Shown: piece after piece, positions 1 to 63,013 of the stretch | Layout of the letters: each line of letters starts with the position of its first letter | Numbering within the stretch: the stretch's first letter is position 1 | Origin: an uncultured Dehalococcoidales bacterium | GTDB lineage: Bacteria > Chloroflexota > Dehalococcoidia > GIF9 > AB-539-J10 | Length of the DNA stretch: 63,013 nucleotides | Assembly (NCBI GenBank): GCA_964435965.1 | Contig: CAYTBB010000002.1 | Coordinates: 1 to 63,013, forward strand | Reading direction: 5' to 3' | Position numbers and translations under genes: made by a program | The notes under the pieces: generated by a model | Seen by the model: the letters and a program-made list of their open reading frames with translations, nothing else | Database searches by the model: none | What the model was told of the DNA's origin: nothing

Positions 1-21
1 AGGTTCTGTTGCCTCTTTAGC

Positions 22-51
22 TTGACAGTCACTTCTTATAGAGGCTATATT
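22..51 (+). promoter_or_regulatory. candidate sigma70-type promoter for tRNA-Ile
   Basis: TTGACA at 22-27, an 18-nt spacer, then TATATT at 46-51. The tRNA 5' end follows about 10 nt downstream. Confidence 0.4.
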
Positions 52-60
52 TTAACTAAA

Positions 61-137
61 GGGCCATTAGCTCAGTTGGTTAGAGCACAGTCCTGATAAG
101 ACTGGGGTCTGTGGTTCGAATCCACAATGGCCCACCA
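61..137 (+). tRNA. tRNA-Ile (anticodon GAT), CCA encoded
   Basis: Hand-folded cloverleaf. Acceptor GGGCCAT/ATGGCCC, D arm GCTC/GAGC, anticodon arm CAGTC-CTGATAA-GACTG, T arm TGTGG-TTCGAAT-CCACA, then ACCA. Confidence 0.9.
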
Positions 138-418
138 TTCTGTACGGTAGACAGAACTCCTAGCTTTTCTACTGAAGTCCCTCCAGGAGCAAGTGGCATA
201 GCATAAGTTAGCAGCACGTTATCCTCGGTTACTTTCACTTCTTTGACAAAGCTTCGAATGAAAGCTTTTCTTTCAGACAGCGAGCTGTTGTTGAGCAAGT
301 TACGCAAGTCTTTGACATAGTGGGACACCATTGCTGGACTTGCTACCTCAACTCGCCTATCCGATAAGGAGCCCTCAATTTCAGCTCTTCTAGCTCGTAA
401 ACAATTCCAAAGCTTTCT
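138..418 (-). pseudogene. C-terminal remnant of a large serine recombinase abutting the tRNA-Ile 3' end
   Basis: The frame reads ...LRARRAEIEGSL..YVKDLRNLLNNSSLSERKAFIRSFVKEVKVTEDNVLLTYAMPL. This is the typical C-terminal tail of large serine recombinases. The frame closes with a stop at 419-421, so the roughly 400 N-terminal residues (catalytic and recombinase domains) are missing. The listed ORF tail (WIRTTDPSLIRTVL) is only antisense read-through of the tRNA. Confidence 0.45.
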
Positions 419-875
419 TTAGTTCAGGCTCTTTCTCTAATTCAATAGAGCCTGTCCATCTTAGCCTCACTTTTGAATCTCCTACGGTAAAGCTGCGGTT
501 TAACACTCTGTAGGCTTTTTGTTTTGTGTACGCCAAGTATCGCGAGTACTCTTCCTCATCACAGGAAAGAATATATGTATAAGTGATGAGGCTTTCCGGA
601 AGCGACCTTGCGAGTATGTAGCACTCTTTCAAATGCAAGTGCCTGGACAGAAGGCTAATGGATAGCCCTGTGTGGTGGATGCTAAACAGCAAAGGGCAAA
701 GGGTCCCTAGACGAGTGCTGTCTAAATGTTTCAATTCGGTGAACTGATATTGGTGCAGGTTTTCCAATAAAGCAAGCTGGTTATTAAAGAAATTGAAGAA
801 AAGACCGGTTGTTTTGTCAGTCCCAAACCCACGTTGACTCGCCATATATGCTTCCCTAATCTGGAAATCCCCCAC
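390..875 (-). CDS. hypothetical protein (no recognisable family)
   Basis: 161-aa ORF. Its 3' end overlaps the truncation point of the recombinase remnant. I recognise no motif. Confidence 0.35.
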   Translation of the reverse strand: MGDFQIREAYMASQRGFGTDKTTGLFFNFFNNQLALLENLHQYQFTELKHLDSTRLGTLCPLLFSIHHTGLSISLLSRHLHLKECYILARSLPESLITYTYILSCDEEEYSRYLAYTKQKAYRVLNRSFTVGDSKVRLRWTGSIELEKEPELKKALELFTS

Positions 876-1117
876 CTTAATTCTATTCTAATTGCAAGTT
901 CCCAGCAATATATGTGCCTGCGATCGGCAGCGCTTTGTCAAAATATGACTGGCCCTCTTGCCGCTATTACATAAATCAGTGGTTTGTTGCCTACAATATG
1001 CCCCATGACCTACGGGCCCAGTCAAACTCCGGCGTTCTTCGAGTAGCGTTTCGCCATCCCATGTAGAAGGGTAGGCAAAGATTTTGGAATTAATTACGAG
1101 AAAGTGCCTTAAGGGTA

Positions 1118-1147
1118 TTGACAAATCGAAAAAGCCGTGTATATATA
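1118..1147 (+). promoter_or_regulatory. candidate sigma70-type promoter of the long + strand cluster
   Basis: TTGACA at 1118-1123, an 18-nt spacer, then TATATA at 1142-1147 inside a (TA)n run. A GGAGG RBS and the ATG at 1205 follow about 55 nt downstream. Confidence 0.45.
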
Positions 1148-1204
1148 TATATGGTATATGGCTACCGCTTACCGCATGCCATACAAAGTGAGACGGAGGG
1201 CGTT

Positions 1205-3886
1205 ATGGGCATACAAGGCGTAATTACTAAAACAATCCGCAGCGGTCTGGCGTCGCTTGATGAACTTCTGCAAGGGCTGCGCTTGGGTGACAATATGGTC
1301 TGGCAGGTTGACCACCTCGAGGACTATCCATACTTTGCACAAGCGTTCGCTGAGCAAGGAATTCGCGACGGTTTGGATTGTGTTTACCTGCGCTTTGCTC
1401 CCCACACCGCGATCCTCGAGCCGCAACCTGGGCTGACGATTACCAGAATCGACCCTAGTGCTGGGTTCGACTATTTCACTGGTGAGATGCACCGAATAAT
1501 TGAAGAATACGGTAAAAGGGTCTGCTATGTCTTCGATAACCTTTCCGCTCTGGTGGATGAGTGGGCTACCGATGAATCGTTGGCTAACTTCTTTCAGGTG
1601 ACCTGCCCCTACCTTTTTGAAGTTGACGCCGTGGCCTACTTTGCTCTCAGGCGTGGACAACATGGCCACGGCGCCATAGCCCGCATACGCAATATTACTC
1701 AGATACTGGTCGATGTTTACCATGTCGGTGACGATACATACATTCAACCGTTGAAAGTCTGGGATCGCTACTCTACATATATGTTTTTGCCTCATCGCAT
1801 TACTGCTAAGGGATGGGAGCCTATCCTTCGTAGCGGCGATGCGGCAACGATACTGACAACCGCCAGCAAACGACCAATTAATCTTAGCTCTGAATCCATT
1901 GCACCTTGGGATACTGTCTATCGCATGGTGATGCAGCACCATGAAACCGGCCCGGATTTACCACGGCCGACTCACAAAACCATAGGCCTAAAGGAAGCAC
2001 TCTCGCGAATGATGATTGGTAACCACAAGAAGTTGAATCACCTGTCCGACCGTTACCTGACCTTGGATGACCTACTTCAAGTCAGAGACCGTCTGATTGG
2101 CTCTGGACGTATCGGCGGTAAAGCAGCCGGCATGCTACTGGCGAGACGTGTTTTGGTTACGGACAAGGGCAAGACTGATTTTACCCAACTGTTGGAAGAG
2201 CATGATTCATTCTATGTCGGCTCGGATGTGTTCTTCACTTTCCTGGTAAATAATGGTCTGTTCCAACTCAGGCTGCAACTGTCAAAAACGGGTAAGCTCT
2301 CAAGGGATGACTTCGCTAAAGTGGAGCAGCAGTTTCTTGCCGGCCGTTTCCCCGAAGAAATAATGGAACAGTTCCGAAACATGCTCGATTACTACGGACA
2401 GGCCCCTATCATTGTCCGCTCCTCAAGTCTTCTAGAGGATAGCTTCACAAATGCCTTTGCTGGAAAGTACCGCAGCGAGTTCTGTGCCAACAAGGGCAGC
2501 CCTGAAGACCGGTTGGAGGCCTTCTTAAGAGCAATCAAACTGGTTTATGCAAGCGCCCTGAACCCGGATGCCCTTGCGTATCGCCACAGGCGCGGTCTTG
2601 GTGAAGGTGATGAACAGATGGCAATCCTGGTGCAACGTGTTTCGGGTATGCCCTACAAGCGATACTTCTTTCCCACCCTAGCAGGGGTAGCCTTCTCGCG
2701 GAACCTTTATGCTTGGACAAACCGCATCGACCCAAAAATGGGGATGATACGATTAGTGTTCGGTCTGGGTACTCGCGCCGTTAACCGCGTCAGCGGCGAT
2801 CACCCCAGAATGATTGCGGTCAGCCACCCCAATCTTAGGCCAGAGATTGGCATGGAAATAGTCAAGTATTCGCAGCGTATGGTAGATGTTCTTAACCTCG
2901 AATCAAATACTTTTGAGATTAAGCCTTTCGCTGAAATAATTGGCGGGAATAACTACCCTGCTCTTCACTTACTGACATCTGAAATAGCCGATGGTTACCT
3001 GCGTGACTGGTTTATGTCCCCACGGGGCAGTTCGGGGGAAAATCTGGTCTTGACCTTTAACAATTTGATAAATCGAACCGCGCTGGTCAACATAATCGGG
3101 GAGATGTTAATCAAGCTGGAGGAGGCATGGAGCCAGCCGATAGATATTGAATTTACAGCACATGTCGACAGTGAGGGTAACGTAAGGATCAATTTACTAC
3201 AATGCCGCTCATTACGTGTACCCAAGTCAGAGGGTGCTGCTATCAGCATTCCTAAAAATCTCCCCAAGGAAAGAGTGCTGTTCCGCTCCAACAGGGTAAT
3301 AAGCGCCGGGGTGGTTAGAGACATTCGATATATTATCTATATCGACCCCAGAAAATATGCCGAAATAGCAACAATTGATATTAAGGGGACTCTGGGGCGA
3401 GTGATGGGTAAGCTAAATGACCATTTACGTCATAAGGAGGGCAAAGTTATGGCGATGGGACCGGGCCGCTGGGGCAGCAATAACATTGAGCTTGGCGTTA
3501 ACGTGAGCTATGCAGATATTCATGACACGGCGGTACTGGTGGAAGTTGCCCACAAGGAAGCAGGCCATGAGCCGGAAGTCTCCTATGGAACCCACTTCTT
3601 CCAGGACTTAGTGGAGTCTGACATGCTTTATCTTCCCGTTTATCCTGATGATGACGCCGCTGACTTTAATACCGAGTTCTTTGCTCGCTCACCCAACATA
3701 ATGAAGAACTTACTCCCAGAACTGAGCAGCTTTGAGGATGTGGTGCACGTAATTGATGTGCTAGCGGCAACGAGTGGCGCTTCAGCAAAGGTCATTGCTG
3801 ACCTTGAGACCCGCAGTGCCGTTTGTTTTCTGGATAAAATCAAGGAGAAAGGAAAACTATCCCAAAAAGAGGAGGCAAGAAAATGA
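1205..3886 (+). CDS. PEP/pyruvate-binding (PPDK_N-type) domain protein with an N-terminal degenerate KaiC/RecA-like domain and an uncharacterised C-terminal domain
   Basis: The central region has PPDK_N hallmarks (GGKAAGMLLA; VRSSSLLEDS..FAGKYRS). The N-terminal ~230 aa resembles a KaiC-like fold but has no Walker A motif. The start was moved to ATG 1205 (GGAGG 7 nt upstream) because the track's TTG at 1118 is the -35 box. Confidence 0.7.
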   Translation: MGIQGVITKTIRSGLASLDELLQGLRLGDNMVWQVDHLEDYPYFAQAFAEQGIRDGLDCVYLRFAPHTAILEPQPGLTITRIDPSAGFDYFTGEMHRIIEEYGKRVCYVFDNLSALVDEWATDESLANFFQVTCPYLFEVDAVAYFALRRGQHGHGAIARIRNITQILVDVYHVGDDTYIQPLKVWDRYSTYMFLPHRITAKGWEPILRSGDAATILTTASKRPINLSSESIAPWDTVYRMVMQHHETGPDLPRPTHKTIGLKEALSRMMIGNHKKLNHLSDRYLTLDDLLQVRDRLIGSGRIGGKAAGMLLARRVLVTDKGKTDFTQLLEEHDSFYVGSDVFFTFLVNNGLFQLRLQLSKTGKLSRDDFAKVEQQFLAGRFPEEIMEQFRNMLDYYGQAPIIVRSSSLLEDSFTNAFAGKYRSEFCANKGSPEDRLEAFLRAIKLVYASALNPDALAYRHRRGLGEGDEQMAILVQRVSGMPYKRYFFPTLAGVAFSRNLYAWTNRIDPKMGMIRLVFGLGTRAVNRVSGDHPRMIAVSHPNLRPEIGMEIVKYSQRMVDVLNLESNTFEIKPFAEIIGGNNYPALHLLTSEIADGYLRDWFMSPRGSSGENLVLTFNNLINRTALVNIIGEMLIKLEEAWSQPIDIEFTAHVDSEGNVRINLLQCRSLRVPKSEGAAISIPKNLPKERVLFRSNRVISAGVVRDIRYIIYIDPRKYAEIATIDIKGTLGRVMGKLNDHLRHKEGKVMAMGPGRWGSNNIELGVNVSYADIHDTAVLVEVAHKEAGHEPEVSYGTHFFQDLVESDMLYLPVYPDDDAADFNTEFFARSPNIMKNLLPELSSFEDVVHVIDVLAATSGASAKVIADLETRSAVCFLDKIKEKGKLSQKEEARK

Positions 3887-5541
3887 ACCTACAGAGACCA
3901 AATGCAAATGATGCCACCAGAACTGCCAATCGCTCCAAGAACGTAGTGCCAATGAGCGGACTTTGCAGTCGCTGCATTGACGGCTGCACTGGAAACTGTG
4001 AGGTGTTCAAGGCAACTTTCCGTAGCCGGGAGCTAATCTATCCCGGACCCTTTGGCGAAGTTACCGCTGGTGCAGATAAGAACTATCCTGTTGATTACTC
4101 ACACCTTAATATCCAGGGGTATGCATTGGGAGCCAAAGGATTACCTGAAGGCACTATCGGTGACTCAGATACGGCTATTTTCCCGGCAGTAAACATGGAG
4201 ACTGAATACGGCTGGGATAGAAAAGTCAGGATGAGTATCCCCATATTCACCGGGGCGCTGGGTTCTACTGAGATAGCTCGCAAGAACTGGGAACATTTTG
4301 CTATCGGCGCTGCCCTAAGTGGAATTACCCTCGTCTGTGGCGAAAACGTCTGCGGTATGGACCCCCAGCTTGAACTCGATAGACACAGTAAGATTGTTTC
4401 TGCACCGGACATGGACCGTCGAATCGAAATCTACCGTCACTACCACAATGGTTACGGCGAAATCCTGGTACAGATGAATGTTGAGGATACCAGACTGGGT
4501 GTTGCTGAGTACGTAAGCCAGAAGCACGGGCTGGACACTATTGAGTTAAAATGGGGGCAGGGCGCCAAATGCATCGGCGGAGAGGTAAAGGTTAACAGCC
4601 TGGAACGAGCCCTGCAGCTTCAGAGGCGCGGCTATATTGTCACTCCCGACCCCTCACATCCCGTCAACCAGGCAGCTTTTAGGGACGGTGCTCTAAAAGA
4701 ATTTGAACGCCATAGTCGCCTCGGCTTCATTGATGAAGATGGTTTTCAAGCCGAGATCCAACGGCTCCGGAACTTGGGCTTTAAACGCATCACTCTGAAA
4801 ACAGGTGCCTACAGTCTGCGCGAGTTGGCAATGGCGATCAAGTGGGGCTCAAAGGCCGAGATTGACCTGTTGACCATAGACGGCGCTGGCGGCGGCACCG
4901 GGATGAGCCCCTGGCGCATGATGGAGGAATGGGGTATGCCCAGTCTCTATCTGCATTCCGCGGCCTATGAATTCTGTCAAAAGTTAGCTGAGAAAGGTGA
5001 ACGAGTACCCGATATTGCCTTCGGTGGTGGCTTCAGCAGTGAGGATGGTGTTTTTAAGGCGCTGGCCTTGGGCACACCCTTTACTAAGGCAGTATGTATG
5101 GGGCGAGCACTGATGATTCCGGGCATGGTCGGCAAGAATATCCAACAGTGGCTAGCTGAGGGCAAATTGCCGAATACCGTGGGCCAGTTTGGCTCAACTC
5201 CGGAGGAAATATTCGTCTGCTATGAAGATGTCAAGAACATAGTAGGCGTAAATGAAATGAAGAATATTCCTCTGGGTGCCATTGGAATCTATAGCTATGT
5301 CGAGAAGATAAAGGTTGGGTTGCAGCAGTTAATGGCCGGCACCAGGTGTTTTAGTGTGGCCGCAATTACGCGGCGGGAGCTCATGTCTCTCACTGAAGAA
5401 TGTGCCAGAGTCACTGGAATACCTTACTTAATGGATGCCTACCGTGACGAAGCAATGGAGATTCTGGATGGCAACCGCTATGCTCGTGTCAAAAGTAGTA
5501 TGCTGGGCAGCACTGAGTATCATGCCCCAGTTCCAAAATGA
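3883..5541 (+). CDS. FMN-binding glutamate synthase-related protein (GltS domain-2 paralog) with an N-terminal CX2CX3CX3C motif
   Basis: KWGQGAKCIGGE and DGAGGGTGMSP resemble the GltS FMN-domain signatures. There is an ATGA start/stop overlap with the upstream gene. Confidence 0.75.
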   Translation: MNLQRPNANDATRTANRSKNVVPMSGLCSRCIDGCTGNCEVFKATFRSRELIYPGPFGEVTAGADKNYPVDYSHLNIQGYALGAKGLPEGTIGDSDTAIFPAVNMETEYGWDRKVRMSIPIFTGALGSTEIARKNWEHFAIGAALSGITLVCGENVCGMDPQLELDRHSKIVSAPDMDRRIEIYRHYHNGYGEILVQMNVEDTRLGVAEYVSQKHGLDTIELKWGQGAKCIGGEVKVNSLERALQLQRRGYIVTPDPSHPVNQAAFRDGALKEFERHSRLGFIDEDGFQAEIQRLRNLGFKRITLKTGAYSLRELAMAIKWGSKAEIDLLTIDGAGGGTGMSPWRMMEEWGMPSLYLHSAAYEFCQKLAEKGERVPDIAFGGGFSSEDGVFKALALGTPFTKAVCMGRALMIPGMVGKNIQQWLAEGKLPNTVGQFGSTPEEIFVCYEDVKNIVGVNEMKNIPLGAIGIYSYVEKIKVGLQQLMAGTRCFSVAAITRRELMSLTEECARVTGIPYLMDAYRDEAMEILDGNRYARVKSSMLGSTEYHAPVPK

Positions 5542-5586
5542 TGGAGAAGAGTTTGATGTTGTTGACAAGCAAGGAGTCATACGCCG

Positions 5587-6030
5587 ATGTTTAGGGTCTA
5601 TGTCAATGAGAATGTCTGTATCGGCTGTCACCTCTGTGAGGTGTATTGCCAGCTACAACATGCGCAATCCAAAGACTTAATCAAGGCATTCAAAAGGGAA
5701 TCACCACGTCCTTTGCCAAGACTCCGGGTGGAAGAAAAGGGGGCGGTATCCTTATCAGTGCGTTGTCAGCATTGTGATGAAGCGCCATGTGTCTATGCCT
5801 GTCTTACTGGCACTCTTCATCGGGACGTCGACAGCGGTGTCATCATTGCTGATGAGGAAAGGTGTATAGGTTGCTGGATGTGTATGCTGGTTTGTCCCTT
5901 TGGCGCCATAAGACAGGACACAACGCGAGGGAAGATGCTAAAATGCAACCTGTGCCAAGGAGAGAATATCCCGGTTTGTGTTACCAATTGCCCTAATGAT
6001 GCACTGGTATATGCCGAGATTGACGGTTGA
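5587..6030 (+). CDS. 4Fe-4S dicluster ferredoxin-domain protein
   Basis: Four Cys clusters: CIGCHLCEVYC, CQHCDEAPCVYAC, CIGCWMCMLVCP and CNLCQG..PVCVTNCP. Confidence 0.8.
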   Translation: MFRVYVNENVCIGCHLCEVYCQLQHAQSKDLIKAFKRESPRPLPRLRVEEKGAVSLSVRCQHCDEAPCVYACLTGTLHRDVDSGVIIADEERCIGCWMCMLVCPFGAIRQDTTRGKMLKCNLCQGENIPVCVTNCPNDALVYAEIDG

Positions 6031-6060
6031 TACCAATGACCTCGAGGGTACGGAGATAAA

Positions 6061-6687
6061 ATGATTACCATAGTTGATTATGGTGCCGGTAATCTGCGCA
6101 GCGTGGTTAATGCTGTCAGTAAACTGGGCTACCGACCAAAGGTGAGCAGCAGTCCCAACGATGTGCTCAATGCCCAGGCAGTTATTCTGCCCGGGGTTGG
6201 TGCTGGGGGTGATACTATGACCAACCTTATTAAGTTGGGACTGGCTAACTCTATTCGCCAGCTTATTACTGAGGGTCGGCCCTTCTTTGGCATCTGTATC
6301 GGCTTACAGGTCTTATTTAGCATCACTGAAGAAGGGGGTTGGCATGAGTGTCTTGATGTCATTCCCGGTCGTGTTAGGAAACTTCCTTTAGGGCTCAAGA
6401 TACCGCACATGGGGTGGAATCAGGTGAGGCAGATGGTTTCACACCCTATATTTGAGGGCATACCCGATGGGGCTAATTTCTACTTTGCGCATAGCTACTG
6501 TGCTGAGCCAGATGATAGGTCACTGGTGGCTGGCGAGACTGAATATGGCATCCCCATCTGCAGTGTGATTGCTAGAGGAAACCTAGTAGCAACTCAATTT
6601 CACCCGGAGAAGAGCGGCGATTTTGGGTTGAAGATATATGCCAATTTCATAAAACTGGCTATGGAGACAAGTAATCTCAAAAGGTGA
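6061..6687 (+). CDS. hisH: imidazole glycerol phosphate synthase, glutaminase subunit HisH
   Basis: ITIVDYGAGNLRSV, GICIGLQ (nucleophile Cys), HMGWN, FYFAHSY and QFHPEKSG. Confidence 0.9.
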   Translation: MITIVDYGAGNLRSVVNAVSKLGYRPKVSSSPNDVLNAQAVILPGVGAGGDTMTNLIKLGLANSIRQLITEGRPFFGICIGLQVLFSITEEGGWHECLDVIPGRVRKLPLGLKIPHMGWNQVRQMVSHPIFEGIPDGANFYFAHSYCAEPDDRSLVAGETEYGIPICSVIARGNLVATQFHPEKSGDFGLKIYANFIKLAMETSNLKR

Positions 6688-6694
6688 GGACACA

Positions 6695-8038
6695 ATGACA
6701 AGGAATGCAGTCAAATATTTGATCATAGGTAATTCATCCGGTGGCATCGGTGCGGGTGAAGCTATACGCGAGGTAGATAGGCAAAGCACTATGGCTATTG
6801 TTTCTGACGAGCCCTATCCCGCCTACTCACGACCGCTCATCTCACAATATCTAACTGAGCGGTGCCCTCTGGAGAAGATGCTGTTTCGCCCGGCGGATTT
6901 CTACGAAAAGAACAATATTCAGACTATTCTGGGCCAGAAAGTAGCGGAGCTTAATGTCGATAAACATACCATTAAGCTTGAGGACGGCACAACAATAACC
7001 TGGGAGAAGTTATTGCTGGCTACTGGCGGCTTACCTATCGTGCCCGAGATAGCGGGTATCGACCTGAAAGGAGTCTTTACCTTTGCCACGCTTGATGACG
7101 CCAAGGCAATCGCTCAGTTCCTGAGCCACTATGGGAGAAAGGTAAGGGCTGTGGTCATCGGTGGTGGCCTCATCGGGGTGAGTGTTACTGAAGCACTGGT
7201 AAAGCAAGGGATTGAGGTCACCATTGTCGAGATGAAAGAGCGAATTTTGAACACTATTCTTGATGAAGGGGCATCGGCTCTGGAGGAGAAAGCTCTAGCG
7301 GAGGCCGGTGTTGAAATAATAACCGGACATACGGTGGGCAAGGTCAGCAGCTATTTGCCCGGTGAAGCCACTGGTGTCAGCCTTGATGATAGCCGGCCGA
7401 TGCCCTGTGAAATGGTCATCATAGCGATTGGCGTTCAGCCGCGCATTGAACTTGTGTCTGATAGTGGGATTAAGACAAACCGTGGCATAATCGTTGACTG
7501 CCATATGGCCACATCCAAGCCTGATGTCTATGCGAGCGGGGACGTAGCTGAGGCTTATGATTTCGTCTACGGAGAGAATCGGCTCACTCCTATCTGGCCT
7601 AACGCCCACCTAGGAGGAAGGATCGCTGGCTTGAATATGGCTGGTGTTCCAGCTGGGTATCCGGGCGGGACAGCGATGAATTCCCTGAAATACTTCGGAG
7701 TGAATATTGTCTCGGCTGGCATGGTAACTCCACCTGATGATAGCTACGAAGTAATCAGCTCTAAGCACAACCACATCTACAAGAAGGTGGTGCTGAAGGG
7801 CGGAATAATTGTCGGCATGGTCTTTGCGGGCGATGTTGAAAGGTCGGGCATTATCTACAATTTGATGAAGGAAAAGGTAGACGTCAACAGTTTCAAGGAG
7901 GTTCTCGTCGCTGATGATTTCGGCCTGGCTTCTCTCCCTGAGGAAATCTGGCGAGCGCGGTTAACCATGCCAACATCGGGTTGCATTTCTCCGGGGAACA
8001 TCCGAGAGCAACCTAAGGAATTGGCCTTGGGAGAGTAA
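6695..8038 (+). CDS. FAD/NAD(P)-dependent pyridine nucleotide-disulfide-family oxidoreductase (possible electron-input partner of the split GOGAT)
   Basis: Two Rossmann motifs (IIGNSSGGIGAGEA and VIGGGLIGVSVTEAL), plus ASGDVAE near the C-terminal part. Confidence 0.75.
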   Translation: MTRNAVKYLIIGNSSGGIGAGEAIREVDRQSTMAIVSDEPYPAYSRPLISQYLTERCPLEKMLFRPADFYEKNNIQTILGQKVAELNVDKHTIKLEDGTTITWEKLLLATGGLPIVPEIAGIDLKGVFTFATLDDAKAIAQFLSHYGRKVRAVVIGGGLIGVSVTEALVKQGIEVTIVEMKERILNTILDEGASALEEKALAEAGVEIITGHTVGKVSSYLPGEATGVSLDDSRPMPCEMVIIAIGVQPRIELVSDSGIKTNRGIIVDCHMATSKPDVYASGDVAEAYDFVYGENRLTPIWPNAHLGGRIAGLNMAGVPAGYPGGTAMNSLKYFGVNIVSAGMVTPPDDSYEVISSKHNHIYKKVVLKGGIIVGMVFAGDVERSGIIYNLMKEKVDVNSFKEVLVADDFGLASLPEEIWRARLTMPTSGCISPGNIREQPKELALGE

Positions 8039-8061
8039 ACTTTATTCCAGGAGATACAACG

Positions 8062-9201
8062 ATGAAAAAGATTGACCGAATAAATAACCCCTACGATGAC
8101 GATAAGATAATTGATGCCTGCTCACTATTCGGAGCAATGGATACCTCGGGAAGGAGATTTTGTGGGGAAGGTGTTATCCGAGCTATTGCCAATATGCATG
8201 TCCGTGGCAATGGTTTGGGTGGAGGATTTGCCATCTATGGGTTATATCCAAACTACGCTGACCTCTATGCCTTCCACATAATGTATTTGAGCCAAGAGGG
8301 ACAACGAAAGACCGAAGCATTCCTTAAAGACAAGTTTGACCTTGCTCATGACGAAGAGGTACCAACGCGACCGACACTGGGGATTGTGAAGCCCCCACTG
8401 GTATGGCGCTATTTCCTTGAGGTAGGTCAGCACAAGCCTGGAGAGGGGTCAGAGGACGACTATGTAGTGGACAGGGTGATGGAGATAAATACCAAGCTTG
8501 AAGATACCTTTGTCTTTTCCAGTGGCAAGGATATGGGTGTGTTCAAAGGTGTAGGTTATCCTGAGGAGATAGCCGAATATTTCTGTCTGGAACAGTATGA
8601 GGGTTCCCTGTGGACTGCTCATGGGCGGTTCCCGACCAATACACCGGGATGGTGGGGCGGCGCTCACCCATTTTGTATCTTGGGCTGGACAGTAGTTCAC
8701 AACGGTGAGATTTCGTCCTACGGAATCAATCAGCGTTACTTGGAACAGTTCGGCTACCACTGCACCATGCAGACTGATACTGAGGTGGTAGCCTACGCTG
8801 TTGACCTACTAATGCGGAAGCACAACCTACCGATACAGATAATGGCCAAGATACTGGCACCACCCTTCTGGAGTGATATTCAGCGCATGCCACTAGGAGA
8901 GCAGAAGCTAATGCGAATTCTGCGTCAGGTGTATGCTAGTCTGCTCTTGAATGGGCCGTTCACAGTGATTATTGCCCATCAGGGCGAGATGATCGGGCTT
9001 ACCGACCGCATCAGACTGCGCCCGCTGACTGCGGCGATAAAGGGCGATATGCTATACCTCTCCTCTGAGGAGTCGGCTATTCGCTTGGTTTGTCATGACC
9101 TGGATAGGGCATGGATTCCAATGGGTGGCGAGCCTATCGTAGGAAGACTCGGCAGGTCACTTCAACCGAAGGAGATGGTTGCTGTTAGGGAGAGGGTATA
9201 G
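8062..9201 (+). CDS. class II (Ntn) glutamine amidotransferase, stand-alone GltS domain-1 type
   Basis: Candidate N-terminal nucleophile Cys in ..DACSLFGAM. HGRFPTNTPG matches the GltS/PurF-type R-F-x-T-N-T motif. The gene sits with the GltS domain-2 and domain-3 genes. Confidence 0.8.
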   Translation: MKKIDRINNPYDDDKIIDACSLFGAMDTSGRRFCGEGVIRAIANMHVRGNGLGGGFAIYGLYPNYADLYAFHIMYLSQEGQRKTEAFLKDKFDLAHDEEVPTRPTLGIVKPPLVWRYFLEVGQHKPGEGSEDDYVVDRVMEINTKLEDTFVFSSGKDMGVFKGVGYPEEIAEYFCLEQYEGSLWTAHGRFPTNTPGWWGGAHPFCILGWTVVHNGEISSYGINQRYLEQFGYHCTMQTDTEVVAYAVDLLMRKHNLPIQIMAKILAPPFWSDIQRMPLGEQKLMRILRQVYASLLLNGPFTVIIAHQGEMIGLTDRIRLRPLTAAIKGDMLYLSSEESAIRLVCHDLDRAWIPMGGEPIVGRLGRSLQPKEMVAVRERV

Positions 9202-9969
9202 ATGCTAACTAAACGGATTATTCCCTGTCTTGATGTGAAAAATGGACGGGTAGTAAAGGGAAAGAGCTTTGTGGAGTTGCGTGATGCCGGCGACCCGGTA
9301 GAGTTGGCTAGCTTCTACTATAAAGAGGGTGCTGATGAGTTGGTCTTTCTGGACATTACTGCGACTCCTGAGGAGCGTGACACAATGGTTGATGTCGTTG
9401 AGCGGCTATCCCAAGAAGTGTTTATACCTCTTACTGTAGGCGGGGGACTACGCAGTATTAGTGATATCCGGCGTATTTTGAAGGCAGGAGCAGATAAGAT
9501 ATCCATTAACACTGCCGCTGTAATTCATCCTTCTCTGATTAGAGAAGGGGCTGATAAATTCGGCAGTCAATGCATTGTGGTCGCCATAGATGCCAAGAGG
9601 ATAGATAGGAACAAGGAGCCCCGGTGGGAGGTCTATATCTATAGCGGCCAAAAGCCAACCGGGATTGATGCCCTCGCCTGGGCAAAACAAACGATAGAGC
9701 TTGGGGCTGGGGAAATTTTGCTTACTAGCATTGATTCTGATGGTCATCGGGCAGGGTATGACATTGAACTTACCTGCGCTGTCTCCGAGGCAGTAACGGT
9801 GCCAGTTATTGCCAGTGGTGGTGCGGGCACTCTGGAAGACCTTTATCAAGCTTTAGTTAGCGGAAAGGCAGATGCGGTTCTGGCAGCCAGTATTTTCCAT
9901 TATGGCACTTATTCTATTGCCGAAACCAAGAGATATTTAGCCCAAAAAGGAATACCAATACGAATCTAG
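9202..9969 (+). CDS. hisF: imidazole glycerol phosphate synthase, cyclase subunit HisF
   Basis: [49 protein letters not shown] and IASGGAG. Confidence 0.92.
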
Positions 9970-9979
9970 GGGAAAGACA

Positions 9980-11485
9980 GTGAAGACCTATCTTCCAGCC
10001 AAATTCTTCATAGAACGAGATCCTGGGCGGTGCATCCAGTGTCAGGTATGTGTCAACCAGTGCACCTTCGATGTTCATTACTATGATGCGGAGGATGATG
10101 AGGTAAGGAGTCGTGAGGAGAACTGCGTTGGCTGCCATCGTTGTGTTCTCTTTTGCCCCACCCGAGCCTTGACTATTCGAAGAAACCCGCTGGACTACCA
10201 TGAGAACTATAACTGGCGTCCCGAGGTTATTGAGGACATAATCAAGCAAGCCGAGACCGGTGGCGTGCTCCTCACCGGGATGGGCGATGATAAGGGGCAG
10301 CGTATCTACTGGGACCATCTCGTTCTCAATGCCAGCCAGGTAACCAACCCGTCTATTGACCCGCTGCGTGAGCCTATGGAGCTTACTACCTATCTGGGAC
10401 GAAAACCTGACCGGGTTGAGCTTGCCCCAGATGGCATCAATCTAAAAACGAAGCTAGCTCCACAGGTCAAACTTGAAGTTCCAGTCATGTTTGCCGCCAT
10501 GTCCTACGGGGCAGTAAGCCTCAATGTGCATGAATCTCTGGCCAGAGCAGCCACTGACATGGGAACCCTGTGGAATACCGGGGAAGGGGGGCTCCACCCC
10601 AAGCTATATAAGTATGGCAATAATACTATCGTTCAAGTAGCCTCAGGACGCTTTGGTGTCCATCCTGAATATCTTAAGGCTGCGAAGGTAATTGAGATTA
10701 AGATTGGCCAGGGAGCCAAGCCTGGCATTGGTGGACACCTGCCAGGAGAGAAGGTAAGTGCCGAGGTGTCCATGACCCGAATGATTCCCCAAGGGACAGA
10801 TGCCCTGTCGCCAGCACCTCAGCATGACATTTACTCGATTGAGGACTTAGCTCAACTGGTCTATGCTCTAAAGGAAGCGACAAACTATACTAAGCCAGTA
10901 TCGGTCAAGATAGCGGCGGTTCATAACGCGGCAGCTATCGCCAGCGGGATGGTACGGGCTGGAGCCGACATCATAGTTCTCGACGGGCTAAGAGGAGCCA
11001 CCGGTGCTGCCCCAAAGATTATTCGTGACAATGTGGGCATCCCCATTGAGATGGCTCTCGCCTCGGTGGATAGCCGCCTGAGGCAAGAAGGCATTCGCAA
11101 CCAGGCTTCTATTGTCGTCTCAGGCGGAATAAGAAATAGTGGTGATGTGGCTAAGGCAATCGCCCTTGGCGCCGATGCAGTTTACATCGCCACTGCAGCT
11201 CTAATCGCCCTGGGTTGCACCGTCTGTCAACAATGCCATACCGGTAAATGCGCCTGGGGCATCTGCACCACTGACCTTTTTCTGACCAAGCGGGTCAACC
11301 CGGACATTGGTGCCCGCAGACTGGCTAACCTGCTTCGGGGCTGGAGCCTGGAGCTTAAGGACATACTGGGCGGTCTCGGTGTAAACGCAATTGAGAGTCT
11401 GCGAGGAAATCGCCTTCACTTGAGAGGGATCGGGTTAACTGACATAGAGCTCGAAATCCTCGGAGTAAGGATGGTGGGTAACTAA
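9980..11485 (+). CDS. glutamate synthase FMN/synthase domain (archaeal-type GltS domain 2) with an N-terminal 2x[4Fe-4S] ferredoxin domain
   Basis: CIQCQVCVNQC and CVGCHRCVLFCP; IKIGQGAKPGIGGHLPGEKV; GLRGATGAAP; C-terminal cluster motif CTVCQQCHTGKC. GTG start. Confidence 0.88.
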   Translation: MKTYLPAKFFIERDPGRCIQCQVCVNQCTFDVHYYDAEDDEVRSREENCVGCHRCVLFCPTRALTIRRNPLDYHENYNWRPEVIEDIIKQAETGGVLLTGMGDDKGQRIYWDHLVLNASQVTNPSIDPLREPMELTTYLGRKPDRVELAPDGINLKTKLAPQVKLEVPVMFAAMSYGAVSLNVHESLARAATDMGTLWNTGEGGLHPKLYKYGNNTIVQVASGRFGVHPEYLKAAKVIEIKIGQGAKPGIGGHLPGEKVSAEVSMTRMIPQGTDALSPAPQHDIYSIEDLAQLVYALKEATNYTKPVSVKIAAVHNAAAIASGMVRAGADIIVLDGLRGATGAAPKIIRDNVGIPIEMALASVDSRLRQEGIRNQASIVVSGGIRNSGDVAKAIALGADAVYIATAALIALGCTVCQQCHTGKCAWGICTTDLFLTKRVNPDIGARRLANLLRGWSLELKDILGGLGVNAIESLRGNRLHLRGIGLTDIELEILGVRMVGN

Positions 11486-11486
11486 T

Positions 11487-12245
11487 ATGGAGATTAAGAC
11501 TAATTCAGTAGCGAAGATTAATGCCAGCGGTATCTTCTATCGGGAGCTCAATGCCAGACTCACTGATGCGGTCTCAGAAGGTGCTCACCGGGTTGAGCTT
11601 CATAATGTCTATGGTCAGAGGTATATTGGCACAGACCTAGATAAACCTGTGGAAATTGAAATCTTTGGCACACCTGGCAATGATCTTGGGGCATTTATGG
11701 ATGGCCCGCGAATTATCGTGCGCGGCACTGCTCAGGATGGCTGTGGCAACACCATGAATGAAGGCGAGATAGTAATTCACGGTCACGCTGGTGACATCCT
11801 TGGTTTGTCAGCCCGAGGAGGTAAGATTTTTGTGCGAGACGATGTCGGCTACCGCGCCGGTATTCATATGAAGGAATATGGCGAGAAGAAGCCGGTGCTG
11901 GTCATCGGCGGCACTGCTCAGGACTTCCTTGGCGAGTACATGGCTGGAGGCATCCTGATTCTGCTGGGTCTGAATCTAGCCGAAGGGGAGCATCACAAAG
12001 CCAGATTTCTTGGGACTGGAATGCATGGCGGTGTCATCTACCTCAGGGGAAGCGTAGACGATTATCAACTGGGTAAGGAAGTCGGCGTTGCTGGACTGGA
12101 GGGGAAGGACCACTCAATTCTTCACGGATTCATTGGTGAGTTTGCTGCCCACTTTGGCTACGATGCCGAGGAGATATTGAAACACAAGTTCACTAAGCTA
12201 TTCCCCCTTTGGCTCCGACCTTATGGCAGGCTCTACGCTTACTAA
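11487..12245 (+). CDS. GXGXG-motif protein (GltS alpha-subunit C-terminal domain 3 type)
   Basis: Repeated beta-helix GxGxG pattern: GTPGNDLGAFMDGPRIIVRGTAQDGCGNTMNEGEIVIHGHAGD... Confidence 0.85.
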   Translation: MEIKTNSVAKINASGIFYRELNARLTDAVSEGAHRVELHNVYGQRYIGTDLDKPVEIEIFGTPGNDLGAFMDGPRIIVRGTAQDGCGNTMNEGEIVIHGHAGDILGLSARGGKIFVRDDVGYRAGIHMKEYGEKKPVLVIGGTAQDFLGEYMAGGILILLGLNLAEGEHHKARFLGTGMHGGVIYLRGSVDDYQLGKEVGVAGLEGKDHSILHGFIGEFAAHFGYDAEEILKHKFTKLFPLWLRPYGRLYAY

Positions 12246-12338
12246 GAAAGGAGGATCGATGTAGTTGACTTTGAGAATCTGAGAGGTTTTTGGGCACTGC
12301 AGACAAAAATATGCCGGGTAAAGGAAAAGGAGGCGAAA

Positions 12339-13682
12339 ATGGCAAACAGAAGCAGAGAAGAAGGCAAGGAATATGTTCTCAAGATGGCAAAGGAGCATGG
12401 TGTAAAGTTCATCAGGATGTGGTTTACTGACATTCTGGGATTCCTCAAAAGCTTTGACATCACCGTGGAGGAACTAGAAGGCGCTCTGGAGGAGGGGATG
12501 GGGTTCGATGGCTCCTCAATCGAGGGGTTTGCCCGTATTGATGAAAGCGATATGGTGGCTCTACCTGACCCTGATACTTTCCAGCTACTTCCCGGGAAAC
12601 TCCGAGAGCAACACGCTATAGCCCGAATGTTTTGCGACGTCTTGAGCCCCGGTGGCGAGCCTTTTGAAGGCGATCCTAGGTATGTCCTGAAGAAAAACCT
12701 GAAGCGGGCAGCGAACATGGGTTACACCTATTATGTAGGGCCTGAGTTGGAGTACTTTTATTTTCGCGATTCTAATGGAACTGAGCCCCTAGACCAAGGG
12801 GGCTACTTCGATCTAACTCCCAGGGATGCAGCCATTGACATGAGGAAGGAGACCGTCCTTGCTCTGGAGGAGCTAGGTATCGGCGTTGAATATTCCCATC
12901 ACGAGGTTGCCACCAGCCAACACGAAATAGATATGAGGTACACCGATGCCCTGACCATGGCTGACAGTGTGATGACTTATCGCTTGGTGGTGAAAGAGGT
13001 GGCCCTCAAGTACGGGGTCTACGCCACCTTCATGCCGAAGCCAGTCTTCGGCATTAATGGCAGCGGCATGCATGTCCACCAGTCACTTTACAAGGGCGAC
13101 AGGAACGCCTTCTTTGACAAGGATGATGAATACCATCTGTCTAAGGTCGCGAGGCGTTTTGTAGCTGGATTACTCAAACATGCTCCTGAAATTACTTCGG
13201 TCACCAATCAGTGGATCAACTCCTATAAGCGGCTGGTTTCAGGCTACGAGGCGCCGGTGTACCTTTCTTGGGCGCGGCGGAATCGCTCCGACCTGATCCG
13301 AGTCCCAGAATATCGACCAGCCCGAGAAAAAGCAACAAGAATTGAATTCAGGTCTCCTGACCCTGCCTGCAATCCGTACCTAGCCTTCAGCGTAATGCTG
13401 GCGGCTGGGCTAGAAGGGATTGAGAAGGAGTACGAAGTCCCTGACCCTGTGGAAGAAAACGTATACGAGATGACCGGAGAGGAAAGGCAGAAGCGAGGAA
13501 TAGGCACCTTGCCTGCCAGCTTGCTGGAAGCCATACTGATAACTGAGAAAAGTGAGCTGGTGCGAAAGGCTCTTGGTGAACATGTTTTCTCGGCTTTCAT
13601 CCAGAACAAGAAAATAGAATGGGATCACTACCGGACTCAGGTAACCGAGTACGAGCTTAAGAGATACTTGCCAATATTGTGA
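12339..13682 (+). CDS. glnA: glutamine synthetase, type I
   Basis: VKFIRMWFTDILG, GFDGSSIEGF, NGSGMHVHQS and RIEFRSPD. AAAGGAGG RBS. Confidence 0.92.
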   Translation: MANRSREEGKEYVLKMAKEHGVKFIRMWFTDILGFLKSFDITVEELEGALEEGMGFDGSSIEGFARIDESDMVALPDPDTFQLLPGKLREQHAIARMFCDVLSPGGEPFEGDPRYVLKKNLKRAANMGYTYYVGPELEYFYFRDSNGTEPLDQGGYFDLTPRDAAIDMRKETVLALEELGIGVEYSHHEVATSQHEIDMRYTDALTMADSVMTYRLVVKEVALKYGVYATFMPKPVFGINGSGMHVHQSLYKGDRNAFFDKDDEYHLSKVARRFVAGLLKHAPEITSVTNQWINSYKRLVSGYEAPVYLSWARRNRSDLIRVPEYRPAREKATRIEFRSPDPACNPYLAFSVMLAAGLEGIEKEYEVPDPVEENVYEMTGEERQKRGIGTLPASLLEAILITEKSELVRKALGEHVFSAFIQNKKIEWDHYRTQVTEYELKRYLPIL

Positions 13683-13717
13683 ATCGAAGATGTTGCGACA
13701 TATAGGAGTGGGTTGAC

Positions 13718-15454
13718 ATGCGTCAGTTACGAATCGGGATGGCTCAGATCAACACTACTGTGGGAGATTTTGCCGGCAACAGGCAGAAAATTCTGAAAGC
13801 TATTAACGAAGCCAGATCTTTAGGAGTAGACCTTCTTACTTTCCCCGAACTCGCCATCTGTGGCTATCCACCCGAGGATCTTTTGTTTAAGCCGCAGTTC
13901 ATAGCCGAGAACTTACAGTCGCTAGATAAGGTGGTCGATGTCTCCTCAGGACTTACTATCGTCGTCGGCTTCATTGATGCCAAAGAAGATATCTACAACG
14001 CTGCAGCCATAATCCATGATGGCAAACTGGCTGGCGTTTATCACAAGATATACCTGCCCAACTACGGAGTATTTGATGAGAACCGCTACTTTCGAGCCGG
14101 CAGCGAACGCCCTGTCTATGTCATAGGGGGCATTGGTGTAGGCGTCAATATCTGCGAGGATATCTGGTACGAGGGAGGGCCAGCTACAGCACAAGCCTAC
14201 TCCGGGGCTGAGGTTATAGTCAACATAAGTTCCTCACCCTACCACTTCGGCAAGAGAAACTTCAGGGAGAGAATGATGGCGACACGAGCAGCAGACAATG
14301 TAGCTATCCTTGCCTATAACAACCTGGTAGGCGGGCAGGATGAGCTGGTCTTTGATGGTAACAGCATGGTGCTGGATGAAAAAGGACAGCTAATAGCCAG
14401 GGGCAAACAGTTCGAAGAAGACCTCATAGTTACTGACCTTGATGTCGAATCTGTCTTCCGCACGCGTCTTCACGATCCTAGATGGAGAAAGCAAATACTA
14501 CTGCTAGAAGAGCAGGATGGGCATAGCACTAAGATAGTGGTATCTGAAATACCATCAGCTACTGCCAAACCGCCATTACCAGTGAGACAGGTTCAGGTGC
14601 AGGGCTTGCCTGGCGAGGTCTATGATGCGCTGGTGCTGGGCACACGTGACTATGTCCTTAAGAATGGATTTGAGAAGGTGCTCATAGTTCTTTCTGGAGG
14701 CATAGATTCCAGCTTGGTGGCCGCTATTGCTGTTGATGCGCTGGGTAAGTCAAACGTGGTCGGTGTAGCTATGCCTTCAAGATGCTCTTCTCCTGGCAGT
14801 ATATCAGATGCTGAGCTTCTGGCCAAGAATCTGGGCATCAAACTTCTAACTATTCCCATTGAGCAGGCGCTTCAAACATATCTGGATATGCTGGCTGAAG
14901 CTTTTAAAGGGACAGAGCCTAATGTGGCTGAAGACAATATTCAAGCCCGCATCAGAGGCAACATCCTAATGGCGTTATCGAACAAGTTCGGCTGGCTGGT
15001 TCTGACAACGGGTAACAAAAGCGAAATGACTACCGGTTACACCACATTATACGGAGATATGGCCGGTGGTTTTGCTGTGATAAAGGATGTACCAAAGACA
15101 ATGGCTTATAAGCTTGCTAGGTACCGAAACTCCATGGCTGAGTCAGAATTAATACCATCTATAATCATAGACAAACCGCCTTCGGCTGAATTAAAACCCG
15201 ATCAAAGGGATACTGATACTTTACCTCCTTACGAGTTGCTTGACCCCGTATTAATGGCCTATGTCGAGGAAGACAAAAGTGTCGAGCAAATAATTGCTAT
15301 GGGAATCGATGAAAAAGTTGTCAAACGAGCAGCCCGATTAGTAGACACGAGTGAGTATAAGCGCCGTCAAGCACCACCAGGCATTAAAATAACTCCCAGA
15401 GCCTTTGGCCGAGACAGAAGGCTACCCATTACGAACCGGTTCAAGGGATGGTGA
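13718..15454 (+). CDS. nadE: glutamine-dependent NAD+ synthetase (N-terminal nitrilase/CN-hydrolase domain plus NAD synthetase domain)
   Basis: The CN-hydrolase part has FPELAICGYP and NICEDIW. The synthetase part has the SGGIDSS PP-loop. Confidence 0.9.
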   Translation: MRQLRIGMAQINTTVGDFAGNRQKILKAINEARSLGVDLLTFPELAICGYPPEDLLFKPQFIAENLQSLDKVVDVSSGLTIVVGFIDAKEDIYNAAAIIHDGKLAGVYHKIYLPNYGVFDENRYFRAGSERPVYVIGGIGVGVNICEDIWYEGGPATAQAYSGAEVIVNISSSPYHFGKRNFRERMMATRAADNVAILAYNNLVGGQDELVFDGNSMVLDEKGQLIARGKQFEEDLIVTDLDVESVFRTRLHDPRWRKQILLLEEQDGHSTKIVVSEIPSATAKPPLPVRQVQVQGLPGEVYDALVLGTRDYVLKNGFEKVLIVLSGGIDSSLVAAIAVDALGKSNVVGVAMPSRCSSPGSISDAELLAKNLGIKLLTIPIEQALQTYLDMLAEAFKGTEPNVAEDNIQARIRGNILMALSNKFGWLVLTTGNKSEMTTGYTTLYGDMAGGFAVIKDVPKTMAYKLARYRNSMAESELIPSIIIDKPPSAELKPDQRDTDTLPPYELLDPVLMAYVEEDKSVEQIIAMGIDEKVVKRAARLVDTSEYKRRQAPPGIKITPRAFGRDRRLPITNRFKGW

Positions 15455-15509
15455 CAAACCGTGAAGAAACGGCTTAGGAAGAAGAGATAACAGATTCCGG
15501 GAAGAAAAC

Positions 15510-16615
15510 ATGAGTAAACAGGCGTTTCTGGCTTTGGAAGATGGCTCGATTTACGAAGGCTACTCCTTCGGTGCGGAAGATACCACCTATGGTGAAGTGG
15601 TCTTTAATACCAGCATGTTTGGATACCAGGAGATGCTGACCGACCCTTCTTATGCTGGCCAGATTTTGGTGCTACGTATCCCCTTATTGGCAACTATGGC
15701 ATCAATGAAACCGATTTTGAATCAAAACAAGTGCAGGTGAGAGGCCTGATTGTTCGAGAGCATTGCTCTGCACCCAGCCATTGGCAGAGCACAAGCACAT
15801 TGGATGATTTCCTGAAGGTTAATGGTATTCCTGGCCTTTCGGGTGTCGATACCCGTGCCCTTACCCGCCGATTGCGTTTGGTTGGAGTAATGATGGGCAT
15901 CTTTAGTTCGGAAATGAAACCTCAAGACGCTCTGGAGGAACTTAGGCATCTTCCGCGCTACGATTTCACTGACTTTGTTCAAGGGGTCAGCACTGAGAAA
16001 ACCTATGTTTGGCAACCATTAGAGAATGACCATTTGTATCATATTGTAGTCATAGATTGCGGTTTGAAATACAACATTTTGCGTCTTTTGAACCAATTCG
16101 GGTGTTTAGTCACTGTTGTTCCTAGCAACACTGAAGCCAAGGAAATCCTTGCCCTAAGGCCAGATGGAATACTGATTTCCCCTGGCCCCGGTGATCCAGC
16201 TCGTCTCGCTCAGCTTGAGGAAACGGTGAGGAAGCTTCTAGGCAAGAAACCAATGATGGGTATTTGTCTTGGTCATCAGATTATTGCCCGCGCTCTCGGG
16301 GCTGAGACATTTAAGCTGAAGTTTGGTCATCGTGGCGGCAATCACCCTGTTCGCGACCTGGCAACGGGCAGGATCCAGATTACCGCTCAGAACCATAGCT
16401 ATGCTGTTGATGCCAACAGTCTGAAGGGCGGGCTTGAAGTAAGCCATATAAACTTGAACGATAGCACTGTTGAAGGGTTAAGCCATAAGGAGTTACCCAT
16501 TGTATCCATTCAGTATCATGCCGAAGGCTCACCTGGCCCTATGGACAATACCCATCTCTTTCAAAGGTTCCTGGAGATGGTAAGAGATTTGGGAAAAGGC
16601 GGTAATTACGGATGA
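15510..16615 (+). pseudogene. carA: carbamoyl-phosphate synthase small (glutaminase) subunit CarA, split by an apparent 1-nt deletion near 15674-15676
   Basis: Frame 1 reads ..[26 protein letters not shown] and then runs into nonsense. The conserved continuation [45 protein letters not shown] lies in the next frame starting at 15677. Confidence 0.8.
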
Positions 16616-17187
16616 AAATCGGGGTTTTAGCCTTACAGGGAGCTTTTATTGAGCATATTAGTGTTATGCAGCAACTCGGGGTAGAAACTTTGCCCATCTG
16701 TTTGCCCAATCAACTTGACGGCCTAGACGGCCTCATCATTCCTGGCGGGGAAAGCACGGCCATACTTCAGTTAATGAAGAGCTTTAGCCTCATCCAACCC
16801 CTGAGAGAACTGGCTAAGGCAGGGCTTCCTATTTTGGGAACATGTGCGGGGATGATCTGTCTAGCCAAGAAAGTTTCCAATCATGACATGGAGACCCTAG
16901 CTGTGGTAGACATAGTGGTTAATCGCAACGCCTTCGGTAGACAGATAGATAGCTTTGAAACGGCGCTACCAATCCCAGTTTTAGGAGATAAGCCGTTTCC
17001 TGCCATTTTCATTCGCGCTCCGTTTATTGAGGAAGCAGACGCAAAAGTAGAAATCTTAGCCAGATTACCGGGTGGCGTTGCTGTTGCCTGCAAGCAGGAA
17101 AAAGTCATAGCTACTGCTTTCCATCCTGAGCTAAGCTATGACTTAAGGTTCCATCGTTACTTCTTGAGGATCGTTGCCTCTCATTGA
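16612..17187 (+). CDS. pdxT: pyridoxal 5'-phosphate synthase, glutaminase subunit PdxT
   Basis: MKIGVLALQGAF, IIPGGESTA, GTCAGMI, NAFGRQIDSFE and FHPELS. ATGA overlap with the carA stop. Confidence 0.88.
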   Translation: MKIGVLALQGAFIEHISVMQQLGVETLPICLPNQLDGLDGLIIPGGESTAILQLMKSFSLIQPLRELAKAGLPILGTCAGMICLAKKVSNHDMETLAVVDIVVNRNAFGRQIDSFETALPIPVLGDKPFPAIFIRAPFIEEADAKVEILARLPGGVAVACKQEKVIATAFHPELSYDLRFHRYFLRIVASH

Positions 17188-17206
17188 TTGGAAGGGATGA
17201 CAGAAA

Positions 17207-18694
17207 TTGCCTACAATTAAGATGGTGAATCGAGAGGGGGATAATTTGCACGAATGTTGCGCTGTTGTTGGTATTTATGCCTCCAACGAGGATGTAGCTC
17301 GTCTTATCTTCTTTGCTCTATTTGCCCTTCAGCACCGTGGTCAGGAAAGCTCTGGTATTGCCACCGCTGATGGGAAGAGACTCCGGGTTTATGCCAACAT
17401 GTGGTTGGTATCCCAGGTGCTTAATGAGGACTTATTAAGCCAGCTCACTGGGGATATTGCTATTGGTCATAACCGCTACTCCACCAAGGGATCCAGCCGG
17501 GTTACTAATGCCCAGCCTATTACAGCAGGTAAGAGTTCAAATACCATTGCCATAGCACACAATGGGAATATTGTTAACGCTGAGCACCTGTATGAAGAAC
17601 TCTCTGACCAAGGCTATACCTTCCGTAGTTCCACAGATACTGAGGTTATCGCTAATCTAATTATTTCCTCTCCTGAGAAAGACTGGGTAGATAAGATAAG
17701 ATATGCTATGCATCGGCTACAGGGGGCATATTCCCTAACTATTATGACTAACGACCGGTTGTTTGGAGTTCGTGACCCCTTTGGCATTCGCTCCCTATGT
17801 TTGGGGGCCATTAATGGGGGGTGGGTTATAGCCTCGGAGAGTTGTGCCCTCGACCATATAGGAGCCAACTTTGTTAGAGAGATTGGACCGGGCGAGATAG
17901 TTTCCATTAGTGAGAGTGGTGTCGAGAGTTACCACGAAGAGGTGGCTAGACCAGCATTATGCATTTTTGAGTATATCTACTTCGCTCGTCCCGATAGTAC
18001 GATTAACGGACGATTACTTTATACAGCGCGACAGGCTATGGGAGCAGAATTAGCTGAGGAGCATCCGGTAGATGCTGATTTGGTCATGGGTGTGCCTAAT
18101 TCAGCTACAGCCGCCGGCATCGGTTATTCCCGCCGGTCAGATATACCATTATGTGAAGGACTGCTCAAGAATCGCTATGTGGGTCGCACCTTTATTGAAC
18201 CTGATCGGCGAATCAGAGACCTTGGCGTTAAACTAAAGTTTAACCCCCTGCCCCAGATACTGGATGGCAAGCGGTTAGTGGTGATTGATGACAGTATTGT
18301 CCGCGGTACTACTACCCCTCAAGTAGTAAGGTTGCTGCGCAGGGCAGGAGCTAAAGAAGTGCATATGCGTATCTGCGCTCCTCCTATCCGCTATCCTTGT
18401 TTCTTCGGTGTAGATATGGCTACCAGCTCGGAGTTAATCGCGGCTCAGAAAACCATACCTGAGGTCAAGGATTTTATTGGTGCTGATTCATTAGGCTATT
18501 TGAGTATTGGTGGACTGATTAAAGCGGTGGCTTTGTCTAAGGATATTTTTTGTCTGGCTTGCTTCACTGGTAACTACCCGATACCGGTACAACTCGAGAT
18601 GGATAAGCTGGCACTGGAGTCTATACCATCTGGCGAGCAGTCGACTTTTGGCATAAAGCATCCGAGTTTATCTCTTGGCACTAAATCACTTTGA
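17207..18694 (+). CDS. purF: amidophosphoribosyltransferase
   Basis: Propeptide followed by CAVVGIY (Ntn Cys). GHNRYST, the PRPP loop [12 protein letters not shown], and C-terminal Fe-S cysteines. The start is uncertain (TTG 17207 or ATG 17222). Confidence 0.9.
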
Positions 18695-18708
18695 TTTTGG
18701 TATTTTGC

Positions 18709-20340
18709 ATGTCAAAGTATATCTTTGTTACTGGCGGTGTGGTTAGTTCAGTTGGTAAGGGCATCACTGTCGCTTCCATAGGTGCCATTTTGAAGAGTCG
18801 TCAAATCACCGTATCCGTGCAGAAACTAGACCCTTATCTCAATGTTGACCCAGGGACAATGTCACCCTATCAGCATGGTGAGGTATTTGTCACTCAGGAC
18901 GGTGCCGAGACTGACCTTGATTTGGGCAATTACGAGCGATTCATTGATGTTAACCTTACTGCCGAATCTAACGTTACGTCAGGGCAAATCTATAGTGCCG
19001 TTATCGCTAAAGAGAGGCGAGGCGATTTTCTCGGCGGCACTATTCAAGTAGTGCCCCATGTTACCACCGAGATAAAGGAACGCTTCAAGCGATTAGCCCA
19101 GAAATCAAAGGCCGAGGTGGTTATTATAGAGGTAGGCGGCACTGTAGGCGATATTGAGGGACAGCCTTTCCTTGAAGCCATCAGGCAGATGAGAAATGAT
19201 GTTGGGCGGGATAACATCTTCTACGTCCACGTTACTCTTCTTCCGTATCTTACTTCCACCCAAGAGCTGAAGACTAAGCCTACTCAACACAGCGTTAACG
19301 AGCTGCGCCGCATTGGTATTCAGCCTGATATTATCATATGCCGCAGTGATCACCCCATCTCGGAAGGAATAAGGGATAAAATATCTCTGTTCTGCGATGT
19401 AGACCGGCAGGCGGTCATCTCCCTGCCCACTGTATCCACTATCTATGAGGTACCACTGGTTCTGGAGGACGAAGGCTTGGGACAATTAACCTTGGACAAG
19501 CTTGGGCTTAAGGCACAACAGCCCAACCTGAGCCAGTGGCAGAAGCTGCTCTCATCCCTTAAAGAATCCCATGAGCCAGTTAATATCGCCCTAGTCGGCA
19601 AATATGTGGAGTTAAAGGATGCCTATTTCTCGGTTCGTGAGGCACTACATCACGCTGCTCTACATCATGAGAGAGATGTTAATCTCATCTGGGTTCAATC
19701 TGAGGATTTGGAAAAAGATAATAGCGATGCTCTGCTGCATACAGCCCAAGGTATCATAATCCCTGGTGGCTTTGGTATTAGAGGAATAGAAGGTATGATA
19801 AAGGCAGCCAACTATGCTCGAAGCAATAAAATCCCCTACTTAGGATTATGCCTGGGAATGCAGGTTATGGTAATCGAGTTTGCACGCTATGTCCTAAACT
19901 CAAGTGAGCCAAACTCTGCTGAGTTTGATGCCTCTACCCCTTACCCTGTCATCGACCTACTCCCTGAGCAGAAGGATATAGAAAACAAGGGGGGCACCAT
20001 GCGGTTGGGTAACTACCCCTGTGAACTAAGTCCAGGCAGCCGGGCAGCTACCGCCTATGGACAGAGTGTGGTTTACGAGCGCCACAGACATCGCTACGAG
20101 TTCAACAATCAATTTCGTGCTCAGCTAGAGAAGGCAGGAATGGTCTATAGTGGATTATCCCCTGATGGCAGGCTTGTGGAGCTCTGCGAACTAGCCAACC
20201 ATCCGTGGATGGTGGGCTGCCAGTTCCACCCTGAATTTGGCTCCCGCCCTGGTCGTCCTCATCCCCTGTTCCACGATTTCATTGGTATAGCCAAAAATAT
20301 TCTACGTGAAGGAGCTCAACCTCTGCTTCCCCTTTCTTAA
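18709..20340 (+). CDS. pyrG: CTP synthase
   Basis: [25 protein letters not shown] and CQFHPEF. The start was trimmed to ATG 18709. Confidence 0.93.
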
Positions 20341-20380
20341 AGTTTATGATAAAACAGCCAATCGGAATATGACTGAGTAT

Positions 20381-20404
20381 CTCTCTTAATACCGCTTAAG
20401 AGGG
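20381..20404 (+). other. 9-bp stem / 6-nt loop hairpin in the pyrG-purL spacer
   Basis: CTCTCTTAA-TACCGC-TTAAGAGGG (one G-U pair). No U-tract follows, so its role is unknown. Confidence 0.25.
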
Positions 20405-20426
20405 TAGAGATAGAAAGGAGCGTGTC

Positions 20427-23276
20427 TTGTTTCGAGTTGAAATCTCTATGAAGGATGGGTTCCGAGACCCCCGAGGAGAAGCCCTACAAAAGGATGTATG
20501 CGACCTCGGCATTACAACTGTAAAACAGGTTCGAGTCAGCGATATATATCTTCTGGAGAGGAACCTAGACGAAATTGAGGTGAGAAGAATCTGCGAAGAA
20601 CTTCTGGCTGACCCCGTAGTTGAAGAATATTCCTATAACGAAGTGCCCCTACCCCAAGGCTCTCATCTCATCGAAGTCGCCTACAATCCCGGTGTGATAG
20701 ATCCTGTGGAGGAGAGTGTTAGAAAGGGAATCCGCGACCTCGGTATAACCACCGTTGACTCGGTAAGAACCGCCAAGAGATACCTGCTATGGGGTGAACT
20801 CTCGGACGAGGCTTTTCAATCTATCTGTGACAAGCTATTGGTTAATAGCGTTATCCAGCATGCCGTCACCAAGCGTGAGGCGATCTCTGTTCCATCCCTG
20901 AGATACGAGTTCGCCCTAAATACTGCAGATTTGCTAAATATGGACGATAGCGGACTAATGGAGGTGAGCAAAGACAGGCTCTGGTTGAATTTAAACGAGA
21001 TGAAACAGATCCAGGATCACTTCTCCAAACTGGGCCGTAATCCAACCGATGTCGAGGTTGAAACCTTAGCGCAAACTTGGTCTGAGCACTGCGTACATAA
21101 GACCTTTAAGAGTAAAATCAAGCTTGGTCAACTTACTATCGACAATCTACTCAAAAGTACCATTATGAGAGTCACTGAGGAATTGAAAAAGCCGTGGTGT
21201 CTTTCGGTCTTTCGAGACAATTCCGGTGTCATAGATTTCGATGGTCGCTATGCAATTTGTTTTAAGGTAGAAACACACAATCACCCATCAGCATTGGAGC
21301 CCTACGGAGGAGCCGCAACAGGGATAGGTGGCGTTATTCGCGATCCCTTGGGCACAGGGCTCGGAGCCAAGCCTATCATGAACACTGATGTGTTCTGCTT
21401 TGGGCCCCCCGATTTTCCTTATGAGAGACTCCCCAAGGGTGTCCTACATCCCCGCCGCATTTTCAGAGGCGTTCGTGCCGGAGTGGCCGACTATGCAAAC
21501 CGCCTCGGTATTCCCACACTTAATGGAGCGATACTCTTTGATGAGCGATATGTAGGAAACCCGCTGGTCTTCTGTGGAACAGTAGGATTGTTACCCACGA
21601 GCATGAGTCAAATACGCCAGCAGGAACCAGGGGATTTGGTCGTTCTGGTGGGAGGTAGAACTGGGCGTGATGGAATTCATGGTGCTACTTTTGCTTCAGC
21701 AGAGCTTACCAAAGAGTCTGAAATTATTTCTTCCACTTCTATTCAAATAGGTAATCCCATCATGGAGAAAAAGCTGATTGACATCCTCATTAGGGCACGG
21801 GACCGGGGACTTTATCGGCGAATCACCGATTGTGGCGGTGGTGGACTTTCATCAGCAGTGGGAGAAATGGCTGCCAAAACAGGGGTACGAGTCTACTTGG
21901 AACGAGTCCCTTTGAAGTATTCAGGACTCTCCTACACAGAGATATGGTTGTCTGAATCACAGGAGCGAATGTTGCTGGCTGTCCCGCCAAGCACCATTGA
22001 GCAGTTGATTGCCCTTTTCCAGAGCGAAGATGTGGAAGCTACAGTCATCGGCGAGTTCACTGGTAACCGGCATCTCCAGCTTTTCTATGACGGAAATCCC
22101 ATTGGCGACCTTGATATGGAATTTCTGCATAATGGTCTGCCTCAACTCGGGCGAGAAGCGGTGTGGGAGCTGCCGCAATATGCCGAGCCGGACTTTCCAC
22201 CACCCCCCGACCTGCGGGGAGACCTGTTGCGCATCCTGGGCTCGTGGAATGTTTGCTCCAAGGAATGGGTGATACGCCAATACGACCACGAGGTACAGGG
22301 TGGTAGTGTCCTCAAACCCCTGGTAGGGGCAAATAATGACGGTCCCAGCGATGCCGCTATTATCAGACCAATACTTGATTCAGACATGGGTGTCATCGTT
22401 TCTAATGGCATCAACCCCAAATATGGAGACATTGACCCTTACTGGATGGCTGCCTCTGCCATAGACGAAGCATTGAGGCAAATTATTGCTGTCGGAGGTA
22501 GCCTTCAAAAGGTAGCGCTGCTAGACAACTTCTGTTGGGGCAATCCAGACAAGCCTGACAGACTTGGTGGCTTAGTGCGAGCGGCGCAAGCGTGTTACGA
22601 CATTGCGATTGCGTACGAGACCCCTTTTATCTCTGGCAAGGATAGCCTGTACAATGAGTATGAGACTGAAAAAGAGAGCATCTGTATTCCACCTACGCTT
22701 CTCATCTCTGCGGTGGCAGTGATTGCAAATGTAAACAGAGCAGTTTCTATGGACTGCAAGCAGGAAGGTGACCTGATCTATATTGTCGGTACCACGCTGA
22801 ATGAGCTCGGCGGTTCGCACTACTACGGTATTCGTGGCTATATAGGCAACAATGTACCCAAGGTAAACCCCAGGAAGGGGAAGGGGCTTATGAATGCCCT
22901 TAGCACAGCCATAGAGAAGGGTCTGGTCAGGGCTTGCCATGATTGCAGTGAGGGTGGCATTGGGGTAGCCGCCGCTGAGATGGCCTTCGCCGCAGGGCTT
23001 GGGATGACAATTTCTCTGAAGCAAGTTCCGCTAGGCGAACCGATAAATCGAGACGATATCGTGCTCTTCTCTGAATCTAACACTCGTTTTTTGGTAGAGG
23101 TGGCTCCAAAACATAAGGCTAAGTTCGAGAATATGATGACCGGAGTCGATTTTGCTGCTATTGGTCGGGTCACAAATAAACAAAGATTAGAGGTGTATGG
23201 ACTTACAGGCAAGAGGGTGCTTTCAGCACCTCTTGCCGAACTAAAAGAGGCTTGGCAGAAACCGCTCCGATGGTAA
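20427..23276 (+). CDS. purL: phosphoribosylformylglycinamidine synthase, PurS-PurS-PurL fusion
   Basis: Two N-terminal PurS-like repeats (..KDGFRDPRGEAL..GITTV..VR and ..NPGVIDPVEESV..GITTV..VR). A PurL body follows (VETHNHPSALEPYGGAATG, GGRTGRDGIHGA). TTG start with an AAAGGAG RBS. Confidence 0.9.
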   Translation: MFRVEISMKDGFRDPRGEALQKDVCDLGITTVKQVRVSDIYLLERNLDEIEVRRICEELLADPVVEEYSYNEVPLPQGSHLIEVAYNPGVIDPVEESVRKGIRDLGITTVDSVRTAKRYLLWGELSDEAFQSICDKLLVNSVIQHAVTKREAISVPSLRYEFALNTADLLNMDDSGLMEVSKDRLWLNLNEMKQIQDHFSKLGRNPTDVEVETLAQTWSEHCVHKTFKSKIKLGQLTIDNLLKSTIMRVTEELKKPWCLSVFRDNSGVIDFDGRYAICFKVETHNHPSALEPYGGAATGIGGVIRDPLGTGLGAKPIMNTDVFCFGPPDFPYERLPKGVLHPRRIFRGVRAGVADYANRLGIPTLNGAILFDERYVGNPLVFCGTVGLLPTSMSQIRQQEPGDLVVLVGGRTGRDGIHGATFASAELTKESEIISSTSIQIGNPIMEKKLIDILIRARDRGLYRRITDCGGGGLSSAVGEMAAKTGVRVYLERVPLKYSGLSYTEIWLSESQERMLLAVPPSTIEQLIALFQSEDVEATVIGEFTGNRHLQLFYDGNPIGDLDMEFLHNGLPQLGREAVWELPQYAEPDFPPPPDLRGDLLRILGSWNVCSKEWVIRQYDHEVQGGSVLKPLVGANNDGPSDAAIIRPILDSDMGVIVSNGINPKYGDIDPYWMAASAIDEALRQIIAVGGSLQKVALLDNFCWGNPDKPDRLGGLVRAAQACYDIAIAYETPFISGKDSLYNEYETEKESICIPPTLLISAVAVIANVNRAVSMDCKQEGDLIYIVGTTLNELGGSHYYGIRGYIGNNVPKVNPRKGKGLMNALSTAIEKGLVRACHDCSEGGIGVAAAEMAFAAGLGMTISLKQVPLGEPINRDDIVLFSESNTRFLVEVAPKHKAKFENMMTGVDFAAIGRVTNKQRLEVYGLTGKRVLSAPLAELKEAWQKPLRW

Positions 23277-23288
23277 GACATTGAATTA

Positions 23289-24059
23289 ATGGCTAAAGTA
23301 AAGACACTTATATTACGCGCCCCCGGGACAAACTGTGACGTGGAAACAGTATTTGCTTTTGAACAGGCTGGCTCAGTAGTAGAATCCGCACATATCAATG
23401 AACTCGTACGCCGAGAAAAGCTGCTTTTCAATTACCAGATAATGGTCATACCTGGTGGTTTTACCTATGGTGATGATATCTCAGCCGGGAAAATCTTAGC
23501 TAATGAACTAAGGCTAAAGCTAGGAGAAGATATCAAAAGGTTTGTTAATGACGGAAGGCTCATCTTGGGAATCTGCAATGGTTTTCAGGTTCTGGTGAAG
23601 GCTAGAATTCTACCTAGATTAGGGGGTAAAAAATCCCAACCATTAACCTTAGCTAGCAATGATTCTGGCAAGTTTGAGTGCCGTTGGGTCTATCTACAGG
23701 TCAACGAGACAAGTCCCTGTATATTTACCCGGGGCATAAGCACAATGTACCTTCCTGTAGCCCACGGGGAGGGCAAGGTCTTAGCTGAACCTGGGGTAGC
23801 AGAGAGGCTAAATATAGTCCTATACTACACTGATGAGAAGGGAGACATTCTAGCTGGGTATCCTTATAACCCGAATGGCTCAGTAGGTAATATAGCTGGC
23901 ATATGTGATGTTTCTGGGCGTGTCTTTGGCTTAATGCCGCATCCTGAACGTTTTGTCCGCTGGACGCAGCATCCGAAGTGGCTTAGAGAGCCGCTGAGAG
24001 ACTATGGAGACGGCTTGCAGATTTTTATAAACGCCGTTCAATGGGCAAAAACCATCTGA
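23289..24059 (+). CDS. purQ: phosphoribosylformylglycinamidine synthase, glutaminase subunit PurQ
   Basis: LILRAPGTNCD, GGFTYGDD, GICNGFQ and MPHPER. Confidence 0.9.
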   Translation: MAKVKTLILRAPGTNCDVETVFAFEQAGSVVESAHINELVRREKLLFNYQIMVIPGGFTYGDDISAGKILANELRLKLGEDIKRFVNDGRLILGICNGFQVLVKARILPRLGGKKSQPLTLASNDSGKFECRWVYLQVNETSPCIFTRGISTMYLPVAHGEGKVLAEPGVAERLNIVLYYTDEKGDILAGYPYNPNGSVGNIAGICDVSGRVFGLMPHPERFVRWTQHPKWLREPLRDYGDGLQIFINAVQWAKTI

Positions 24060-24108
24060 AATGAGTAGGTATTCATAGATGTCCTGCGGGAAATACCGGC
24101 TTGGCAAG

Positions 24109-24136
24109 GAAGCTGACTGACGCATAATTCAGCTTC
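24109..24136 (+). terminator. hairpin downstream of purQ (possible weak terminator or operator)
   Basis: GAAGCTGA - 12 nt - TCAGCTTC, a perfect 8-bp stem. No clear U-tract follows. Confidence 0.3.
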
Positions 24137-24240
24137 TGAGTTAACTGGTGCCCTGCGATTGTATAGCTATTTCTGCTGATTTAATGTTGATAACAGGGCT
24201 CAGTGGGTATGAGCTATTCAACTTTTGAGGTAGGAGTGGT

Positions 24241-25278
24241 ATGATGGCTCCAGATTATCTCAGAGACTTAAGAGAGGTCCGTATGGTGCAAGATGCCAGC
24301 TATGAAACAGAAAGCAAGCTAATATCCATTCTCAGGATCTTAAGTGAGGCCTCGGAACCCCTTGGGTCGATTACCATTGCTCGCAAACTTGAGTGCGAAG
24401 GAGTTTTCCTGAGTGAGAGGGCAGTCAGATATCACCTGAGAACAACGGACGAGCGTGGTTATACTCAACCGATGGGTCGGGATGGCAGAATGATTACTCC
24501 TGAAGGACGTCAGGAGATCAAGGAAGCATTAGCACCAAGGCAACTAGGCTTTGTACGTGAGAAGCTTGAGATGCTGGCCTTCCAAACCACATTTGACCCC
24601 CAAAAACGAACTGGTCAATTATCCGTAAATACCTCACTCATCGACAAGGACAAGTTCAAAAAGGCAATATCAGCTATGAAGGATGCATTCAAGGCTGGAA
24701 TTTGTGTCAGTGATTTAGTGGCCACAGCGTCCGAAGGAGGAAAACTCGGTTTTGTGGTCGTGCCAAGTGGGAAAATTGGCTTGGCTACTGTTTGCAGCGT
24801 GGTCATAAATGGTGTGCTTCTTAAGGCTGGTGTTCCTACAGAGTACAGGTTTGGAGGCGTGCTCGAAGTTAGAAAGCTAAAGCCAAGGCGCTTTGTGGCT
24901 ATAATCGAATATTCTGGTACATCCCTCGATCCCTCTGAGCAGTTTATCCGTGCTAAAATGACGAACGTTGGTGAAGCATCGAGGACAGGGAATGGCAAAA
25001 TACTGGGTGTTTTTCGCACAATTCCGGCACCAGCCAGAGAAGTCTTCGAAGAGAAGGTTGCTATGCTCAAAGAGGCTGGCATTGATGGGGTTTACGCCTT
25101 GGGGAATACCAGCGAGCCGCTTTGTCAGATCACAGTAGCGTTGAATCGGATCGGTATTATACAACTCGGTGGTCTCAATCCGGTGGCGGCAGCCGTTGAG
25201 GCTGGATTTGAGATCGAAAACATGGCCGAGAGTGGACTGATTGATTTCGAGCAGTTACATAGCGTTTGGCAGTTGTAA
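24241..25278 (+). CDS. nrpR: NrpR-like nitrogen regulatory protein (winged-helix domain plus one NrpR/DUF128 domain)
   Basis: N-terminal wHTH (LISILRILSEASEPLGSITIARKL..RAVRYHL..GRMITPEGRQEI). The body has a pattern I recognise from archaeal NrpR (VN.S......F; GK.G..TVCS..NG.LLK.G.P; YSG.S.DP; FR.IP..AR; GG.NP.AA). Called from memory without an alignment. Confidence 0.6.
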   Translation: MMAPDYLRDLREVRMVQDASYETESKLISILRILSEASEPLGSITIARKLECEGVFLSERAVRYHLRTTDERGYTQPMGRDGRMITPEGRQEIKEALAPRQLGFVREKLEMLAFQTTFDPQKRTGQLSVNTSLIDKDKFKKAISAMKDAFKAGICVSDLVATASEGGKLGFVVVPSGKIGLATVCSVVINGVLLKAGVPTEYRFGGVLEVRKLKPRRFVAIIEYSGTSLDPSEQFIRAKMTNVGEASRTGNGKILGVFRTIPAPAREVFEEKVAMLKEAGIDGVYALGNTSEPLCQITVALNRIGIIQLGGLNPVAAAVEAGFEIENMAESGLIDFEQLHSVWQL

Positions 25279-25857
25279 GACAAATACCTAATTGGGTAGA
25301 CTAGGTCGCTCAGCTATGTGTGTATCTCATGATGACGACAAACGCTACGAACACCTCACAGCATGTGCAACATAGGCAACATTTGTCCAGAACGTTCAGC
25401 GTAAGTAACAAAAGCCTGTTTTGTTACCTCATTGTGCGATCGCCCAGCCAGAATATTACCTGCTAGTTGCTGGTCAGGGACTTTATTGCTACAATTATTG
25501 GCAATAGTAGCGGCTGGGTCAAATACTGAGGCGAAAAGCCAGTTCGAAGGTTCTGCCTATCGTCCAGTAGCGCCCACCAAACACAAAACCCAAGGGCTCA
25601 TGCGAGATATATCCCTAATAAAAACAAAAGCATTCCCTTTTTTCATAATCGAATCTATTCCCCCACATTGCTTTGGGTGGCGCCATACCCACAAAGTGTA
25701 GAAATAGCAAGAATCAAGCCAAAATGTGACCTTCTAGCCAGAATTCGGAGATATTCAGCTCGGGAAAAGTGAAGTGGGAGGACTTGCTGGTGTATAATGA
25801 GTCTTAGAGGAGTGAGAATAACGTTGAAAGCCATTAGCTCCCCTCAAGGAGAAGATT

Positions 25858-26439
25858 ATGGAAGATAGAGTTGCGATTTTCATAGATGGAAGTAATTTGT
25901 ATCATGCTCTACAAAGTAATTTTAAGCGCCATAACCTCAACTTTGCAGAGTTTGCTAATAAGCTCACTGGTTCGAGACACTTGTTCCGAACATACTATTA
26001 CAACGTCTTGCAAGACCCAGCCCGATGGCCTGACGGCTACCGCGAACAACAGGAGTTCCTTGATATTCTCCGTAAGACGCCATATCTAGAGGTTCGACTA
26101 GGGAGTACCAAAATGGCTCAGGGTGTCCCTGTGGAAAAGGGCATAGATATTATGTTGGCCACAGATCTGCTACATTTCGCCTGGAATGGCCTTTACGATG
26201 TGGCAGTGCTGGTGAGCGGGGACTCTGACTTCGCTTATGCTCTTCAAGCGGTGAAGAACATGGGCAAGCATGTTGAGGTGGCTCATTTCGAAAGCAACGT
26301 ATCTAAGGACCTCCTGGATGTAGCCGATAACCGGCACCTGCTGAACCAAAACTTCTTTAAGGGCTTGTGGTCAGGTAAACGCCGTACCAAACGTAAAAGA
26401 GTAGGCGAAGTAGTGGGAAGGCAAACTCCGTCTGGGTAA
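25858..26439 (+). CDS. NYN (LabA-like/DUF88) domain protein
   Basis: RVAIFIDGSNLYHAL..., GIDIMLATDLL and AVLVSGDSDFAYA. Basic C-terminal tail. Confidence 0.75.
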   Translation: MEDRVAIFIDGSNLYHALQSNFKRHNLNFAEFANKLTGSRHLFRTYYYNVLQDPARWPDGYREQQEFLDILRKTPYLEVRLGSTKMAQGVPVEKGIDIMLATDLLHFAWNGLYDVAVLVSGDSDFAYALQAVKNMGKHVEVAHFESNVSKDLLDVADNRHLLNQNFFKGLWSGKRRTKRKRVGEVVGRQTPSG

Positions 26440-26605
26440 TAAGTAAGTCTCCCTTAACAAGCCCAGAATTTGAAGAGTGGGTGCTGAAGTAACATCACTT
26501 CTACTGAGCTTATGAGCTTGCTCTATGTGCGATAGTTTGAATTTGCCCAGTGAACTGAGTAGACTCAATATAGGTTTATTAAAGGCGACAAATTAAAGGA
26601 TAAGA

Positions 26606-27271
26606 ATGGCTAAAGATTACTATCAAGTTCTAGGAGTGCCAAGAAACGCCTCTGATGAGGAGATCAAAAAGGCCTATAGAAAACTGGCTATGCAGTATCA
26701 TCCAGATCGCAACCTAGGAAAAGAAAAGTGGGCTAATGAAAAGTTTAAGGAAATAAATGAAGCCTACGGAGTCCTCGGTGATCCTCAGAAAAGAAGGCAA
26801 TACGACCAATTTGGCACAGTTGGCAATGTTGGTGACATTTTTGGAAGCCCCTCTACCAGGACAACCTTCGAGGATAGTTTGAAGGATTTCAACGGAGCTG
26901 GCCTTGGATTTGGTTTTCTGGATAACATATTTGGCGATTTCCTGCGGGGTAGAGGTTATTCATTCTCCTTCAAAAATTTTGCCGGGCCGGGAGGTGTAAG
27001 GTTTGAAGCTCGGCCAGGAGAAAAGATTAATCTCGATGAGATATTTGCCCAAACTCAGAGAGCCCAACGCCAAAATATCAACTATGAACTTATGATTTCT
27101 CCCAAAGAGGCCTCCCAGGGGACAATAAAATTGCTGAGAAGAAAAGGGAAAAGGCTGGAAGTGAAGATTCCACCGGGAATAAAAACAGGTAGTGTAGTCA
27201 GACTGAGTAATGCCCGCCAAATAACTGATGGTCAATCTGGAGATATCTTAATTCGAATTAGAATAAGTTGA
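26606..27271 (+). CDS. J-domain (DnaJ-like) protein lacking the zinc-finger domain
   Basis: [36 protein letters not shown], and a short DnaJ C-terminal-like segment. Confidence 0.8.
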
Positions 27272-27359
27272 CTCCGCTATTGACCTTGCTGGTTAATTTG
27301 ACAAGGAAGAAATAGGGATAATACCCAAAAGCAAGCTTTAGAAAGGTGAGAGCAGAAAA

Positions 27360-27755
27360 TTAGCGCTTGGTATATTGCGGCGCCTTGCGAGCTCGTTTAA
27401 GACCGTATTTCTTACGCTCTTTGATCCTGGCATCTCGAGTGAGCAAGCCTTCTTTACGTAGAGCAAGTTTAAACAGTTCACTCTCCTTGACCAGAGCCCG
27501 GGCAATACCATGACGGATGGCTCCAGCTTGACCACTCGCACCACCACCCTCGACCTTCACCGTAACACGAAATTTACCTATAGTGTCAGTGACTAGAAGA
27601 GGAGATTCGATCATGTGGCGATGCTCAAGGCGTGAGAAAAGCTCTTCATAAGGCTTACCGTTAATCGTTATCCCTCCATTCCCAGGAAAGAGCCTGACCT
27701 GAGCTATAGCACACTTACGCTTACCCGTTGCCCAGATATAGCTTTTATCAGTCAT
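27360..27755 (-). CDS. rpsI: 30S ribosomal protein S9
   Basis: ..[12 protein letters not shown].. and ..[18 protein letters not shown] at the C-terminus. Sits downstream of rplM. Confidence 0.92.
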
Positions 27756-28288
27756 AAGTTATCACCTTTCCTTTCTAACACTTCACCTCCCTCGCTCTCT
27801 GTAGGTTCTGAGCGTCGCGAAGAATCTCTTGACTCTTCGGGGAGTTTACCCTGAGCGAGGGGCTCAGGGTGACAAAAAGAAGTCTGGGCATGGTGAGGAT
27901 GCTCAGACCCAGGATAAACTCTAAGCTTCTTAAACATAGCCCGGCCCAAACGATTGTGGGGCAACATGCCCTTAACAGCAAATTCAACAACACGGGTAGG
28001 ATGGCTACTAAACACTTCCTTAAAGGTCGGGCTTTTTAAACCTCCAGGATATCCAGAATGTCTGTAGTAAATCTTTTGCTCAGCTTTCTTCCCAGATACC
28101 CTTACTTTAGCAGCATTAATTACCACAACGTAGTCACCAGTATCAAGATGAGGAGCATAAACTGGTTTATGCTTGCCCATAAGCAACCTAGCTACCTGAG
28201 ATGCCAACCTGCCCAGAGTTTTCCCTGTGGCATCAACTAGGTGCCATTCTCGCTTAATATCCCCAACACCGGGGCTATAAGTTTTCAC
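27752..28288 (-). CDS. rplM: 50S ribosomal protein L13 with a charged C-terminal extension of about 35 aa
   Basis: (V)[42 protein letters not shown] start at 28288 with GGGAG upstream. The tail after EHPHHAQ is longer than in the L13 proteins I know. Confidence 0.88.
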
Positions 28289-29081
28289 CTTCGACTCCCA
28301 CAAGCTTCGTAGTTGAGGACTTAAGCCCCGAAGGGGGTTTAGAATAATTGACCTTGGTCAGCCATAAGCCACAAGCAGGTGCCCTAGGGCCAGCTAAACC
28401 CAGGCTCTTCGCCTCCATAATATCACAGAAATCCCCAACACCTGTTTTGCCTAGACCCAATCTGAGCAAGAGTCCCACTGTATTACGCACCTGATGAGGC
28501 AAAAAGGAATTAGCTTCCACATGAAAAATAACAAAAGCTTCTCTTTTGCTAATCTTCGCTTCGTAAACGTGGCGCACCGTACTTCCCACGCTACCTAAAG
28601 AAGTGGCGAAGGACATAAAATCATGCTTACCTTGCATAAGCTGACATGCCCTGCTCATAACTTCAATATCTAAAATTTTGGGCATAAATAGAGCGAACAT
28701 TTTGCTGAATGGCGACCTAGTCTCACTATTTAAAATATAATAACAATATTCCCGACTTAAAGCATCGCGCCTGACATTGAAATCATTGCTCACCTTATAA
28801 GCTACTTTGACGGCGATATCATCGGGTAAATAATAGTTTACCGCTTTAACTAATGTCAGTGTACTCAACGCAGGCTTAGCCCAGAAACTTACCACTTGCC
28901 CTTTAGCATGCACACCAGCATCAGTCCTACTGGCTCCCATGACTCGGCTACTCTGTCCACAAAGTTTTTTTATAGCTCGCTCCAACTCAGCCTGAATAGT
29001 AGCTAAGCCAGCTTGCCACTGAAAGCCATGATACCGCGTGCCATCATACTCTACAACTAAAACAAATTTTGTAAAGCTCAC
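28275..29081 (-). CDS. truA: tRNA pseudouridine(38-40) synthase TruA
   Basis: [15 protein letters not shown] and [15 protein letters not shown]. Confidence 0.88.
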
Positions 29082-29434
29082 TGTTTAACCAGTTCGATTT
29101 GAGCCATGGGAGCATTATCACCGCAGCGAGGCCCCAATTTCACTAACCGTGTATAGCCCCCAGTTCGGTCAGCATACTCTGAAGCAATCTCGCCAACCAG
29201 CTTTTCAACTACCTTTTTATCAGTAATAAAAGCTAAAGCTCGCCGCCTTGAAGCAAGACCACCTTCCTTCCCCAACGTAATCATCCTTTCAGCTAAGCCC
29301 TGAATCTCCTTAGCTTTGGCCTCGGTGGTGCTAATCTTCCCATAAGCTAAAAGAGCAGTTACCTGATTACGGTATAGTGCCCAGCGGTGATGGGTAAGCC
29401 TACCTAACTTCCGTCCAACTACTCGATGCCTCAT
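29078..29434 (-). CDS. rplQ: 50S ribosomal protein L17
   Basis: MRHRVVGRKLGRLTHHRWAL. Sits downstream of rpoA. Confidence 0.92.
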   Translation of the reverse strand: MRHRVVGRKLGRLTHHRWALYRNQVTALLAYGKISTTEAKAKEIQGLAERMITLGKEGGLASRRRALAFITDKKVVEKLVGEIASEYADRTGGYTRLVKLGPRCGDNAPMAQIELVKQ

Positions 29435-30399
29435 TCCCCTTTACCTTTTGTCTCAAAGTTGATAGGAAAACCTAATTTTGTAATTAGTTCCTCCACCTCA
29501 CTTCGAGACTTTGCTCCAAGACCAGGTAATGGCGGCAATCCTTCCCTGCTCTTCTCCACGAGTTGCCCTAAATTCGAAATACCGCCTCTCCTTAAACTAT
29601 TGCGCGCACGAGTGGATAGACCTAATTCGTCTAGAGGAGTATCATATTGCTCAGGTGGAATTAGCAAACCACCGTCTAACCTCACTTGCTCTGCCACTGG
29701 AACCTCGAGAGCCCTAAAAGGGGCAAGCTGATTAATTAAGATATCAGCACTTTGACTAACCGCTTCCCTTGGAGAAATGGTGCTGTCAGTCCAAACTTCC
29801 AAGACAAGCCTTTCAGCGCTTCTTTCTTCTCCAAGTCTGATAGACTCTACCAAGAAATTAGCTTTTTGCACCGGAGTAAAAATAGCATCCACTGGCAATG
29901 CTCCCACAGGTAGGCCATCAGCTGATTTAGCCGGTATATAACCCCTTCCCAATTCCACATTGAGCTCAACATAAAGTTTAGCCTGGGAAGAATCCAAGGT
30001 GGCTAAGTAGAGCTCCGGATTAGCAATTTGGAAATCTGTCGATGGCTTAATATCGGCAGCGTAAACTTTGCCTTCCCCCTCTACCTCTAGGAACAACTTC
30101 CCTGGCTGGTAAGAAAGAGGACGAAGCCTTAGTTCCCTAACATTCAGTAAGAATTCGATGACATCCTCTTTAACGCGAGGAATGGGGGAAAATTCGTGCT
30201 GGATCCCTTCGATCTTGACCCACGTTGTCGCCGCGCCAGGTAAGGAACTGAGGAGCACACGACGCATGGCATTACCTAGAGTAACGCTAAAACCAGTCTC
30301 TAAAGGTTCAGCAACAAAGCGCCCATAATTACCAGCGCTTTCGACACACTTTATTATTGGTATAGGTAGCTCCACCAGTAAATAGTCCTCCTGTATCAC
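29431..30399 (-). CDS. rpoA: DNA-directed RNA polymerase alpha subunit
   Basis: GNAMRRVLLSSLPGAA in the N-terminal domain and LSTRARNSLRRGGI in the C-terminal domain. Alpha-operon position. Confidence 0.92.
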   Translation of the reverse strand: MIQEDYLLVELPIPIIKCVESAGNYGRFVAEPLETGFSVTLGNAMRRVLLSSLPGAATTWVKIEGIQHEFSPIPRVKEDVIEFLLNVRELRLRPLSYQPGKLFLEVEGEGKVYAADIKPSTDFQIANPELYLATLDSSQAKLYVELNVELGRGYIPAKSADGLPVGALPVDAIFTPVQKANFLVESIRLGEERSAERLVLEVWTDSTISPREAVSQSADILINQLAPFRALEVPVAEQVRLDGGLLIPPEQYDTPLDELGLSTRARNSLRRGGISNLGQLVEKSREGLPPLPGLGAKSRSEVEELITKLGFPINFETKGKGE

Positions 30400-31025
30400 C
30401 TTGAATAATACTCAACGATAGCTTTCCCATCAAATTTGGGATCAGTGTCATCTTTCCCAGGCAAAGCTAGAACGCTGCCTGTCATTCCCTCTTCATCTAA
30501 ACTTAGCCAGCCAGGTGTAGCCTTCCCTTTAATTTCCTTGGCTAACCTTTGATAGTATTCAGTCCTTTTACTCGCCTCCCGCCACTCAATAACATCTCCT
30601 GACTTTACCAGACAGGAAGGTATATCTGTTCTGCGCCCATTAACGCGGATATGACCATGCTGAACTACTTGCCTAGCTTGGGCACGTGAATCAGCAAAAC
30701 TCAAACGGTAAACTACATTATCTAACCGCCTCTCCAACAATATAAGAAGGTTCTCCCTGGTAACACCGGAAGCCCTCATCGCTTCAGCGAAGAAACGGCG
30801 GAATTGCCGCTCCAGGACACCATAGCTAAAACGAACTTTTTGCTTTTCTCGCAATTGAAGCCCGCGATCGGAAATCTTACGCCGCCGCGCCGAGGAATGC
30901 CCTCCCGGAGGAATATTCCTCCTCTCTAGGGGGCACTTAGGGCTAGAACATTTCTCCCCCTTAAGCATCAGCTTCTCACCAAGATAACGACATAAACGAC
31001 AAGCTGGGCCCGTGTACCTTGCCAT
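30396..31025 (-). CDS. rpsD: 30S ribosomal protein S4
   Basis: MARYTGPACRLCR..., with zinc-type cysteines. Confidence 0.92.
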   Translation of the reverse strand: MARYTGPACRLCRYLGEKLMLKGEKCSSPKCPLERRNIPPGGHSSARRRKISDRGLQLREKQKVRFSYGVLERQFRRFFAEAMRASGVTRENLLILLERRLDNVVYRLSFADSRAQARQVVQHGHIRVNGRRTDIPSCLVKSGDVIEWREASKRTEYYQRLAKEIKGKATPGWLSLDEEGMTGSVLALPGKDDTDPKFDGKAIVEYYSR

Positions 31026-31027
31026 TT

Positions 31028-31417
31028 TTACACTCTCCTTCTTCCACGGGGACGACAGCCATCATGAGGAATAGGAGTCACATCTCTGATTCTGGTAATA
31101 GTGAGCCCGGAGGCCTGTAAAGCACGGATAGCTGCCTCACGCCCACTGCCAGGACCTTTAATGTAAACTTCAACTCGGCGTAGACCATCGCTGATTGCCC
31201 GCCGCGATGCCTCACGAGCGGCTAATTGAGCAGCATAAGGAGTACCCTTCCTTGAGCCTTTAAATCTGACGGTGCCCGAACTCCCCCAAGTAATAACATT
31301 GCCCTCCATATCAGTAATAGTAACAATAGTATTATTAAAAGTGGATTGGATATAAGCTTTGCCTTCGCTTATCCCTTTACGAGCCTTCTTTCCCGTCCTA
31401 GTTCCCTTTTTTGACAT
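31028..31417 (-). CDS. rpsK: 30S ribosomal protein S11
   Basis: ..[17 protein letters not shown] and ..[16 protein letters not shown]. Confidence 0.92.
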
Positions 31418-31456
31418 TTGCTACCTGATCCTTCGCTTTGCTTAGGATAAGCCTCC

Positions 31457-31846
31457 TTACTTCTTAGCTACACCGCGTCTCTGACCTCTGCCAGCCACCG
31501 TCTTCCTTTGGCCCCTTTTAGTGCGAGCATTGGTGCGTGTCCTTTGCCCATGAACTGGTAAATTCATGCGATACCTTATACCTCGAGAGCAACCAATATC
31601 AATAAGCCGCTTTATATTAAACTGAACTTCTCTCCTGAGGTCACCTTCCACCTTATATTGCTTATCAACAATACCCCTTAGCTGGCTAACCTGTTCCTCA
31701 GTAAGATTTTTAACTCTGATATTGGGGTCAACTTCAGCAGCAGTTAAAATCTGCTGACTTGCTGTCGCACCAATGCCATAAATGGATTGCAAAGCTACTT
31801 TAATTGGCTTATCTTTGGGAAGATCTAGCCCTGCGATACGCGCCAT
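31457..31846 (-). CDS. rpsM: 30S ribosomal protein S13
   Basis: [13 protein letters not shown]... and IYGIG. Confidence 0.92.
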
Positions 31847-31929
31847 TATCTACTCCTAACCTATAAAATTCTTTGATTTTGGCCGAGCTTGCGTTCCCAA
31901 GAAAATGCTGTGTATTTTCTTGGGCCGGG

Positions 31930-32043
31930 TTAACCTTGTCTCTGTTTATGCCTTGGATTCTCACAGACGACCCTAACAACGCCCTTCCTCCTGATAATCT
32001 TGCATTTACTACAACGACGCTTAACTGAAGCACTTACTTTCAT
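31930..32043 (-). CDS. rpmJ: 50S ribosomal protein L36 (too short for the ORF track)
   Basis: Hand translation gives [37 protein letters not shown]. It lies between infA and rpsM as expected. Confidence 0.88.
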
Positions 32044-32107
32044 TCCCAATCACCAAAATAAAACCTTCTTATATTAAACTTTCCTGAACACCTTGTCAAA
32101 GCAAAAG

Positions 32108-32326
32108 CTACTTAAGCCGATAGGTAACCCGGCCGCGGCTCAAGTCATAAGGAGAAAGCTCCACTAAAACCCTATCCCCGGGCAGAATCTTAATATAATG
32201 CTTCCTCATCCTTCCTGAAATATGCGCCAATACCATATGGCTATTAGCTAACTCGACACGAAACATAGTGTTAGGTAAGCATGTAATTACTTTACCCTCA
32301 ACCTCTATCCTTTCCTTTTTAGCCAT
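32108..32326 (-). CDS. infA: translation initiation factor IF-1
   Basis: [40 protein letters not shown]. The start was trimmed to the ATG at 32326. Confidence 0.9.
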
Positions 32327-32327
32327 C

Positions 32328-33065
32328 CTAAGCCAGTATCTCAGCTTCGCCATCAGTAATAGCAATGGTATGTTCAAAGTGCGCTGAAAGGCTTCCATCG
32401 ACTGTTAGCACCGTCCATTGGTTGGGAGCCAATCTAGTACGCCAATCTCCAGCATTGACCATGGGTTCAATAGCTAAGGTCATGCCCTTGCGGAGTAAGG
32501 ATCCTTTGCTAAAGGCAAAATTAGGTACCTGTGGCTCCTCATGCAATTCCCTGCCCACTCCGTGCCCAGTGTATTCTCTAACCACAGAAAACCCTCTTGA
32601 TTCAACGTAATTTTGAATAGCAGTCGAAATGTTCTCAACATGGGCTCCGCAGTTAGCTTGAGCAATGCCTACCCTTAAGCTGCCTTCAGTAACTGCTATA
32701 AGCTCCCTAGCTTGGGCGCTTACCTTGCCGACGCCAACCGTTATAGCGGCATCTGTGTGAAAGCTGTTATAGCTAACCCCCAAATCCAAAGAGACAATAT
32801 CCCCTTCCTTTAATATCCGCTCACCGGGAATGCCATGAACTACCTCATCATTCACAGAAACACATAAATTGGCCGGGAAGCCACGGTAGTTCTTAAAGGA
32901 AGGCTTAACCCCCCACCTCTGTGATTCTTTAGCCATGATTGTATCCAACTGGCAAGTTTTAACCCCTGGTTTTACTTCCATTCTCAATTCATCCAAAATA
33001 GCTGCTAAGATTTTGCCACATTGCCGCATAATAGCTACTTCCTCAGGAGACTTTATGATTATCAC
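32328..33065 (-). CDS. map: type I methionine aminopeptidase
   Basis: [38 protein letters not shown] and EHTIAIT. Confidence 0.9.
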
Positions 33066-33714
33066 TTACTTCCCCTCTTAACACAGAGATTACTTCCCTG
33101 GCTACCTCTTGTATTCCTAAATTGCCATTGACCTCGATTAACTTGTTCTGCTTCCTATAATAATCAAGGATAGGAGCAGTCTGGGCAAAGAAAACTTCCA
33201 ATCGCTCCCTCACTGTCTCCTCATTATCATCGGGACGTTGGTACAATTCACCACCACACTTATCGCATTTCCCTTGTACTTTAGGTGGTGAAGTTACCAA
33301 GTGATATGGTGTTTGACAATTGCGACAAAGCCACCTTCCACTAAGGCGTTTCAAAAACTCTTCCTTAGTTACCTGAATATATATTGCTTTAGCGATACTT
33401 TTCCCTTGTTCAGCTAAGGCTTTGTCTAAAACTTCAGCTTGTTCTAAAGTTCGAGGGAAACCATCGAAAAGACAACCAGAGACACAATCAGGCAAGCTAA
33501 TCCTTTCCAGAACCATCCTGATCGCTATTTCATCAGGAACTAACCTTCCTTCTTCCATATAGGATTTGGCTAATAGCCCCAATTCTGACTTCTTCTCTAA
33601 TGCCTGCCGAAACAGGTCACCAGAAGCTATGCGCGGCAAATTCATCTCCCGGGACAGGATCCCTGCTTGGGTCCCCTTACCTGCTCCTGGGACCCCTAAG
33701 ATAATAATATACAT
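33043..33714 (-). CDS. adk: adenylate kinase (zinc-lid type)
   Basis: ILGVPGAGKGTQA P-loop. The lid has CRNC...CDKCGG. Confidence 0.92.
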   Translation of the reverse strand: MYIIILGVPGAGKGTQAGILSREMNLPRIASGDLFRQALEKKSELGLLAKSYMEEGRLVPDEIAIRMVLERISLPDCVSGCLFDGFPRTLEQAEVLDKALAEQGKSIAKAIYIQVTKEEFLKRLSGRWLCRNCQTPYHLVTSPPKVQGKCDKCGGELYQRPDDNEETVRERLEVFFAQTAPILDYYRKQNKLIEVNGNLGIQEVAREVISVLRGEVSDNHKVS

Positions 33715-33719
33715 CTCAT

Positions 33720-35045
33720 TTATTTTAGAAAACCTTCGTAGCGGCGCATAGTTAGCTGAGCTTCCAGTTGCTTCATAGTATCTAAGGCAACGCCAACGGC
33801 TATGAGCAAGGCAGTGCTGGAAATTGTCAAGATAGTGACGTTAGTAATTTCCCGGGCGATGAAAGGCATAATCGCTATTATGCCTAGAAAGAGAGCACCA
33901 CCAAAGGTAAGGTGCTTTATGACTCGATTCAAATAATCAGCAGTTGTCTTCCCTGGTCGAACCCCGGGGATAAAGCCACCCTGCTGCTGTAAAGTTCTAG
34001 GCAAGTTCATTTGTTCAAACATAATCATTGTGTAAAAGAAAGTGAAGCCAATTACTAAGGTGAAGTACAACCCCCAATAGATTAGACCCCCAGGGAGAGG
34101 AGCATCCATCCTAAAAAGGTTATAGATTGTGTTCCAGAAATTTGGATCCTGACCGGTAGGATTCATGAACCAAGTTGCTATTGTCGCTGGAAACTGCATC
34201 AGAGCAATAGCGAAAATAATGGGGATCATTCCAGAAGTATTTACCCGCAGTGGAATATGAGTTGACCCTGATTGTCGATACATACGGCCACTGCGAAAAG
34301 TACTGCGCGCGTATTGAACAGGGATACGGCGATGAGCTTCGATAAACATAACTATAAAAACCAAAGTGGCCAAGCCAAGTATCATAAAAGTAATCAGGCC
34401 CAAAGGATCCTCCTTAGCCAAAAAACCACGCCCAATCATGTCGGGTAGACTAGCTACAATGCCACCGAAAATTATTATCGATATTCCGTTACCGATGCCT
34501 CGCTCAGTGATTAATTCGCCCAGCCAGACAAGAAATACTGTGCCAGCAGTGACCGAGAGCACGGTAGCGGCAGTAACTGGAGCTTCGAGGTATCCAATGA
34601 CATTTTGACTGTGCAGTAAGGCTAGCTGACCATAGCCTGACAGAGCAGCCAAAGGCACAGTAAGCAAATGGGTAATGCGATTTATCTTGCGTTGACCAAC
34701 TTCTCCCTCTTGAGCAATGCTCTGAAGCCTGGGGATAACTGGAACCAATAGCTGCATAATGATAGAAGCAGTAATGTAAGGATAAACACCCAAGGCAGCC
34801 ACACTAAAATTCCTCATAGCACCACCGCTGAAGAGGTCAAGCATGCCTAAAAGCTGATTCTGCTCAAATGTTTCGGCAAGTTTTTGCAAAACTTCAGTGG
34901 TTACCATAGGTGCAGGAACATGAACCATAAAGCGGAAAACCACCAAGATACCAAGGGTAAAGAGGAGCCTTCGCCTCAAATCTGGCAATGTGAAAATAGC
35001 CATCATTGCCTGGATGAGGCGTGGTTGATTTTCTCGACGCTGCAT
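33720..35045 (-). CDS. secY: preprotein translocase subunit SecY
   Basis: 441-aa multi-TM protein with GISIIIFGGI. End-of-spc-operon position. Confidence 0.92.
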   Translation of the reverse strand: MQRRENQPRLIQAMMAIFTLPDLRRRLLFTLGILVVFRFMVHVPAPMVTTEVLQKLAETFEQNQLLGMLDLFSGGAMRNFSVAALGVYPYITASIIMQLLVPVIPRLQSIAQEGEVGQRKINRITHLLTVPLAALSGYGQLALLHSQNVIGYLEAPVTAATVLSVTAGTVFLVWLGELITERGIGNGISIIIFGGIVASLPDMIGRGFLAKEDPLGLITFMILGLATLVFIVMFIEAHRRIPVQYARSTFRSGRMYRQSGSTHIPLRVNTSGMIPIIFAIALMQFPATIATWFMNPTGQDPNFWNTIYNLFRMDAPLPGGLIYWGLYFTLVIGFTFFYTMIMFEQMNLPRTLQQQGGFIPGVRPGKTTADYLNRVIKHLTFGGALFLGIIAIMPFIAREITNVTILTISSTALLIAVGVALDTMKQLEAQLTMRRYEGFLK

Positions 35046-35046
35046 T

Positions 35047-35490
35047 CTAAGCCCTCTCTACCTTTCCCCCTGCAGCGACAATCTTCTTCTCCGCAGCAAC
35101 AGAGAATTTGTCAGCCTTGACTAACACTGGGTGACGAATATCACCATCACCAAGAATTTTAACCGGATGAGCAAGAGACTTAATTAATCCTGCTTTAAGC
35201 AGTCCCTCTGGATTTACCTCGCTTCCCGGTGGGAAAATACTAAGCTTACCCACATTTACAGTATTATATTCGGTTTTAAAGATGTTAGTGAAACCCCTTT
35301 TTCTTGGCAGTCGTTTTATGAGAGGCAACTGACCACCTTCAAACCCAAGACGCACACCACCTCCAGAGCGAGCTTTTTGCCCTTTGCAACCTCGCCCGGA
35401 ATAAGTGCCATGCCCGCTACCATCCCCTCGGCCTACACGCTTCCTCCCATGCTTAGCACCTAAAGGAGATCTTAATTCATTCTGTCTCAT
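35047..35490 (-). CDS. rplO: 50S ribosomal protein L15
   Basis: [34 protein letters not shown]. The start was trimmed. It overlaps the rpsE 3' end, leaving no room for rpmD. Confidence 0.88.
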
Positions 35491-36007
35491 TTCCCTTAAC
35501 CTTTTGAGCCTCAAGGTTTGCCCCTTTGCGTTTCCTTAAGCTAGCCAAAGCAAGCATGGTCGCCTTGACCACATTAACCTTGTTACCACTACCCAGAGAT
35601 TTACTAATAATGTCTTTTATGCCTGCCAATTCAAGCACTGCCCGAACTGTATTGCTAGCAACCATGCCAGTGCCATATGCCGCTGGTTTAAGTAAAATCT
35701 TAGACGCCTCAAACTTAGCTAAAACCTCATGAGAAATAGTAGTGTTCACAATGGGTACTTCAATCAGCTCTTTCCGCGCTACAGCGCCAGCCTTATGGAT
35801 TGCCTCAGGAACACCAGTTGCTTTAGCCAAACCAACACCTACGTGCCCTTTGCCATCACCAACTACCATTAAGGCTCGGAAATGAAGCCGCCTGCCCCCT
35901 TTAACCACTTTGGTTACGCGATCAATAGCTATTAATTTCTCCTCAAGCTCCAAATCTGAAGCATCGACTTTAGCCCTTTTGCCAATCACTTTAGTAACCG
36001 CTTTCAT
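35477..36007 (-). CDS. rpsE: 30S ribosomal protein S5
   Basis: ..[32 protein letters not shown].. Confidence 0.92.
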
Positions 36008-36018
36008 AGTGCATCAAC

Positions 36019-36390
36019 TCAAAATTCTAACCCAACTTGCCTAGCAGCGTCAGCCAGAGCCTTGATTCTACCGTGATATTTATAACCACGTCGATCAAAA
36101 ACCACGCAACTGATCCTTCCATCTAATGCTTTTTGAGCAAGCATCGAACCAACAAGCTCAGCTTTCTTCACTTTCAGCATCCCTCCAACCTTGTCTCTCA
36201 CTTCAGGATCAAGGGTGCTCATTGAAACTAAGGTTTGCCCTCTAGAATCATCGATAATCTGGGCATAAATATGATTCAAACTTCGAAAGACGCATAACCG
36301 TGGTCGCAAGGCAGTACCAATTACTTTTTCCCTTACTCTCCTATGCCGTACTTTTTGAGCTAGCCTTGAATCCATGTTAGTTGACTGCAT
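36019..36390 (-). CDS. rplR: 50S ribosomal protein L18
   Basis: ..[20 protein letters not shown].. Confidence 0.9.
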
Positions 36391-36393
36391 CCA

Positions 36394-36942
36394 CTATTCT
36401 TTGGATACCTTACCCACCTTACCAGGTTTAAGATGTAGCTTCTCCTCAGCGAATTTGATCCCCTTCCCTTTATAGTGATCAGCAGGGCGTATTGCCCGAA
36501 TCCTAGCTGTTACCTCCCCAACAATTTCTTTATCACTGCCACTGATATGAATGCGATTTGCCCCCTCAATAGTCGCATTGATACCAGAAGGAAGAGGAAA
36601 CTCTACAGGGTGACCATATCCAACTCGAAGTAACAACTTGTCATCAACTTTTTGTGCTCTATAGCCTACGCCGTTTATTTCTAAGACTCGCTCAAAACCT
36701 TTGCTCACTCCTTCAACCATATTGGCCAAAAGGCCACGAGTAAGCCCATGCAGAGCGCGATGGGGCCTGCTATTGCTAGTTCGTGTCACAATCAACTTCC
36801 CTTCTTTCAAAGCAATAGAAATATGAGGAGAAAAATATCGATGTAGCTCTCCCTTATCTCCTTTTACTGTGACCTCATTCCCTTCAACTTGTACCTCGAC
36901 ACCTCGAGGTACAAGGATAGGAAGTAGACCAATTCGAGACAT
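36394..36942 (-). CDS. rplF: 50S ribosomal protein L6
   Basis: MSRIGLLPILVPRGVEVQVEGNEVTVKGDKGEL. Confidence 0.92.
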   Translation of the reverse strand: MSRIGLLPILVPRGVEVQVEGNEVTVKGDKGELHRYFSPHISIALKEGKLIVTRTSNSRPHRALHGLTRGLLANMVEGVSKGFERVLEINGVGYRAQKVDDKLLLRVGYGHPVEFPLPSGINATIEGANRIHISGSDKEIVGEVTARIRAIRPADHYKGKGIKFAEEKLHLKPGKVGKVSKE

Positions 36943-36961
36943 TCACTTCTCCTAAGTTAAC

Positions 36962-37357
36962 CTACCATATGTAGCATAAAACTTCACCGCCAAGGTGACG
37001 CCGCCATGCCTCTTGACCAGTCATGATGCCTTTAGGTGTAGATAAGATAGCAATGCCCAAACCACCGTAGGCGCGTGGAATTTCACGCTTTCCGACATAA
37101 ACCCTCAAGCCAGGTTTGCTCGCCCGCTCTAACCCTAATAGGGCTGGTTGGCCGTTGACATACTTAAGTCGGATTTTTATCATTGGCTCTAGTTTACCTC
37201 TAAGCACCTCATAATCATTAATAAAACCTTCCTCTTTAAGGATTTTAGCGATGGAGAGCTTTACTCGAGACAAAGGCACTAGCACATCATCATGGCCTGC
37301 CATGATAGCATTGCGAATCCGAGTCAGCATATCAGCAATGGGATCGGTAACTGTCAT
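36962..37357 (-). CDS. rpsH: 30S ribosomal protein S8
   Basis: [13 protein letters not shown]. Confidence 0.92.
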
Positions 37358-37366
37358 CGAAACTCC

Positions 37367-37552
37367 TTACCAGCTCGACTTCCTTACTCCTGGGATTTCA
37401 CCAGTTAGGGCGAGTTTTCGAAAGCAAATACGGCATAGACCGAATTTACGCATATAAGCACGTGGCCTGCCACACAATTGACAGCGATTACGTTGTTGCA
37501 CCTTATATTTTGGTGCTCGTTTTGATTTCGCAATCTTAGATACTTTTGCCAT
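37367..37552 (-). CDS. rpsN: 30S ribosomal protein S14 type Z (zinc-binding, 61 aa)
   Basis: [45 protein letters not shown]. The start was trimmed from the 87-aa track ORF. Confidence 0.9.
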
Positions 37553-37568
37553 CTCCAGTTCCTTCGCT

Positions 37569-38120
37569 TCACGTAGGACTTCGCCTAAAGGGCATACCCA
37601 TGAGTTCCAGCAAACTCCTGGCTTCATCATCGTCCTTAGCCGTAATAACTATGGTCACTTGGAGACCACGAACTTTATCCACCTTACTATAGTCAATTTC
37701 AGGGAAAACTATCTGCTCTTTTATGCCTAAATTGTAATTACCTTGCCCGTCAAAGGAATCCCTTGGTATACCTCGGAAGTCACGAAAACGCGGTAGAACA
37801 ATATTAACCAACTTGTCAAAAAAATCGTACATCCGTTTACCTCGCAGCGTCACCATCATTCCAATAGGCATGCCAGTTCTCAGCTTAAAGGAAGCAATAG
37901 ACTTCTTAGCTCGCGCGATCACTGGATGTTGTCCAGAGATTATAGTTAAGTCCCCCTCCGCTGCTTCAAGAGCTTTAGGGTTTTGTATTGCTTCGCCCAA
38001 GCCAATGCTAAGCACAATCTTTTCTAGCCTTGGCAGTTGCATGACATTAGTGTAGCCAAGCCTAGCTTTGAGCTCCGGGGCCACCTCTGTCAAATACTTT
38101 ACTTTCAACCCAGATGTCAT
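37569..38120 (-). CDS. rplE: 50S ribosomal protein L5
   Basis: [40 protein letters not shown] aligns colinearly with known L5 N-termini. The TTG at 38138 is an alternative start. Confidence 0.9.
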
Positions 38121-38130
38121 AATTAGCCTG

Positions 38131-38442
38131 TCAGTCAATCACTTCACCACAAGAGCGACAAACCCGCACCCGCCGTCCATCATCAAGAGAACAAAACCCG
38201 ACTCGTGCAGGCTTACCGCACTTACTGCACAGCAACATTACATTAGATACATGAAGGGGGGCTTCAAGCTCGATTATACCAGCTTGCCGAGCTCCACCTC
38301 GGGTTCGAGAATGCCGCTTAATAATATTAAGCCCCTTCACCACTACTTTATCTTCTTTAGGGAGAACACGATGCACCCCTCCCTTTTTCCCTATGTCCTT
38401 GCCAGCAATAATGACAACAGTATCACCCTTTCTAATTTTCAT
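38131..38442 (-). CDS. rplX: 50S ribosomal protein L24
   Basis: [21 protein letters not shown]. Confidence 0.9.
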
Positions 38443-38443
38443 C

Positions 38444-38812
38444 TCACACAACCTCCGGGGCTAAGGAGATTATCTTGGTATAATTCTTGCTTCTAAGTTC
38501 TCGGGCTACGGGGCCAAAAATGCGACTCCCTTTAGGATTATTCTTATCACCCAGAATAACCGCGGCATTTTCATCAAATCTGATATAGGAGCCGTCAAGT
38601 CGGCGATAAGGCTTAGCAACACGTACAACTACAGCTCGCACCACCTCACCCGCCTTTACCATCCCACGCGGCATAGCTTGTTTCACCGTAACCACAACGA
38701 CGTCACCAACATATGCATATCTCCTTCTAGTCCCACCAAGTACATTGATACACATAATTTGTTTCGCCCCTGTATTATCAGCTACTTTAAGTCTGGTGTA
38801 AGTCTGAATCAT
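38444..38812 (-). CDS. rplN: 50S ribosomal protein L14
   Basis: [17 protein letters not shown]. Confidence 0.93.
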
Positions 38813-39101
38813 CTTTATCTACTTTCAACTGGTCCGCTTCAACTGATTTACTTTTGGATATAATCTCTATGACGCGCCATCGTTTCTCTTTAGACAAAGG
38901 GCGTGTCTCCAAAATCTTCACCCTGTCTCCAACTTTACAGACATTGGCTTCATCATGAACTTTATATTTCTTAGTGCGCTTGATAGCCTTTTTATAAAGC
39001 GGATGACGCCTTAAAGTTTCCACCGCTACTACCACAGTTTTGTCCATCTTATCACTTACTACTTGCCCAATTCTAACTTTTCTTTTCCCGATATAGCTCA
39101 T
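38787..39101 (-). CDS. rpsQ: 30S ribosomal protein S17 (C-terminal tail longer than usual)
   Basis: ..[23 protein letters not shown]...KYKVHDE.. Confidence 0.88.
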
Positions 39102-39295
39102 CTTATGCCAAGCTCTCTTTCCGCTAAAATAGTTTTCATCCTGGCAATCTTCTTTTTAACTCTAGGAATCTCACGGTGGTTGACCAGCTGCCGAGTTGCC
39201 AGTTGAAAACGGAGATTAAAAAGCTCTTCATGAGCCTCTTCTAGCTTTTTTAGCAGCTCCTCGTTGCTGAGAACACGAATTTGATCAACTTTCAA
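39098..39295 (-). CDS. rpmC: 50S ribosomal protein L29
   Basis: ..[30 protein letters not shown]. Confidence 0.9.
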
Positions 39296-39707
39296 CTTTG
39301 CCCTCCCTCACTGCAAAGCTAGCCGCAATAGGAAGCTTATCGCCAGCAAGATGCACTGCCTCTCGAGCTGCGCTCTCACTTATGCCCCCTAACTCAAACA
39401 TGATTCTGCCTCGCTTAACCACAGCTACCCAATGATCGGGAGCACCTTTACCACCACCCATCCTCGTTTCCGCTGGTTTCTTAGTCACAACCTTGTCCGG
39501 GAAAATACGTATCCACACCCGACCCCCACGTCGCAAATAGCGCACCAAGACGCGGCGTGTTGCTTCAATTTGCCTTGCCGTCACCCAAGCAGACTCCTCA
39601 GCCCTCAAGGCAAAATCACCAAAAACAATAGTATCCCCACTGTGAGCTCTGCCCTTTAGTCGTCCACGGTGAACTTTACGATACTTCACTCGTTTCGGCT
39701 GTAACAC
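39285..39707 (-). CDS. rplP: 50S ribosomal protein L16
   Basis: (V)[21 protein letters not shown] start at 39707 with GAGGAG upstream. It overlaps the rpsC 3' end. Confidence 0.88.
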
Positions 39708-40347
39708 TTTCTCTCCTCGTCTTAGAAGCAATATCGCCTTTATAAATCCACACCTTGACTCCAATACGCCCCATCACAGTACGAGCTTCGACAAAACCAT
39801 AACTAATATCGGCACACAATTTATGCAATGGCATTTGACCTTGATGAAGGCTCCAACATCTAGCAATTTCAGCCCCACCAAGCCTCCCAGCACATCTTAT
39901 CTTTATCCCTTTGGCACCAGCCTGCATGGTTCGAAAGGCAGCTTGTTTCATTACTCGACGGTAGGGTATCCTGCCTTCAACTCGCTTAGCTATGCTTTGA
40001 GCCAGTAAACAAGCTTCAAGTTCAGGATGCTCAACTTCTCTGATAGTCAATCTAACTCTCTCACCGCTAATCTTTTCCAATTCTGACCTTAGTGCTTCTA
40101 CATTTTGCCCTCCCCGACCAATCAAAATGCCAGGATGGGCAGAATAAAGAGTCAAACACAGCTCACCCCCTGGCCGTTCGATTTCCGCCCGAACAACACC
40201 TCCCTCTGGACACTTTCGTTCAATAGCTCTACGTAGCCTTAGATCACTCTGCAAAAAACGAGTATAGTTCTTTTCAGCATACCACTTAGCTGACCAATCA
40301 CGAGTAATGCCTAATCTGAACCCATAAGGATGAACTTTTTGTCCCAA
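39676..40347 (-). CDS. rpsC: 30S ribosomal protein S3
   Basis: [15 protein letters not shown]. Confidence 0.93.
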
Positions 40348-40349
40348 AA

Positions 40350-40685
40350 TTACTCCCTCTCCTCAACAAAAACTGTAATATGGCTAGATCGCTTCAAAAT
40401 AGGGCTCACCCGCCCTCTTGCCTTGGGACGAAACCTCTTTAAAGTATGTCCTTGGTCAGCAAAGATGTCACTGATTCTAAGATCGGTAGGCGACATCTGA
40501 AAATTGTTCTCAGCGTTAGCCGCCGCTGATTTAATTACTTTAGCCACAGCTTTCGCTGAAGGAGTAGGCAAAAATTTGAGAATAGTCAAGGCTTCATCAA
40601 CTTTTTTGTCTCTAACCATATCTATCACCAAACGAACTTTCCGAGGTGAAATACCAATATCTTTAGCTACCGCTCTTACTTTCAT
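40350..40685 (-). CDS. rplV: 50S ribosomal protein L22
   Basis: ..ISPRKVRLVIDMVR.K.V.EAL.IL. Confidence 0.92.
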   Translation of the reverse strand: MKVRAVAKDIGISPRKVRLVIDMVRDKKVDEALTILKFLPTPSAKAVAKVIKSAAANAENNFQMSPTDLRISDIFADQGHTLKRFRPKARGRVSPILKRSSHITVFVEERE

Positions 40686-40691
40686 TAGGAC

Positions 40692-40979
40692 TTATTTCCT
40701 TTCCTGCACGGTTACTTTAGCTCTAGTAACATGCCCTCTAAATGTACGAGTAGGCACAAACTCAGCCAACTTATGCCCCACCATATTCTCAGTGATAAAA
40801 ATGGGCACGTGCTTCCTGCCATTATGCACCGCAATTGTGTGCCCTATCATCTGCGGCAAAATAGTAGAGGCACGAGACCAGGTCTTTATCACTGCTTTCT
40901 CCCCTGAACTATTGAGCGTCTCTATCCTCTTAAGTAATTTAGCATCACAATAGGGACCCTTTTTAAGCGACCGTGACAT
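40692..40979 (-). CDS. rpsS: 30S ribosomal protein S19
   Basis: [12 protein letters not shown].. and [29 protein letters not shown]. The start was trimmed. Confidence 0.92.
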
Positions 40980-40980
40980 T

Positions 40981-41799
40981 CTATTTCCTCCGCTTAACAA
41001 TCATTTTGTCTGATACCTTACGGCGACGCGTCTTATGGCCTAAGGCTGGCTTCCCCCAAGGTGTTTTGGGAGGCATCCCTCGTGGAGCTCTGCCTTCACC
41101 ACCCCCATGAGGATGATCTCGAGGGCTCATAGCAGATCCTCGAACTGAAGGACGTATACCCAACCACCGGTTACATCCAGCTTTCCCTAATCTTATATTC
41201 TTGTGGTCAATATTGCCTATCTGGCCAATAGTAGCCCAGCATTTATGGTGAAATTTGCGCAATTCTCCTGAAGGGAGTCTAAGTAAAACATAATTATCTT
41301 CCTTACTCATAATTTGAGCCGCACTTCCAGCACTGTGAACAAGCTGCCCGCCTTTACCGGGCTCAAACTCAACATTATGAACTAGAGTGCCCACGGGGAT
41401 TAAGCCCAGTGGCAAGGCATTGCCAGACTTTATCTCAACCTCATCCCCTGCCTTTATAGTATCGCCTATCTCAAGACCCAAAGGGGCAAGGATATAGCGT
41501 TTTTCCCCATCAACATAGTGAATTAAAGCAATTCGAGCTAACCTGTTAGGGTCATATTCAATAGAGGCTACCTTTCCAGGGATACCAATCTTATCTCTCT
41601 TAAAATCGATAAGACGAAGTTTGCGCTTACTTCCCCCACCTCGATGACGCACTGTTATCACACCGCGATTATTGCGTCCCGCCTTCCTCTTCAATGATAC
41701 AAGCAAGGACCTCTCAGGAGCCACCTTGCTTAGCTCCTCAAAAGTGGCACTAACCTTCCCTCTCCTGCTTGGAGAAGTTGGCTTATAAGTCTTCAACAT
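40981..41799 (-). CDS. rplB: 50S ribosomal protein L2
   Basis: [14 protein letters not shown].., RHRGGG and [12 protein letters not shown]. Confidence 0.93.
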
Positions 41800-41822
41800 T
41801 ACAGATCATCTCCAATTCTTCC

Positions 41823-41885
41823 TTACGGATGCCTTCTTTGCCAACGAGTCTTCTTAAGAAGCTTCTTATGTTGATGCTTCGACAT
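41823..41885 (-). CDS. 20-aa highly basic micro-ORF in the rplW-rplB gap, a possible bS22-like small ribosomal protein
   Basis: Hand translation gives MSKHQHKKLLKKTRWQRRHP. GGAG lies 10 nt upstream of the ATG. The ORF sits in an atypical 193-nt gap inside the S10 operon. It resembles, from memory, the C-terminal part of actinobacterial bS22. Confidence 0.45.
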   Translation of the reverse strand: MSKHQHKKLLKKTRWQRRHP

Positions 41886-41992
41886 CTTTTTCTTTCTCCA
41901 CTTAACAACTGAGCCCAATAGGTAACCTCCCGTCACTCACCAGATATTAGCCTTCATCATATCAGTTTTCAGCTAATTGCTGACTGCTCCTA

Positions 41993-42277
41993 TTAAACAC
42001 CTTCAAAAAAGGTGATTTTATTTTCCGGCTCTAAGCTAACTATCGCTTTCTTCCAAGATGGGCTTGTCACTTCTCGCCTACCCATTCTCTTCGTCTTACC
42101 TGAAACAGTTATTATATTAACCTTAACTACCTTCACCTTAAAAGCTTTCTCCACTGCCTCTTTAATCTGAGGCTTAGTAGCTTCCTTAGCCACCTCAAGG
42201 ACATATTTATTCCCTTCCTTAAGCAAGGTAGCTTTCTCCGTAATTAAAGGACGACGCAACACCTCATAAAGATGCAT
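41993..42277 (-). CDS. rplW: 50S ribosomal protein L23
   Basis: ..LRRPLITEKAT.L... Position between rplD and rplB. Confidence 0.92.
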   Translation of the reverse strand: MHLYEVLRRPLITEKATLLKEGNKYVLEVAKEATKPQIKEAVEKAFKVKVVKVNIITVSGKTKRMGRREVTSPSWKKAIVSLEPENKITFFEGV

Positions 42278-42911
42278 TTTTAATTACCTCTCGCCCCCAG
42301 ATTCTCTCTATATTACGTACCGCCGGAACAGTAATTATTAGCGTTTTATAAGAAAGTAAATCCAATACGTTAATTAGAGCGGAAGGCAGGACCTTAGTAT
42401 TAGCTAAATTACGAGCCGCTTTAACTACATTACGATTGGAATGCTGAGTAACAATTAAAGCAGTGGAATCAACATCAAGTGCCGACAGAATATCAATCAC
42501 GTCTTTCGTCCGTGGCATTTCAAAGGCAAGCTCTTCTATTACCTTCATATCTCTCTCCCTAGCTTTAGAGGAAAGAACACACTTTAAGGCTAAGCGCCTC
42601 ATCTTCTTAGGCATGGATTGATAATATGACCGCGGTTTAGGCCCAAAAACTACTCCTCCGCCCCTGAGCAGGGGTGATTTTATATCTCCCCTCCTCGCCC
42701 TGCCGGTATGCTTCTGGGAAAAAAGTTTCCTTGTACTTCCCCTAACTTCACCCCTCGTCTTCGTAGATGCGGTTCCTTGACGCTTATTAGCTAGCTGCCT
42801 CACCATTGCCTGATGAACCACCGCTTCATTAAAGGAAATGCCAAAAACATCCTCACCAAGGTCCACTTGGTCAACAACCTCACCCTTTAAACTATAAACA
42901 GGAACTCGCAT
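42264..42911 (-). CDS. rplD: 50S ribosomal protein L4
   Basis: ..RQGTASTKTRGEVRGSTRK...QKHTGRAR.G. Confidence 0.92.
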   Translation of the reverse strand: MRVPVYSLKGEVVDQVDLGEDVFGISFNEAVVHQAMVRQLANKRQGTASTKTRGEVRGSTRKLFSQKHTGRARRGDIKSPLLRGGGVVFGPKPRSYYQSMPKKMRRLALKCVLSSKARERDMKVIEELAFEMPRTKDVIDILSALDVDSTALIVTQHSNRNVVKAARNLANTKVLPSALINVLDLLSYKTLIITVPAVRNIERIWGREVIKNASL

Positions 42912-42914
42912 TTT

Positions 42915-43532
42915 CTACTTCCCCACCTTTTCAATAATTAGCAACCCTTTCCTGGCCCCAGGCACTGCTCCTTCGATCAGAAGCAAGTTACGGCTTATGT
43001 CAACCCCTACCACTTCAAGATTATGTACAGTAGTTTTCCTATCTCCCATATGCCCAGCCATGCGCATCCCCTTAAGCACTCGACCAGGAAATGTAGTGGC
43101 GCCAATAGAACCAGGAGCACGATGGCGGTCAGATTGCCCATGAGTTTTTGGCCCACCAGCAAAATGGTGGCGCTTCACCACGCCAGCAAAGCCCTTCCCC
43201 TTGGATAAGCCGCTTATATTTACAAAGTCACCCAAGTTCAGGAGGCTGACATCCACTTTATCACCACGCTTAACTGAACTTACCTCCTCAGTTCTAAATT
43301 CATGGAGATGCCTAACCTTGCCTATCCCCTGAAGATGTCCTCTTTGTGGAGCATTGAGACGCTTAGCTTCCCCAAAACCTAGCTGGATAGCGTTATAACC
43401 ATCTTTAGCCTGGCTTTTTACCTGGGTAACAAAGCAAGGTCCAGCTTCGACGGCAGTTACTGCTACTGCCGCTCCATCCTCGCGGAACAGCCGTGTCATA
43501 CCAACTTTTCTGCCAATAATACCTGAAAACAT
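42915..43532 (-). CDS. rplC: 50S ribosomal protein L3
   Basis: ..IIGRKVGMTRLF.. and ..GKGFAGVVKRHHFAGGPKTHGQSDRHRAPGSIG. Confidence 0.93.
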   Translation of the reverse strand: MFSGIIGRKVGMTRLFREDGAAVAVTAVEAGPCFVTQVKSQAKDGYNAIQLGFGEAKRLNAPQRGHLQGIGKVRHLHEFRTEEVSSVKRGDKVDVSLLNLGDFVNISGLSKGKGFAGVVKRHHFAGGPKTHGQSDRHRAPGSIGATTFPGRVLKGMRMAGHMGDRKTTVHNLEVVGVDISRNLLLIEGAVPGARKGLLIIEKVGK

Positions 43533-43539
43533 AGCTTTA

Positions 43540-43848
43540 CTATAACTTGATATCTATCTCCACACCAGAAGCCAAATTGATTTGGGTCAAAGCGTCTATA
43601 GTTTTAGAAGTTGGCTGCAAAATATCGATCAGCCGTTTGTGAGTGCGAATTTCAAATTGCTCCCTCGAATCCTTATCAATGTTTGGAGAGCGGATGACAC
43701 AAAATTTCTCTATATGCGTAGGTAAAGGCACCGGGCCAACAACTATGGCTCCACTACGTTCTACCGCTTCCACTATCTGCCTTACTGCTTGGTCAACTAA
43801 CCTATGATCGAAACCTTTGATTTTGACGCGAACTTTCTGACTACTCAT
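43540..43848 (-). CDS. rpsJ: 30S ribosomal protein S10
   Basis: ..[16 protein letters not shown]...IV and ..PLPT....F.V.RSP...[16 protein letters not shown]. Confidence 0.93.
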
Positions 43849-45921
43849 CTACCTAGCACTGGCCACAATTTGCCCGGTTAAACTGGGGGGCAATTCTTCA
43901 TAACGATAAAATTCCATAGTATAAGTTGCTCTCCCTTGACTGAGAGATCTCAAGCCACCAATAAGGCCAAAAGTTTTCGCTAAGGGAATAAAACAGCGAA
44001 TAACGCAGGGATCTTCACTAGTCTCAATGCTATCAATGCGAGCTCTTCGGGAATTTAAATCGCTAATGACATCTCCCAAGGATTGAGTCGGAACTAATAC
44101 CTCCGCCTTCATAATTGGTTCCAAGAGTATGGGCTTGGCTTTAGCTACACCACTCTTCACTGCCATGGAACCTGCTATCTTAAAAGCCAGATCTGAGGAA
44201 TCAACCTCGTGGAAACTGCCATCATACAAAATCACTTTAATATCTACTATAGGATACCCGGTCAATTGTCCGCTTTGCAAAGCCTCCTTAACCCCGATTG
44301 CCACTGCAGGGATAAATTCTTTGGGCACAGCTCCGCTTCGGATTTGGTCACAAAACTCGAAACCACTGCCTCGCTCACTAGGCTCAAGTCTAAGCCAGAC
44401 ATGCCCATACTGCCCTTTGCCACCAGATTGGTGAATAAATCTCCCCTCAGCTTCTACAGATAGAGTAATCGTCTCTTTATAAGCTACTTGAGGCTTGCCA
44501 ATTTTTACCTTCACACCAAACTCACGAAACATGCGCTCCGCCAATACCTCAAGGTGCAATTCACCCATCCCTGAAATGAGAACCTGACCTGTTTCTGGGT
44601 TGCTGTGAACCTTAAAGGTAGGATCCTCCTCAGTAAGTTTAGCTAGAACATCAGCTAACTTATCTTGGTCTGCTTTTCTCTTGGGCTCGATGGCCATTGA
44701 AAGTATCGGCTCAGAGAAATGGATGGATTCAAAAAGCACAGGTCGAGCAGCATCACAAAGGGTATCTCCTGTAGACGTCCTCCTAAGCCCCACAGTAGCT
44801 ACAATGCTGCCAGTATCAGCTTCATCGACCTCTTCGCGACGATCGGCATGCATAAGATACAACCTTCCCAAACGTTCTTTCTCTCCCTTGGAAACATTAA
44901 TAACCTGTGCCCCAGCCTTTACCTTGCCCGAATATATGCGTAGGTAGGTTAACCGGCCCATAAACGGATCAGAAACAACCTTAAAGGCTAAAGCTGAAAG
45001 GGGCTCATCGTCGCTTGTGCGACAAAAGATTTTTCCCCCATCTCTGGGATTTATAGCACACGCAGAGGGAATATCCAAAGGCGAAGGGAGATAGGCTACA
45101 ATAGCATCAAGCAAAGGTTGAATTCCCTTACCTCTCAAAGCACTGCCACAAAGAATAGGCACTATCTGGTTAGCTATGGTCAATCTTCTTATCACTGTTT
45201 TGAGTTGAGAAACAGGAATTTCTTGACCCTCAAGATACTTAAGCATGATCTGGTCATCGCTTTCAGCTAATTTTTCCATGAGCGCTTGGCGGTATTTAGC
45301 CACAACAGTTTTATCACCTTCCGGTATAGCTTCCTCCACTGGCATCAGATAAGGATCGTCGGGAAAAGTAATTGCCTTGTTCTCCACAAGGTCGATAATC
45401 CCTCGGAAGGAACTCTCAGCACCCAAAGGAAGCTGTATGGGTAAAACCTTGGCTCGCAATCGTTTCTCAATCATAGTGACTGCGCGATAAAAATCAGCAC
45501 CAACCCTATCCATCTTATTAATAAAGCAAATCCTGGCTACATTGTACTTATCTGCTTGGCGCCACACTGCCTCCGATTGAGCTTCTACTCCAGCCACAGC
45601 ATCAAGAATCACAACCCCACCATCCAATACCCGAAGGCTACGTTCCACCTCAACTGTGAAGTCCACATGTCCCGGGGTATCGATGATGTTGATGCGCTGC
45701 TGGCGCCAGTGGCAAGTGGTAGCTGCCGAAGTAATGGTAATGCCACGTTCCCGCTCTTGCTGCATCCAATCCATCACCGCTGTTCCTTCATCCACCTCGC
45801 CGATCTTATAAGTACGCCCAGTGTGATAAAGAATCCTCTCCGTGATGGTAGTTTTGCCAGCATCTATATGAGCAATGATTCCTATATTTCGTATCTCTTC
45901 TAAAGGGAAAGTCCGTGACAT
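43849..45921 (-). CDS. fusA: translation elongation factor G
   Basis: MSRTFPLEEIRNIGIIAHIDAGKTT, DTPGHVDF and NKMDR. The start was trimmed to ATG 45921 (AAAGGA RBS). The stop codon directly abuts the rpsJ start. Confidence 0.93.
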   Translation of the reverse strand: MSRTFPLEEIRNIGIIAHIDAGKTTITERILYHTGRTYKIGEVDEGTAVMDWMQQERERGITITSAATTCHWRQQRINIIDTPGHVDFTVEVERSLRVLDGGVVILDAVAGVEAQSEAVWRQADKYNVARICFINKMDRVGADFYRAVTMIEKRLRAKVLPIQLPLGAESSFRGIIDLVENKAITFPDDPYLMPVEEAIPEGDKTVVAKYRQALMEKLAESDDQIMLKYLEGQEIPVSQLKTVIRRLTIANQIVPILCGSALRGKGIQPLLDAIVAYLPSPLDIPSACAINPRDGGKIFCRTSDDEPLSALAFKVVSDPFMGRLTYLRIYSGKVKAGAQVINVSKGEKERLGRLYLMHADRREEVDEADTGSIVATVGLRRTSTGDTLCDAARPVLFESIHFSEPILSMAIEPKRKADQDKLADVLAKLTEEDPTFKVHSNPETGQVLISGMGELHLEVLAERMFREFGVKVKIGKPQVAYKETITLSVEAEGRFIHQSGGKGQYGHVWLRLEPSERGSGFEFCDQIRSGAVPKEFIPAVAIGVKEALQSGQLTGYPIVDIKVILYDGSFHEVDSSDLAFKIAGSMAVKSGVAKAKPILLEPIMKAEVLVPTQSLGDVISDLNSRRARIDSIETSEDPCVIRCFIPLAKTFGLIGGLRSLSQGRATYTMEFYRYEELPPSLTGQIVASAR

Positions 45922-45963
45922 AAGCTTATCCTTTACCTCGAGTACCGCATTCACTCTATTTTC

Positions 45964-46437
45964 TCACCAGCGATAATGAGCAAAGGCTTTGTTAGCCTCA
46001 GCCATCCTATGAAGATTCTCGCGTTTCTTAATTGTTGCTCCTTGGCCCTGAGCAGCGTCGGTTAACTCAGCTGCTAACTTCTCCGCCATAGACTTTCCAC
46101 TACGCACCCGCGCCGAGGCAATGAGCCAGCGCATGGCCAGAGCGCGCCCACGACCTCTTTCCGTCTCAACGGGGACCTGATAAGTAGCACCGCCAACACG
46201 ACGTGGCTTAACCATAATCATCGGCGTGGCATTCCCAATCGCCTGTTCCAAAGCTTCCACAGGATCCCTATTGAGTTGCTGAGCAGTAAACAGCAGGGCA
46301 TCGTAGATAATACGCTCAGCTGTAGCTTTTTGCCCCCTCAGCATAATCTTATTAATAAATTTAGCCACCGTGAGGCTGCCATATTTAGCATCAGGAGCTA
46401 TCACTCTTTTTACTACTTTCCCAGCTCTCCTTGGCAT
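45964..46437 (-). CDS. rpsG: 30S ribosomal protein S7
   Basis: MPRRAGKVVKRVIAPDAKYGS.. and a C-terminal ..ANKAFAHYRW. Confidence 0.93.
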   Translation of the reverse strand: MPRRAGKVVKRVIAPDAKYGSLTVAKFINKIMLRGQKATAERIIYDALLFTAQQLNRDPVEALEQAIGNATPMIMVKPRRVGGATYQVPVETERGRGRALAMRWLIASARVRSGKSMAEKLAAELTDAAQGQGATIKKRENLHRMAEANKAFAHYRW

Positions 46438-46449
46438 TTAATACCCTCG

Positions 46450-46866
46450 CTACTTTTCCGGTTTCTTAGAGCCATACCCACTGCGGCCTCGTTTCCGGTT
46501 AGCCACTCCCTCAGCATCCAAAGTGCCACGAATAATATGATAGCGAATTCCAGGAACATCCTTAACTCTGCCTCCACGAATCAAAACTATCGACCTCTCT
46601 TGTAAGTTATGCCCTTCGCCAGGAATGTAAGCATTCACTTCCATACCATTAGTTAACCTTACACGGGCAACCTTACGCAGTGCTGAGTTAGGCTTTTTAG
46701 GCGTAACAGTCTTAACCTGAATGCAAACGCCTCGTTTCTGAGGCGACCCTTGAGTCCTCCTGCTCTCGCCTTTCATAGCATTATACCTAAGATGCAACGC
46801 TAAAGCCTTAGTTCGCTTGCCAGGCTTTCGTCGCCCCTTACGAACAAGCTGATTAACTGTTGACAT
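46450..46866 (-). CDS. rpsL: 30S ribosomal protein S12
   Basis: [15 protein letters not shown]..., [16 protein letters not shown]. The start was trimmed. Confidence 0.93.
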
Positions 46867-47009
46867 TCCTACAACCGCTGATATTTTAGGCAATCAAAAA
46901 GCCGCCTAGTCATATCCGGTCTACTTACTTCAAAACCCTACCCGGCTTCAACTAGCCGACTTCCTTAGACCTATAACCTTTTTTACTTTTCAGTAGACGC
47001 CAAGTTTTT

Positions 47010-47039
47010 ATTTTAACATAAGAAAATAATAAAGGTCAA
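47010..47039 (-). promoter_or_regulatory. candidate sigma70-type promoter of the rpsL-led ribosomal superoperon
   Basis: On the - strand: TTGACC (47039-47034), an 18-nt spacer, then TAAAAT (47015-47010). About 140 nt of leader follow, with nested inverted repeats (GGTCTA...TAGACC enclosing CGGCT-agttga-AGCCG). Confidence 0.4.
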
Positions 47040-47204
47040 CTAAACAAGTTTGGGCTTACAAATTGATGGCAACCGCCCTGACATTTTCTGGCGGTCAAAA
47101 AGGGAGCCATGTCATTGGAAGAGCAACTTGAAAGAGAAAGGCTTTGAGGAGTTGAATAATAAGGGGCTATAATGCTCAAATTAAGGACTAAATAAAATAA
47201 TAAG

Positions 47205-49076
47205 ATGAAAAGCCTTAATAATATCTTAACCCAAGTTTCCAAACCTGCTCGCTATACCGGAGGCGAGTGGAATAGCATCGCTAAGGAATGGGAAATAACA
47301 CCTATTAGAATTGCCTTGTGCTATCCCGAGGTCTATGAAATTGGCATGTCTAATCTGGCGTTACCCATCCTCTATGAGATACTGAATTATCAGCCAGATG
47401 TATTGGCAGAGAGAGTTTACGCTCCTTGGGTAGACATGGAAACTGCTTTGCAAAAACAAAATATGCCACTTTTCAGCTTAGAATCTAAACACCTAGTAAA
47501 GGAATTTGATATTCTTGGCTTTTCTTTAGGCTATGAGCTTACTTACACCAATGTGTTAAACATCCTCAACTTAGCTCAAATTCCCTTATTTAGCTCCCAG
47601 AGGGAAGATCCATACCCACTAGTAATAGCCGGTGGTAGTTGTGCTCTTAATCCAGAGCCAATGGCTGACTTCATCGACCTGTTTGTAATTGGTGAAGGCG
47701 AGGAAGTAATACTGGAATTACTTGAAGTCTTTAGGGCATATAGGGGCAATAAAAGAAAGCTACTGCATCAAGCCGCTAAACTTAACGGCGTTTATATCCC
47801 TAGCTTCTACCAAGTCAACTACAGAAAAGATGGCACTATAAATAGTATTACGCCCAAGATACCTGAAGCTAAACCAAGGATTCACCGCAGGATAGTAACT
47901 AAACTACCACCCCCGGTCACTAAGCCAGTTATTCCCTACATCGAGGTAGTGCATGACCACGGTAATGTGGAAATTCAGCGGGGTTGTACTCAAGGTTGCC
48001 GCTTCTGCCAAGCAGGGATGATTTACCGGCCAGTGCGAGAACGCCCGCAGGAAGAAATTATAGACGCTGTAGGTAAGCTATTAAAATATTGTGGCTATAA
48101 TGAGGTGTCTTTGTTTTCCCTTAGCACTGGGGATTATCCTGCTATCAAGGAAATCATTGCCGAACTATCACATCAGTATTGTGGAGAATGTCCTTCGCTG
48201 CCCCTTCGCTTTGCTCAGGGCTCCGGCTCAGGACAGGGCTTGACTTTGTCCTTACCCAGCCTGCGCCTAAATACGTCTGCAGTGAAGGTAATGGGTTTAC
48301 TACCTTCACAACGCAAAATAACTCTGACCTTTGCTCCCGAGGCAGGGAGTGAAAGATTACGTCGCATCATTAACAAAAAAATCTCCGAAGAGGCAATATT
48401 GGAAATACTAACTGCCGCCTTGGATAGAGGCTGGACAAATCTCAAGTTATATTTCATGGTGGGGTTGCCCAGTGAAACCATGGACGACGTGCGTAGCATT
48501 ATTGGACTAGTAACCAAGATACGCCACTTAGGACAAAAATTTAGACTGCAAATTAGCACTTCTACCTTTATTCCCAAGCCCCATACCCCTTGCCAATGGT
48601 TAGCCCAAGAAACAGAGGAGCAGCTACTCCCCAAATATGACATATTAAAGCAAGCGTTGCGACGCGAACGAGTGAGATTCTCATGGTCTGACCCTAAGAT
48701 AAGCCAAATTGAAGCAGCTTTATCCCGAGGTGACCGCCGCTTGGCTAAGGTTATCTATCACGCCTGGCAACTGGGCTGCAAATTCGATGCTTGGGGTGAA
48801 CACTTTAACTATCAAAGGTGGCTTGACTCTTTTAAGCAGTATGAACTCGATCCTTCCTTCTATGCTAATCGAGAGCGAGGCCTGGATGAGATATTGCCTT
48901 GGGATCACATTGATATCGGGGTAACTCCTGAGTTCCTTAAAAGAGAGTATCATAACCTCTGGCAGGAAAAGCAGACTCCAGATTGTCATCAGGGAAAGTG
49001 TAACGGTTGTGGCTTACAGAGGTGGCAACCTATCTGCCAAGACAAATATAAAATGCGTGAGGCTTTCCCGCCTTAA
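47205..49076 (+). CDS. radical SAM protein with an N-terminal B12-binding-like domain (TIGR03960-like family, function unknown)
   Basis: IQRGCTQGCRFCQAGMIYRPVRER carries the CX3CX2C radical SAM motif. 623 aa. Confidence 0.8.
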   Translation: MKSLNNILTQVSKPARYTGGEWNSIAKEWEITPIRIALCYPEVYEIGMSNLALPILYEILNYQPDVLAERVYAPWVDMETALQKQNMPLFSLESKHLVKEFDILGFSLGYELTYTNVLNILNLAQIPLFSSQREDPYPLVIAGGSCALNPEPMADFIDLFVIGEGEEVILELLEVFRAYRGNKRKLLHQAAKLNGVYIPSFYQVNYRKDGTINSITPKIPEAKPRIHRRIVTKLPPPVTKPVIPYIEVVHDHGNVEIQRGCTQGCRFCQAGMIYRPVRERPQEEIIDAVGKLLKYCGYNEVSLFSLSTGDYPAIKEIIAELSHQYCGECPSLPLRFAQGSGSGQGLTLSLPSLRLNTSAVKVMGLLPSQRKITLTFAPEAGSERLRRIINKKISEEAILEILTAALDRGWTNLKLYFMVGLPSETMDDVRSIIGLVTKIRHLGQKFRLQISTSTFIPKPHTPCQWLAQETEEQLLPKYDILKQALRRERVRFSWSDPKISQIEAALSRGDRRLAKVIYHAWQLGCKFDAWGEHFNYQRWLDSFKQYELDPSFYANRERGLDEILPWDHIDIGVTPEFLKREYHNLWQEKQTPDCHQGKCNGCGLQRWQPICQDKYKMREAFPP

Positions 49077-49172
49077 TGTAGTGCGACCCTTTAGGGTCAT
49101 GCCGTCATTATTATACACGTTCTTAATAAAGGGTTAGACCTAGCTCCCATAAAATATCGCCTATGGACACCT

Positions 49173-51608
49173 TTATGACTTTATCACCAAGCTACCTATA
49201 GTAGTGATAGAAACTATGCTATCACCTTCAGCCAAGGCCATTATATGTACACCACGCCCCTTCCGCCTCTGAACTGAGACCTGCTCGAGGGGAATAAACT
49301 CAACATTAGCCCCACTTGACAACATCACCAAATATCCTTCATCTTTGCTCACAATCCTAGCCGCCACTATCTTACCCGTTTTGTCACTCACTCTATGGGC
49401 TTGGATTCCTTTCCCTCCCCTCTGCTGGATAGGATACCACCCTACGGAAGTTAACTTGCCAAAACCTCTCTCGGTCACTGTCAGCAGATAAGCATCGGGG
49501 AAAACAGTGTCCATACCGACAAGGCAATCGTCGGTCAGATGAATACCACGAACACCGCCACTGCTACGAGACGCAGTTCTCAGGTTTTTAACTTTAAATT
49601 TAATAGCTCGCCCATTTTGACTTACTAGAATAACATCATCTAAATCGGTAACTATCCTAGCTGCCACCAGCTCATCATTATTCTTGAGTCCCATAGCAAT
49701 AAGCCCACTTCGCCTGATGGAAGCAAATTCAGCCAGGGAGGTCTTCTTTATCACACCAGCCTTGGTTGCCATTAATAAGAATTCATTGGAGGGAAAATCT
49801 GCCACAGCCAGTAATGCAGTTACTTTGTCTTTCAGGTCAAGGGGCAATAAGTTAACCAGCGCTATACCTCTAGCAGTTCGAGACGAATCCCCAGGAATCT
49901 CATAGCACTTAAGGCAATAAACCTTGCCTCGAACAGTGAAAAGGAGTAAATTGTCATGTGTATCGGCGGCCAAAATATGGCTCACCGCAACACCCTCACG
50001 GGTCATCATTCCAATGACTCCTCTTCCTCCACGGCGCTGTAGCCGGTAGGTGCTAGCAGGAAGCCTTTTAATAAATCCTTGGCTGCTAAACGTAACTATC
50101 ACTCTCTGGTGGGGAACAAGATCTTCCTGACGAAACTCTGTAACCTCCTCCTCGCTAATTAAAGTGCACCGCTTGTCGCCATACTTGGATTTCAGCTGAG
50201 CAACATCTTGCTTGATGCGGAACAATATCTTTCTAGGATTAGCTAATAGGTCCTCTAAGTAGGAAATATCCTTCACTACTCCAGTATATTCTTGGGCTAT
50301 TTTTTCCCGCTCTAGCCCAGCCAAGCGGCGCAGCGGCATATCAAGGACAGCTTGTGCCTGATCTTGGGATAAACTAAAAACAGTCATTAAATTGGCACGA
50401 GCAGCGTCAACTGTCTCAGATTGCCGAATAAGTCTAATCACTTGCTCTAGGTTATCTAGAGCGATCCTAAAGCCTTCAAGAATGTGAGCTCTATTCCTCG
50501 CCTTTTCAAGCTCAAATTGGGACCTCCTGGTAATAACCTCATGACGAAAATCAATGTAGCAAGTTAAGGCTTCCTTAAGATTAATTACTTTTGGTCGCCC
50601 TTTAACCAGAGCAACCATATTGATAAAAAAGGCAGATTGCATTATGGTATTCTTATACAGATTATTAAGTACTTGCTGGGGTTGCGCCTCCTTTCTGAGT
50701 TCAATGATAAGACGCATGCCCTCCCTGTCCGACTCATCACGCACTTCAGCTATCCCGGCGATTTTTCTCCCTTTAACTAGCCCAGCTATTTTCTCTACCA
50801 AAGCTGCTTTGTTTACTTGATAGGGAAGTTCGGTAATGACTAATTTGCTCTTACCCTCTTTGGTGCTTACTACATCGGCTTTAGCTCGAATTACAACTTT
50901 TCCTTGCCCGGTAGCATAAGCATTCTTTATCCCCTCTTTCCCCAAAATTACGGCTGCCGTAGGGAAATCAGGACCTTGGATAAACTCCATTAGCTCATCT
51001 GTGGTGGCTTGTGGGTTGTCAATTAAGTAGGCGATAGCATCGCATACCTCCCCCAGGTTGTGCGGTGGGATGTTAGTTGCCATGCCTACAGCTATGCCTG
51101 AGGAACCGTTAACTAATAAGTTAGGCAACCTAGCCGGCAAGACGGATGGTTCCTTGAGGGAATCATCAAAATTGGAAACGAAGGTAACAGTATTTTTATC
51201 AATGTCGCCCAGCATCTCTCCAGCGATTTCAGAAAGCCGAGCCTCGGTGTACCTCATCGCTGCCGGCGGATCATTATCAATGCTGCCGAAATTACCCTGG
51301 CCATCAATCAAAACATATCTCAAGGAGAAATCTTGTGCCATGCGCACCATAGCTTCATATACGGGGGCATCTCCATGGGGATGGTATTTCCCCAGAACTT
51401 CACCCACAATTCGAGCGCTCTTTTTGTGCGGACCATTATGATGCAGTCCCAATCCATCTATGGCATATAAAATACGCCGCTGCACCGGCTTTAGGCCATC
51501 ACGCACATCCGGTAATGCTCGAGAGACGATAACGCTCATAGCATAGTCCAGATAGGAGCTTTTCATCTCCTGCTCAATATCAACAGGCTTTACTATCCCA
51601 ATTTCCAT
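49173..51608 (-). CDS. gyrA: DNA gyrase subunit A
   Basis: [36 protein letters not shown], and C-terminal beta-pinwheel repeats. Confidence 0.93.
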
Positions 51609-51624
51609 TGTCAGTTGTCAGCTA

Positions 51625-52476
51625 TCACGTTTCATCAGCCTCCCCAAGTATGGAGAAACCTTCCGGCAAACCTTTTTCCTCGCCCTCATCTTCGGAATCT
51701 CCAGCCTCTCCTTCAACTCCTTCAACTCCCTCAACTCCTGCAACTTCCTTTATTTCTTCGCCTTCCCAGTAGCTAACGTCGCGCCTAAGGAGATATCCTT
51801 TAGCATAGGAACGCAAACGCTCAGTAGCTTTAACGGGAAAGGAAGGATACCCCACCTGGCTAGGATGTTGATATTCCTCCTTAATAACTACTCGCACTCC
51901 ATCCTCCCCTCCACTGTGGATGGCTGCAGCGTATCTATTCCCGCCTTCTATCAGCCTGATAAGTCGTAACCCATGTTTCGGCTCAACTTCCCCCAAATAT
52001 TCGCCTTGGTCATTCTCTACCACTAAGCTTTGACCCTCTACTCTCAAACAGACCTGATTACCAATACCCATCCTGGCTAATACCTCCGTGGGGGCCAAAT
52101 TACAAAGGTTGACCACACCAGCCTTGCTTATCTCAGTAATAAAGAGTTCAGGAGCAACCCTACGATGCCCCCTATCTAAGGGGGCTTTAGCCACCGGTAA
52201 ACTAGCTAGTCGAGCTAAATTTTTTACCGCAATGACATTGTTAGGAGCAAGTTCCAAAGCCTTGCTATACGCCTCTTTAGCCTGGCCAAACTCCCCTAAC
52301 TCTGCCAAAGCCCTGCCAAGACGATTGTAAGCCCCAACATCACTAGGAAACTTCTCAATTATACTTCTGTTTACTACCACAGCCTCTTCCCACCTACCAT
52401 GAATAGCCAAGGCTGTGGCTTCTTCACTTAATCGCCGTCCTGGTCTAGCTTGTTCTTCTTCTCGCTGATAACTCAT
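51625..52476 (-). CDS. TPR-repeat protein with an acidic, repeat-containing C-terminal tail
   Basis: N-terminal TPR-like AYNRLGRALAELGEFGQAKEAYSKALELAPNN. The C-terminus reads ..AGVEGVEGVEGEAGDSEDEGEE... The start is uncertain (ATG 52476 or TTG 52500). Confidence 0.65.
   Translation of the reverse strand: MSYQREEEQARPGRRLSEEATALAIHGRWEEAVVVNRSIIEKFPSDVGAYNRLGRALAELGEFGQAKEAYSKALELAPNNVIAVKNLARLASLPVAKAPLDRGHRRVAPELFITEISKAGVVNLCNLAPTEVLARMGIGNQVCLRVEGQSLVVENDQGEYLGEVEPKHGLRLIRLIEGGNRYAAAIHSGGEDGVRVVIKEEYQHPSQVGYPSFPVKATERLRSYAKGYLLRRDVSYWEGEEIKEVAGVEGVEGVEGEAGDSEDEGEEKGLPEGFSILGEADET
51708..51743. repeat. 4 tandem copies of a 9-bp in-frame repeat (CTCCTTCAA, CTCCTTCAA, CTCCCTCAA, CTCCTGCAA)
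   Basis: Read directly from the sequence. It encodes the (VEG)n / AGVEGVEGVEGE stretch of the TPR protein on the - strand. Confidence 0.85.
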
Positions 52477-52503
52477 CCCTGAACAAAACAAACAATACAA
52501 AAA

Positions 52504-53730
52504 TTAAGAAAACTTTGCAATTTCAAGCTCAAAGGCTTTATGCAAAGCCTGAATGGCGTCCTTAACTCTATCCTCTGCGATAATGCAGGTTATCCTTATC
52601 TCTGAAGTAGTGATTAGCTGGATATTAATGCTCTGCTCATAAAGGGCACGGAACATCCTGGCAGCATAGCCCGGCATATTTTGCATGCCGGTGCCTACAA
52701 TGCTAACTTTAGCCAATGTAGAATCAGCAACATATCGTTTTGCTCCAATGGATTTTATCACCGGTTCTATAATGGGCACCGCCTTAACCAAATCGCTTCG
52801 TGCCACTGTAAAGGTAAGATCGGTAATATTCTCAATACTGGCGTTCTGGACAATAGTATCTACACTTATATTTGCCCTAGCCAAGGGCTCAAAGATTGCC
52901 GCAGCAATGCCAGGGTGGTCAGGAACACCAATTACAGTAATTTTAGCCACATTGGTATCATGAGCAACACCTCTAACCTTATTTCTTACTTCCATAGATG
53001 CCTCCTTACAAATGAGAGTACCTGGACTATCGCTAAAGCTGGAAGCTACCAATATAGGCATATTATACAACTCACCTAACTCCACTGCCCTTGGGTGGAT
53101 TACTTTTGCTCCATAGCTAGCCAGCTCGAGCATCTCCTCATAGTCAATTTGCTTTAATTTAGTCGCGGTGGGCACAAGGCGTGGGTCGGCGGTATAGACT
53201 CCTTCAACATCAGTGTAAATCTGGCATACCTCAGCATTCAAACTGGCAGCTAGGGCGACTGCCGTAGTATCGGAGCCACCTCGACCCAAAGTGGTAATAT
53301 CCATATCCTGAGTAACACCCTGAAATCCAGCTACAATGACGATATTGCCTTTCTCCAGCTCGGTCACGATTCGCTGGGGGACAACGCGAAGAATTCGCGC
53401 TCGACTGTAGCTGGAATCAGTCTGGATACCTGCCTGGGCACCAGTAAGGCTAACTGCCTTGTAGCCCAAGCTTTCCAGAGCCATGGCCAAAAGAGTGCTG
53501 GAAATTAGCTCACCCGTAGAAAGGAGCACATCAAGCTCTCGCTCATCTGGCTGTTCACTAACCTGTTGAGCCATTCGGATTAACTCGTCAGTGGTATCCC
53601 CCATGGCTGAGACAACAACTACTACTTGATTCCCCTCGTCCTTAGCTTTAGCTATACGCCGAGCCACATTTTTAATCTTTTCACCATCAGCAACGGACCT
53701 TCCACCATACTTTTGCACTATTAAAGCCAT
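52504..53730 (-). CDS. lysC: aspartate kinase (with C-terminal ACT domains)
   Basis: [29 protein letters not shown] and [11 protein letters not shown]. Confidence 0.92.
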
Positions 53731-53738
53731 ATTCTCCC

Positions 53739-54923
53739 CTACCTTATTAGTTTAGCCATTATATTATACCCCTCCCCAATAAAAACGCCGGTTCTTTTAG
53801 CTTCAGCCTCGCTAAATCCCTCCGCCCCGTTAGCCATAAACCCCGACCCCCACAGCATAAATGGAACCGGCTCCCCAATATGAGTCTGAACCTTAATTGG
53901 CGTTGGATGGTCAGGCATAGTTAGCACCCGAAGAGAATCTTTGTCCCAACCACGGATCCGGCTCACAATTTCTAAATCTATCCTCTGGATAGCATCTATT
54001 TTATCCTCAATAGAGCCAGCATGAGCAGCCTCATCAGGTGCTTCCACATGGACAACTACGAAATCATGTTCTTTTAGCGCTTCCAGGGCTCCTACTGCCT
54101 GAGCAGTACAGTCATTGCCCAGATCACCAGTCACGCCGGGAATACTTAATATCTTCATTCCCATCATTTTAGCCAAGCCCCGTAAAAGGTCAACTCCTGA
54201 TGTCATCGCAGCATCAAGCCCCCAGACCTGCTTGAAAGCGGGCATATCAGGTATTCTACCACTACTCCAGAAAAGCCAAATCATTGTGGCGGGGATATCA
54301 CCGCGAGATTCCCGCGCCACATTTACCGGGTGATTGCGCAGCACGCCTTCTGACCTTGCCATGAGGTCTCTTAATAAATCACTCCCAGGGCCACGGGGAA
54401 GAAACTCATTGATAGCTTTGCCCGGGATATCATGCGGAGGGGTCCAAGTAGCCAAGAGTGTGTCCTCTCGCCCTTTTATTTTACATATGTTTCTATAGCT
54501 GACGCCAGGATAAAATTGGACCTCATCACTGCCAAGTTTCTCATTTAAAGCAGCGATGAGAACCTTAGCCTCTTCACTCTTGATGAAGCCCGAGCTATAG
54601 CTTCGCATCTTTCCATCCCGAACAGCTACCAAGTTACAGCGAAAAACAACCTCACCCTCACCAATAGAAATGTCCATACTCTTGGCTTCAATGGCGCTTC
54701 GGCCCCGATAATAGACCCTGGGGTCATAGCCTAGCGCTGACATGCAGGCGCAGGCGCTGCTGGGCTCCATCCCTTCTGGGATGGTCCGAACAAGTCCGAC
54801 AATACCTTCCCTTGCCATAGCATCCAGGTTTGGAGTGTATGCCAGTTCAAGGCAAGTCCTGCCACCATGGTCAAGCAATGGCCAACCCGCGGCACCATCC
54901 ATTATCAAAATACAGTATTTCAT
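53739..54923 (-). CDS. cofactor-independent phosphoglycerate mutase-like protein (ApgM family; the subgroup proposed as a non-orthologous homoserine kinase)
   Basis: [15 protein letters not shown]..., PDHPTP, and metalloenzyme-superfamily [12 protein letters not shown]. It sits between lysC and asd. Confidence 0.7.
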
Positions 54924-55010
54924 CCAAGAATTCAGCCACCCAATGTCACCCTGAGCGAAGCCGAAGTGCTCCCTCAGAATGACACCAGAGTGAACGGTTA
55001 CTATTTCATC

Positions 55011-55039
55011 TTGTTTTGATAATTAAAGCATCTTATAAT
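55011..55039 (+). promoter_or_regulatory. candidate promoter for tRNA-Pro
   Basis: TTGTTT (55011-55016), a 17-nt spacer, then a perfect TATAAT (55034-55039). The tRNA starts 13 nt downstream. Confidence 0.45.
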
Positions 55040-55051
55040 AGCATAAACAAG

Positions 55052-55128
55052 CGGGGCGTAGCGCAGTGTGGTAGCGCGCAGCGTTCGGGACGCTGAGGTC
55101 GGAGGTTCAAGTCCTCTCGCCCCGACCA
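55052..55128 (+). tRNA. tRNA-Pro (anticodon CGG), CCA encoded
   Basis: Hand fold. Acceptor CGGGGCG/CGCCCCG, D arm GCGC/GCGC, anticodon arm CAGCG-TTCGGGA-CGCTG, variable AGGTC, T arm GGAGG-TTCAAGT-CCTCT, then ACCA. Confidence 0.9.
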
Positions 55129-55146
55129 AGAGAACGGAGAGAAACT

Positions 55147-56226
55147 ATGCTAAAAGCTGTAATTGTGGGAGCCACGGGCATCGTCGGTCAGCAATTTCTC
55201 GTTGCCCTGAAAAACCACCCCTGGATTGAAATTGCCGCCCTTGCCGCCTCCGAGAGGTCAGCCGGCCACAGCTATAAGGAAGCTATAACCGAGGCTCAAT
55301 CCGGAGCCCTGCGCTGGTTTTGCCAGGAGCCTCCGGTAGAAGAAGTTATGGCAATGCCGGTGCAGAATGCCACCGAAATGGATATCTCCGCTATAGACAT
55401 CGTCTTCTCCGCTATAGAATCCGCCCCGGCGAAGGTCCTCGAACCGAAGTTTGCTAGCGACAAACCGGTTATAAGCACCGCTTCAGCCTTCCGCTATGAT
55501 GACGATGTGCCCATCCTGATCCCGGGCATCAATTCTGGACATACCAAACTGCTTGATATTCAAAGGAAGTCGCGGGGATGGAAGGGCTTCATTACACCCA
55601 TTCCCAACTGCACCACCACTGGCTTGGCAATATCACTAAAACCAATCTACCAGACCTTTGGTCTAAACGCTGTCGTAATGACTTCGCTGCAAGCTATATC
55701 AGGCGCAGGTCGAAGCCCTGGAGTGTTAGGCCTCGATATCCTGGACAATGTCATTCCCTTCATTCCAGGAGAAGAAGAAAAAGTGCAGCGCGAAACACAG
55801 AAAATCCTGGGCAATTTTGCCGGCACTTCAATCAGTCCGGCGAGATTTAACCTGAGCTGCACCTGTACCCGTGTTAACGTGCGGGAAGGGCATACGGAAT
55901 CGGTCTTCGCCTCTACCCAAAAAGCTTGTGACGTAAGCGATGTTGCCACGGCAATGAGGGAATTCGTCGGCTCGGCCGGTGAAGTCGACCTGCCTTCGGC
56001 CCCGAAGCACATGATAATCGTGCTCAATGACCCCTTCAGGCCTCAGCCACGGCTTGACCGTGATGCCGAAGGCGGCATGGCCACCGTGGTCGGCAGAATC
56101 AGGAAGGACACTGTCCTGGAAAATGGCATCAAGTATATCCTAGTGTCCCACAACACCAAGATGGGAGCTGCTAAAGGCGCAGTCCTTGTAGCTGAACTCC
56201 TTATCCGGGACGGATATATCTCTTAG
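55147..56226 (+). CDS. asd: aspartate-semialdehyde dehydrogenase (archaeal-like type)
   Basis: [13 protein letters not shown], active-site [15 protein letters not shown] and SHNTKMGAA. Confidence 0.88.
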
Positions 56227-56416
56227 ACGCTACCTCACCCCTCTACAAATTTGATATATCCTCCTTCCAATAAGCGCAAACTTCATGGTAGAATAGTGAC
56301 GGCTCTCAATCAGCATCCGTAAGATGCAGCATAGCTGCAGAGATTACAACAAACAGCAATGCGCCATTGCGGAAAGAGTATTTCAGGAGGATTTCCAGGT
56401 GAAGGGAAAACGTGAT

Positions 56417-56830
56417 ATGCCAAAGAGTAAAATTTGGAGAGGAAAACGAGGTGCACTGGTATTGGTGGCTTTGATATTAGCTACCATAGTGGTGCTATTA
56501 CCGGGGTGTGGGCAACATACATATACCCAAACCATCAAAATTGCCGTTGAACCTGTAGACGGTAGTGGCCTTCTGGTAAGAATCGAGTGCTACCGTGATA
56601 GCGAAGTGGTGAATTCTATACGTTTTGTTGATGGGAATGGTGATAGCATTATTGATGGAAAATCAGGTCCTAAAGAGGAAGGCCACTGGCCCAAGGGTTG
56701 GGAATGGTTTGATGCTCTACATAATGATGTCATCATAGGAGCCTCCACGATAGAAGTAGTGGGCGAGAAAATAAAAATCCAGGATAGCACCACCTATGAG
56801 TTTCTGCCAGGTGAGTATGAGTGCGGATGA
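56417..56830 (+). CDS. small predicted lipoprotein, function unknown
   Basis: Signal peptide plus lipobox: ..LVLVALILATIVVLLPGC. The start was set at ATG 56417. A TGgTAGAAT extended -10-like box lies upstream near 56340. Confidence 0.55.
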   Translation: MPKSKIWRGKRGALVLVALILATIVVLLPGCGQHTYTQTIKIAVEPVDGSGLLVRIECYRDSEVVNSIRFVDGNGDSIIDGKSGPKEEGHWPKGWEWFDALHNDVIIGASTIEVVGEKIKIQDSTTYEFLPGEYECG

Positions 56831-56880
56831 GGTGGATGAAACAATTGAGCCTTCCGCCCGTGGTGCAGCCTAACAGAACA

Positions 56881-56930
56881 CAGCGTTCAAGACACTGAGG
56901 ACGAAGGTTCAAATCCCCCCACCCCGGTCT
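56881..56930 (+). repeat. tRNA-Pro 3'-fragment copy F1 (anticodon stem to acceptor 3' side)
   Basis: cagcgttcaagacactgaggacgaaggttcaaatccccccaccccggtct. Gapless alignment to tRNA-Pro 55079-55128, 38 of 50 identical by hand count. No 5' half is present. Confidence 0.8.
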
Positions 56931-56978
56931 AATAAGGAAGTGGGGCACGATTGGTCTACTTCCGCATTCCCTGGGTAT

Positions 56979-58193
56979 TTATTCTAACGGCAGGTCATAA
57001 ATGCGCCAGGTCTTGTAGCGCTGCGCCCCCATGAACTCCGAAGGGCGCAGAATCATGTTGTTATTCTCCAAGAGCATGGAGGCCTCACATTTGCGGTAGC
57101 CCCGCTGGATTGCGTATTCCTTGACCTCGTCGAAGAGGAGAGCATCAATCCCCAGGCGGCGGAAGCCGGGACGAATCCCGAAGAACATTAACCGGGCACA
57201 GGGAATGCGCCGTCGCATCCAGAGTAGCCTGGCCACACGCACCAGGTCCGAGTCACCATACCAGCGCCAGCGCGGTCGCAGGGCATAATAGGGGTCAGGG
57301 AAAACCCCCAGGACAGCAGCCGGCTCACCCCGGAGGAAAGCAAAGCGGATCAGTCCCGGGTCCACGATCAGGCGTAGGGAAGCCGCTAAGGTCGCCGCTT
57401 CCTCATCGGTGATGGGCAGAAACCCCCAGTTCTGAGCCCGGGCCTCGTTATAGATCTTCACTATCAGATGTACCTCAGCAAGCAATTCTTTGAGGACCAG
57501 TGGCCGGGTTTCGATCCCCCGGCGCAGCCGCACCTGTTTTGCCAGCCTCTTCAGTCGGGGAGGAGCAGGGGTTTGTATATCCAGTGTGTAGGCGTAGTAA
57601 TCCTTAGCCTTATGGAAACCATAGCGCTCCAGGAATTCGCCGTAGTAAGGGGGATTGTGTGTCAACTCCATCGTTGGGGGGTATTGAAATCCGTCTACCA
57701 GGATGCCCTGGCGTTCATGGGTGGCGTTGGAGTACTCCCCGGGGCCGCGCAGGATCGCCATCCGGCGGTCTTTTACCCACTCCCGTGCCCGGTCTAGCAG
57801 GGCCTTGGCGACTTCGTAGTCCTCGATAACTTCCCAAAAACCGAAGAAGCCGAAGCGAACGCCATAGTAGTTGTTGAAGCGGTGGTTGATGGCTGCCGAG
57901 ATCCGACCTACTGGCTGCTCCCCACGCCAGGCTAGAAAATGGGTAACCTCCGCGTGGCGATGGTAGGGATGCTCCCGGGTCAGCAGGCCAACCAGGCCAA
58001 GGAGGTGATTGCCGAGCAGGTCGCCTCGCAGAGGTGGGGTCCAGCAAGGGTCACTTCGATAGAGACGCCAGGGGAAGTCGGCAAAGACCTTCATCCGGGA
58101 GGCTCCTAGGGGGATCTCCTCGATCTTCAGGGGCACTTGAGCTACGGCAGACCTCCGCATAGGACGAGTCCCGCATATTATACCAGACGCCAC
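56979..58193 (-). CDS. GNAT-like two-domain N-acyltransferase-family protein (copy 1), specific function unknown
   Basis: The C-terminal part has a GNAT-like core (FGIRPGFRRLGIDALLFDEV..AIQRGYRKCEASMLLENNNMI). The gene is visibly more GC-rich than its neighbours. Confidence 0.5.
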   Translation of the reverse strand: MASGIICGTRPMRRSAVAQVPLKIEEIPLGASRMKVFADFPWRLYRSDPCWTPPLRGDLLGNHLLGLVGLLTREHPYHRHAEVTHFLAWRGEQPVGRISAAINHRFNNYYGVRFGFFGFWEVIEDYEVAKALLDRAREWVKDRRMAILRGPGEYSNATHERQGILVDGFQYPPTMELTHNPPYYGEFLERYGFHKAKDYYAYTLDIQTPAPPRLKRLAKQVRLRRGIETRPLVLKELLAEVHLIVKIYNEARAQNWGFLPITDEEAATLAASLRLIVDPGLIRFAFLRGEPAAVLGVFPDPYYALRPRWRWYGDSDLVRVARLLWMRRRIPCARLMFFGIRPGFRRLGIDALLFDEVKEYAIQRGYRKCEASMLLENNNMILRPSEFMGAQRYKTWRIYDLPLE

Positions 58194-58323
58194 AAGCCCA
58201 AATATCTACTCATGCTTAAATAAACTCTGGATTGTAGAGCCAGGTCGCCTCCGTATCCACGAAGAGACAGGCCGCGAGTAATCCCTCGTAGGGCGTGAAA
58301 AACAGCCAGAATTTGCAACAGTA

Positions 58324-58373
58324 CAGCCTTCCGGACGTTGAGGGCAGAGGTTCAAATCCTCTCGCCCCGGCTA
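58324..58373 (+). repeat. tRNA-Pro 3'-fragment copy F2
   Basis: cagccttccggacgttgagggcagaggttcaaatcctctcgccccggcta. 42 of 50 identical to tRNA-Pro by hand count. The T arm AGAGG/CCTCT is intact and the acceptor 3' strand CGCCCCG is identical. Confidence 0.8.
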
Positions 58374-58421
58374 CCTTTGAGCATTGCTTTTGGAATAATC
58401 TAGGACTTGACTACCCAGTTG

Positions 58422-59075
58422 CTACCTAACAACTTCACAGACCTCTTCAAACGGTCGGAGTTCCTTGGGAGCTGGACTTTCAGCCGGATAACCAACGGGT
58501 ATGAACGCGACGAAATCCATCTCAGGAGGCACACGGAGAACTTTTTCTATTTCTCTCTTGGCCTGTATGGGGCCTGTCATCCATATTGCTCCCAAACCCA
58601 TCTGGTGCAAAATCAAGAGCAAATAGGCAATAGATGAAGCTACAGATTGGATGCGGGTGTTAGATATGTCACGCCACTCACGTATCTGGCCTGCCTCGGG
58701 GTCAATTTTCTCCCGGGCAGCTAAAATCTGATCCACCTCTGACTGATACCGCCCCGCCGCCACCGCAATAGCTGCCGGCGCATTGCGGAAAAAACTCGCC
58801 TTCACTCGCATTCTGGCAGCAACATCCCGGAACTTACCGGCTTCTGGCCAGGAGGCTATTTGCTCAGCCCTGGCCTGAACCGCATCGCTGATGGCAGTGA
58901 TAATGTCATGATTAACAATAACATAAAAGTGCCAGTTTTGCTTATTGCCCCCGCTAGGTGCCCATGTCGCCAGCTTGACAGCCTGTGTCAACAACTCTTC
59001 GGGGACTCCCTTCTCTTCCCAGCGGCGGATAGAACGCCGGCCTCTGATGAGCTTTTCCAGATCCACAAATTCCAT
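58422..59075 (-). CDS. nitroreductase-family protein
   Basis: MEFVDLEKLIRGRRSIRRWEEKGVP.., APSGGNKQNW and ..IPVGYPAE. The start was trimmed to ATG 59075. Confidence 0.8.
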   Translation of the reverse strand: MEFVDLEKLIRGRRSIRRWEEKGVPEELLTQAVKLATWAPSGGNKQNWHFYVIVNHDIITAISDAVQARAEQIASWPEAGKFRDVAARMRVKASFFRNAPAAIAVAAGRYQSEVDQILAAREKIDPEAGQIREWRDISNTRIQSVASSIAYLLLILHQMGLGAIWMTGPIQAKREIEKVLRVPPEMDFVAFIPVGYPAESPAPKELRPFEEVCEVVR

Positions 59076-59148
59076 CGGTATACCCTCCTTCTTTAATCTT
59101 TGGTAGCCATTGTAGCAAACGCCGTTATTGAACCACAAATCGCCTAGA

Positions 59149-59274
59149 TTAACCAACTGCCTTTCTCCTCTGCCTCTTGATGGTCAGCACTATGCTGCCG
59201 ACTGCTCCCACCAGAAAAACAGGCGGGCAAAGGAAAACAGCAATGCAGAAGGATGCCACACTAAGGGCTTCCAT
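59149..59274 (-). CDS. 41-aa single-TM micro-ORF
   Basis: Hand translation gives MEALSVASFCIAVFLCPPVFLVGAVGSIVLTIKRQRRKAVG. It has a hydrophobic core and a basic tail. It sits between the 104-aa membrane ORF and the nitroreductase. Confidence 0.3.
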   Translation of the reverse strand: MEALSVASFCIAVFLCPPVFLVGAVGSIVLTIKRQRRKAVG

Positions 59275-59282
59275 CAAACGGC

Positions 59283-59597
59283 TTAATACAGCGACGTGAT
59301 TGGTAATTTTATGCCCAAAGCATGAAAGGCGTTGTGCAAGAAGACAAAGAGTCTTTCAATTGATGCTCCCAGTAGGATTAGAAACTTCTTCAACTCTTGC
59401 CGGGTGAGCGTCAATGCAATGACTGGAACGGCAGCCGCCAGGCAGCATAGAACTATGCCTAGAATATTATCACTAACTCCAACGAGAATAGCAGCTATCA
59501 CCAGCGCACAGAATATCGCCGCCGGAATGAGTGTTGTTTTTCGATTTCTTTTTAGTGCCCAGAACTGCCCCTGGAAAAATCTTTTCAGTATATTCAC
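59283..59597 (-). CDS. small membrane protein, function unknown
   Basis: 104 aa with two clear hydrophobic helices. Its GTG start overlaps the TGA of an upstream small ORF (GTGA). Confidence 0.45.
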   Translation of the reverse strand: MNILKRFFQGQFWALKRNRKTTLIPAAIFCALVIAAILVGVSDNILGIVLCCLAAAVPVIALTLTRQELKKFLILLGASIERLFVFLHNAFHALGIKLPITSLY

Positions 59598-60239
59598 TTC
59601 CGAAGAACAATTCTAGCACCTGGAATAGCTATTACCAAAGCTGCAACAATGAATATCCACCCAGTCCACATCAGCAAACAGCCAGTAGCAGGCCCAGGCC
59701 TACACCAAAGAGAAACTTACCGGTGATATGCATACTAAAGTAGGGGGTCGGTACCTGTCTAACCTTTTCCACCTTAGCACTAAACCAACTCATCGTTCAC
59801 CTCCTCTTTTTGATGGCCTAGCAGTCATACTGGTAATCGGAGTCAATGAATCTTGATACCACAGCCATTTTTGCTTCTCCCCTTGTCATTGCGAGGCCTG
59901 TCCCGAGCGAAGCGAGGGAACTCGACGAAGCAATCTCAAGAAATCCCCGTCAATCGTAGTGCGACCCTTCAGGCCTTGCTTCTCTCCATTGCCACGGAAA
60001 TTACCAGGACGATAAAATAGAGCGTTGTTGGAATAGCTTAGGACTGTATCACAACCAGCCATCAGAACAAGCCAAACGATCAGACTTTCCAAATTCAAGC
60101 CATTATTATTGCCTAAAATACCGCATGAGCCCACGGTTGCAAAGCTTGCACTAAAGACGATATCCCCTGAAAACAGATAGTTGGAATGAGCGACATTCTT
60201 ATCCGTGAGTATTTTGGCGTAGATTTGGAGGAAGGGGCA

Positions 60240-60289
60240 CAGCGTTCAAGACACTGAGGACGAAGGTTCAAATCCCCCCACCCCGGTCT
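60240..60289 (+). repeat. tRNA-Pro 3'-fragment copy F3 (identical to F1, part of duplication copy B)
   Basis: Same 50-mer as 56881-56930. Confidence 0.8.
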
Positions 60290-60337
60290 AATAAGGAAGT
60301 GGGGCACGATTGGTCTACTTCCGCATTCCCTGGGTAT

Positions 60338-61552
60338 TTATTCTAACGGCAGGTCATAAATGCGCCAGGTCTTGTAGCGCTGCGCCCCCATGAACTCCGA
60401 AGGGCGCAGAATCATGTTGTTATTCTCCAAGAGCATGGAGGCCTCACATTTGCGGTAGCCCCGCTGGATTGCGTATTCCTTGACCTCGTCGAAGAGGAGA
60501 GCATCAATCCCCAGGCGGCGGAAGCCGGGACGAATCCCGAAGAACATTAACCGGGCACAGGGAATGCGCCGTCGCATCCAGAGTAGCCTGGCCACACGCA
60601 CCAGGTCCGAGTCACCATACCAGCGCCAGCGCGGTCGCAGGGCATAATAGGGGTCAGGGAAAACCCCCAGGACAGCAGCCGGCTCACCCCGGAGGAAAGC
60701 AAAGCGGATCAGTCCCGGGTCCACGATCAGGCGTAGGGAAGCCGCTAAGGTCGCCGCTTCCTCATCGGTGATGGGCAGAAACCCCCAGTTCTGAGCCCGG
60801 GCCTCGTTATAGATCTTCACTATCAGATGTACCTCAGCAAGCAATTCTTTGAGGACCAGTGGCCGGGTTTCGATCCCCCGGCGCAGCCGCACCTGTTTTG
60901 CCAGCCTCTTCAGTCGGGGAGGAGCAGGGGTTTGTATATCCAGTGTGTAGGCGTAGTAATCCTTAGCCTTATGGAAACCATAGCGCTCCAGGAATTCGCC
61001 GTAGTAAGGGGGATTGTGTGTCAACTCCATCGTTGGGGGGTATTGAAATCCGTCTACCAGGATGCCCTGGCGTTCATGGGTGGCGTTGGAGTACTCCCCG
61101 GGGCCGCGCAGGATCGCCATCCGGCGGTCTTTTACCCACTCCCGTGCCCGGTCTAGCAGGGCCTTGGCGACTTCGTAGTCCTCGATAACTTCCCAAAAAC
61201 CGAAGAAGCCGAAGCGAACGCCATAGTAGTTGTTGAAGCGGTGGTTGATGGCTGCCGAGATCCGACCTACTGGCTGCTCCCCACGCCAGGCTAGAAAATG
61301 GGTAACCTCCGCGTGGCGATGGTAGGGATGCTCCCGGGTCAGCAGGCCAACCAGGCCAAGGAGGTGATTGCCGAGCAGGTCGCCTCGCAGAGGTGGGGTC
61401 CAGCAAGGGTCACTTCGATAGAGACGCCAGGGGAAGTCGGCAAAGACCTTCATCCGGGAGGCTCCTAGGGGGATCTCCTCGATCTTCAGGGGCACTTGAG
61501 CTACGGCAGACCTCCGCATAGGACGAGTCCCGCATATTATACCAGACGCCAC
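60338..61552 (-). CDS. GNAT-like two-domain N-acyltransferase-family protein (copy 2, identical protein)
   Basis: The 404-aa translation is identical to 56979-58193. Confidence 0.5.
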   Translation of the reverse strand: MASGIICGTRPMRRSAVAQVPLKIEEIPLGASRMKVFADFPWRLYRSDPCWTPPLRGDLLGNHLLGLVGLLTREHPYHRHAEVTHFLAWRGEQPVGRISAAINHRFNNYYGVRFGFFGFWEVIEDYEVAKALLDRAREWVKDRRMAILRGPGEYSNATHERQGILVDGFQYPPTMELTHNPPYYGEFLERYGFHKAKDYYAYTLDIQTPAPPRLKRLAKQVRLRRGIETRPLVLKELLAEVHLIVKIYNEARAQNWGFLPITDEEAATLAASLRLIVDPGLIRFAFLRGEPAAVLGVFPDPYYALRPRWRWYGDSDLVRVARLLWMRRRIPCARLMFFGIRPGFRRLGIDALLFDEVKEYAIQRGYRKCEASMLLENNNMILRPSEFMGAQRYKTWRIYDLPLE

Positions 61553-61682
61553 AAGCCCAAATATCTACTCATGCTTAAATAAACTCTGGATTGTAGAGCC
61601 AGGTCGCCTCCGTATCCACGAAGAGACAGGCCGCGAGTAATCCCTCGTAGGGAGTGAAAAACAGCCAGAATTTGCAACAGTA

Positions 61683-61732
61683 CATCGTTCAAGACGCTGA
61701 AGTCGGAAGCTCAAATTTGGTCGCCCTGACCA
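61683..61732 (+). repeat. tRNA-Pro 3'-fragment copy F4
   Basis: catcgttcaagacgctgaagtcggaagctcaaatttggtcgccctgacca. 38 of 50 identical by hand count. It keeps the ACCA end and the same trailing AGA as the genuine tRNA. Confidence 0.7.
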
Positions 61733-61740
61733 AGAAAGGG

Positions 61741-61923
61741 TTATTGCCCAAGCCACTCCTCCCTGGCAACTCCGATCTCTCTGCGATGCGGGTTGGGAAT
61801 AGTCAATACTAAGCTTCCTTTTATCATGTAGGGGTGTTTCCCGCCTCGATAAGGTCCCTCAAATCCAAGCTTGCGAATTCGCCTTATCAACTCTGCCCAA
61901 GAAACAGGTGAAAGTTCAGCCAC
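61741..61923 (-). CDS. hicA: HicA-family toxin (mRNA interferase)
   Basis: ..SWAELIRRIRKLGFEGPYRGGKHPYMIKG..VLTIPNPHRREIG. 60 aa, overlapping the upstream hicB by 8 nt. Confidence 0.7.
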   Translation of the reverse strand: MAELSPVSWAELIRRIRKLGFEGPYRGGKHPYMIKGSLVLTIPNPHRREIGVAREEWLGQ

Positions 61924-62170
61924 TGACTTTCAAAGTTTTGAGTCCCTCTATTTTGTGTTCACCTATAGAAGGAATGCTTAATCCCTTTCTAAGCCTTACC
62001 ACAAGCCAACCATCAATGACCTCAGCTAAATTACGACGGCATTCCTCAAGTGTTTTACCTGTAGCCCATACGCCTTCAAGCTCTGGGACCTCTCCATAGT
62101 ATGGCTCTTCATCCTCAATGATTTCATATCTTGCCCTACTCACAGCAGCCTCAATATACTGTGTAATCAA
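61916..62170 (-). CDS. hicB: HicB-family antitoxin (UPF0150 fold)
   Basis: ..YEIIEDEEPYYGEVPELEGVWATGKTLEECRRNLAEVIDGWL.., the typical HicB N-terminal domain pattern. Confidence 0.7.
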   Translation of the reverse strand: MITQYIEAAVSRARYEIIEDEEPYYGEVPELEGVWATGKTLEECRRNLAEVIDGWLVVRLRKGLSIPSIGEHKIEGLKTLKVSG

Positions 62171-62338
62171 TTTTCACCTCTTCTATTAGCTTATCCCTAT
62201 CCCCTGCGCGATTTACATCCAGCCAATATTGCGCTTGCTTATTATAGCTTGAATGGCTACTTGAGAGCAACACGCACGCTACCTTGGCAACAATAATCAA
62301 GACACTTATAATAGATTCAGCCCACAGGCTGGAGGGCA

Positions 62339-62388
62339 CAGCCTTCGAAACGCTGAGGGCGGCGGGTCAAACCCCCTCACCCCGGGCC
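62339..62388 (+). repeat. tRNA-Pro 3'-fragment copy F5
   Basis: cagccttcgaaacgctgagggcggcgggtcaaaccccctcaccccgggcc. 37 of 50 identical by hand count, gapless. Confidence 0.65.
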
Positions 62389-62401
62389 CCACAATTAGGT
62401 C

Positions 62402-62453
62402 AAAAACTACCGTACTACTAGCGGGATTTGGAGGAAATACCCCGCGCTAGTAG
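62402..62453 (-). terminator. candidate intrinsic terminator of the small - strand gene at 62529-62804
   Basis: Long GC-rich hairpin CTACTAGCGGG...CCCGCGCTAGTAG (62415-62453). On the - strand a T5 run (62406-62402) follows after 8 nt. Confidence 0.45.
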
Positions 62454-62528
62454 GCAACCTTGATTATGGAGCGGCACTCCGTATGTGAATCACACGTATT
62501 CACCCGAACGTAGCCGGCAATGCCAACC

Positions 62529-62804
62529 CTATTTCTTGTCCTCTGCCTGGAAATGCTCCGCCACCGTTTTGCCAAAGTCCTGAGCTGCCTTTCCCGCCTC
62601 ACTGAGTTTCCCCTTCACTTCCTCGTCCTTAAACCTCTTGGCCAGGGCTTTAGCAGATTCAGCCGCAGCATCGCCAAATTCCTTGGCCTTCTCCTTCAGC
62701 TCAGGGTCGTTGAATATTTCGCTAATCGCCGACCCGAATGCGGTGAGCATCTGCCCGAAACTATCTCCTGGGCTCTTTTTGGTGCTGTCCTTTTCTTGCG
62801 ACAT
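62529..62804 (-). CDS. 91-aa lysine/glutamate-rich hypothetical protein
   Basis: MSQEKDSTKKSPGDSFGQML..., with a strong GGGAGGAG RBS 6 nt upstream of ATG 62804. The longer track ORF start was rejected. Confidence 0.55.
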   Translation of the reverse strand: MSQEKDSTKKSPGDSFGQMLTAFGSAISEIFNDPELKEKAKEFGDAAAESAKALAKRFKDEEVKGKLSEAGKAAQDFGKTVAEHFQAEDKK

Positions 62805-63013
62805 AATGCTCCTCCCTTCTCTTTTCTGCCAGCGATGAGTAGCATTGTCATAATACACTGGGTACAACAAGAACCGTAGCCGGGAGTGCCATACAGCACA
62901 GGCCAGCGCGGTAATCTTGGTTCGATGGGGTCCCACCAATTGACAGCCACAAAGCGAGGGCTTAACATAGCCACAGCCACTGGAAAAAGCTTCTGCGCAA
63001 ACGTGCTGCCAGT

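What the first reader, a model, noticed from the sequence alone, without database searches (positions are those of the whole stretch)
1205..25278. 24-kb co-directional cluster organised around glutamine rather than a pathway: GS, split GOGAT and eight different glutamine amidotransferases, capped by an NrpR-like regulator
**Seen.** Seventeen same-strand genes run from 1205 to 24059. Intergenic gaps are 0 to 93 nt and several junctions are ATGA overlaps. An NrpR-like gene follows after 181 nt.

**Content.** Besides glnA and a three-gene archaeal-type glutamate synthase, the cluster collects glutaminase or amidotransferase components from unrelated pathways:
- HisH/HisF (histidine)
- NadE with a nitrilase domain (NAD)
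- CarA (arginine/pyrimidine)
- PdxT (PLP)
- PurF, PurSL and PurQ (purine)
- PyrG (CTP)

All three mechanistic GATase classes are present: triad GxCxGxQ...HPE, Ntn Cys, and nitrilase.

**What is missing.** The cognate non-glutamine partners are absent from this window: carB, pdxS, hisA/B/I, and the other pur and pyr genes.

**Inference.** The unifying principle is the substrate, glutamine amide nitrogen. That suggests one nitrogen-status regulon or super-operon that matches all glutamine consumers to GS/GOGAT capacity. I cannot tell from here whether this arrangement has been described.
Basis: partly seen in the sequence, partly recalled or inferred. Interest (0 to 1): 0.8.

Follow-up and report, generated by a model that had tools for sequence, protein, structure and literature searches.

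The report
Glutamine-centred gene cluster in Dehalococcoidales
An uncultured Dehalococcoidales bacterium has lined up glutamine synthetase, glutamate synthase and eight glutamine-using enzymes from unrelated pathways in one tightly packed gene row next to an archaeal-type nitrogen repressor, which looks like gene organisation by shared substrate rather than by pathway.

Summary
Seventeen co-directional genes (1205-24059, gaps -4 to 93 nt) encode GS, a split GOGAT and eight glutamine amidotransferases, followed by nrpR. It is not an assembly artefact: five other metagenome contigs carry parts of the region at 99.9-100% identity.

Corrections:
- carA carries a 1-nt deletion in this strain. It is intact in a contig 97.8% identical.
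- The first two genes are not amidotransferases.
- nrpR starts at 24283 and has its own promoter.

Relatives share a core: GOGAT with embedded hisH/hisF, usually amtB-glnB, then glnA-nadE-nrpR. The nadE-nrpR gap is a variable slot. It is usually empty. When filled, it holds glutamine-dependent genes in all but one lineage. Only the window's near relatives carry carA-pdxT-purF-pyrG-purSL-purQ, and purF left a purF-purM-purH operon to join it. Two other metagenome contigs hold comparable clusters.

The lead promoter carries GGTA-N6-TACC at the predicted transcription start. It aligns with GGAA-N6-TTCC, the published NrpR operator consensus, in relatives. Nitrogen-status co-regulation is therefore plausible but unproven. 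Some relatives show deletion remnants, so the arrangement is labile. I found no published description.

The parts
1118..1152 (+). Lead promoter: -35 TTGACA (1118-1123), a 17-18 nt spacer, and a -10 inside a (TA)n run (1141-1152).
   Evidence: Read directly from the sequence. It aligns with the promoters heading the GOGAT operon in L005, L006, L035, L175, L179 and L182.
1153..1166 (.). Perfect dyad GGTATATGGCTACC at about +1. Candidate NrpR-type operator, part of a conserved ~23-nt element (GGnAtgcGGcaaCCGcTTgCCGc).
   Evidence: It is the only perfect GGTA-N6-TACC in the 63 kb. It aligns with GGAATGCGGATTCC in L035 and GGAAAGCGGTTGCC in L005. Perfect GGNA-N6-TN'CC dyads are about 10-fold enriched next to N-cluster genes, Fisher p = 8e-5. 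The NrpR consensus GGAAN6TTCC is from PMC2723118.
1205..3886 (+). 893-aa protein with a central PPDK_N (ATP-grasp, PEP-synthase-like) domain. Function unknown. Not an amidotransferase.
   Evidence: Pfam PF01326, 2e-45. No PDB sequence match. It heads the operon only in the window's close relatives (L175, L163-165).
3883..5541 (+). 552-aa FMN Glu_synthase-family paralogue with an N-terminal Cys-rich motif. Function unknown.
   Evidence: Pfam PF01645, 6.8e-15, partial match. 29% identity over 106 aa to the GOGAT FMN subunit. It recurs at the nitrogen cluster in L014, L019, L179 and L181.
5587..6030 (+). 2x[4Fe-4S] ferredoxin-like protein. Probable electron-transfer partner of the GOGAT.
   Evidence: Pfam Fer4_11. 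It is the conserved first gene of the GOGAT block in relatives.
6061..6687 (+). hisH, the imidazole glycerol phosphate synthase glutaminase (class I triad).
   Evidence: TIGR01855, 206.7 bits against a cut-off of 105.4. Motifs GICIGLQ and HPE are present.
6695..8038 (+). Pyr_redox_2 NAD(P)H oxidoreductase (PadH/NirB-like). Probable reductant-feeding subunit of the GOGAT.
   Evidence: Its position is conserved in relatives.
8062..9201 (+). GOGAT glutaminase domain protein (class II, Ntn-Cys).
   Evidence: Pfam GATase_2, 38.8 bits against a cut-off of 19.9. A Cys follows a 19-residue leader.
9202..9969 (+). hisF, the IGP synthase cyclase subunit.
   Evidence: TIGR00735, 386.5 bits against a cut-off of 294.6.
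9980..11485 (+). GOGAT FMN/Fe-S domain protein.
   Evidence: Pfam Glu_synthase, 2.5e-137, plus an N-terminal Fer4.
11487..12245 (+). GOGAT GXGXG domain protein.
   Evidence: Pfam PF01493, 1.4e-30.
12339..13682 (+). glnA, type I glutamine synthetase.
   Evidence: TIGR00653, 528.7 bits against a cut-off of 429.2.
13718..15454 (+). nadE, glutamine-dependent NAD+ synthetase with a nitrilase-type glutaminase domain.
   Evidence: NF010588, 729.6 bits against a cut-off of 479.
15510..16615 (+). carA, carbamoyl-phosphate synthase small subunit. Interrupted by a 1-nt deletion between 15672 and 15673. No carB follows.
   Evidence: The gene is intact (368 aa) in the 97.8%-identical contig L177. The catalytic residues of the C-terminal ORF are intact.
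16612..17187 (+). pdxT, the PLP synthase glutaminase. No pdxS in the window.
   Evidence: TIGR03800, 222.1 bits against a cut-off of 105.6.
17207..18694 (+). purF, amidophosphoribosyltransferase (Ntn-Cys). Likely start at 17222.
   Evidence: TIGR01134, 501 bits against a cut-off of 350. Orthologues in close relatives lie in purF-purM-(purN)-purH operons.
18691..20340 (+). pyrG, CTP synthase. Likely start at 18709.
   Evidence: NF003792, 839 bits against a cut-off of 308.
20427..23276 (+). purS-purL fusion, the FGAM synthase synthetase component.
   Evidence: TIGR01736, 638.9 bits against a cut-off of 525.8. PurS NF004630 scores 75.9 against 75.
23289..24059 (+). purQ, the FGAM synthase glutaminase.
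   Evidence: TIGR01737, 200.4 bits against a cut-off of 177.8.
24217..24245 (+). nrpR's own promoter: TTCAAC, 17 nt, then the extended -10 TGGTATGAT.
   Evidence: The orthologous GCGTGGTATAAT promoter sits in front of nrpR in more than 20 relatives.
24283..25278 (+). nrpR, an archaeal-type nitrogen repressor homologue (wHTH plus one NRD domain, 331 aa).
   Evidence: Pfam HTH_12, 8.5e-17, and NRD1_2, 5e-77. PDB 3NEK (MJ0159), 1.2e-24. Relatives are 331 aa.

Best explanation
**What it is.** This is a nitrogen-assimilation super-cluster of an uncultured Dehalococcoidales bacterium. It has grown by recruiting glutamine-amide-consuming enzymes.

**Core.** The clade-wide core has four parts:
- a multi-subunit archaeal-type GOGAT: Fe-S protein, NAD(P)H oxidoreductase, and glutaminase, FMN and GXGXG domain proteins;
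- hisH and hisF embedded within it;
- glnA and nadE downstream;
- a separately transcribed nrpR after them.

**Extension.** In the window's lineage the gap between nadE and nrpR was filled with carA, pdxT, purF, pyrG, purS-L and purQ. The amtB/glnB/GlnR-like module seen in relatives is missing.

**Proposed mechanism.** The 17 genes are transcribed mainly from one sigma-70-type promoter at 1118-1152. NrpR binds the dyad at the transcription start when 2-oxoglutarate is low, and releases it when 2-oxoglutarate rises under nitrogen limitation. Glutamine production (GS), glutamate regeneration (GOGAT) and the main glutamine consumers would then rise and fall together.

**Shown.**
- gene identities;
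- tight co-directional packing;
- contig integrity;
- the conserved core;
- the variable slot, filled almost only with glutamine-dependent genes;
- relocation of purF;
- the conserved promoter and dyad element;
- the independent nrpR promoter.

**Inferred.**
- a single transcript;
- NrpR binding to GGTA-N6-TACC;
- the 2-oxoglutarate response;
- the selective advantage of co-expression.
For: - Gene assignments exceed curated cut-offs.
- Five contigs from four samples cover window 1-26246 at 99.97-100% identity.
- Sister contigs at 98%, 95% and about 90% identity carry the head, middle and tail of the same arrangement.
- The core order is conserved in more than 30 related loci.
- Slot contents:
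  - empty in about 21 loci;
  - carA-carB in 5;
  - pdxT in 1-2;
  - carA-pdxT-purS in 1 lineage;
  - the full block in the window's relatives;
  - non-GATase genes in only one locus, L040.
- asnB (L003, L017), guaA (L035), purSL (L048) and purF (L091) also lie at or near the cluster.
- Comparable clusters occur on other contigs: L141 has gltB-gltD-pyrG-carA-carB(N-terminal half)-purF and L134 has purF-guaA-purSL-purQ.
- Enrichment has P of about 1e-9 to 1e-7.
- No terminator-like site lies in any intergenic gap. The only extended -10 promoter in a gap is the one in front of nrpR.
- The lead promoter and dyad are conserved across seven lineages, with half-sites GGTA/TACC, GGCA/TGCC and GGAA/TTCC.
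- Such dyads are about 10-fold enriched beside N-cluster genes, p = 8e-5.
- NrpR binds GGAAN6TTCC and controls glnA, amtB-glnK and nif in Methanococcus (PMC2723118).
Against: - No canonical GGAAN6TTCC lies near the cluster in this window. The GGTA variant is untested, and one perfect copy per 63 kb is expected by chance.
- The dyad frame within the conserved element is ambiguous. A weak RNA hairpin is an alternative reading.
- There is no transcript data. A 23-kb single transcript is a strong assumption, and weak internal promoters before glnA or purSL cannot be excluded.
- Repressing essential nucleotide and cofactor enzymes under nitrogen sufficiency is physiologically odd unless repression is partial.
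- Related lineages have deleted or broken slot genes: a nadE internal deletion in L171/L172, nadE/pdxT remnants in L174, and the carA frameshift here. Selection for the full set is therefore not strong everywhere.
- Gene copies elsewhere in the genome are unknown.
Confidence: 0.5

Rival explanations
1. The cluster is a constitutive housekeeping operon. It is real and perhaps co-transcribed, but nitrogen status does not control it. In a streamlined genome, glutamine-dependent steps that need high, growth-linked expression drifted next to the ribosomal-protein operons, and nrpR merely neighbours them.
For: - The cluster abuts the ribosomal-protein/EF-G super-operon at 27360-46893.
- nrpR has its own promoter.
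- No canonical NrpR operator is present.
- amtB, glnB and the GlnR-like regulator are absent from this version.
Against: - Growth-linked selection would not pick only the glutamine-dependent steps. It would not leave purM/purH, pdxS, carB and hisA behind.
- The lead promoter keeps a conserved dyad element that matches the NrpR consensus in relatives.
- nrpR is linked to glnA-nadE in more than 25 loci.
Confidence: 0.25
2. The arrangement is a transient by-product of a rearrangement hotspot. The nadE-nrpR gap is recombination-prone. Relocated or duplicated amidotransferase genes accumulate there and then decay, so the eight-GATase row is a short-lived state without adaptive meaning.
For: - carA is frameshifted here but intact at 97.8% identity.
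- L171/L172 carry an internally deleted nadE and a truncated purS(L).
- L174 carries fused nadE/pdxT remnants with integrase fragments nearby.
- IS481 fragments lie upstream in L175 and integrase genes lie downstream in L169.
Against: - A neutral hotspot should collect random genes, yet all but one of the filled slots hold only glutamine-dependent genes.
- Junctions are tight and overlapping, as in translationally coupled operons.
- All slot genes other than carA keep full-length matches above curated cut-offs, and catalytic motifs are present in those checked.
- Comparable clusters occur on other contigs.
Confidence: 0.15
3. The driver is physical rather than transcriptional. Co-translation of GS and amidotransferases from one mRNA promotes a glutamine-handling assembly (metabolon), and regulation by nitrogen status is secondary.
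For: There is only indirect support. Glutaminase subunits (carA, pdxT, hisH) are separated from their usual synthase partners yet kept beside GS.
Against: - Nothing in the sequences indicates interaction modules.
- carB stays with carA in five relatives.
- As far as I know, no GS-amidotransferase complex has been described.
Confidence: 0.05
4. The row is an assembly chimera or a product of mis-annotation.
For: None was found.
Against: - Contigs from four samples carry the region at 99.97-100% identity, and one JGI contig spans the whole cluster.
- Composition is uniform, with GC 0.47-0.53 across 1-26 kb.
- All family assignments exceed curated cut-offs.
Confidence: 0.01

Closest known systems
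NrpR regulon of Methanococcus maripaludis (nif, glnA, glnK-amtB, mod operons; operator GGAAN6TTCC; relieved by 2-oxoglutarate)
   Same: - The repressor belongs to the same family: wHTH plus NRD, with a match to MJ0159.
- It is genetically linked to glnA and, in relatives, to amtB-glnB.
- A 4-N6-4 dyad of the same geometry sits at nitrogen-gene promoters.
   Different: - The host is a bacterium with sigma-70-type promoters.
- The protein has a single NRD domain (331 aa).
- The presumed target is a 23-kb row that adds GOGAT, hisHF, nadE and six further amidotransferase genes.
- In this window the dyad is GGTA-N6-TACC, not GGAA-N6-TTCC.
- Binding has not been tested.
Archaeal-type split glutamate synthase (separate glutaminase, FMN and GXGXG domain proteins)
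   Same: Three separate ORFs carry the GATase_2, Glu_synthase and GXGXG domains in one block.
   Different: - hisH and hisF are interleaved with the GOGAT genes.
- No GltD-like subunit is present.
- A 2x[4Fe-4S] protein and a Pyr_redox_2 oxidoreductase are conserved partners instead.
Actinobacterial GlnR regulon (orphan OmpR-type regulator; gTnAc-n6-GaAAc boxes before amtB-glnK, glnA and gltBD)
   Same: Relatives of the window carry an OmpR-type regulator inside the cluster. They also carry four hexamer repeats of the GTAACA/GAAACA type, about 11 nt apart, upstream of amtB.
   Different: This module is absent from the window's own cluster. The resemblance of the repeats to GlnR boxes is from my memory of the literature and was not tested.
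Pathway-centred operons such as the Bacillus subtilis purEKBCSQLFMNHD operon, carAB, pdxST and hisBHAFI
   Same: The cluster contains the same enzymes: purF, purS/L/Q, carA, pdxT and hisH/F.
   Different: - Only the glutamine-dependent members are present.
- The conserved pairs carA-carB and pdxS-pdxT are broken.
- purF has left the purF-purM-purH operon that close relatives retain.
Supra-operons or uber-operons, i.e. mixed-pathway gene rows such as the B. subtilis trp-hisC-tyrA-aroE supraoperon
   Same: Genes of several pathways sit in one co-directional, tightly spaced row.
   Different: Here the shared property is a co-substrate, glutamine amide nitrogen, rather than linked end-products. 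I found no description of such a case.

Membership tests
NrpR nitrogen repressor family (PF01995 / COG1693) | N-terminal winged-helix DNA-binding domain | tested here: met
   Pfam HTH_12, 8.5e-17, residues 28-93 of the long ORF.
NrpR nitrogen repressor family (PF01995 / COG1693) | NRD regulatory domain | tested here: met
   Pfam NRD1_2, 5e-77, covering profile positions 1-237 of 238. PDB 3NEK (MJ0159), 1.2e-24.
NrpR nitrogen repressor family (PF01995 / COG1693) | Palindromic operator GGAAN6TTCC at promoters of nitrogen-assimilation genes | tested here: inconclusive
   There is no canonical site near the cluster. The variant GGTA-N6-TACC sits at +1 of the lead promoter. It aligns with GGAA-N6-TTCC in L035 and L005. 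Such dyads are enriched about 10-fold beside N-cluster genes.
NrpR nitrogen repressor family (PF01995 / COG1693) | DNA binding relieved by 2-oxoglutarate | not testable with these tools
   This needs EMSA or footprinting with purified protein.
NrpR nitrogen repressor family (PF01995 / COG1693) | Genomic linkage to glnA and other nitrogen-assimilation genes | tested here: met
   nrpR follows glnA-nadE, with or without slot genes, in more than 25 related loci.
Archaeal-type split glutamate synthase | Separate glutaminase (GATase_2), FMN (Glu_synthase) and GXGXG proteins encoded together | tested here: met
   Genes at 8062-9201, 9980-11485 and 11487-12245. The order is conserved in relatives.
Archaeal-type split glutamate synthase | Ntn catalytic cysteine in the glutaminase protein | tested here: inconclusive
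   A Cys at residue 20 (…IIDA|CSLFG…) follows a leader peptide. Processing cannot be tested here.
Glutamine amidotransferases (class I triad, class II Ntn, nitrilase-type) | Each of the eight genes matches its curated equivalog model above the cut-off | tested here: met
   Searches cover HisH, NadE, CarA (C-terminal ORF), PdxT, PurF, PyrG and PurQ. The GOGAT glutaminase passes only the Pfam threshold.
Glutamine amidotransferases (class I triad, class II Ntn, nitrilase-type) | Intact reading frame | tested here: not met
   This applies to carA only. A 1-nt deletion relative to three intact homologues splits it into a 76-aa ORF and a 294-aa ORF. The other seven genes are intact.
Single operon under one nitrogen-responsive promoter | Co-directional genes with short or overlapping junctions and no internal terminators | tested here: met
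   Gaps are -4 to 93 nt. No terminator-like site lies in any gap.
Single operon under one nitrogen-responsive promoter | One promoter, no internal promoters | tested here: inconclusive
   There is a strong conserved lead promoter. No extended -10 promoter lies in a gap before the one in front of nrpR. Weak promoters before glnA or purSL cannot be excluded.
Single operon under one nitrogen-responsive promoter | Continuous transcript whose level follows nitrogen status | not testable with these tools
   No transcript data are available.
Actinobacterial-type GlnR regulon | OmpR-type regulator gene and direct-repeat boxes at amtB or glnA | tested here: not met
   Both are present in relatives. The window's cluster has no OmpR-type gene, amtB, glnB or such repeats.

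The most novel reading that the evidence does not exclude
Operons can be organised by a shared co-substrate. On this reading a 2-oxoglutarate-sensing, archaeal-derived repressor controls one transcription unit. That unit couples glutamine synthesis and glutamate regeneration to most glutamine-amide-consuming enzymes of histidine, NAD, pyrimidine, purine and PLP synthesis. Under nitrogen limitation, enzyme levels would rise to offset the falling glutamine pool. The same logic would have evolved more than once in anaerobic bacteria, as the L141 cluster gltBD-pyrG-carA-carB-purF suggests.
Probability: 0.3. Interest if true: 0.8.

Novelty: new variant of a known kind. Interest (0 to 1): 0.62.

Why it matters
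Gene clusters are normally read as pathways. A cluster whose only common denominator is a co-substrate would be a different organising logic.

If true, it gives a direct genomic handle on an under-studied question: how cells share a limiting glutamine pool among competing amidotransferases.

It would also extend the target range of NrpR. That archaeal repressor was acquired by Dehalococcoidia (PMC1852104 attributes this to lateral transfer). Its known targets are uptake, assimilation and nitrogen-fixation genes. Here it would also control nucleotide, NAD, PLP and histidine synthesis in a bacterium.

The natural series of variants amounts to a ready-made evolutionary experiment for testing whether co-location is selected:
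- an empty slot;
- carAB;
- pdxT;
- the full block;
- deletion remnants.

There is a practical lesson for annotation. Orphan carA, pdxT or purF genes in Dehalococcoidales MAGs should not be taken as evidence that a pathway is incomplete or complete.

Tried and rejected
- **Canonical NrpR operator in the window.** GGAAN6TTCC gave two hits, both inside the ribosomal-protein region and no more than chance.
- **GGTA-N6-TACC with one mismatch.** 20 hits against 17.5 expected. Only the perfect site at 1153 is at a promoter.
- **Riboswitch or known RNA in the leaders.** Rfam at E<=1 found only tRNA-Ile and a spurious hit.
- **RNA-hairpin reading of the conserved leader element.** Nine pairs, one compensatory change, and a covariation term that does not favour the structure. 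Not convincing.
- **A 9-mer (TACCGCTTA) shared by the lead element and the pyrG-purSL gap.** It is not conserved in L171, so I treated it as chance.
- **Programmed frameshift in carA.** There is no slippery heptamer at the site (read from the sequence), and the gene is intact in a 97.8%-identical contig. I treat it as a mutation.
- **Terminator and promoter scans.** No terminator lies in any gap, and the generic sigma-70 scan found no more sites than in shuffled sequence.
- **PDB sequence searches for the two head genes.** No matches. NCBIfam at E<=1 gave nothing useful.
- **Literature.** Six searches combining NrpR, Dehalococcoides or Dehalococcoidia, and amidotransferase gene names found no description of the cluster. 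One paper notes NrpR homologues in Dehalococcoides.
- **Arrangement in cultured Dehalococcoides mccartyi.** I could not retrieve it.

Full report
**1. What is in the window**

The + strand carries 17 consecutive ORFs between 1205 and 24059. Junctions range from a 4-nt overlap to 93 nt.

Curated NCBIfam models identify these genes above their cut-offs:
- hisH (6061-6687)
- hisF (9202-9969)
- type I glnA (12339-13682)
- glutamine-dependent nadE with a nitrilase domain (13718-15454)
- carA
- pdxT (16612-17187)
- purF (17207-18694)
- pyrG (18691-20340)
- a purS-purL fusion (20427-23276)
- purQ (23289-24059)

Pfam identifies the three pieces of a split glutamate synthase:
- GATase_2 at 8062-9201
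- Fer4 plus Glu_synthase at 9980-11485
- GXGXG at 11487-12245

Interleaved with them are a 2x[4Fe-4S] protein (5587-6030) and a Pyr_redox_2 oxidoreductase (6695-8038).

- GxCxGxQ with HPE in HisH, PyrG and PurQ
- GICLGHQ with a His-x-Glu in CarA
- Cys (GTCAG) with HPE in PdxT
- Ntn-type Cys after short leaders in PurF and the GOGAT glutaminase

The gene after purQ has a winged-helix domain plus an NrpR regulatory domain (5e-77). It matches the solved NrpR-like protein MJ0159.

The rest of the window holds ribosomal-protein operons with EF-G, gyrA, aspartate-pathway genes and a radical SAM gene. It holds no carB, pdxS, or other his, pur or pyr genes.

**2. Corrections**

- **carA is broken.** The ATG at 15510 opens a frame that stops after 76 codons, and the rest of CarA continues in another frame. 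Alignment with three intact homologues shows a single missing base between 15672 and 15673. The same 76-aa call appears in four contigs identical to the window. A contig 97.8% identical (L177) has an intact 368-aa carA. It is a recent, strain-level frameshift. There is no slippery sequence at the site.
- **The first two genes are not amidotransferases.** One is an 893-aa protein with a central PPDK_N domain. The other is a 552-aa distant paralogue of the GOGAT FMN subunit. Neither has a PDB sequence match.
- **nrpR is its own unit.** Its annotated ATG (24241) lies inside the -10 box of a promoter (TTCAAC, 17 nt, TGGTATGAT). That promoter is conserved as GCGTGGTATAAT in front of nrpR in more than 20 relatives. 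The RBS-preceded ATG at 24283 gives the 331-aa length of those relatives.

**3. Is the contig real?**

L163, L164, L165 and L166 match window 1-15541 at 100% identity, and L001 matches 14241-26246 at 99.97%. They come from three JGI samples and one ENA sample. L001 and L164 are two parts of one JGI contig that spans the whole cluster. Base composition is uniform. The row is not chimeric.

**4. What relatives show**

*NadE relatives.* In species-representative genomes they are Dehalococcoidales or Dehalococcoidia MAGs, with a best identity of 85%. I mapped all window proteins onto these loci and onto contexts fetched through NrpR and ferredoxin homologues. This defines a clade-wide core:

fer4 - hisH - oxidoreductase - GOGAT glutaminase - hisF - GOGAT FMN - GXGXG - [second nrpR] - [OmpR-type regulator] - [asnB] - amtB - glnB - [second glnA] - glnA - nadE - [slot] - nrpR (identities).

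*The slot.*
- It is empty in about 21 loci.
- It holds carA-carB in five (L003, L012, L013, L022, L173).
- It holds pdxT in L019. L014 also has nadE-pdxT.
- It holds carA-pdxT-purS in L171/L172.
- It holds unrelated genes (a GNAT protein and others) only in L040.
- Elsewhere around the cluster, guaA follows nadE in L035, purSL follows nadE in L048, and purF lies three genes after glnA in L091.

*The full block.* carA-pdxT-purF-pyrG-purSL-purQ occurs in full only in contigs 99.9-100% identical to the window. Sister contigs carry parts of it:
- L177, 98% identical, reaches carA.
- L175, 95% identical, covers the head.
- L169/L170, about 90% identical, have purL-purQ-nrpR.

*purF has moved.* purF orthologues of close relatives (66-85% identity) are mostly outside the cluster. 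Where I annotated the downstream genes, purM follows directly and purH lies nearby (L120: purM, an unassigned 235-aa ORF, purH; L087 and L091: purM). So purF was relocated and its pathway neighbours were left behind.

*Comparable clusters on other contigs.*
- L141 has gltB-gltD-pyrG-carA-carB(N-terminal half)-purF with near-zero gaps.
- L134 has carB(C-terminal half)-purF-guaA-purSL-purQ.
- L160 has nadE-hisF-purF.

*Chance.* With assumed genome sizes, eight amidotransferase genes in one 17-gene run has a genome-wide probability of 1e-9 to 1e-7.

**5. Lability**

The locus also decays.
- L171/L172 carry a 109-aa nadE with an internal in-frame deletion. Their purS is followed directly by sequence homologous to the window's purQ-nrpR spacer.
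- L174 carries a nadE N-terminal fragment fused to a pdxT C-terminal fragment. The window's pdxT-purF spacer and the nrpR promoter follow it, with integrase fragments nearby.

These look like deletion derivatives of a window-like ancestor. Together with the carA frameshift, they show that the full set is not maintained everywhere. Either the genes are dispensable in some lineages, through auxotrophy or second copies, or selection on the arrangement is weak.

**6. Regulation**

*Terminators and promoters.* No terminator-like site falls in any intergenic gap. The only extended -10 promoter in a gap is the one in front of nrpR.

*Lead promoter.* Upstream of the first gene lies a strong promoter: TTGACA at 1118, a 17-18 nt spacer, and a (TA)n -10. 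The perfect dyad GGTATATGGCTACC (1153-1166) follows immediately. This promoter and element align with those heading the GOGAT operon in six other lineages.

| Lineage | Dyad element |
|---|---|
| window | GGTATATGGCTACC |
| L175 | GGTACATGGCTACC |
| L182 | GGTATGCGGCAACC |
| L006 | GGCAACCGCTTGCC |
| L179 | GGTAGACGGTTGCC |
| L035 | GGAATGCGGATTCC |
| L005 | GGAAAGCGGTTGCC |

*Link to NrpR.* The published NrpR operator consensus is GGAAN6TTCC (PMC2723118).
- Perfect dyads of the form GGNA-N6-TN'CC also precede the OmpR-type gene in L033 and amtB in L013 and L024. One lies next to a divergent second nrpR in L181.
- Such dyads occur 8 times in 17.3 kb of intergenic DNA beside nitrogen-cluster genes. 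They occur 5 times in 110.8 kb of other intergenic DNA. Fisher p = 8e-5.
- The half-sites change symmetrically between lineages (A/T, C/G, T/A). This fits a dimeric DNA-binding protein.

*Limits.*
- An RNA hairpin is only weakly supported and no Rfam family matches.
- The dyad frame within the ~23-nt conserved element is ambiguous.
- The canonical sequence is absent from this window.
- Nothing here shows binding.

**7. Most likely mechanism**

I judge it most likely (about 0.5) that the row is mainly one transcription unit. On this view NrpR throttles its lead promoter in response to 2-oxoglutarate. GS, GOGAT and the main glutamine consumers would then be co-expressed.

A plausible benefit is that enzyme levels rise when the glutamine pool falls. 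The steps shown and the steps inferred are listed under the best explanation.

The main rivals are:
- a constitutive housekeeping operon that merely neighbours nrpR (0.25);
- a transient product of a rearrangement hotspot (0.15).

A chimera is excluded.

**8. Comparison with what is known**

The repressor is a member of the NrpR family by both domain criteria. Operator use and effector response remain untested.

The GOGAT is the archaeal split type, with unusual partners and embedded hisH/hisF.

NrpR homologues in Dehalococcoides have been noted and attributed to lateral transfer (PMC1852104).

Six literature searches found no description of an amidotransferase-centred cluster.

I class it as a new variant of a known kind: a nitrogen-assimilation cluster or NrpR regulon extended to enzymes chosen by co-substrate.

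**9. Verdict**

The functional reading is attractive and testable but unproven. The arrangement is evolutionarily labile. Interest 0.62.

Noticed in passing
window 15510-15741 (deletion between 15672 and 15673): carA carries a 1-nt deletion that splits it into a 76-aa ORF and a 294-aa ORF. The same split is seen in all contigs identical to the window. The gene is intact (368 aa) in contig L177, which is 97.8% identical. No slippery site is present, so this is a recent strain-level pseudogene or variant.
   Followed up: yes
L003:6860-6957, L006:3080-3212, L008, L010, L013, L024, L029, L031, L040, L044, L046, L067 (upstream of amtB): Relatives carry four hexamer repeats of the GTAACA/TTAACA/GAAACA type, about 11 nt apart, upstream of amtB. 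They lie next to an OmpR-type regulator gene inside the cluster. From memory this resembles actinobacterial GlnR boxes. If so, it implies a GlnR-like system alongside NrpR in Dehalococcoidales.
   Followed up: partly
window 55052-62385: tRNA-Pro (55052-55128) is followed by five partial copies of its 3' half, at 56876, 58319, 60235, 61678 and 62334, spaced 0.7-1.9 kb apart. There is also a 1479-nt direct duplication (56879-58357 and 60238-61716, 99.3% identical). Each copy encodes a 404-aa protein with a weak GNAT match. This looks like serial site-specific integration at tRNA-Pro.
   Followed up: partly
window 24241 versus 24283: The longest nrpR ORF starts at an ATG that lies inside the gene's own -10 box (TGGTATGAT). 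The 343/344-aa homologues in public collections probably share this mis-called start.
   Followed up: yes
window 1205-5541; L175, L179, L181, L014, L019: A PPDK_N-domain protein (893 aa) heads the operon in the window's close relatives. A Cys-rich FMN Glu_synthase paralogue (552 aa) follows it. The paralogue recurs at nitrogen clusters of several relatives. In L181 it lies in a divergent unit with a second hisF-like gene and a second nrpR. The function of both proteins is unknown.
   Followed up: partly
L171:6717-7475 and 9199-9816; L174:3500-3850: These loci hold deletion derivatives of a window-like cluster. L171 has an in-frame internally deleted nadE (109 aa) and a purS stub joined to the purQ-nrpR spacer. 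L174 has a nadE fragment fused to a pdxT fragment directly before the nrpR promoter.
   Followed up: yes
L141:60-11368; L134:8398-16667; L160:42-3119: Other metagenome contigs, from unidentified organisms whose purF is only 44-48% identical, cluster amidotransferases too. L141 has gltB-gltD-pyrG-carA-carB(N-terminal half)-purF. L134 has carB(C-terminal half)-purF-guaA-purSL-purQ. L160 has nadE-hisF-purF. carB is split into two half-size genes in L134 and L141.
   Followed up: partly
window 1141-1152 versus L175:5549-5560: The -10 region of the lead promoter is a (TA)6 run in the window. In the 95%-identical contig L175 it is shorter and interrupted (TATATTGTATGG). A length-variable repeat sits between the promoter and the dyad.
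   Followed up: no
window 20381-20404 and 24111-24138: Two inverted repeats lie in the larger gaps: CTCTTAA-N6-TTAAGAG before purSL and GAAGCTGA-N12-TCAGCTTC after purQ. Neither has a T-tract. The first is partly kept in L171. Their role is unknown; they could be processing or stability hairpins.
   Followed up: partly

Follow-up and report, generated by a model that had tools for sequence, protein, structure and literature searches.

What fills the 193 nt that part rplW from rplB (41800-41992, between the rplW stop codon TAA at 41993-41995 and the rplB start codon ATG at 41799) in the S10 operon of an uncultured Dehalococcoidales bacterium? In the window, by which we mean the whole stretch of 63,013 nt that was analysed, the ribosomal protein genes around this gap follow one another, by their NCBIfam equivalogs, as S10, L3, L4, L23, L2, S19 and L22, which is the canonical S10-operon order, and the two genes bordering the gap match equivalogs of their own (NF004363 for rplW, 114.3 bits vs a cutoff of 81; TIGR01171 for rplB, 414.6 bits vs 174.5). 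The gap is unusually long, as the first-pass annotation had pointed out: among 80 species-level related loci, collected via the L2 protein, those without the ORF described below mostly have only 2-50 nt between the two genes. Judging from sequence comparison, positions 41823-41918 very probably constitute a genuine, translated gene for the 30S ribosomal protein bS22, which fills the gap and would be transcribed within the S10 operon. The features of the locus are listed in Table 1.

Table 1. Coordinates and strand of the features in and around the rplW-rplB gap, in window positions
Feature	Coordinates	Strand	Remarks
rplW (50S ribosomal protein L23/uL23)	41993..42277	-	94 aa; upstream of bS22
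Spacer, rplW stop to bS22 start	41919..41992	-	74 nt; contains the bS22 Shine-Dalgarno sequence
Shine-Dalgarno sequence GGAGG	41926..41930	-	7 nt upstream of the TTG start at 41918
Probable bS22 gene (30S ribosomal protein bS22, COX24_C/mS38-type)	41823..41918	-	TTG start, 31 codons + TAA
20-codon micro-ORF of the first-pass annotation	41823..41885	-	C-terminal 20 codons of bS22
14-nt palindrome TAAGAAGCTTCTTA	41855..41868	-	codons (ca)T AAG AAG CTT CTT A(ag) = H-K-K-L-L-K
Spacer, bS22 stop to rplB start	41800..41822	-	23 nt; GGAG at 41810-41813
rplB (50S ribosomal protein L2/uL2)	40981..41799	-	272 aa; downstream of bS22

The 31-aa product, MGSVVKWRKKKMSKHQHKKLLKKTRWQRRHP, of ~3.9 kDa (minus fMet processing), is highly basic, with 9 Lys, 4 Arg and 3 His (K or R at 13 of its 31 positions), and scores 63.8 bits (cutoff 34; E 1.1e-17) against the bS22 equivalog NF047430 of NCBIfam, covering profile positions 1-30 of 31 and starting at the TTG codon. 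It also matches the mS38 C-terminal domain of Pfam, COX24_C (PF08213), with 35.2 bits vs a gathering score of 23, so that both models of the AURKAIP1/COX24_C type, with which a search had been recommended, respond above their cutoffs; precomputed PF08213 matches are present on all database homologues of the peptide. Nothing comparable turned up elsewhere in the 63-kb window, where the next best match has 7 bits. In a phmmer comparison with all PDB chains, the best matches are the bS22 proteins of Cutibacterium and Mycobacterium ribosomes (8crx_X, E 5.7e-6; the 5o5j/5xyu/5zeb group, E 1.3e-5), aligned from chain residue 1. The mycobacterial bS22 sequence that the first-pass annotation had cited is therefore essentially right, the PDB chains being identical at 12 of 20 positions over the micro-ORF, yet the homology reaches 11 residues further towards the N-terminus, with 19 of 29 identical positions over the full gene (the MGSV N-terminus, Met12-Ser-Lys, His17, KLL and TR-QRR). 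The proposal of a bS22 homologue embedded in the S10 operon is thus borne out by the two profile matches, by the PDB bS22 chains and by 26 relatives.

The extent of the gene is another matter, since it had been given as 20 codons. The micro-ORF does exist in the sequence, as does its translation: an ATG at 41885 opens a frame that closes with the TAA at 41823-41825 and encodes MSKHQHKKLLKKTRWQRRHP, and a GGAG lies 10 nt upstream, at 41896-41899. If these were the true start and ribosome-binding site, the product would be a 20-aa peptide, and the 20-mer does pass the NF047430 cutoff by itself, if barely, with 35.5 bits vs the 63.8 of the 31-codon form. We nevertheless regard such a short product as highly improbable, because the 11 codons before the ATG (MGSVVKWRKKK) show protein-level conservation in 26 of 26 relatives, the solved bS22 chains begin with MGSV and include the residues preceding Met12, and the public gene calls use the longer form; moreover, Met12 is replaced by Ile in L017, L020, L022 and L023, and those genomes therefore have no ATG at this point. 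The ATG at 41885 is an internal codon for a conserved residue, aligned with Met12 of mycobacterial bS22, and with the real start at TTG 41918 the GGAG becomes part of the gene itself, within the codons of K-W-R-K.

The reading frame remains open as far upstream as 41936, where a GTG could give a 37-aa product. This candidate start was rejected: a TGA stands directly before it, no Shine-Dalgarno sequence accompanies it, the six additional residues are unconserved, the 37-aa form is missing from the protein collection, and in L001 bS22 begins directly after the rplW stop. The perfect 14-nt palindrome noted earlier within the ORF is present too, but it carries no significance of its own: it is a codon by-product that arises because AAG (Lys) and CTT (Leu) are reverse complements of each other. 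As a functional site it can be discarded, being disrupted in most relatives by synonymous changes (AAA, CTC, CTG, TTG).

An HMM search of all six-frame ORFs in the 80 related loci recovered bS22 between rplW and rplB in 26 of them (L001-L023, L027, L049 and L062), with scores of 44-75 bits; no bS22 ORF was found at this site in the remaining loci of the set. Together with the window, the 26 relatives form a set of 27 sequences, 25 of which are 31 codons long. Their start codon occupies one identical position, with ATG in 17 and TTG in 10 sequences; in 14 relatives the ATG and the rplW stop are merged into an overlapping TAATG, in one the two codons abut, and a separate GAGG or GGAGG precedes each TTG start by 6-9 nt. 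The contrast between synonymous and non-synonymous change, proposed at the outset as a check, is pronounced: over 26 distinct sequences, the Nei-Gojobori method yields a pS of 0.73 and a pN of 0.099 (pN/pS 0.135) in frame, and pN/pS values of 1.7 and 1.5 in the shifted frames. Diversity amounts to 0.40 at codon position 3, and to 0.14 and 0.11 at positions 1 and 2, respectively, and neither frameshifts nor stops were seen in the ORF over pS = 0.73. The pN/pS ratio, the codon-position diversity and the shared start and length all point to a translated bS22 gene under purifying selection, and the in-frame conservation excludes ATG 41885 and GTG 41936 as its start.

The first-pass annotation had offered a second reading, with the gap as a regulatory leader for rplB and the genes that follow it. 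Such a cis-regulatory RNA, be it a leader or an attenuator, would make the ORF incidental. The appeal of this reading lies in the unusual length of the gap and in the fact that autoregulatory RNA elements are frequent in ribosomal protein operons. We consider it very unlikely, given that no Rfam family reaches its gathering score in the gap (the sole permissive match being a snoRNA model, E 0.19), that the predicted fold of the 196-nt gap RNA is no more stable than that of shuffled sequence (z = -0.15), that promoter-like and terminator-like matches in the gap occur at chance level only, that the substitutions follow a codon pattern, and that the non-coding parts of the gap are conserved neither in length nor in sequence, even in close relatives. 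On the chance-level matches, the fold and the Rfam result, an internal promoter, terminator or leader in the gap was likewise rejected. Finally, AT-rich sequence readily yields short K/R-rich ORFs, but the supposition that this one arose by chance, or is a pseudogene in decay, within an A-rich, lysine-rich spacer retains next to no probability and, on sequence grounds, appears effectively refuted by its constant length and uninterrupted frame over so much synonymous change, by an NF047430 score far above cutoff and by the lack of a comparable match elsewhere in the 63-kb window.

With the bS22 gene in place, the remainder of the gap consists of two spacers. The shorter one, between bS22 and rplB, measures 13-55 nt in the relatives and contains a GGAG-like motif in each. 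The longer one, 41919-41992, is absent from L001 and L142 (0 nt), is taken up by 89 nt of unrelated AT-rich sequence in L002 and L141, and has a near-identical counterpart of 73-74 nt in L143-L146. Contigs of other sequencing runs carry other sequence in place of exactly these positions, with joints at 41918 and 41992/41993, and homology between strains ends precisely at the bS22 TTG (41918) and at the rplW stop (41993). Direct coupling to rplW is the likely ancestral state, and later inserts would have accompanied the switch to an independent Shine-Dalgarno sequence and a TTG start. Between strains, the point where the rplW stop meets the bS22 start is a hotspot of indels: closely related populations have spacers of 0, ~29, 73-74, 89 and 139 nt in exactly this slot. 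ATG starts mostly go together with direct rplW coupling, and TTG starts with an inserted spacer that bears its own Shine-Dalgarno sequence.

Transcription of bS22 together with rplB or rplW is backed by RNA contigs, which we take as supporting evidence only, as they are strandless, low-depth assemblies with possible DNA content. A 239-nt contig from a marine-sediment metatranscriptome is 100% identical to 41675-41913, a span that takes in the greater part of bS22, the 23-nt spacer and the beginning of rplB. In a second RNA-Seq run, from a population that is ~94% identical, one contig extends across 41511-41906, and another carries the first part of bS22 (41877-41918) and the last part of rplW (41993-42049) on either side of a different, 139-nt spacer.

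Compared with bS22 proteins from other taxa, the window protein is of the Actinomycetota-like, mS38-like sequence type. It shares the NCBIfam equivalog and the Pfam family with the Actinomycetota proteins (M. smegmatis MSMEG_0945, M. tuberculosis Rv0550B and Cutibacterium acnes; 5O5J, 5XYU, 8CRX), which are likewise highly basic and of the same length class, with 33 aa vs 31 aa in the window. Trp7 and Trp26 are a hallmark of the Dehalococcoidia-type bS22, unlike that of Actinomycetota. To our knowledge, mycobacterial bS22 has no tie to the S10 operon. Its gene is a separate locus (MSMEG_0945/Rv0550B; PMC7797042), whereas that of the window lies between rplW and rplB. The bS22 proteins of Borrelia burgdorferi (bb0822) and of the Bacteroidota F. 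johnsoniae (Fjoh_1533) and P. gingivalis are likewise tiny, basic and helical and occupy the same 16S pocket, but they were named from structure and have diverged further in sequence; chains from F. johnsoniae or Borrelia were missing from the PDB sequence matches, even at E up to 10. The Borrelia gene resembles that of the window in its non-ATG start (GUG vs TTG) and was formerly unannotated (PMC10618245). In that study standard MS did not reveal the Borrelia protein; trypsin would destroy the window peptide. Among eukaryotic counterparts, the C-terminal ~30 residues of mitochondrial mS38 (AURKAIP1/yeast Cox24) match the same Pfam domain (human mS38, E 0.009), although mS38, at ~200 aa, has an N-terminal extension, unlike the 31-aa window protein. 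The single helix of eL41 (24-25 aa) has no detectable sequence match to the window protein; mS38 and eL41 fill an equivalent rRNA pocket (PMC10618245, PMC7797042).

We then consider where else the gene resides. The homologue search, for which the query was P0013, a 43-aa over-extended database call of the bS22 gene, reached 13 close clusters. Stand-alone bS22 genes occur in other Dehalococcoidia and Chloroflexota (...KMLKKTRWQRRHG/K type), Thermodesulfobacteriota, Acidimicrobiia and 'Nitrospirae'; their products are 73-90% identical to the window protein and go by the same NCBI names, but their neighbourhoods are varied and non-ribosomal: upstream of smc in the 'Nitrospirae' MAGs, and elsewhere upstream of rpiB, near proA/proB, or between a nitroreductase gene and holB. 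Hence bS22 is widespread, and only its position is special to the clade. The range given in the first-pass annotation, Actinobacteria and Bacteroidetes, was too narrow, since it has to be extended by a Borrelia structure (PMC10618245) as well as by the Dehalococcoidia, Thermodesulfobacteriota, Acidimicrobiia and 'Nitrospirae' MAGs.

The operon-embedded arrangement is confined to a much smaller circle. A scan of metagenome contigs yielded 54 bS22 loci, of which 19 display the order L23-bS22-L2, all with an L2 at least 68% identical to that of the window; in the examined flanks of the other 35, neither L23 nor L2 was found. By L2, which is 93% identical, the nearest public records are MAGs of Dehalococcoidia and Chloroflexi. 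A neighbour-joining tree of 93 L2 proteins unites 39 of 40 loci with operon-embedded bS22 in one clade, with no exceptions inside it; the fortieth, L027, is placed outside the main clade, and Fitch parsimony counts two changes. On balance, we lean towards a scenario in which bS22 moved into the S10 operon apparently once, in one Dehalococcoidia clade, and became coupled to rplW via TAATG, which would suggest constitutive, in-step synthesis; sister lineages have the stand-alone gene, and in some strains the coupling may later have been broken by inserts, with the Shine-Dalgarno sequence and TTG taking over.

Long rplW-rplB gaps of ~120-190 nt are also found in sister Dehalococcoidales without bS22 at this site (L028:2804-2998, L043:2874-2998 and L065:2868-2998). 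They contain GC-rich inverted repeats, e.g. gaaggggcaaagccccttc, which resemble small repeat or hairpin elements more than they do coding sequence.

What the protein may do can be gathered from its homologues. Ribosome structures from Mycobacterium, Flavobacterium and Borrelia show bS22 as a bent, basic helix lodged in a pocket formed by 16S h2, h27, h44 and h45, from which it contacts 23S H68/H70 at the subunit interface (PMC10618245, bioRxiv 10.1101/2023.03.31.535098); it adjoins the decoding centre and the aminoglycoside-binding site (PMC10618245, PMC7797042, bioRxiv 10.1101/2023.03.31.535098). The M. smegmatis protein is non-essential, and its Lys16 affects the kanamycin-binding site in h44 (PMC7797042); the Borrelia gene, for its part, has zero transposon insertions (PMC10618245). 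In the window, the place of M. smegmatis Lys16, a reported h44 contact, is taken by Gln16 (codon 41871-41873), and the residue varies among Q, R, K and H across the clade, so that an h44 contact of the Lys16 type may differ here.

On this reading, bS22 of the window would be transcribed as part of an S10 operon reading rpsJ-rplC-rplD-rplW-bS22-rplB-rpsS-rplV and so on, and its translation would begin at TTG 41918, 7 nt after the GGAGG. The overlap of its ATG with the rplW stop indicates that bS22 is translationally coupled to rplW in most relatives; in the window lineage the two genes are parted by the strain-variable 74-nt insert, and bS22 has its own Shine-Dalgarno sequence and a TTG start. 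Its place in the S10 operon and the coupling suggest expression in step with, and at a dosage equal to, that of the core ribosomal proteins. The resulting basic helical peptide, if it behaves like its homologues, would be present in the 30S subunit, inserted in the 16S h2/h27/h44/h45 pocket by the decoding centre.

The gene cannot be called an unannotated ribosomal component, as had been suggested at first. NCBI nr contains the exact 31-aa peptide, with Dehalococcoidia MAGs as its source, and on seven contigs from NCBI assemblies bS22 is called between Ribosomal_L23 and Ribosomal_L2 with identical boundaries, including the TTG start. Its NCBI name is 'AURKAIP1/COX24 domain-containing protein' or, in newer records of cluster mates, '30S ribosomal protein bS22 [Dehalococcoidia bacterium]'. 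Since these records already place the exact peptide at the same position, the gene counts as known as far as annotation goes. Published reports describe bS22 from Actinobacteria, Bacteroidetes and Borrelia (PMC10618245, PMC7797042, bioRxiv 10.1101/2023.03.31.535098), and in the searchable literature we found neither a link between bS22 and Chloroflexota nor a description of a bS22 gene within the S10 operon. Its clade-specific position in that operon is apparently a small, undescribed observation on gene order.

Genes of this kind are easily missed in annotation, because they have ~30 codons and often a non-ATG start, as in Borrelia. A reading of the raw sequence can recover a bS22-type gene, and current NCBI pipelines already catch the Dehalococcoidia form. 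The insertion marks one Dehalococcoidia clade cleanly by its synteny, and the position in the S10 operon argues for bS22 as a core, co-regulated ribosomal component there; it leaves the established picture of ribosomes unaltered.

Several minor observations concern database entries and the rest of the window. Among the oddities P0030, P0015 and P0099, a Dehalococcoidia-type bS22 is found on a 2.2-kb contig labelled 'candidate division TA06', which is probably mis-binned. One source labels the 31-aa peptide 'large subunit ribosomal protein L2', and a 496-aa Rhizobium protein has been placed in the bS22 90% cluster, probably as a clustering artefact. No rRNA, including 16S rRNA, was found in the 63-kb window, and its sole Rfam matches at gathering score are two tRNA genes on the + strand (61-134 and 55052-55125). 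The rpsS (S19) gene, when delimited mechanically as an ORF, runs from a TTG start over 40692-41000 and overlaps rplB by 20 nt; the S19 family alignment begins at residue 8, and public S19 calls are mostly 95 aa long. The real rpsS start is probably the ATG at 40979, 1 nt past the rplB stop.

Follow-up and report, generated by a model that had tools for sequence, protein, structure and literature searches.

A chain of decaying tRNA-Pro copies in an uncultured Dehalococcoidales bacterium as a probable target of small recombinase-less gene units

Composite islands of the staphylococcal SCC type include ccr-less pseudo-SCC units, which stand in tandem between att sites and are presumed to depend on a cognate enzyme acting in trans. 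Several ~48 bp copies of the tRNA-Pro 3' end reportedly occur in a hypervariable island of Prochlorococcus, which Coleman and colleagues are said to have read, in 2006, as traces of repeated integration; unit-level inserts with matching empty sites are reportedly not part of that account. The tandem ssrA islands of Dehalococcoides are linked to a CcrB-like serine integrase: 16 of those identified encode the serine recombinases DsiB/DsiA, while 15 islands (about half) have no integration module and are proposed to be cis-mobilizable. These islands show a 20-bp repeat, insertion in the T-loop at a point inferred to a single phosphodiester position, and a conserved non-target motif just 5' of each repeat (PMC3146451, McMurdie et al. 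2011). For islands in tRNA genes at large, the Islander paper names tyrosine integrases as the sole type known to act on tRNA genes; its search admitted islands of 2 kb or more that each contain an integrase, and arrays of three or more islands made up 4 of 3,919 candidates (PMC4383910).

Here we analyzed a window of 63,013 nt from an uncultured Dehalococcoidales bacterium (class Dehalococcoidia; contig CAYTBB010000002.1, assembly GCA_964435965.1) and compared it with related metagenome contigs from ~50 relatives (loci numbered with the prefix L). The locus is best read as a known kind of genomic island in an unusually fine-grained form, in which small recombinase-less gene units were repeatedly inserted into decayed tRNA-Pro copies (Table 1). 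Its anchor, the tRNA-Pro gene, is conserved together with its placement 5' of asd in ~30 Dehalococcoidia loci.

Table 1 Features of the tRNA-Pro array in window coordinates
Feature	Coordinates	Strand	Basis or remark
tRNA-Pro(CGG), intact, array anchor	55052..55128	+	ARAGORN; Rfam tRNA model, 65.4 bits
asd (aspartate-semialdehyde dehydrogenase), start 18 nt past tRNA	55147..56226	+	Pfam PF01118, PF02774
ACGCT, last trace of F0 (tRNA positions 38-42); lipoprotein block joined here	56227..56231	+	Cross-locus alignment of the sequence past the asd stop codon
Small lipoprotein-like gene, signal peptide with Cys	56324..56830	+	ORF list; no match in Pfam scan
5'A, decayed tRNA 5' half; once formed full-length pseudo-tRNA T_A with F2	56859..56880	+	cmscan; anchored alignment; L134
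GNAT unit copy 1: F1 (56881-56930), GNAT gene (56979-58193, minus), arm (58306-58323)	56879..58325	.	
18-nt arm of GNAT copy 1, CCAGAATTTGCAACAGTA	58306-58323		
F2, original 3' part of T_A, displaced by GNAT copy 1	58324..58373	+	42/50
PemK/MazF toxin gene, 3'-end remnant	58379..58410	+	Homologous to the end of the PemK gene in L134, same position
Nitroreductase gene	58422..59156	-	Pfam PF00881
Two small membrane ORFs after nitroreductase	59283-59597, 59671-59793	-	
5'B, decayed tRNA 5' half with GGCGTAG; once formed pseudo-tRNA T_B with F4	60213..60239	+	Anchored alignment, p = 0.066; L134, L135
GNAT unit copy 2: F3 (60240-60289), GNAT gene (60338-61552, minus), arm (61665-61682)	60238..61684	.	
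hicAB unit: F4 (61683-61732), hicA, hicB, right arm (62196-62338)	61683..62338	.	
hicA; hicB	61741-61923; 61916-62170	-; -	Pfam PF07927, PF21748
Right arm of hicAB unit, ending in a decayed tRNA D-arm	62196-62338		
F5, 3' part of pseudo-tRNA T_C	62339..62388	+	37/50
Lysine/glutamate-rich (KE-rich) protein gene, 91 aa	62529..62804	-	No Pfam match; first gene of the next unit, which extends past the window

A preliminary description of this DNA had counted five gap-free, same-strand copies of the last 50 nt of the tRNA, and our rescoring reproduced its values exactly: 38, 42, 38, 38 and 37 of 50 identities for F1 to F5, against at most 27–29 of 50 at all other window positions on both strands (the 29 being an unrelated tRNA-Ile). 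An nhmmer profile scored the six copies at 38.8–55.9 bits and the next-best match at 3.1 bits. We also verified that the pseudo-anticodons (CAA, CCG, CAA, CAA and CGA, from F1 to F5) all differ from CGG and that F4 ends in ACCA followed by an AGA trailer. Outside this locus, no tRNA-Pro copy was found in the 63-kb window or, for the ~50 relatives, in the ±10-kb flanks, and a metagenome-wide scan for F1- and F4-type sequences returned four contigs, all of this locus only, one of the four being a partial, chance-like match. All copies lie on the plus strand downstream of tRNA-Pro, which supports their reading as tRNA-Pro-derived attachment-site copies confined to one locus, not the dispersed repeat that the earlier description had held out as the alternative. 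Its statement that none of the copies has a 5' half stands for F2 and F4, where a common 18-nt arm takes the place of the 5' half, and fails for F1: together with its upstream 5' half, the segment 56859-56927 aligns end-to-end with the Rfam tRNA model (19.9 bits, E = 2.4), 6 of 7 acceptor-stem pairs form (including a compensatory U6-A67), and anchored alignment of the 5' half gives p = 0.024. Weaker traces precede F3 and F5 (p = 0.16 for the latter). Certain 'fragments' are present or former full-length tRNA-Pro copies.

The GNAT unit is a discrete insert that occupies the matching relative position in two such pseudo-tRNAs, T_A (5'A and F2) and T_B (5'B and F4). Its two copies are the same over 1,447 nt apart from a single mismatch at 58294, so the recent duplication bracketed by a scar pair, as first described, is real. 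The unit proper (F1, GNAT gene and 18-nt arm) measures 1,443 bp, both of its edges lie no more than 2 nt from an F start (-2 to +2), and its GC content is 57.6% versus 47% for the core. Both host sites are older, decayed tRNA-Pro copies that are unbroken in an ~87–90% identical relative: in L134 and L135, 5'A directly joins the F2 orthologue and 5'B directly joins the F4 orthologue to give an uninterrupted tRNA-like site, and GNAT sequence is absent throughout both contigs. At the T_B site of L135 a 64-nt stretch is 89% identical to the live tRNA, and F2 and the site-A copy of L134 have the 3' flank (CCTT...) and the context in common. Of the two GNAT copies, the one at T_A is very recent; L093 and L094, both ~90% identical relatives, likewise have the GNAT-arm-F4 junction. 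The 18-nt arm occurs at seven loci, only directly upstream of F copies and in one case (L052) without a GNAT gene, and at other places GNAT homologues are ordinary chromosomal genes that lack F copies. The overlap at the crossover does not exceed 2 bp, CA being the sole suffix of ...CAGTACA that also begins CACAGCG..., and it lies at tRNA positions 25-28, the D-stem/anticodon-stem junction. A crossover in the anticodon loop, as initially proposed, therefore fits only the ancient F0 and not the most recent events.

F0 is seen in relatives, where asd is bracketed by the live tRNA and this tRNA 3' copy, which starts in the anticodon loop and abuts the asd stop codon (L001, L003, L027, L029, L052 and L129; decayed in L019/L020 and L022-L026). 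The window's junction past the stop codon recurs in L021 (TAGACGCTG, then the lipoprotein promoter region), L008 has another junction at that same point, and lipoprotein homologues lie downstream of asd in L021 and L134. asd and the lipoprotein gene had been taken as one module; the tRNA-Pro/asd adjacency is, however, ancestral, being found in ~30 relatives. In L136 the tRNA is directly followed by hicAB, without asd at that position. Transcription of asd may be by read-through from the tRNA promoter. Serial scars at the live tRNA had also been proposed; since asd still lies 18 nt after the tRNA, the insertions instead entered displaced, decayed copies further down the array.

Comparison of the relatives, which the preliminary description had suggested as a check, brought out module-level presence/absence and reshuffling: the HEPN/MNT, HTH-MazF, hicAB and asd units vary in presence or position. 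The 1.3-kb HEPN/MNT unit, missing from the window, lies in L093/L094 with both ends at gcaCAG, immediately 5' of an F5 orthologue that is a full-length tRNA-Pro-like copy called by ARAGORN and that in L093 includes ~45 nt of the live tRNA's upstream flank. An HTH_17-PemK unit that includes its F copy lies past the lipoprotein gene in L134 and past MacB in L086, the two sharing 89.6% identity across 811 nt, and the window keeps its PemK remnant at the L134 position of this unit. hicAB and its F copy adjoin the live tRNA in L136, follow F0 in L129 and L052, and follow T_B in the window, L134 and L135; the arm ends in a well-preserved D-arm in L129, and L052 holds a hicA remnant. The displaced copy of L136 matches the host tRNA without a difference for 45 nt in a row, suggesting a recent event. 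The nitroreductase family also appears 3' of F0 in L027 and within the L134 array. Between genomes, unit similarity (86% for hicAB, 89.6% for the toxin-antitoxin unit) is not above that of the core, and no sign of recent horizontal spread was seen. An IS3-type transposase fragment was observed in L001.

The array had been described as ending after F5 and the KE-rich gene; it passes the window end and reaches at least one more copy, F'. In L085 and L086, the KE-rich gene is followed by ABC_tran, a MacB/FtsX permease, F' and an HTH_17-PemK pair, and in L129 and L130 it is bounded by another F copy. All junctions recur in independent assemblies of other samples (L085/L090, L086 and L092), so that the array is no assembly artefact. 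Within the window's own population (contigs of ≥99% identity from at least four samples) we found one arrangement and no circular junction or empty site. The reported absence of an integrase gene holds for the window, whose end the array overruns: neither the array ORFs nor the unclear upstream ORFs yielded one in Pfam scans, the remaining upstream ORFs being core metabolic and ribosomal by reading of their translations, without a scan. The ~5 kb recovered past the window and the stretches within 10 kb of the locus in the ~50 relatives likewise yielded no recombinase, and five related arrays yielded no integrase remnant. At positions 80-331, the window carries a serine-recombinase C-terminal remnant that overlaps the 3' end of a tRNA-Ile.

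We consider it fairly probable that the locus is a long-lived site-specific integration hotspot for integrase-less, cassette-like elements moved in trans; as no recombinase was found, the central actor is hypothetical. The live tRNA-Pro(CGG) would head a chain of displaced, decaying copies, some once full-length and others 3' parts only, and small units would repeatedly have been inserted into, lost from or moved among them. Each unit would consist of one gene or one toxin-antitoxin operon, with a segment resembling the tRNA-Pro 3' part on the left and, on the right, a short arm that is either tRNA-5'-half-like or of the 'TTGCAACA' type. Having no recombinase, such units would be organized like cis-mobilizable elements or cassettes, their mover being encoded elsewhere; the earlier term 'cassette-like' is a fair description, because these small integrase-less units behave as discrete inserts. 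A putative circular intermediate would carry an attP-like site of the form arm-CA-F1, with the predicted junction ...GCAACAGTA-CA-CAGCGTTCAAG..., and a simple site with strand exchange over ~2 bp would suggest a serine recombinase, the type of enzyme that acts at ssrA in Dehalococcoides. Beside the ssrA islands, we count as precedents the serine-recombinase remnant at the tRNA-Ile and the many IMG/VR viral contigs with tRNA-Pro 3' fragments such as att sites would contain. Against our reading we count the Islander statement on tyrosine integrases, the uniform arrangement without circular junction or empty site in the window's own population, the lack of excess similarity of the units between genomes, and the ordinary chromosomal setting of GNAT homologues at other places. 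Crossover points differ by layer (26/27, 37/38 and 43/44), older layers apparently having crossed over at 37/38 (asd unit) and 43/44 (lipoprotein block), so that more than one recombinase has probably been active here over time; this also counts against our reading, since differing points fit several unrelated events as well as one system.

A less likely explanation, which we would not expect to prevail, is a classical island graveyard, in which successive tyrosine-integrase elements (phage or ICE-like) at tRNA-Pro were whittled by deletion, leaving the F copies as inert attR scars and small size as the end state of decay. The standard signature of islands is an intact tRNA with displaced tRNA 3' fragments past it (PMC4383910; PMC9897764), and tRNA-Pro 3' fragments beginning in the anticodon stem-loop are common on IMG/VR viral contigs, as F0 starts in the anticodon loop. 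The F stems are decayed, their pseudo-anticodons differ, and the PemK 3' end (window), hicA (L052) and the transposase fragment (L001) are deletion remnants. Random whittling would not, however, twice yield a 1,443-bp unit whose edges are exact to the nucleotide, whose sites are found empty in a relative and whose overlap does not exceed 2 bp. Serial accretion also predicts insertion into the functional gene, whereas asd remains beside the live tRNA, and no integrase remnant was found in the five related arrays.

It is improbable that no site-specific enzyme was involved and that the tRNA-like repeats offered short stretches of homology to RecA-dependent unequal crossing-over, ectopic gene conversion or homology-facilitated illegitimate recombination, which would have shuffled, duplicated and deleted the DNA between them. 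Within 8 kb there are indeed several repeats of 50-77 nt in one orientation, but the GNAT boundaries fall at the repeat edge (2 bp in common), outside the longest identical stretch, and the site flanks are ~50–70% alike (5'A versus 5'B; F2 versus F4, 33/50), too little for homologous exchange. The F cores of L134 and L135, otherwise near-identical, differ sharply in a manner resembling patchy conversion, yet the bases flanking the GNAT insert were not co-converted. The live-tRNA upstream flank of the L093 copy suggests copied chromosomal sequence, and one boundary of a 5-kb repeat, tandem or circular, lies apart from every F copy; unequal crossing-over would nevertheless have duplicated the intervening nitroreductase block, which is single. 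Selection on the tRNA-like pieces as processing sites, terminators or regulatory tRNA mimics is very hard to credit: the copies are best preserved in the T-loop core TTCAAAT and in part of the acceptor strand, but the T stems retain 3-5 of 5 pairs without a compensatory pattern, neighbouring genes lie mostly on the opposite strand, no Rfam family besides tRNA matched, and copies at orthologous sites diverge faster than their own flanks.

The preferred reading, an integration hotspot for units moved in trans, shares features with several known systems. Like integron cassette arrays, the locus holds many very small units, mostly one gene or toxin-antitoxin pair, each tied to one recombination site, with frequent toxin-antitoxin cassettes, duplicated cassettes and units without their own recombinase. 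Unlike integrons, no IntI or attI adjoins the array, the sites are tRNA-derived without attC hairpins or non-tRNA Rfam matches, and genes lie in both orientations, several opposite to the site strand, so that, judging by orientation, these would need their own promoters. With the Islander tDNA islands it has in common an intact tRNA followed by displaced same-orientation 3' fragments and, for F0, a start at the common 'A' subsite in the anticodon loop, whereas the recent events use a point outside the three described subsites (PMC4383910). As in CIMEs and accretion at tRNA-linked ICE/IME sites, att-flanked tandem units without a recombinase would be moved in trans by a cognate enzyme (concept cited in PMC3146451); known CIMEs are, however, deletion derivatives of identifiable ICEs with an integrase nearby, while the units here are single operons with no known parent element or enzyme. 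The closest precedent is the tandem ssrA islands of Dehalococcoides. Those islands, in the SCC size range, are much larger than the 0.66–3.4 kb units here, none of which was seen with a recombinase; the target here is tRNA-Pro, with copies of 50-77 nt and insertion at the D-stem/anticodon-stem junction, and the GNAT unit occurs twice, whereas within-strain duplicate islands are absent there. Both systems nonetheless belong to the same bacterial class, both consist of a small stable-RNA gene followed by same-orientation direct 3'-end repeats that delimit tandem units, the 18-nt arm is placed like the motif upstream of each ssrA repeat, and in both the insertion point is narrow, with no long overlap.

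The stretch downstream of tRNA-Pro(CGG) is best read as a hotspot at which small units without a recombinase of their own enter and leave tRNA-Pro-like sites. A preliminary description had proposed five plus-strand copies of the tRNA's 3′ 50 nt (F1–F5; see table), and a gapless scan of both strands of the window with the last 50 nt of tRNA-Pro as query recovered all five with the same identity counts, against a background maximum of 29/50 anywhere in the window, a value reached by the unrelated tRNA-Ile, the other of its two tRNA genes. An nhmmer profile scored the six copies at 38.8–55.9 bits and the next best match at 3.1 bits. The description also proved right on the pseudo-anticodons and on F4's ACCA-AGA tail, and the start-to-start spacings are 1802, 1443, 1916, 1443 and 656 bp. 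Every junction in the window recurs at ≥99% identity in independent assemblies from other samples (a 40.5-kb SPAdes contig, L085/L090; a MEGAHIT contig, L086; a JGI contig, L092), which rules out an assembly artefact. Samples containing the window's population are ERZ25073496, ERZ27251135, ERZ25073474, JGI 3300011118 and JGI 3300007871. A dispersed repeat family is ruled out as well, there being no further copies on either strand of the window or in the upstream flanks of ~50 relatives. Extra copies found with the profile lie exclusively downstream of tRNA-Pro/asd, on the same strand, and in some relatives only (L001, L003, L027, L029 and L052; also L093/L094, L129–L136 and L086–L088). Scanning 241 million metagenome records for copies of the F1/F4 type returned four contigs, three of them the tRNA-Pro locus and one a partial, chance-like match.

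Coordinates of features in the window and in related sequence stretches (L numbers); for F1–F5 the start position and identities to the tRNA-Pro 3′ 50 nt are given
Feature	Sequence	Position	Strand	Remark
tRNA-Ile gene	window	61-137
ORF of 83 aa	window	80-331	minus
DUF5677 gene	window	390-875	minus	neighbour of the 83-aa ORF
GC-rich palindromic repeat	window	54935-54985
tRNA-Pro(CGG) gene	window	55052-55128
Rfam tRNA model match	window	56859-56927		overlaps F1
Repeated stretch, first copy	window	56879-58325
F1	window	56881	plus	38/50
F2	window	58324	plus	42/50
GC-rich palindromic repeat	window	59884-59950
Repeated stretch, second copy	window	60238-61684
F3	window	60240	plus	38/50
F4	window	61683	plus	38/50
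F5	window	62339	plus	37/50
~5.0-kb segment	window	62425 onward		also in L087, L088
~5.0-kb segment	L086	1-5166
GC-rich palindromic repeat	L003	3846-3894
GC-rich palindromic repeat	L052	~12470-12500
9-nt direct repeat, left	L052	12601-12611
9-nt direct repeat, right	L052	13655-13665
Array adjoining defence cluster	L129-L132	1-6062
Array adjoining defence cluster	L130	801-6037
tRNA-like site upstream of hicA	L134	558-606
tRNA-like site upstream of hicA	L135	513-562
26-nt tRNA copy	L134	4887-4912
Live tRNA-Pro gene	L134	4943-5016

That the copies lack a 5′ half, as the preliminary description had it, holds for F2 and F4, upstream of which anchored alignment found none (p = 0.35), and fails for F1, where an end-to-end alignment to the Rfam tRNA model scores 19.9 bits and six of the seven acceptor pairs form, including a compensatory U6-A67. 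With the alignment anchored at the edge of each copy and p taken against 20,000 random window positions, the values were 0.024 for F1, 0.066 for F3, 0.16 for F5, 0.011 for F′ (a further copy past the window end) and 0.0002–0.004 for several relatives' copies. F2 and F4 are instead preceded by a common arm, CCAGAATTTGCAACAGTA, which occurs at seven loci and abuts an F copy each time; in tRNA-Pro arrays that carry it, the arm reads CCAGAATTTGCAAYAGYA. The arm motif had no match in IMG/VR viral contigs. The unit boundaries consist of tRNA-like sequence, and cmscan at E-values up to 10 returned only tRNA and chance snoRNA-like matches.

Several further tRNA-like remnants were observed. At the site upstream of hicA, two relatives (L134 and L135) have near-identical flanks and F copies that differ at ~9 of 50 positions; the differences all fall in the part from the anticodon loop to the variable loop, and at several positions copies are nearer to the live tRNA than to their orthologues, a pattern that suggests patchy conversion or repeated site exchange. 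L134 also holds a lone 26-nt copy of the tRNA T-arm and acceptor end within the ~170-nt insert separating its live tRNA-Pro from asd, which resembles a scar left by an event with another crossover point. Among viral sequences, IMG/VR UViG 3300040744_000152 (41,983 bp; L096 and L122) carries a tRNA-Pro 3′ 31-mer in two places, one of them 22 nt from the contig start; two such same-strand 31-mers are the expected leftover of a provirus integrated at tRNA-Pro. Another 33 viral stretches with tRNA-Pro 3′ matches are mostly fragments, with GC contents from 38% to 71%.

A protein search with asd yielded ~50 Dehalococcoidia MAG loci, ~30 of which have tRNA-Pro(CGG) immediately ahead of the gene. Gene-order maps show conserved core genes on either side, with 0–4 unrelated genes separating asd from the next core gene; the stretch after asd is therefore variable across the whole clade. 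Upstream of tRNA-Pro the window is entirely core genome (ribosomal protein operons, EF-G, GyrA, aspartokinase, purine and histidine genes), the genes preceding the tRNA being a phosphoglycerate mutase and a TPR protein (both Pfam), then aspartokinase and GyrA (called from precomputed Pfam for the same contig and from reading the translations). In six stretches (L001, L003, L027, L029, L052 and L129), tRNA positions 38–76 directly follow the asd stop codon, a copy designated F0 whose start, position 38, is the edge of the anticodon loop; the same positions follow asd in decayed form in L019/L020 and L022–L026. In L136, the tRNA is followed by the same hicA flank without asd. Taken together, F0 abutting asd and the asd-less L136 mean that asd acts, together with 39 nt of the tRNA's 3′ end, as a segment of 1.17 kb between direct repeats, which either occupies this site or is missing from it. 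Only ACGCT remains of F0 in the window, where the junction with the lipoprotein block lies at position 43/44, the same as in L021; L008 differs at this point. The closest asd relatives outside Dehalococcoidia in the genome collection belong to Bathyarchaeia, Nitrososphaeria, Binatia and deltaproteobacterial MAGs (61–68% identity), and in more distant Dehalococcoidia asd does not adjoin tRNA-Pro, a phylogenetic and positional pattern that fits relocation or acquisition at the tRNA-Pro site.

The 1,443-bp GNAT unit (an F copy, a GNAT gene and the arm) is a discrete insert and accounts for two long stretches of the window that differ by one mismatch. In L134, a relative at ~87–90% nucleotide identity, as is L135, the lipoprotein gene is followed by a decayed tRNA 5′ half (5′A) fused directly to an F copy with F2's 3′ flank and downstream context, then by an HTH_17-PemK pair and the nitroreductase gene. 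Further on, both L134 and L135 have a second decayed 5′ half (5′B) fused directly to an F copy and then the flank of hicA, the same flank as downstream of F4 in the window. No GNAT sequence occurs in either contig. Since 5′A and 5′B are uninterrupted where GNAT is absent, both window copies represent one unit inserted into two decayed full-length tRNA-Pro copies, T_A (5′A plus F2) and T_B (5′B plus F4). The identity shared by the two GNAT copies begins with CACAGCG and ends with CAGTACA; a shared crossover segment must be a prefix of the former and a suffix of the latter, and only CA fits, so that the overlap is at most 2 bp. The crossover falls at tRNA positions 25–28, outside the anticodon loop. 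The junction of GNAT, arm and F4 is common to the window and L093/L094 (~90% identical), making the T_B copy the older one, while the T_A copy, near-identical to it, is recent. Circularization of the unit would give ...GAATTTGCAACAGTA-CA-CAGCGTTCAAGACACTG..., and the empty sites are predicted to read ...CCTAACAGAA-CA-GCCTTCCGGACG... at T_A and ...GGAGGAAGGGG-CA-TCGTTCAAGACG... at T_B. No circular junction of any F-bounded unit was seen in the contigs examined, and inspection found no terminal inverted repeats on the GNAT unit. GNAT as a travelling cassette elsewhere is unsupported: homologues at 79–87% nucleotide identity in three other contexts lack both F copy and arm.

Other units vary in position or presence. 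What precedes the hicAB unit and its F copy is the live tRNA in L136, F0 in L129/L052 and T_B in the window; the displaced copy in L136 agrees with the host tRNA over 45 nt without a break, a lineage-specific T-loop base among them, and the event there is young. L093/L094 hold 1.3 kb beyond the window's content directly upstream of the F5 orthologue, with an F copy, a HEPN/MNT-type pair, gcaCAG at both ends and a well-preserved tRNA 5′ half with ~45 nt of the flank found upstream of the live tRNA still attached. The HTH_17-PemK unit with its F copy (89.6% identity over 811 nt between L134 and L086) lies after the lipoprotein gene in L134 and after MacB in L086, from the window's own population; at L134's position, the window keeps ~32 nt of the PemK 3′ end. 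These three units and the GNAT unit carry att-type repeats on their flanks and no recombination or transfer genes, as cis-mobilizable elements do.

Arrays in close relatives run, in L129–L132, from tRNA and asd through F0, hicAB, a tRNA-like copy, a KE gene and an F copy to BrxC/D-like defence genes, and in L130 end in a methylase/NOV_C/SNF2 cluster. Their distal ends thus adjoin defence-type clusters, either BrxC/BrxD-like with DUF87 or an N6_N4 methylase with NOV_C and an SNF2 helicase; an ABC/MacB transporter takes this place in the window's population. The sequence past the window end contains an ABC ATPase and a MacB-type permease, then F′ and the HTH-PemK pair. In L086, L087 and L088, the KE start appears a second time after a ~5.0-kb segment (KE gene, ABC ATPase, MacB permease, F′, HTH_17-PemK); the PemK-to-KE junction is present in three assemblies, the left boundary lies 36 nt past F5, off the F edge, and the segment has either been duplicated in tandem or exists as a circle. 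A 9-nt direct repeat (TGCAGCATG) on both sides of a ~1.05-kb mazEF block in L052 hints at a transposition-type insertion within the array instead of an att-site event. Intergenic GC-rich palindromic short repeats (...cattgcgagg...cgaagcaatc... / ...gtcaccctgagcgaagc...cagaatgac...) recur in several of these genomes and resemble a REP/MITE-like family with no link to the tRNA copies.

The preliminary description had noted the lack of an integrase, and Pfam searches of the array and of unclear upstream ORFs indeed found neither PF00589 nor any other recombinase domain. Inspection of translations, without a domain scan, revealed no recombinase in the related arrays (L052, L129–L136, L093 and L086), and the large ORFs adjoining asd in relatives are by sequence inspection secreted or metabolic proteins; this applies also to a 549-aa and 195-aa pair in L002 that resembles DsiB/DsiA in size. 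The HTH_17 gene beside F′ was rejected as an excisionase, being the antitoxin of the overlapping PemK/MazF gene. At the other end of the window, the 3′ end of the 83-aa ORF overlaps that of tRNA-Ile. Its homologues are short and named site-specific DNA recombinase, two of them with PF07508, and the ORF appears to be what is left of the C-terminus of a large serine recombinase at a tRNA gene. This tail shows that serine recombinases have acted at tRNA genes in the lineage and is no evidence for one acting on the tRNA-Pro array. Elsewhere in the window there are no tRNA-Ile fragments of the kind that an island at its left end would leave.

The main rival explanation is that ordinary islands decayed at tRNA-Pro. 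Decay of this kind accounts for the scars but leaves unaccounted for the GNAT unit that was inserted twice and its matching empty sites. Within our reading of the locus as a hotspot, the overlap of at most 2 bp, the small units and the conserved short arm fit a simple-site recombinase, and a serine recombinase is the natural candidate. Against this speak the enzyme that was not found, an arrangement fixed in all near-identical contigs, older layers with other crossover points, and the tyrosine-only rule of the Islander authors for tRNA genes (PMC4383910). A stronger claim, that some Dehalococcoidia possess an active integron-like cassette system built of different parts and driven by a trans-acting recombinase, we consider rather unlikely. 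Such a recombinase, encoded elsewhere and probably of the serine type, would exchange strands at the CA dinucleotide and would capture, excise and re-insert single-gene units bearing recombination sites that mimic tRNA-Pro; the docking platform would consist of the live tRNA-Pro gene together with its displaced copies, and the essential gene asd would be a fixed first cassette served by read-through from the tRNA promoter.

Islands at tRNA genes are textbook knowledge and usually span tens of kb with an integrase of their own; genomes in this lineage are small and contain few mobile elements of the classical sort. At this locus, what is gained or lost at a time is a single gene or a single toxin-antitoxin pair, decaying tRNA copies serve as docking sites, and one unit demonstrably entered two such copies with almost no crossover overlap. 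Loci of this kind will escape island finders for which an integrase and a minimum length are mandatory. Were a trans-acting enzyme responsible, the locus would constitute a second, independent path to integron-like gene shuffling, challenge the tyrosine-only rule for tRNA genes and offer a compact natural attachment-site pair that is directly testable. The bracketing of asd by the tRNA and a displaced copy is a small curiosity regarding the entry of core genes into such platforms.

Full-text searches of the literature found no description of tRNA-fragment cassette arrays. Integrons carry intI, attI and Pc at the array head and attC-type imperfect palindromes at cassette boundaries, whereas core genes lie upstream of tRNA-Pro and the boundaries here are tRNA-like. 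According to the Islander authors, no integrases other than tyrosine integrases are known to use tRNA genes (PMC4383910), so that a serine recombinase targeting a tRNA gene, if true, would have no known precedent (PMC4383910). As in Islander islands, an intact tRNA is paired at tRNA-Pro with same-orientation downstream 3′ fragments; the array units fall outside the island length of 2–200 kb and hold no tyrosine integrase. Relative to the Islander subsites (anticodon loop, T loop and T/acceptor junction), F0 lies at the anticodon-loop edge and the GNAT crossover at 25–28. In Dehalococcoides, CcrB-like serine integrases act at ssrA (PMC3146451); 3′ repeats delimit the tandem islands there, an integration module is missing from half of them, and each repeat has a conserved motif ahead of it (PMC3146451). 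The present array differs from that family, which integrates at ssrA with 20-bp ssrA repeats: its repeats derive from tRNA-Pro, no tmRNA was found in the window (Rfam, gathering threshold), and the DsiB/DsiA serine-recombinase module that lies beside attL in the ssrA islands is absent from the array. As a kind of system, cis-mobilizable units accreted in tandem at a stable-RNA gene are already known. What is new is that the units are single operons that dock into displaced pseudo-tRNAs and not the live gene, that the GNAT crossover maps outside the described subsites, and that an essential gene forms the first bracketed unit.
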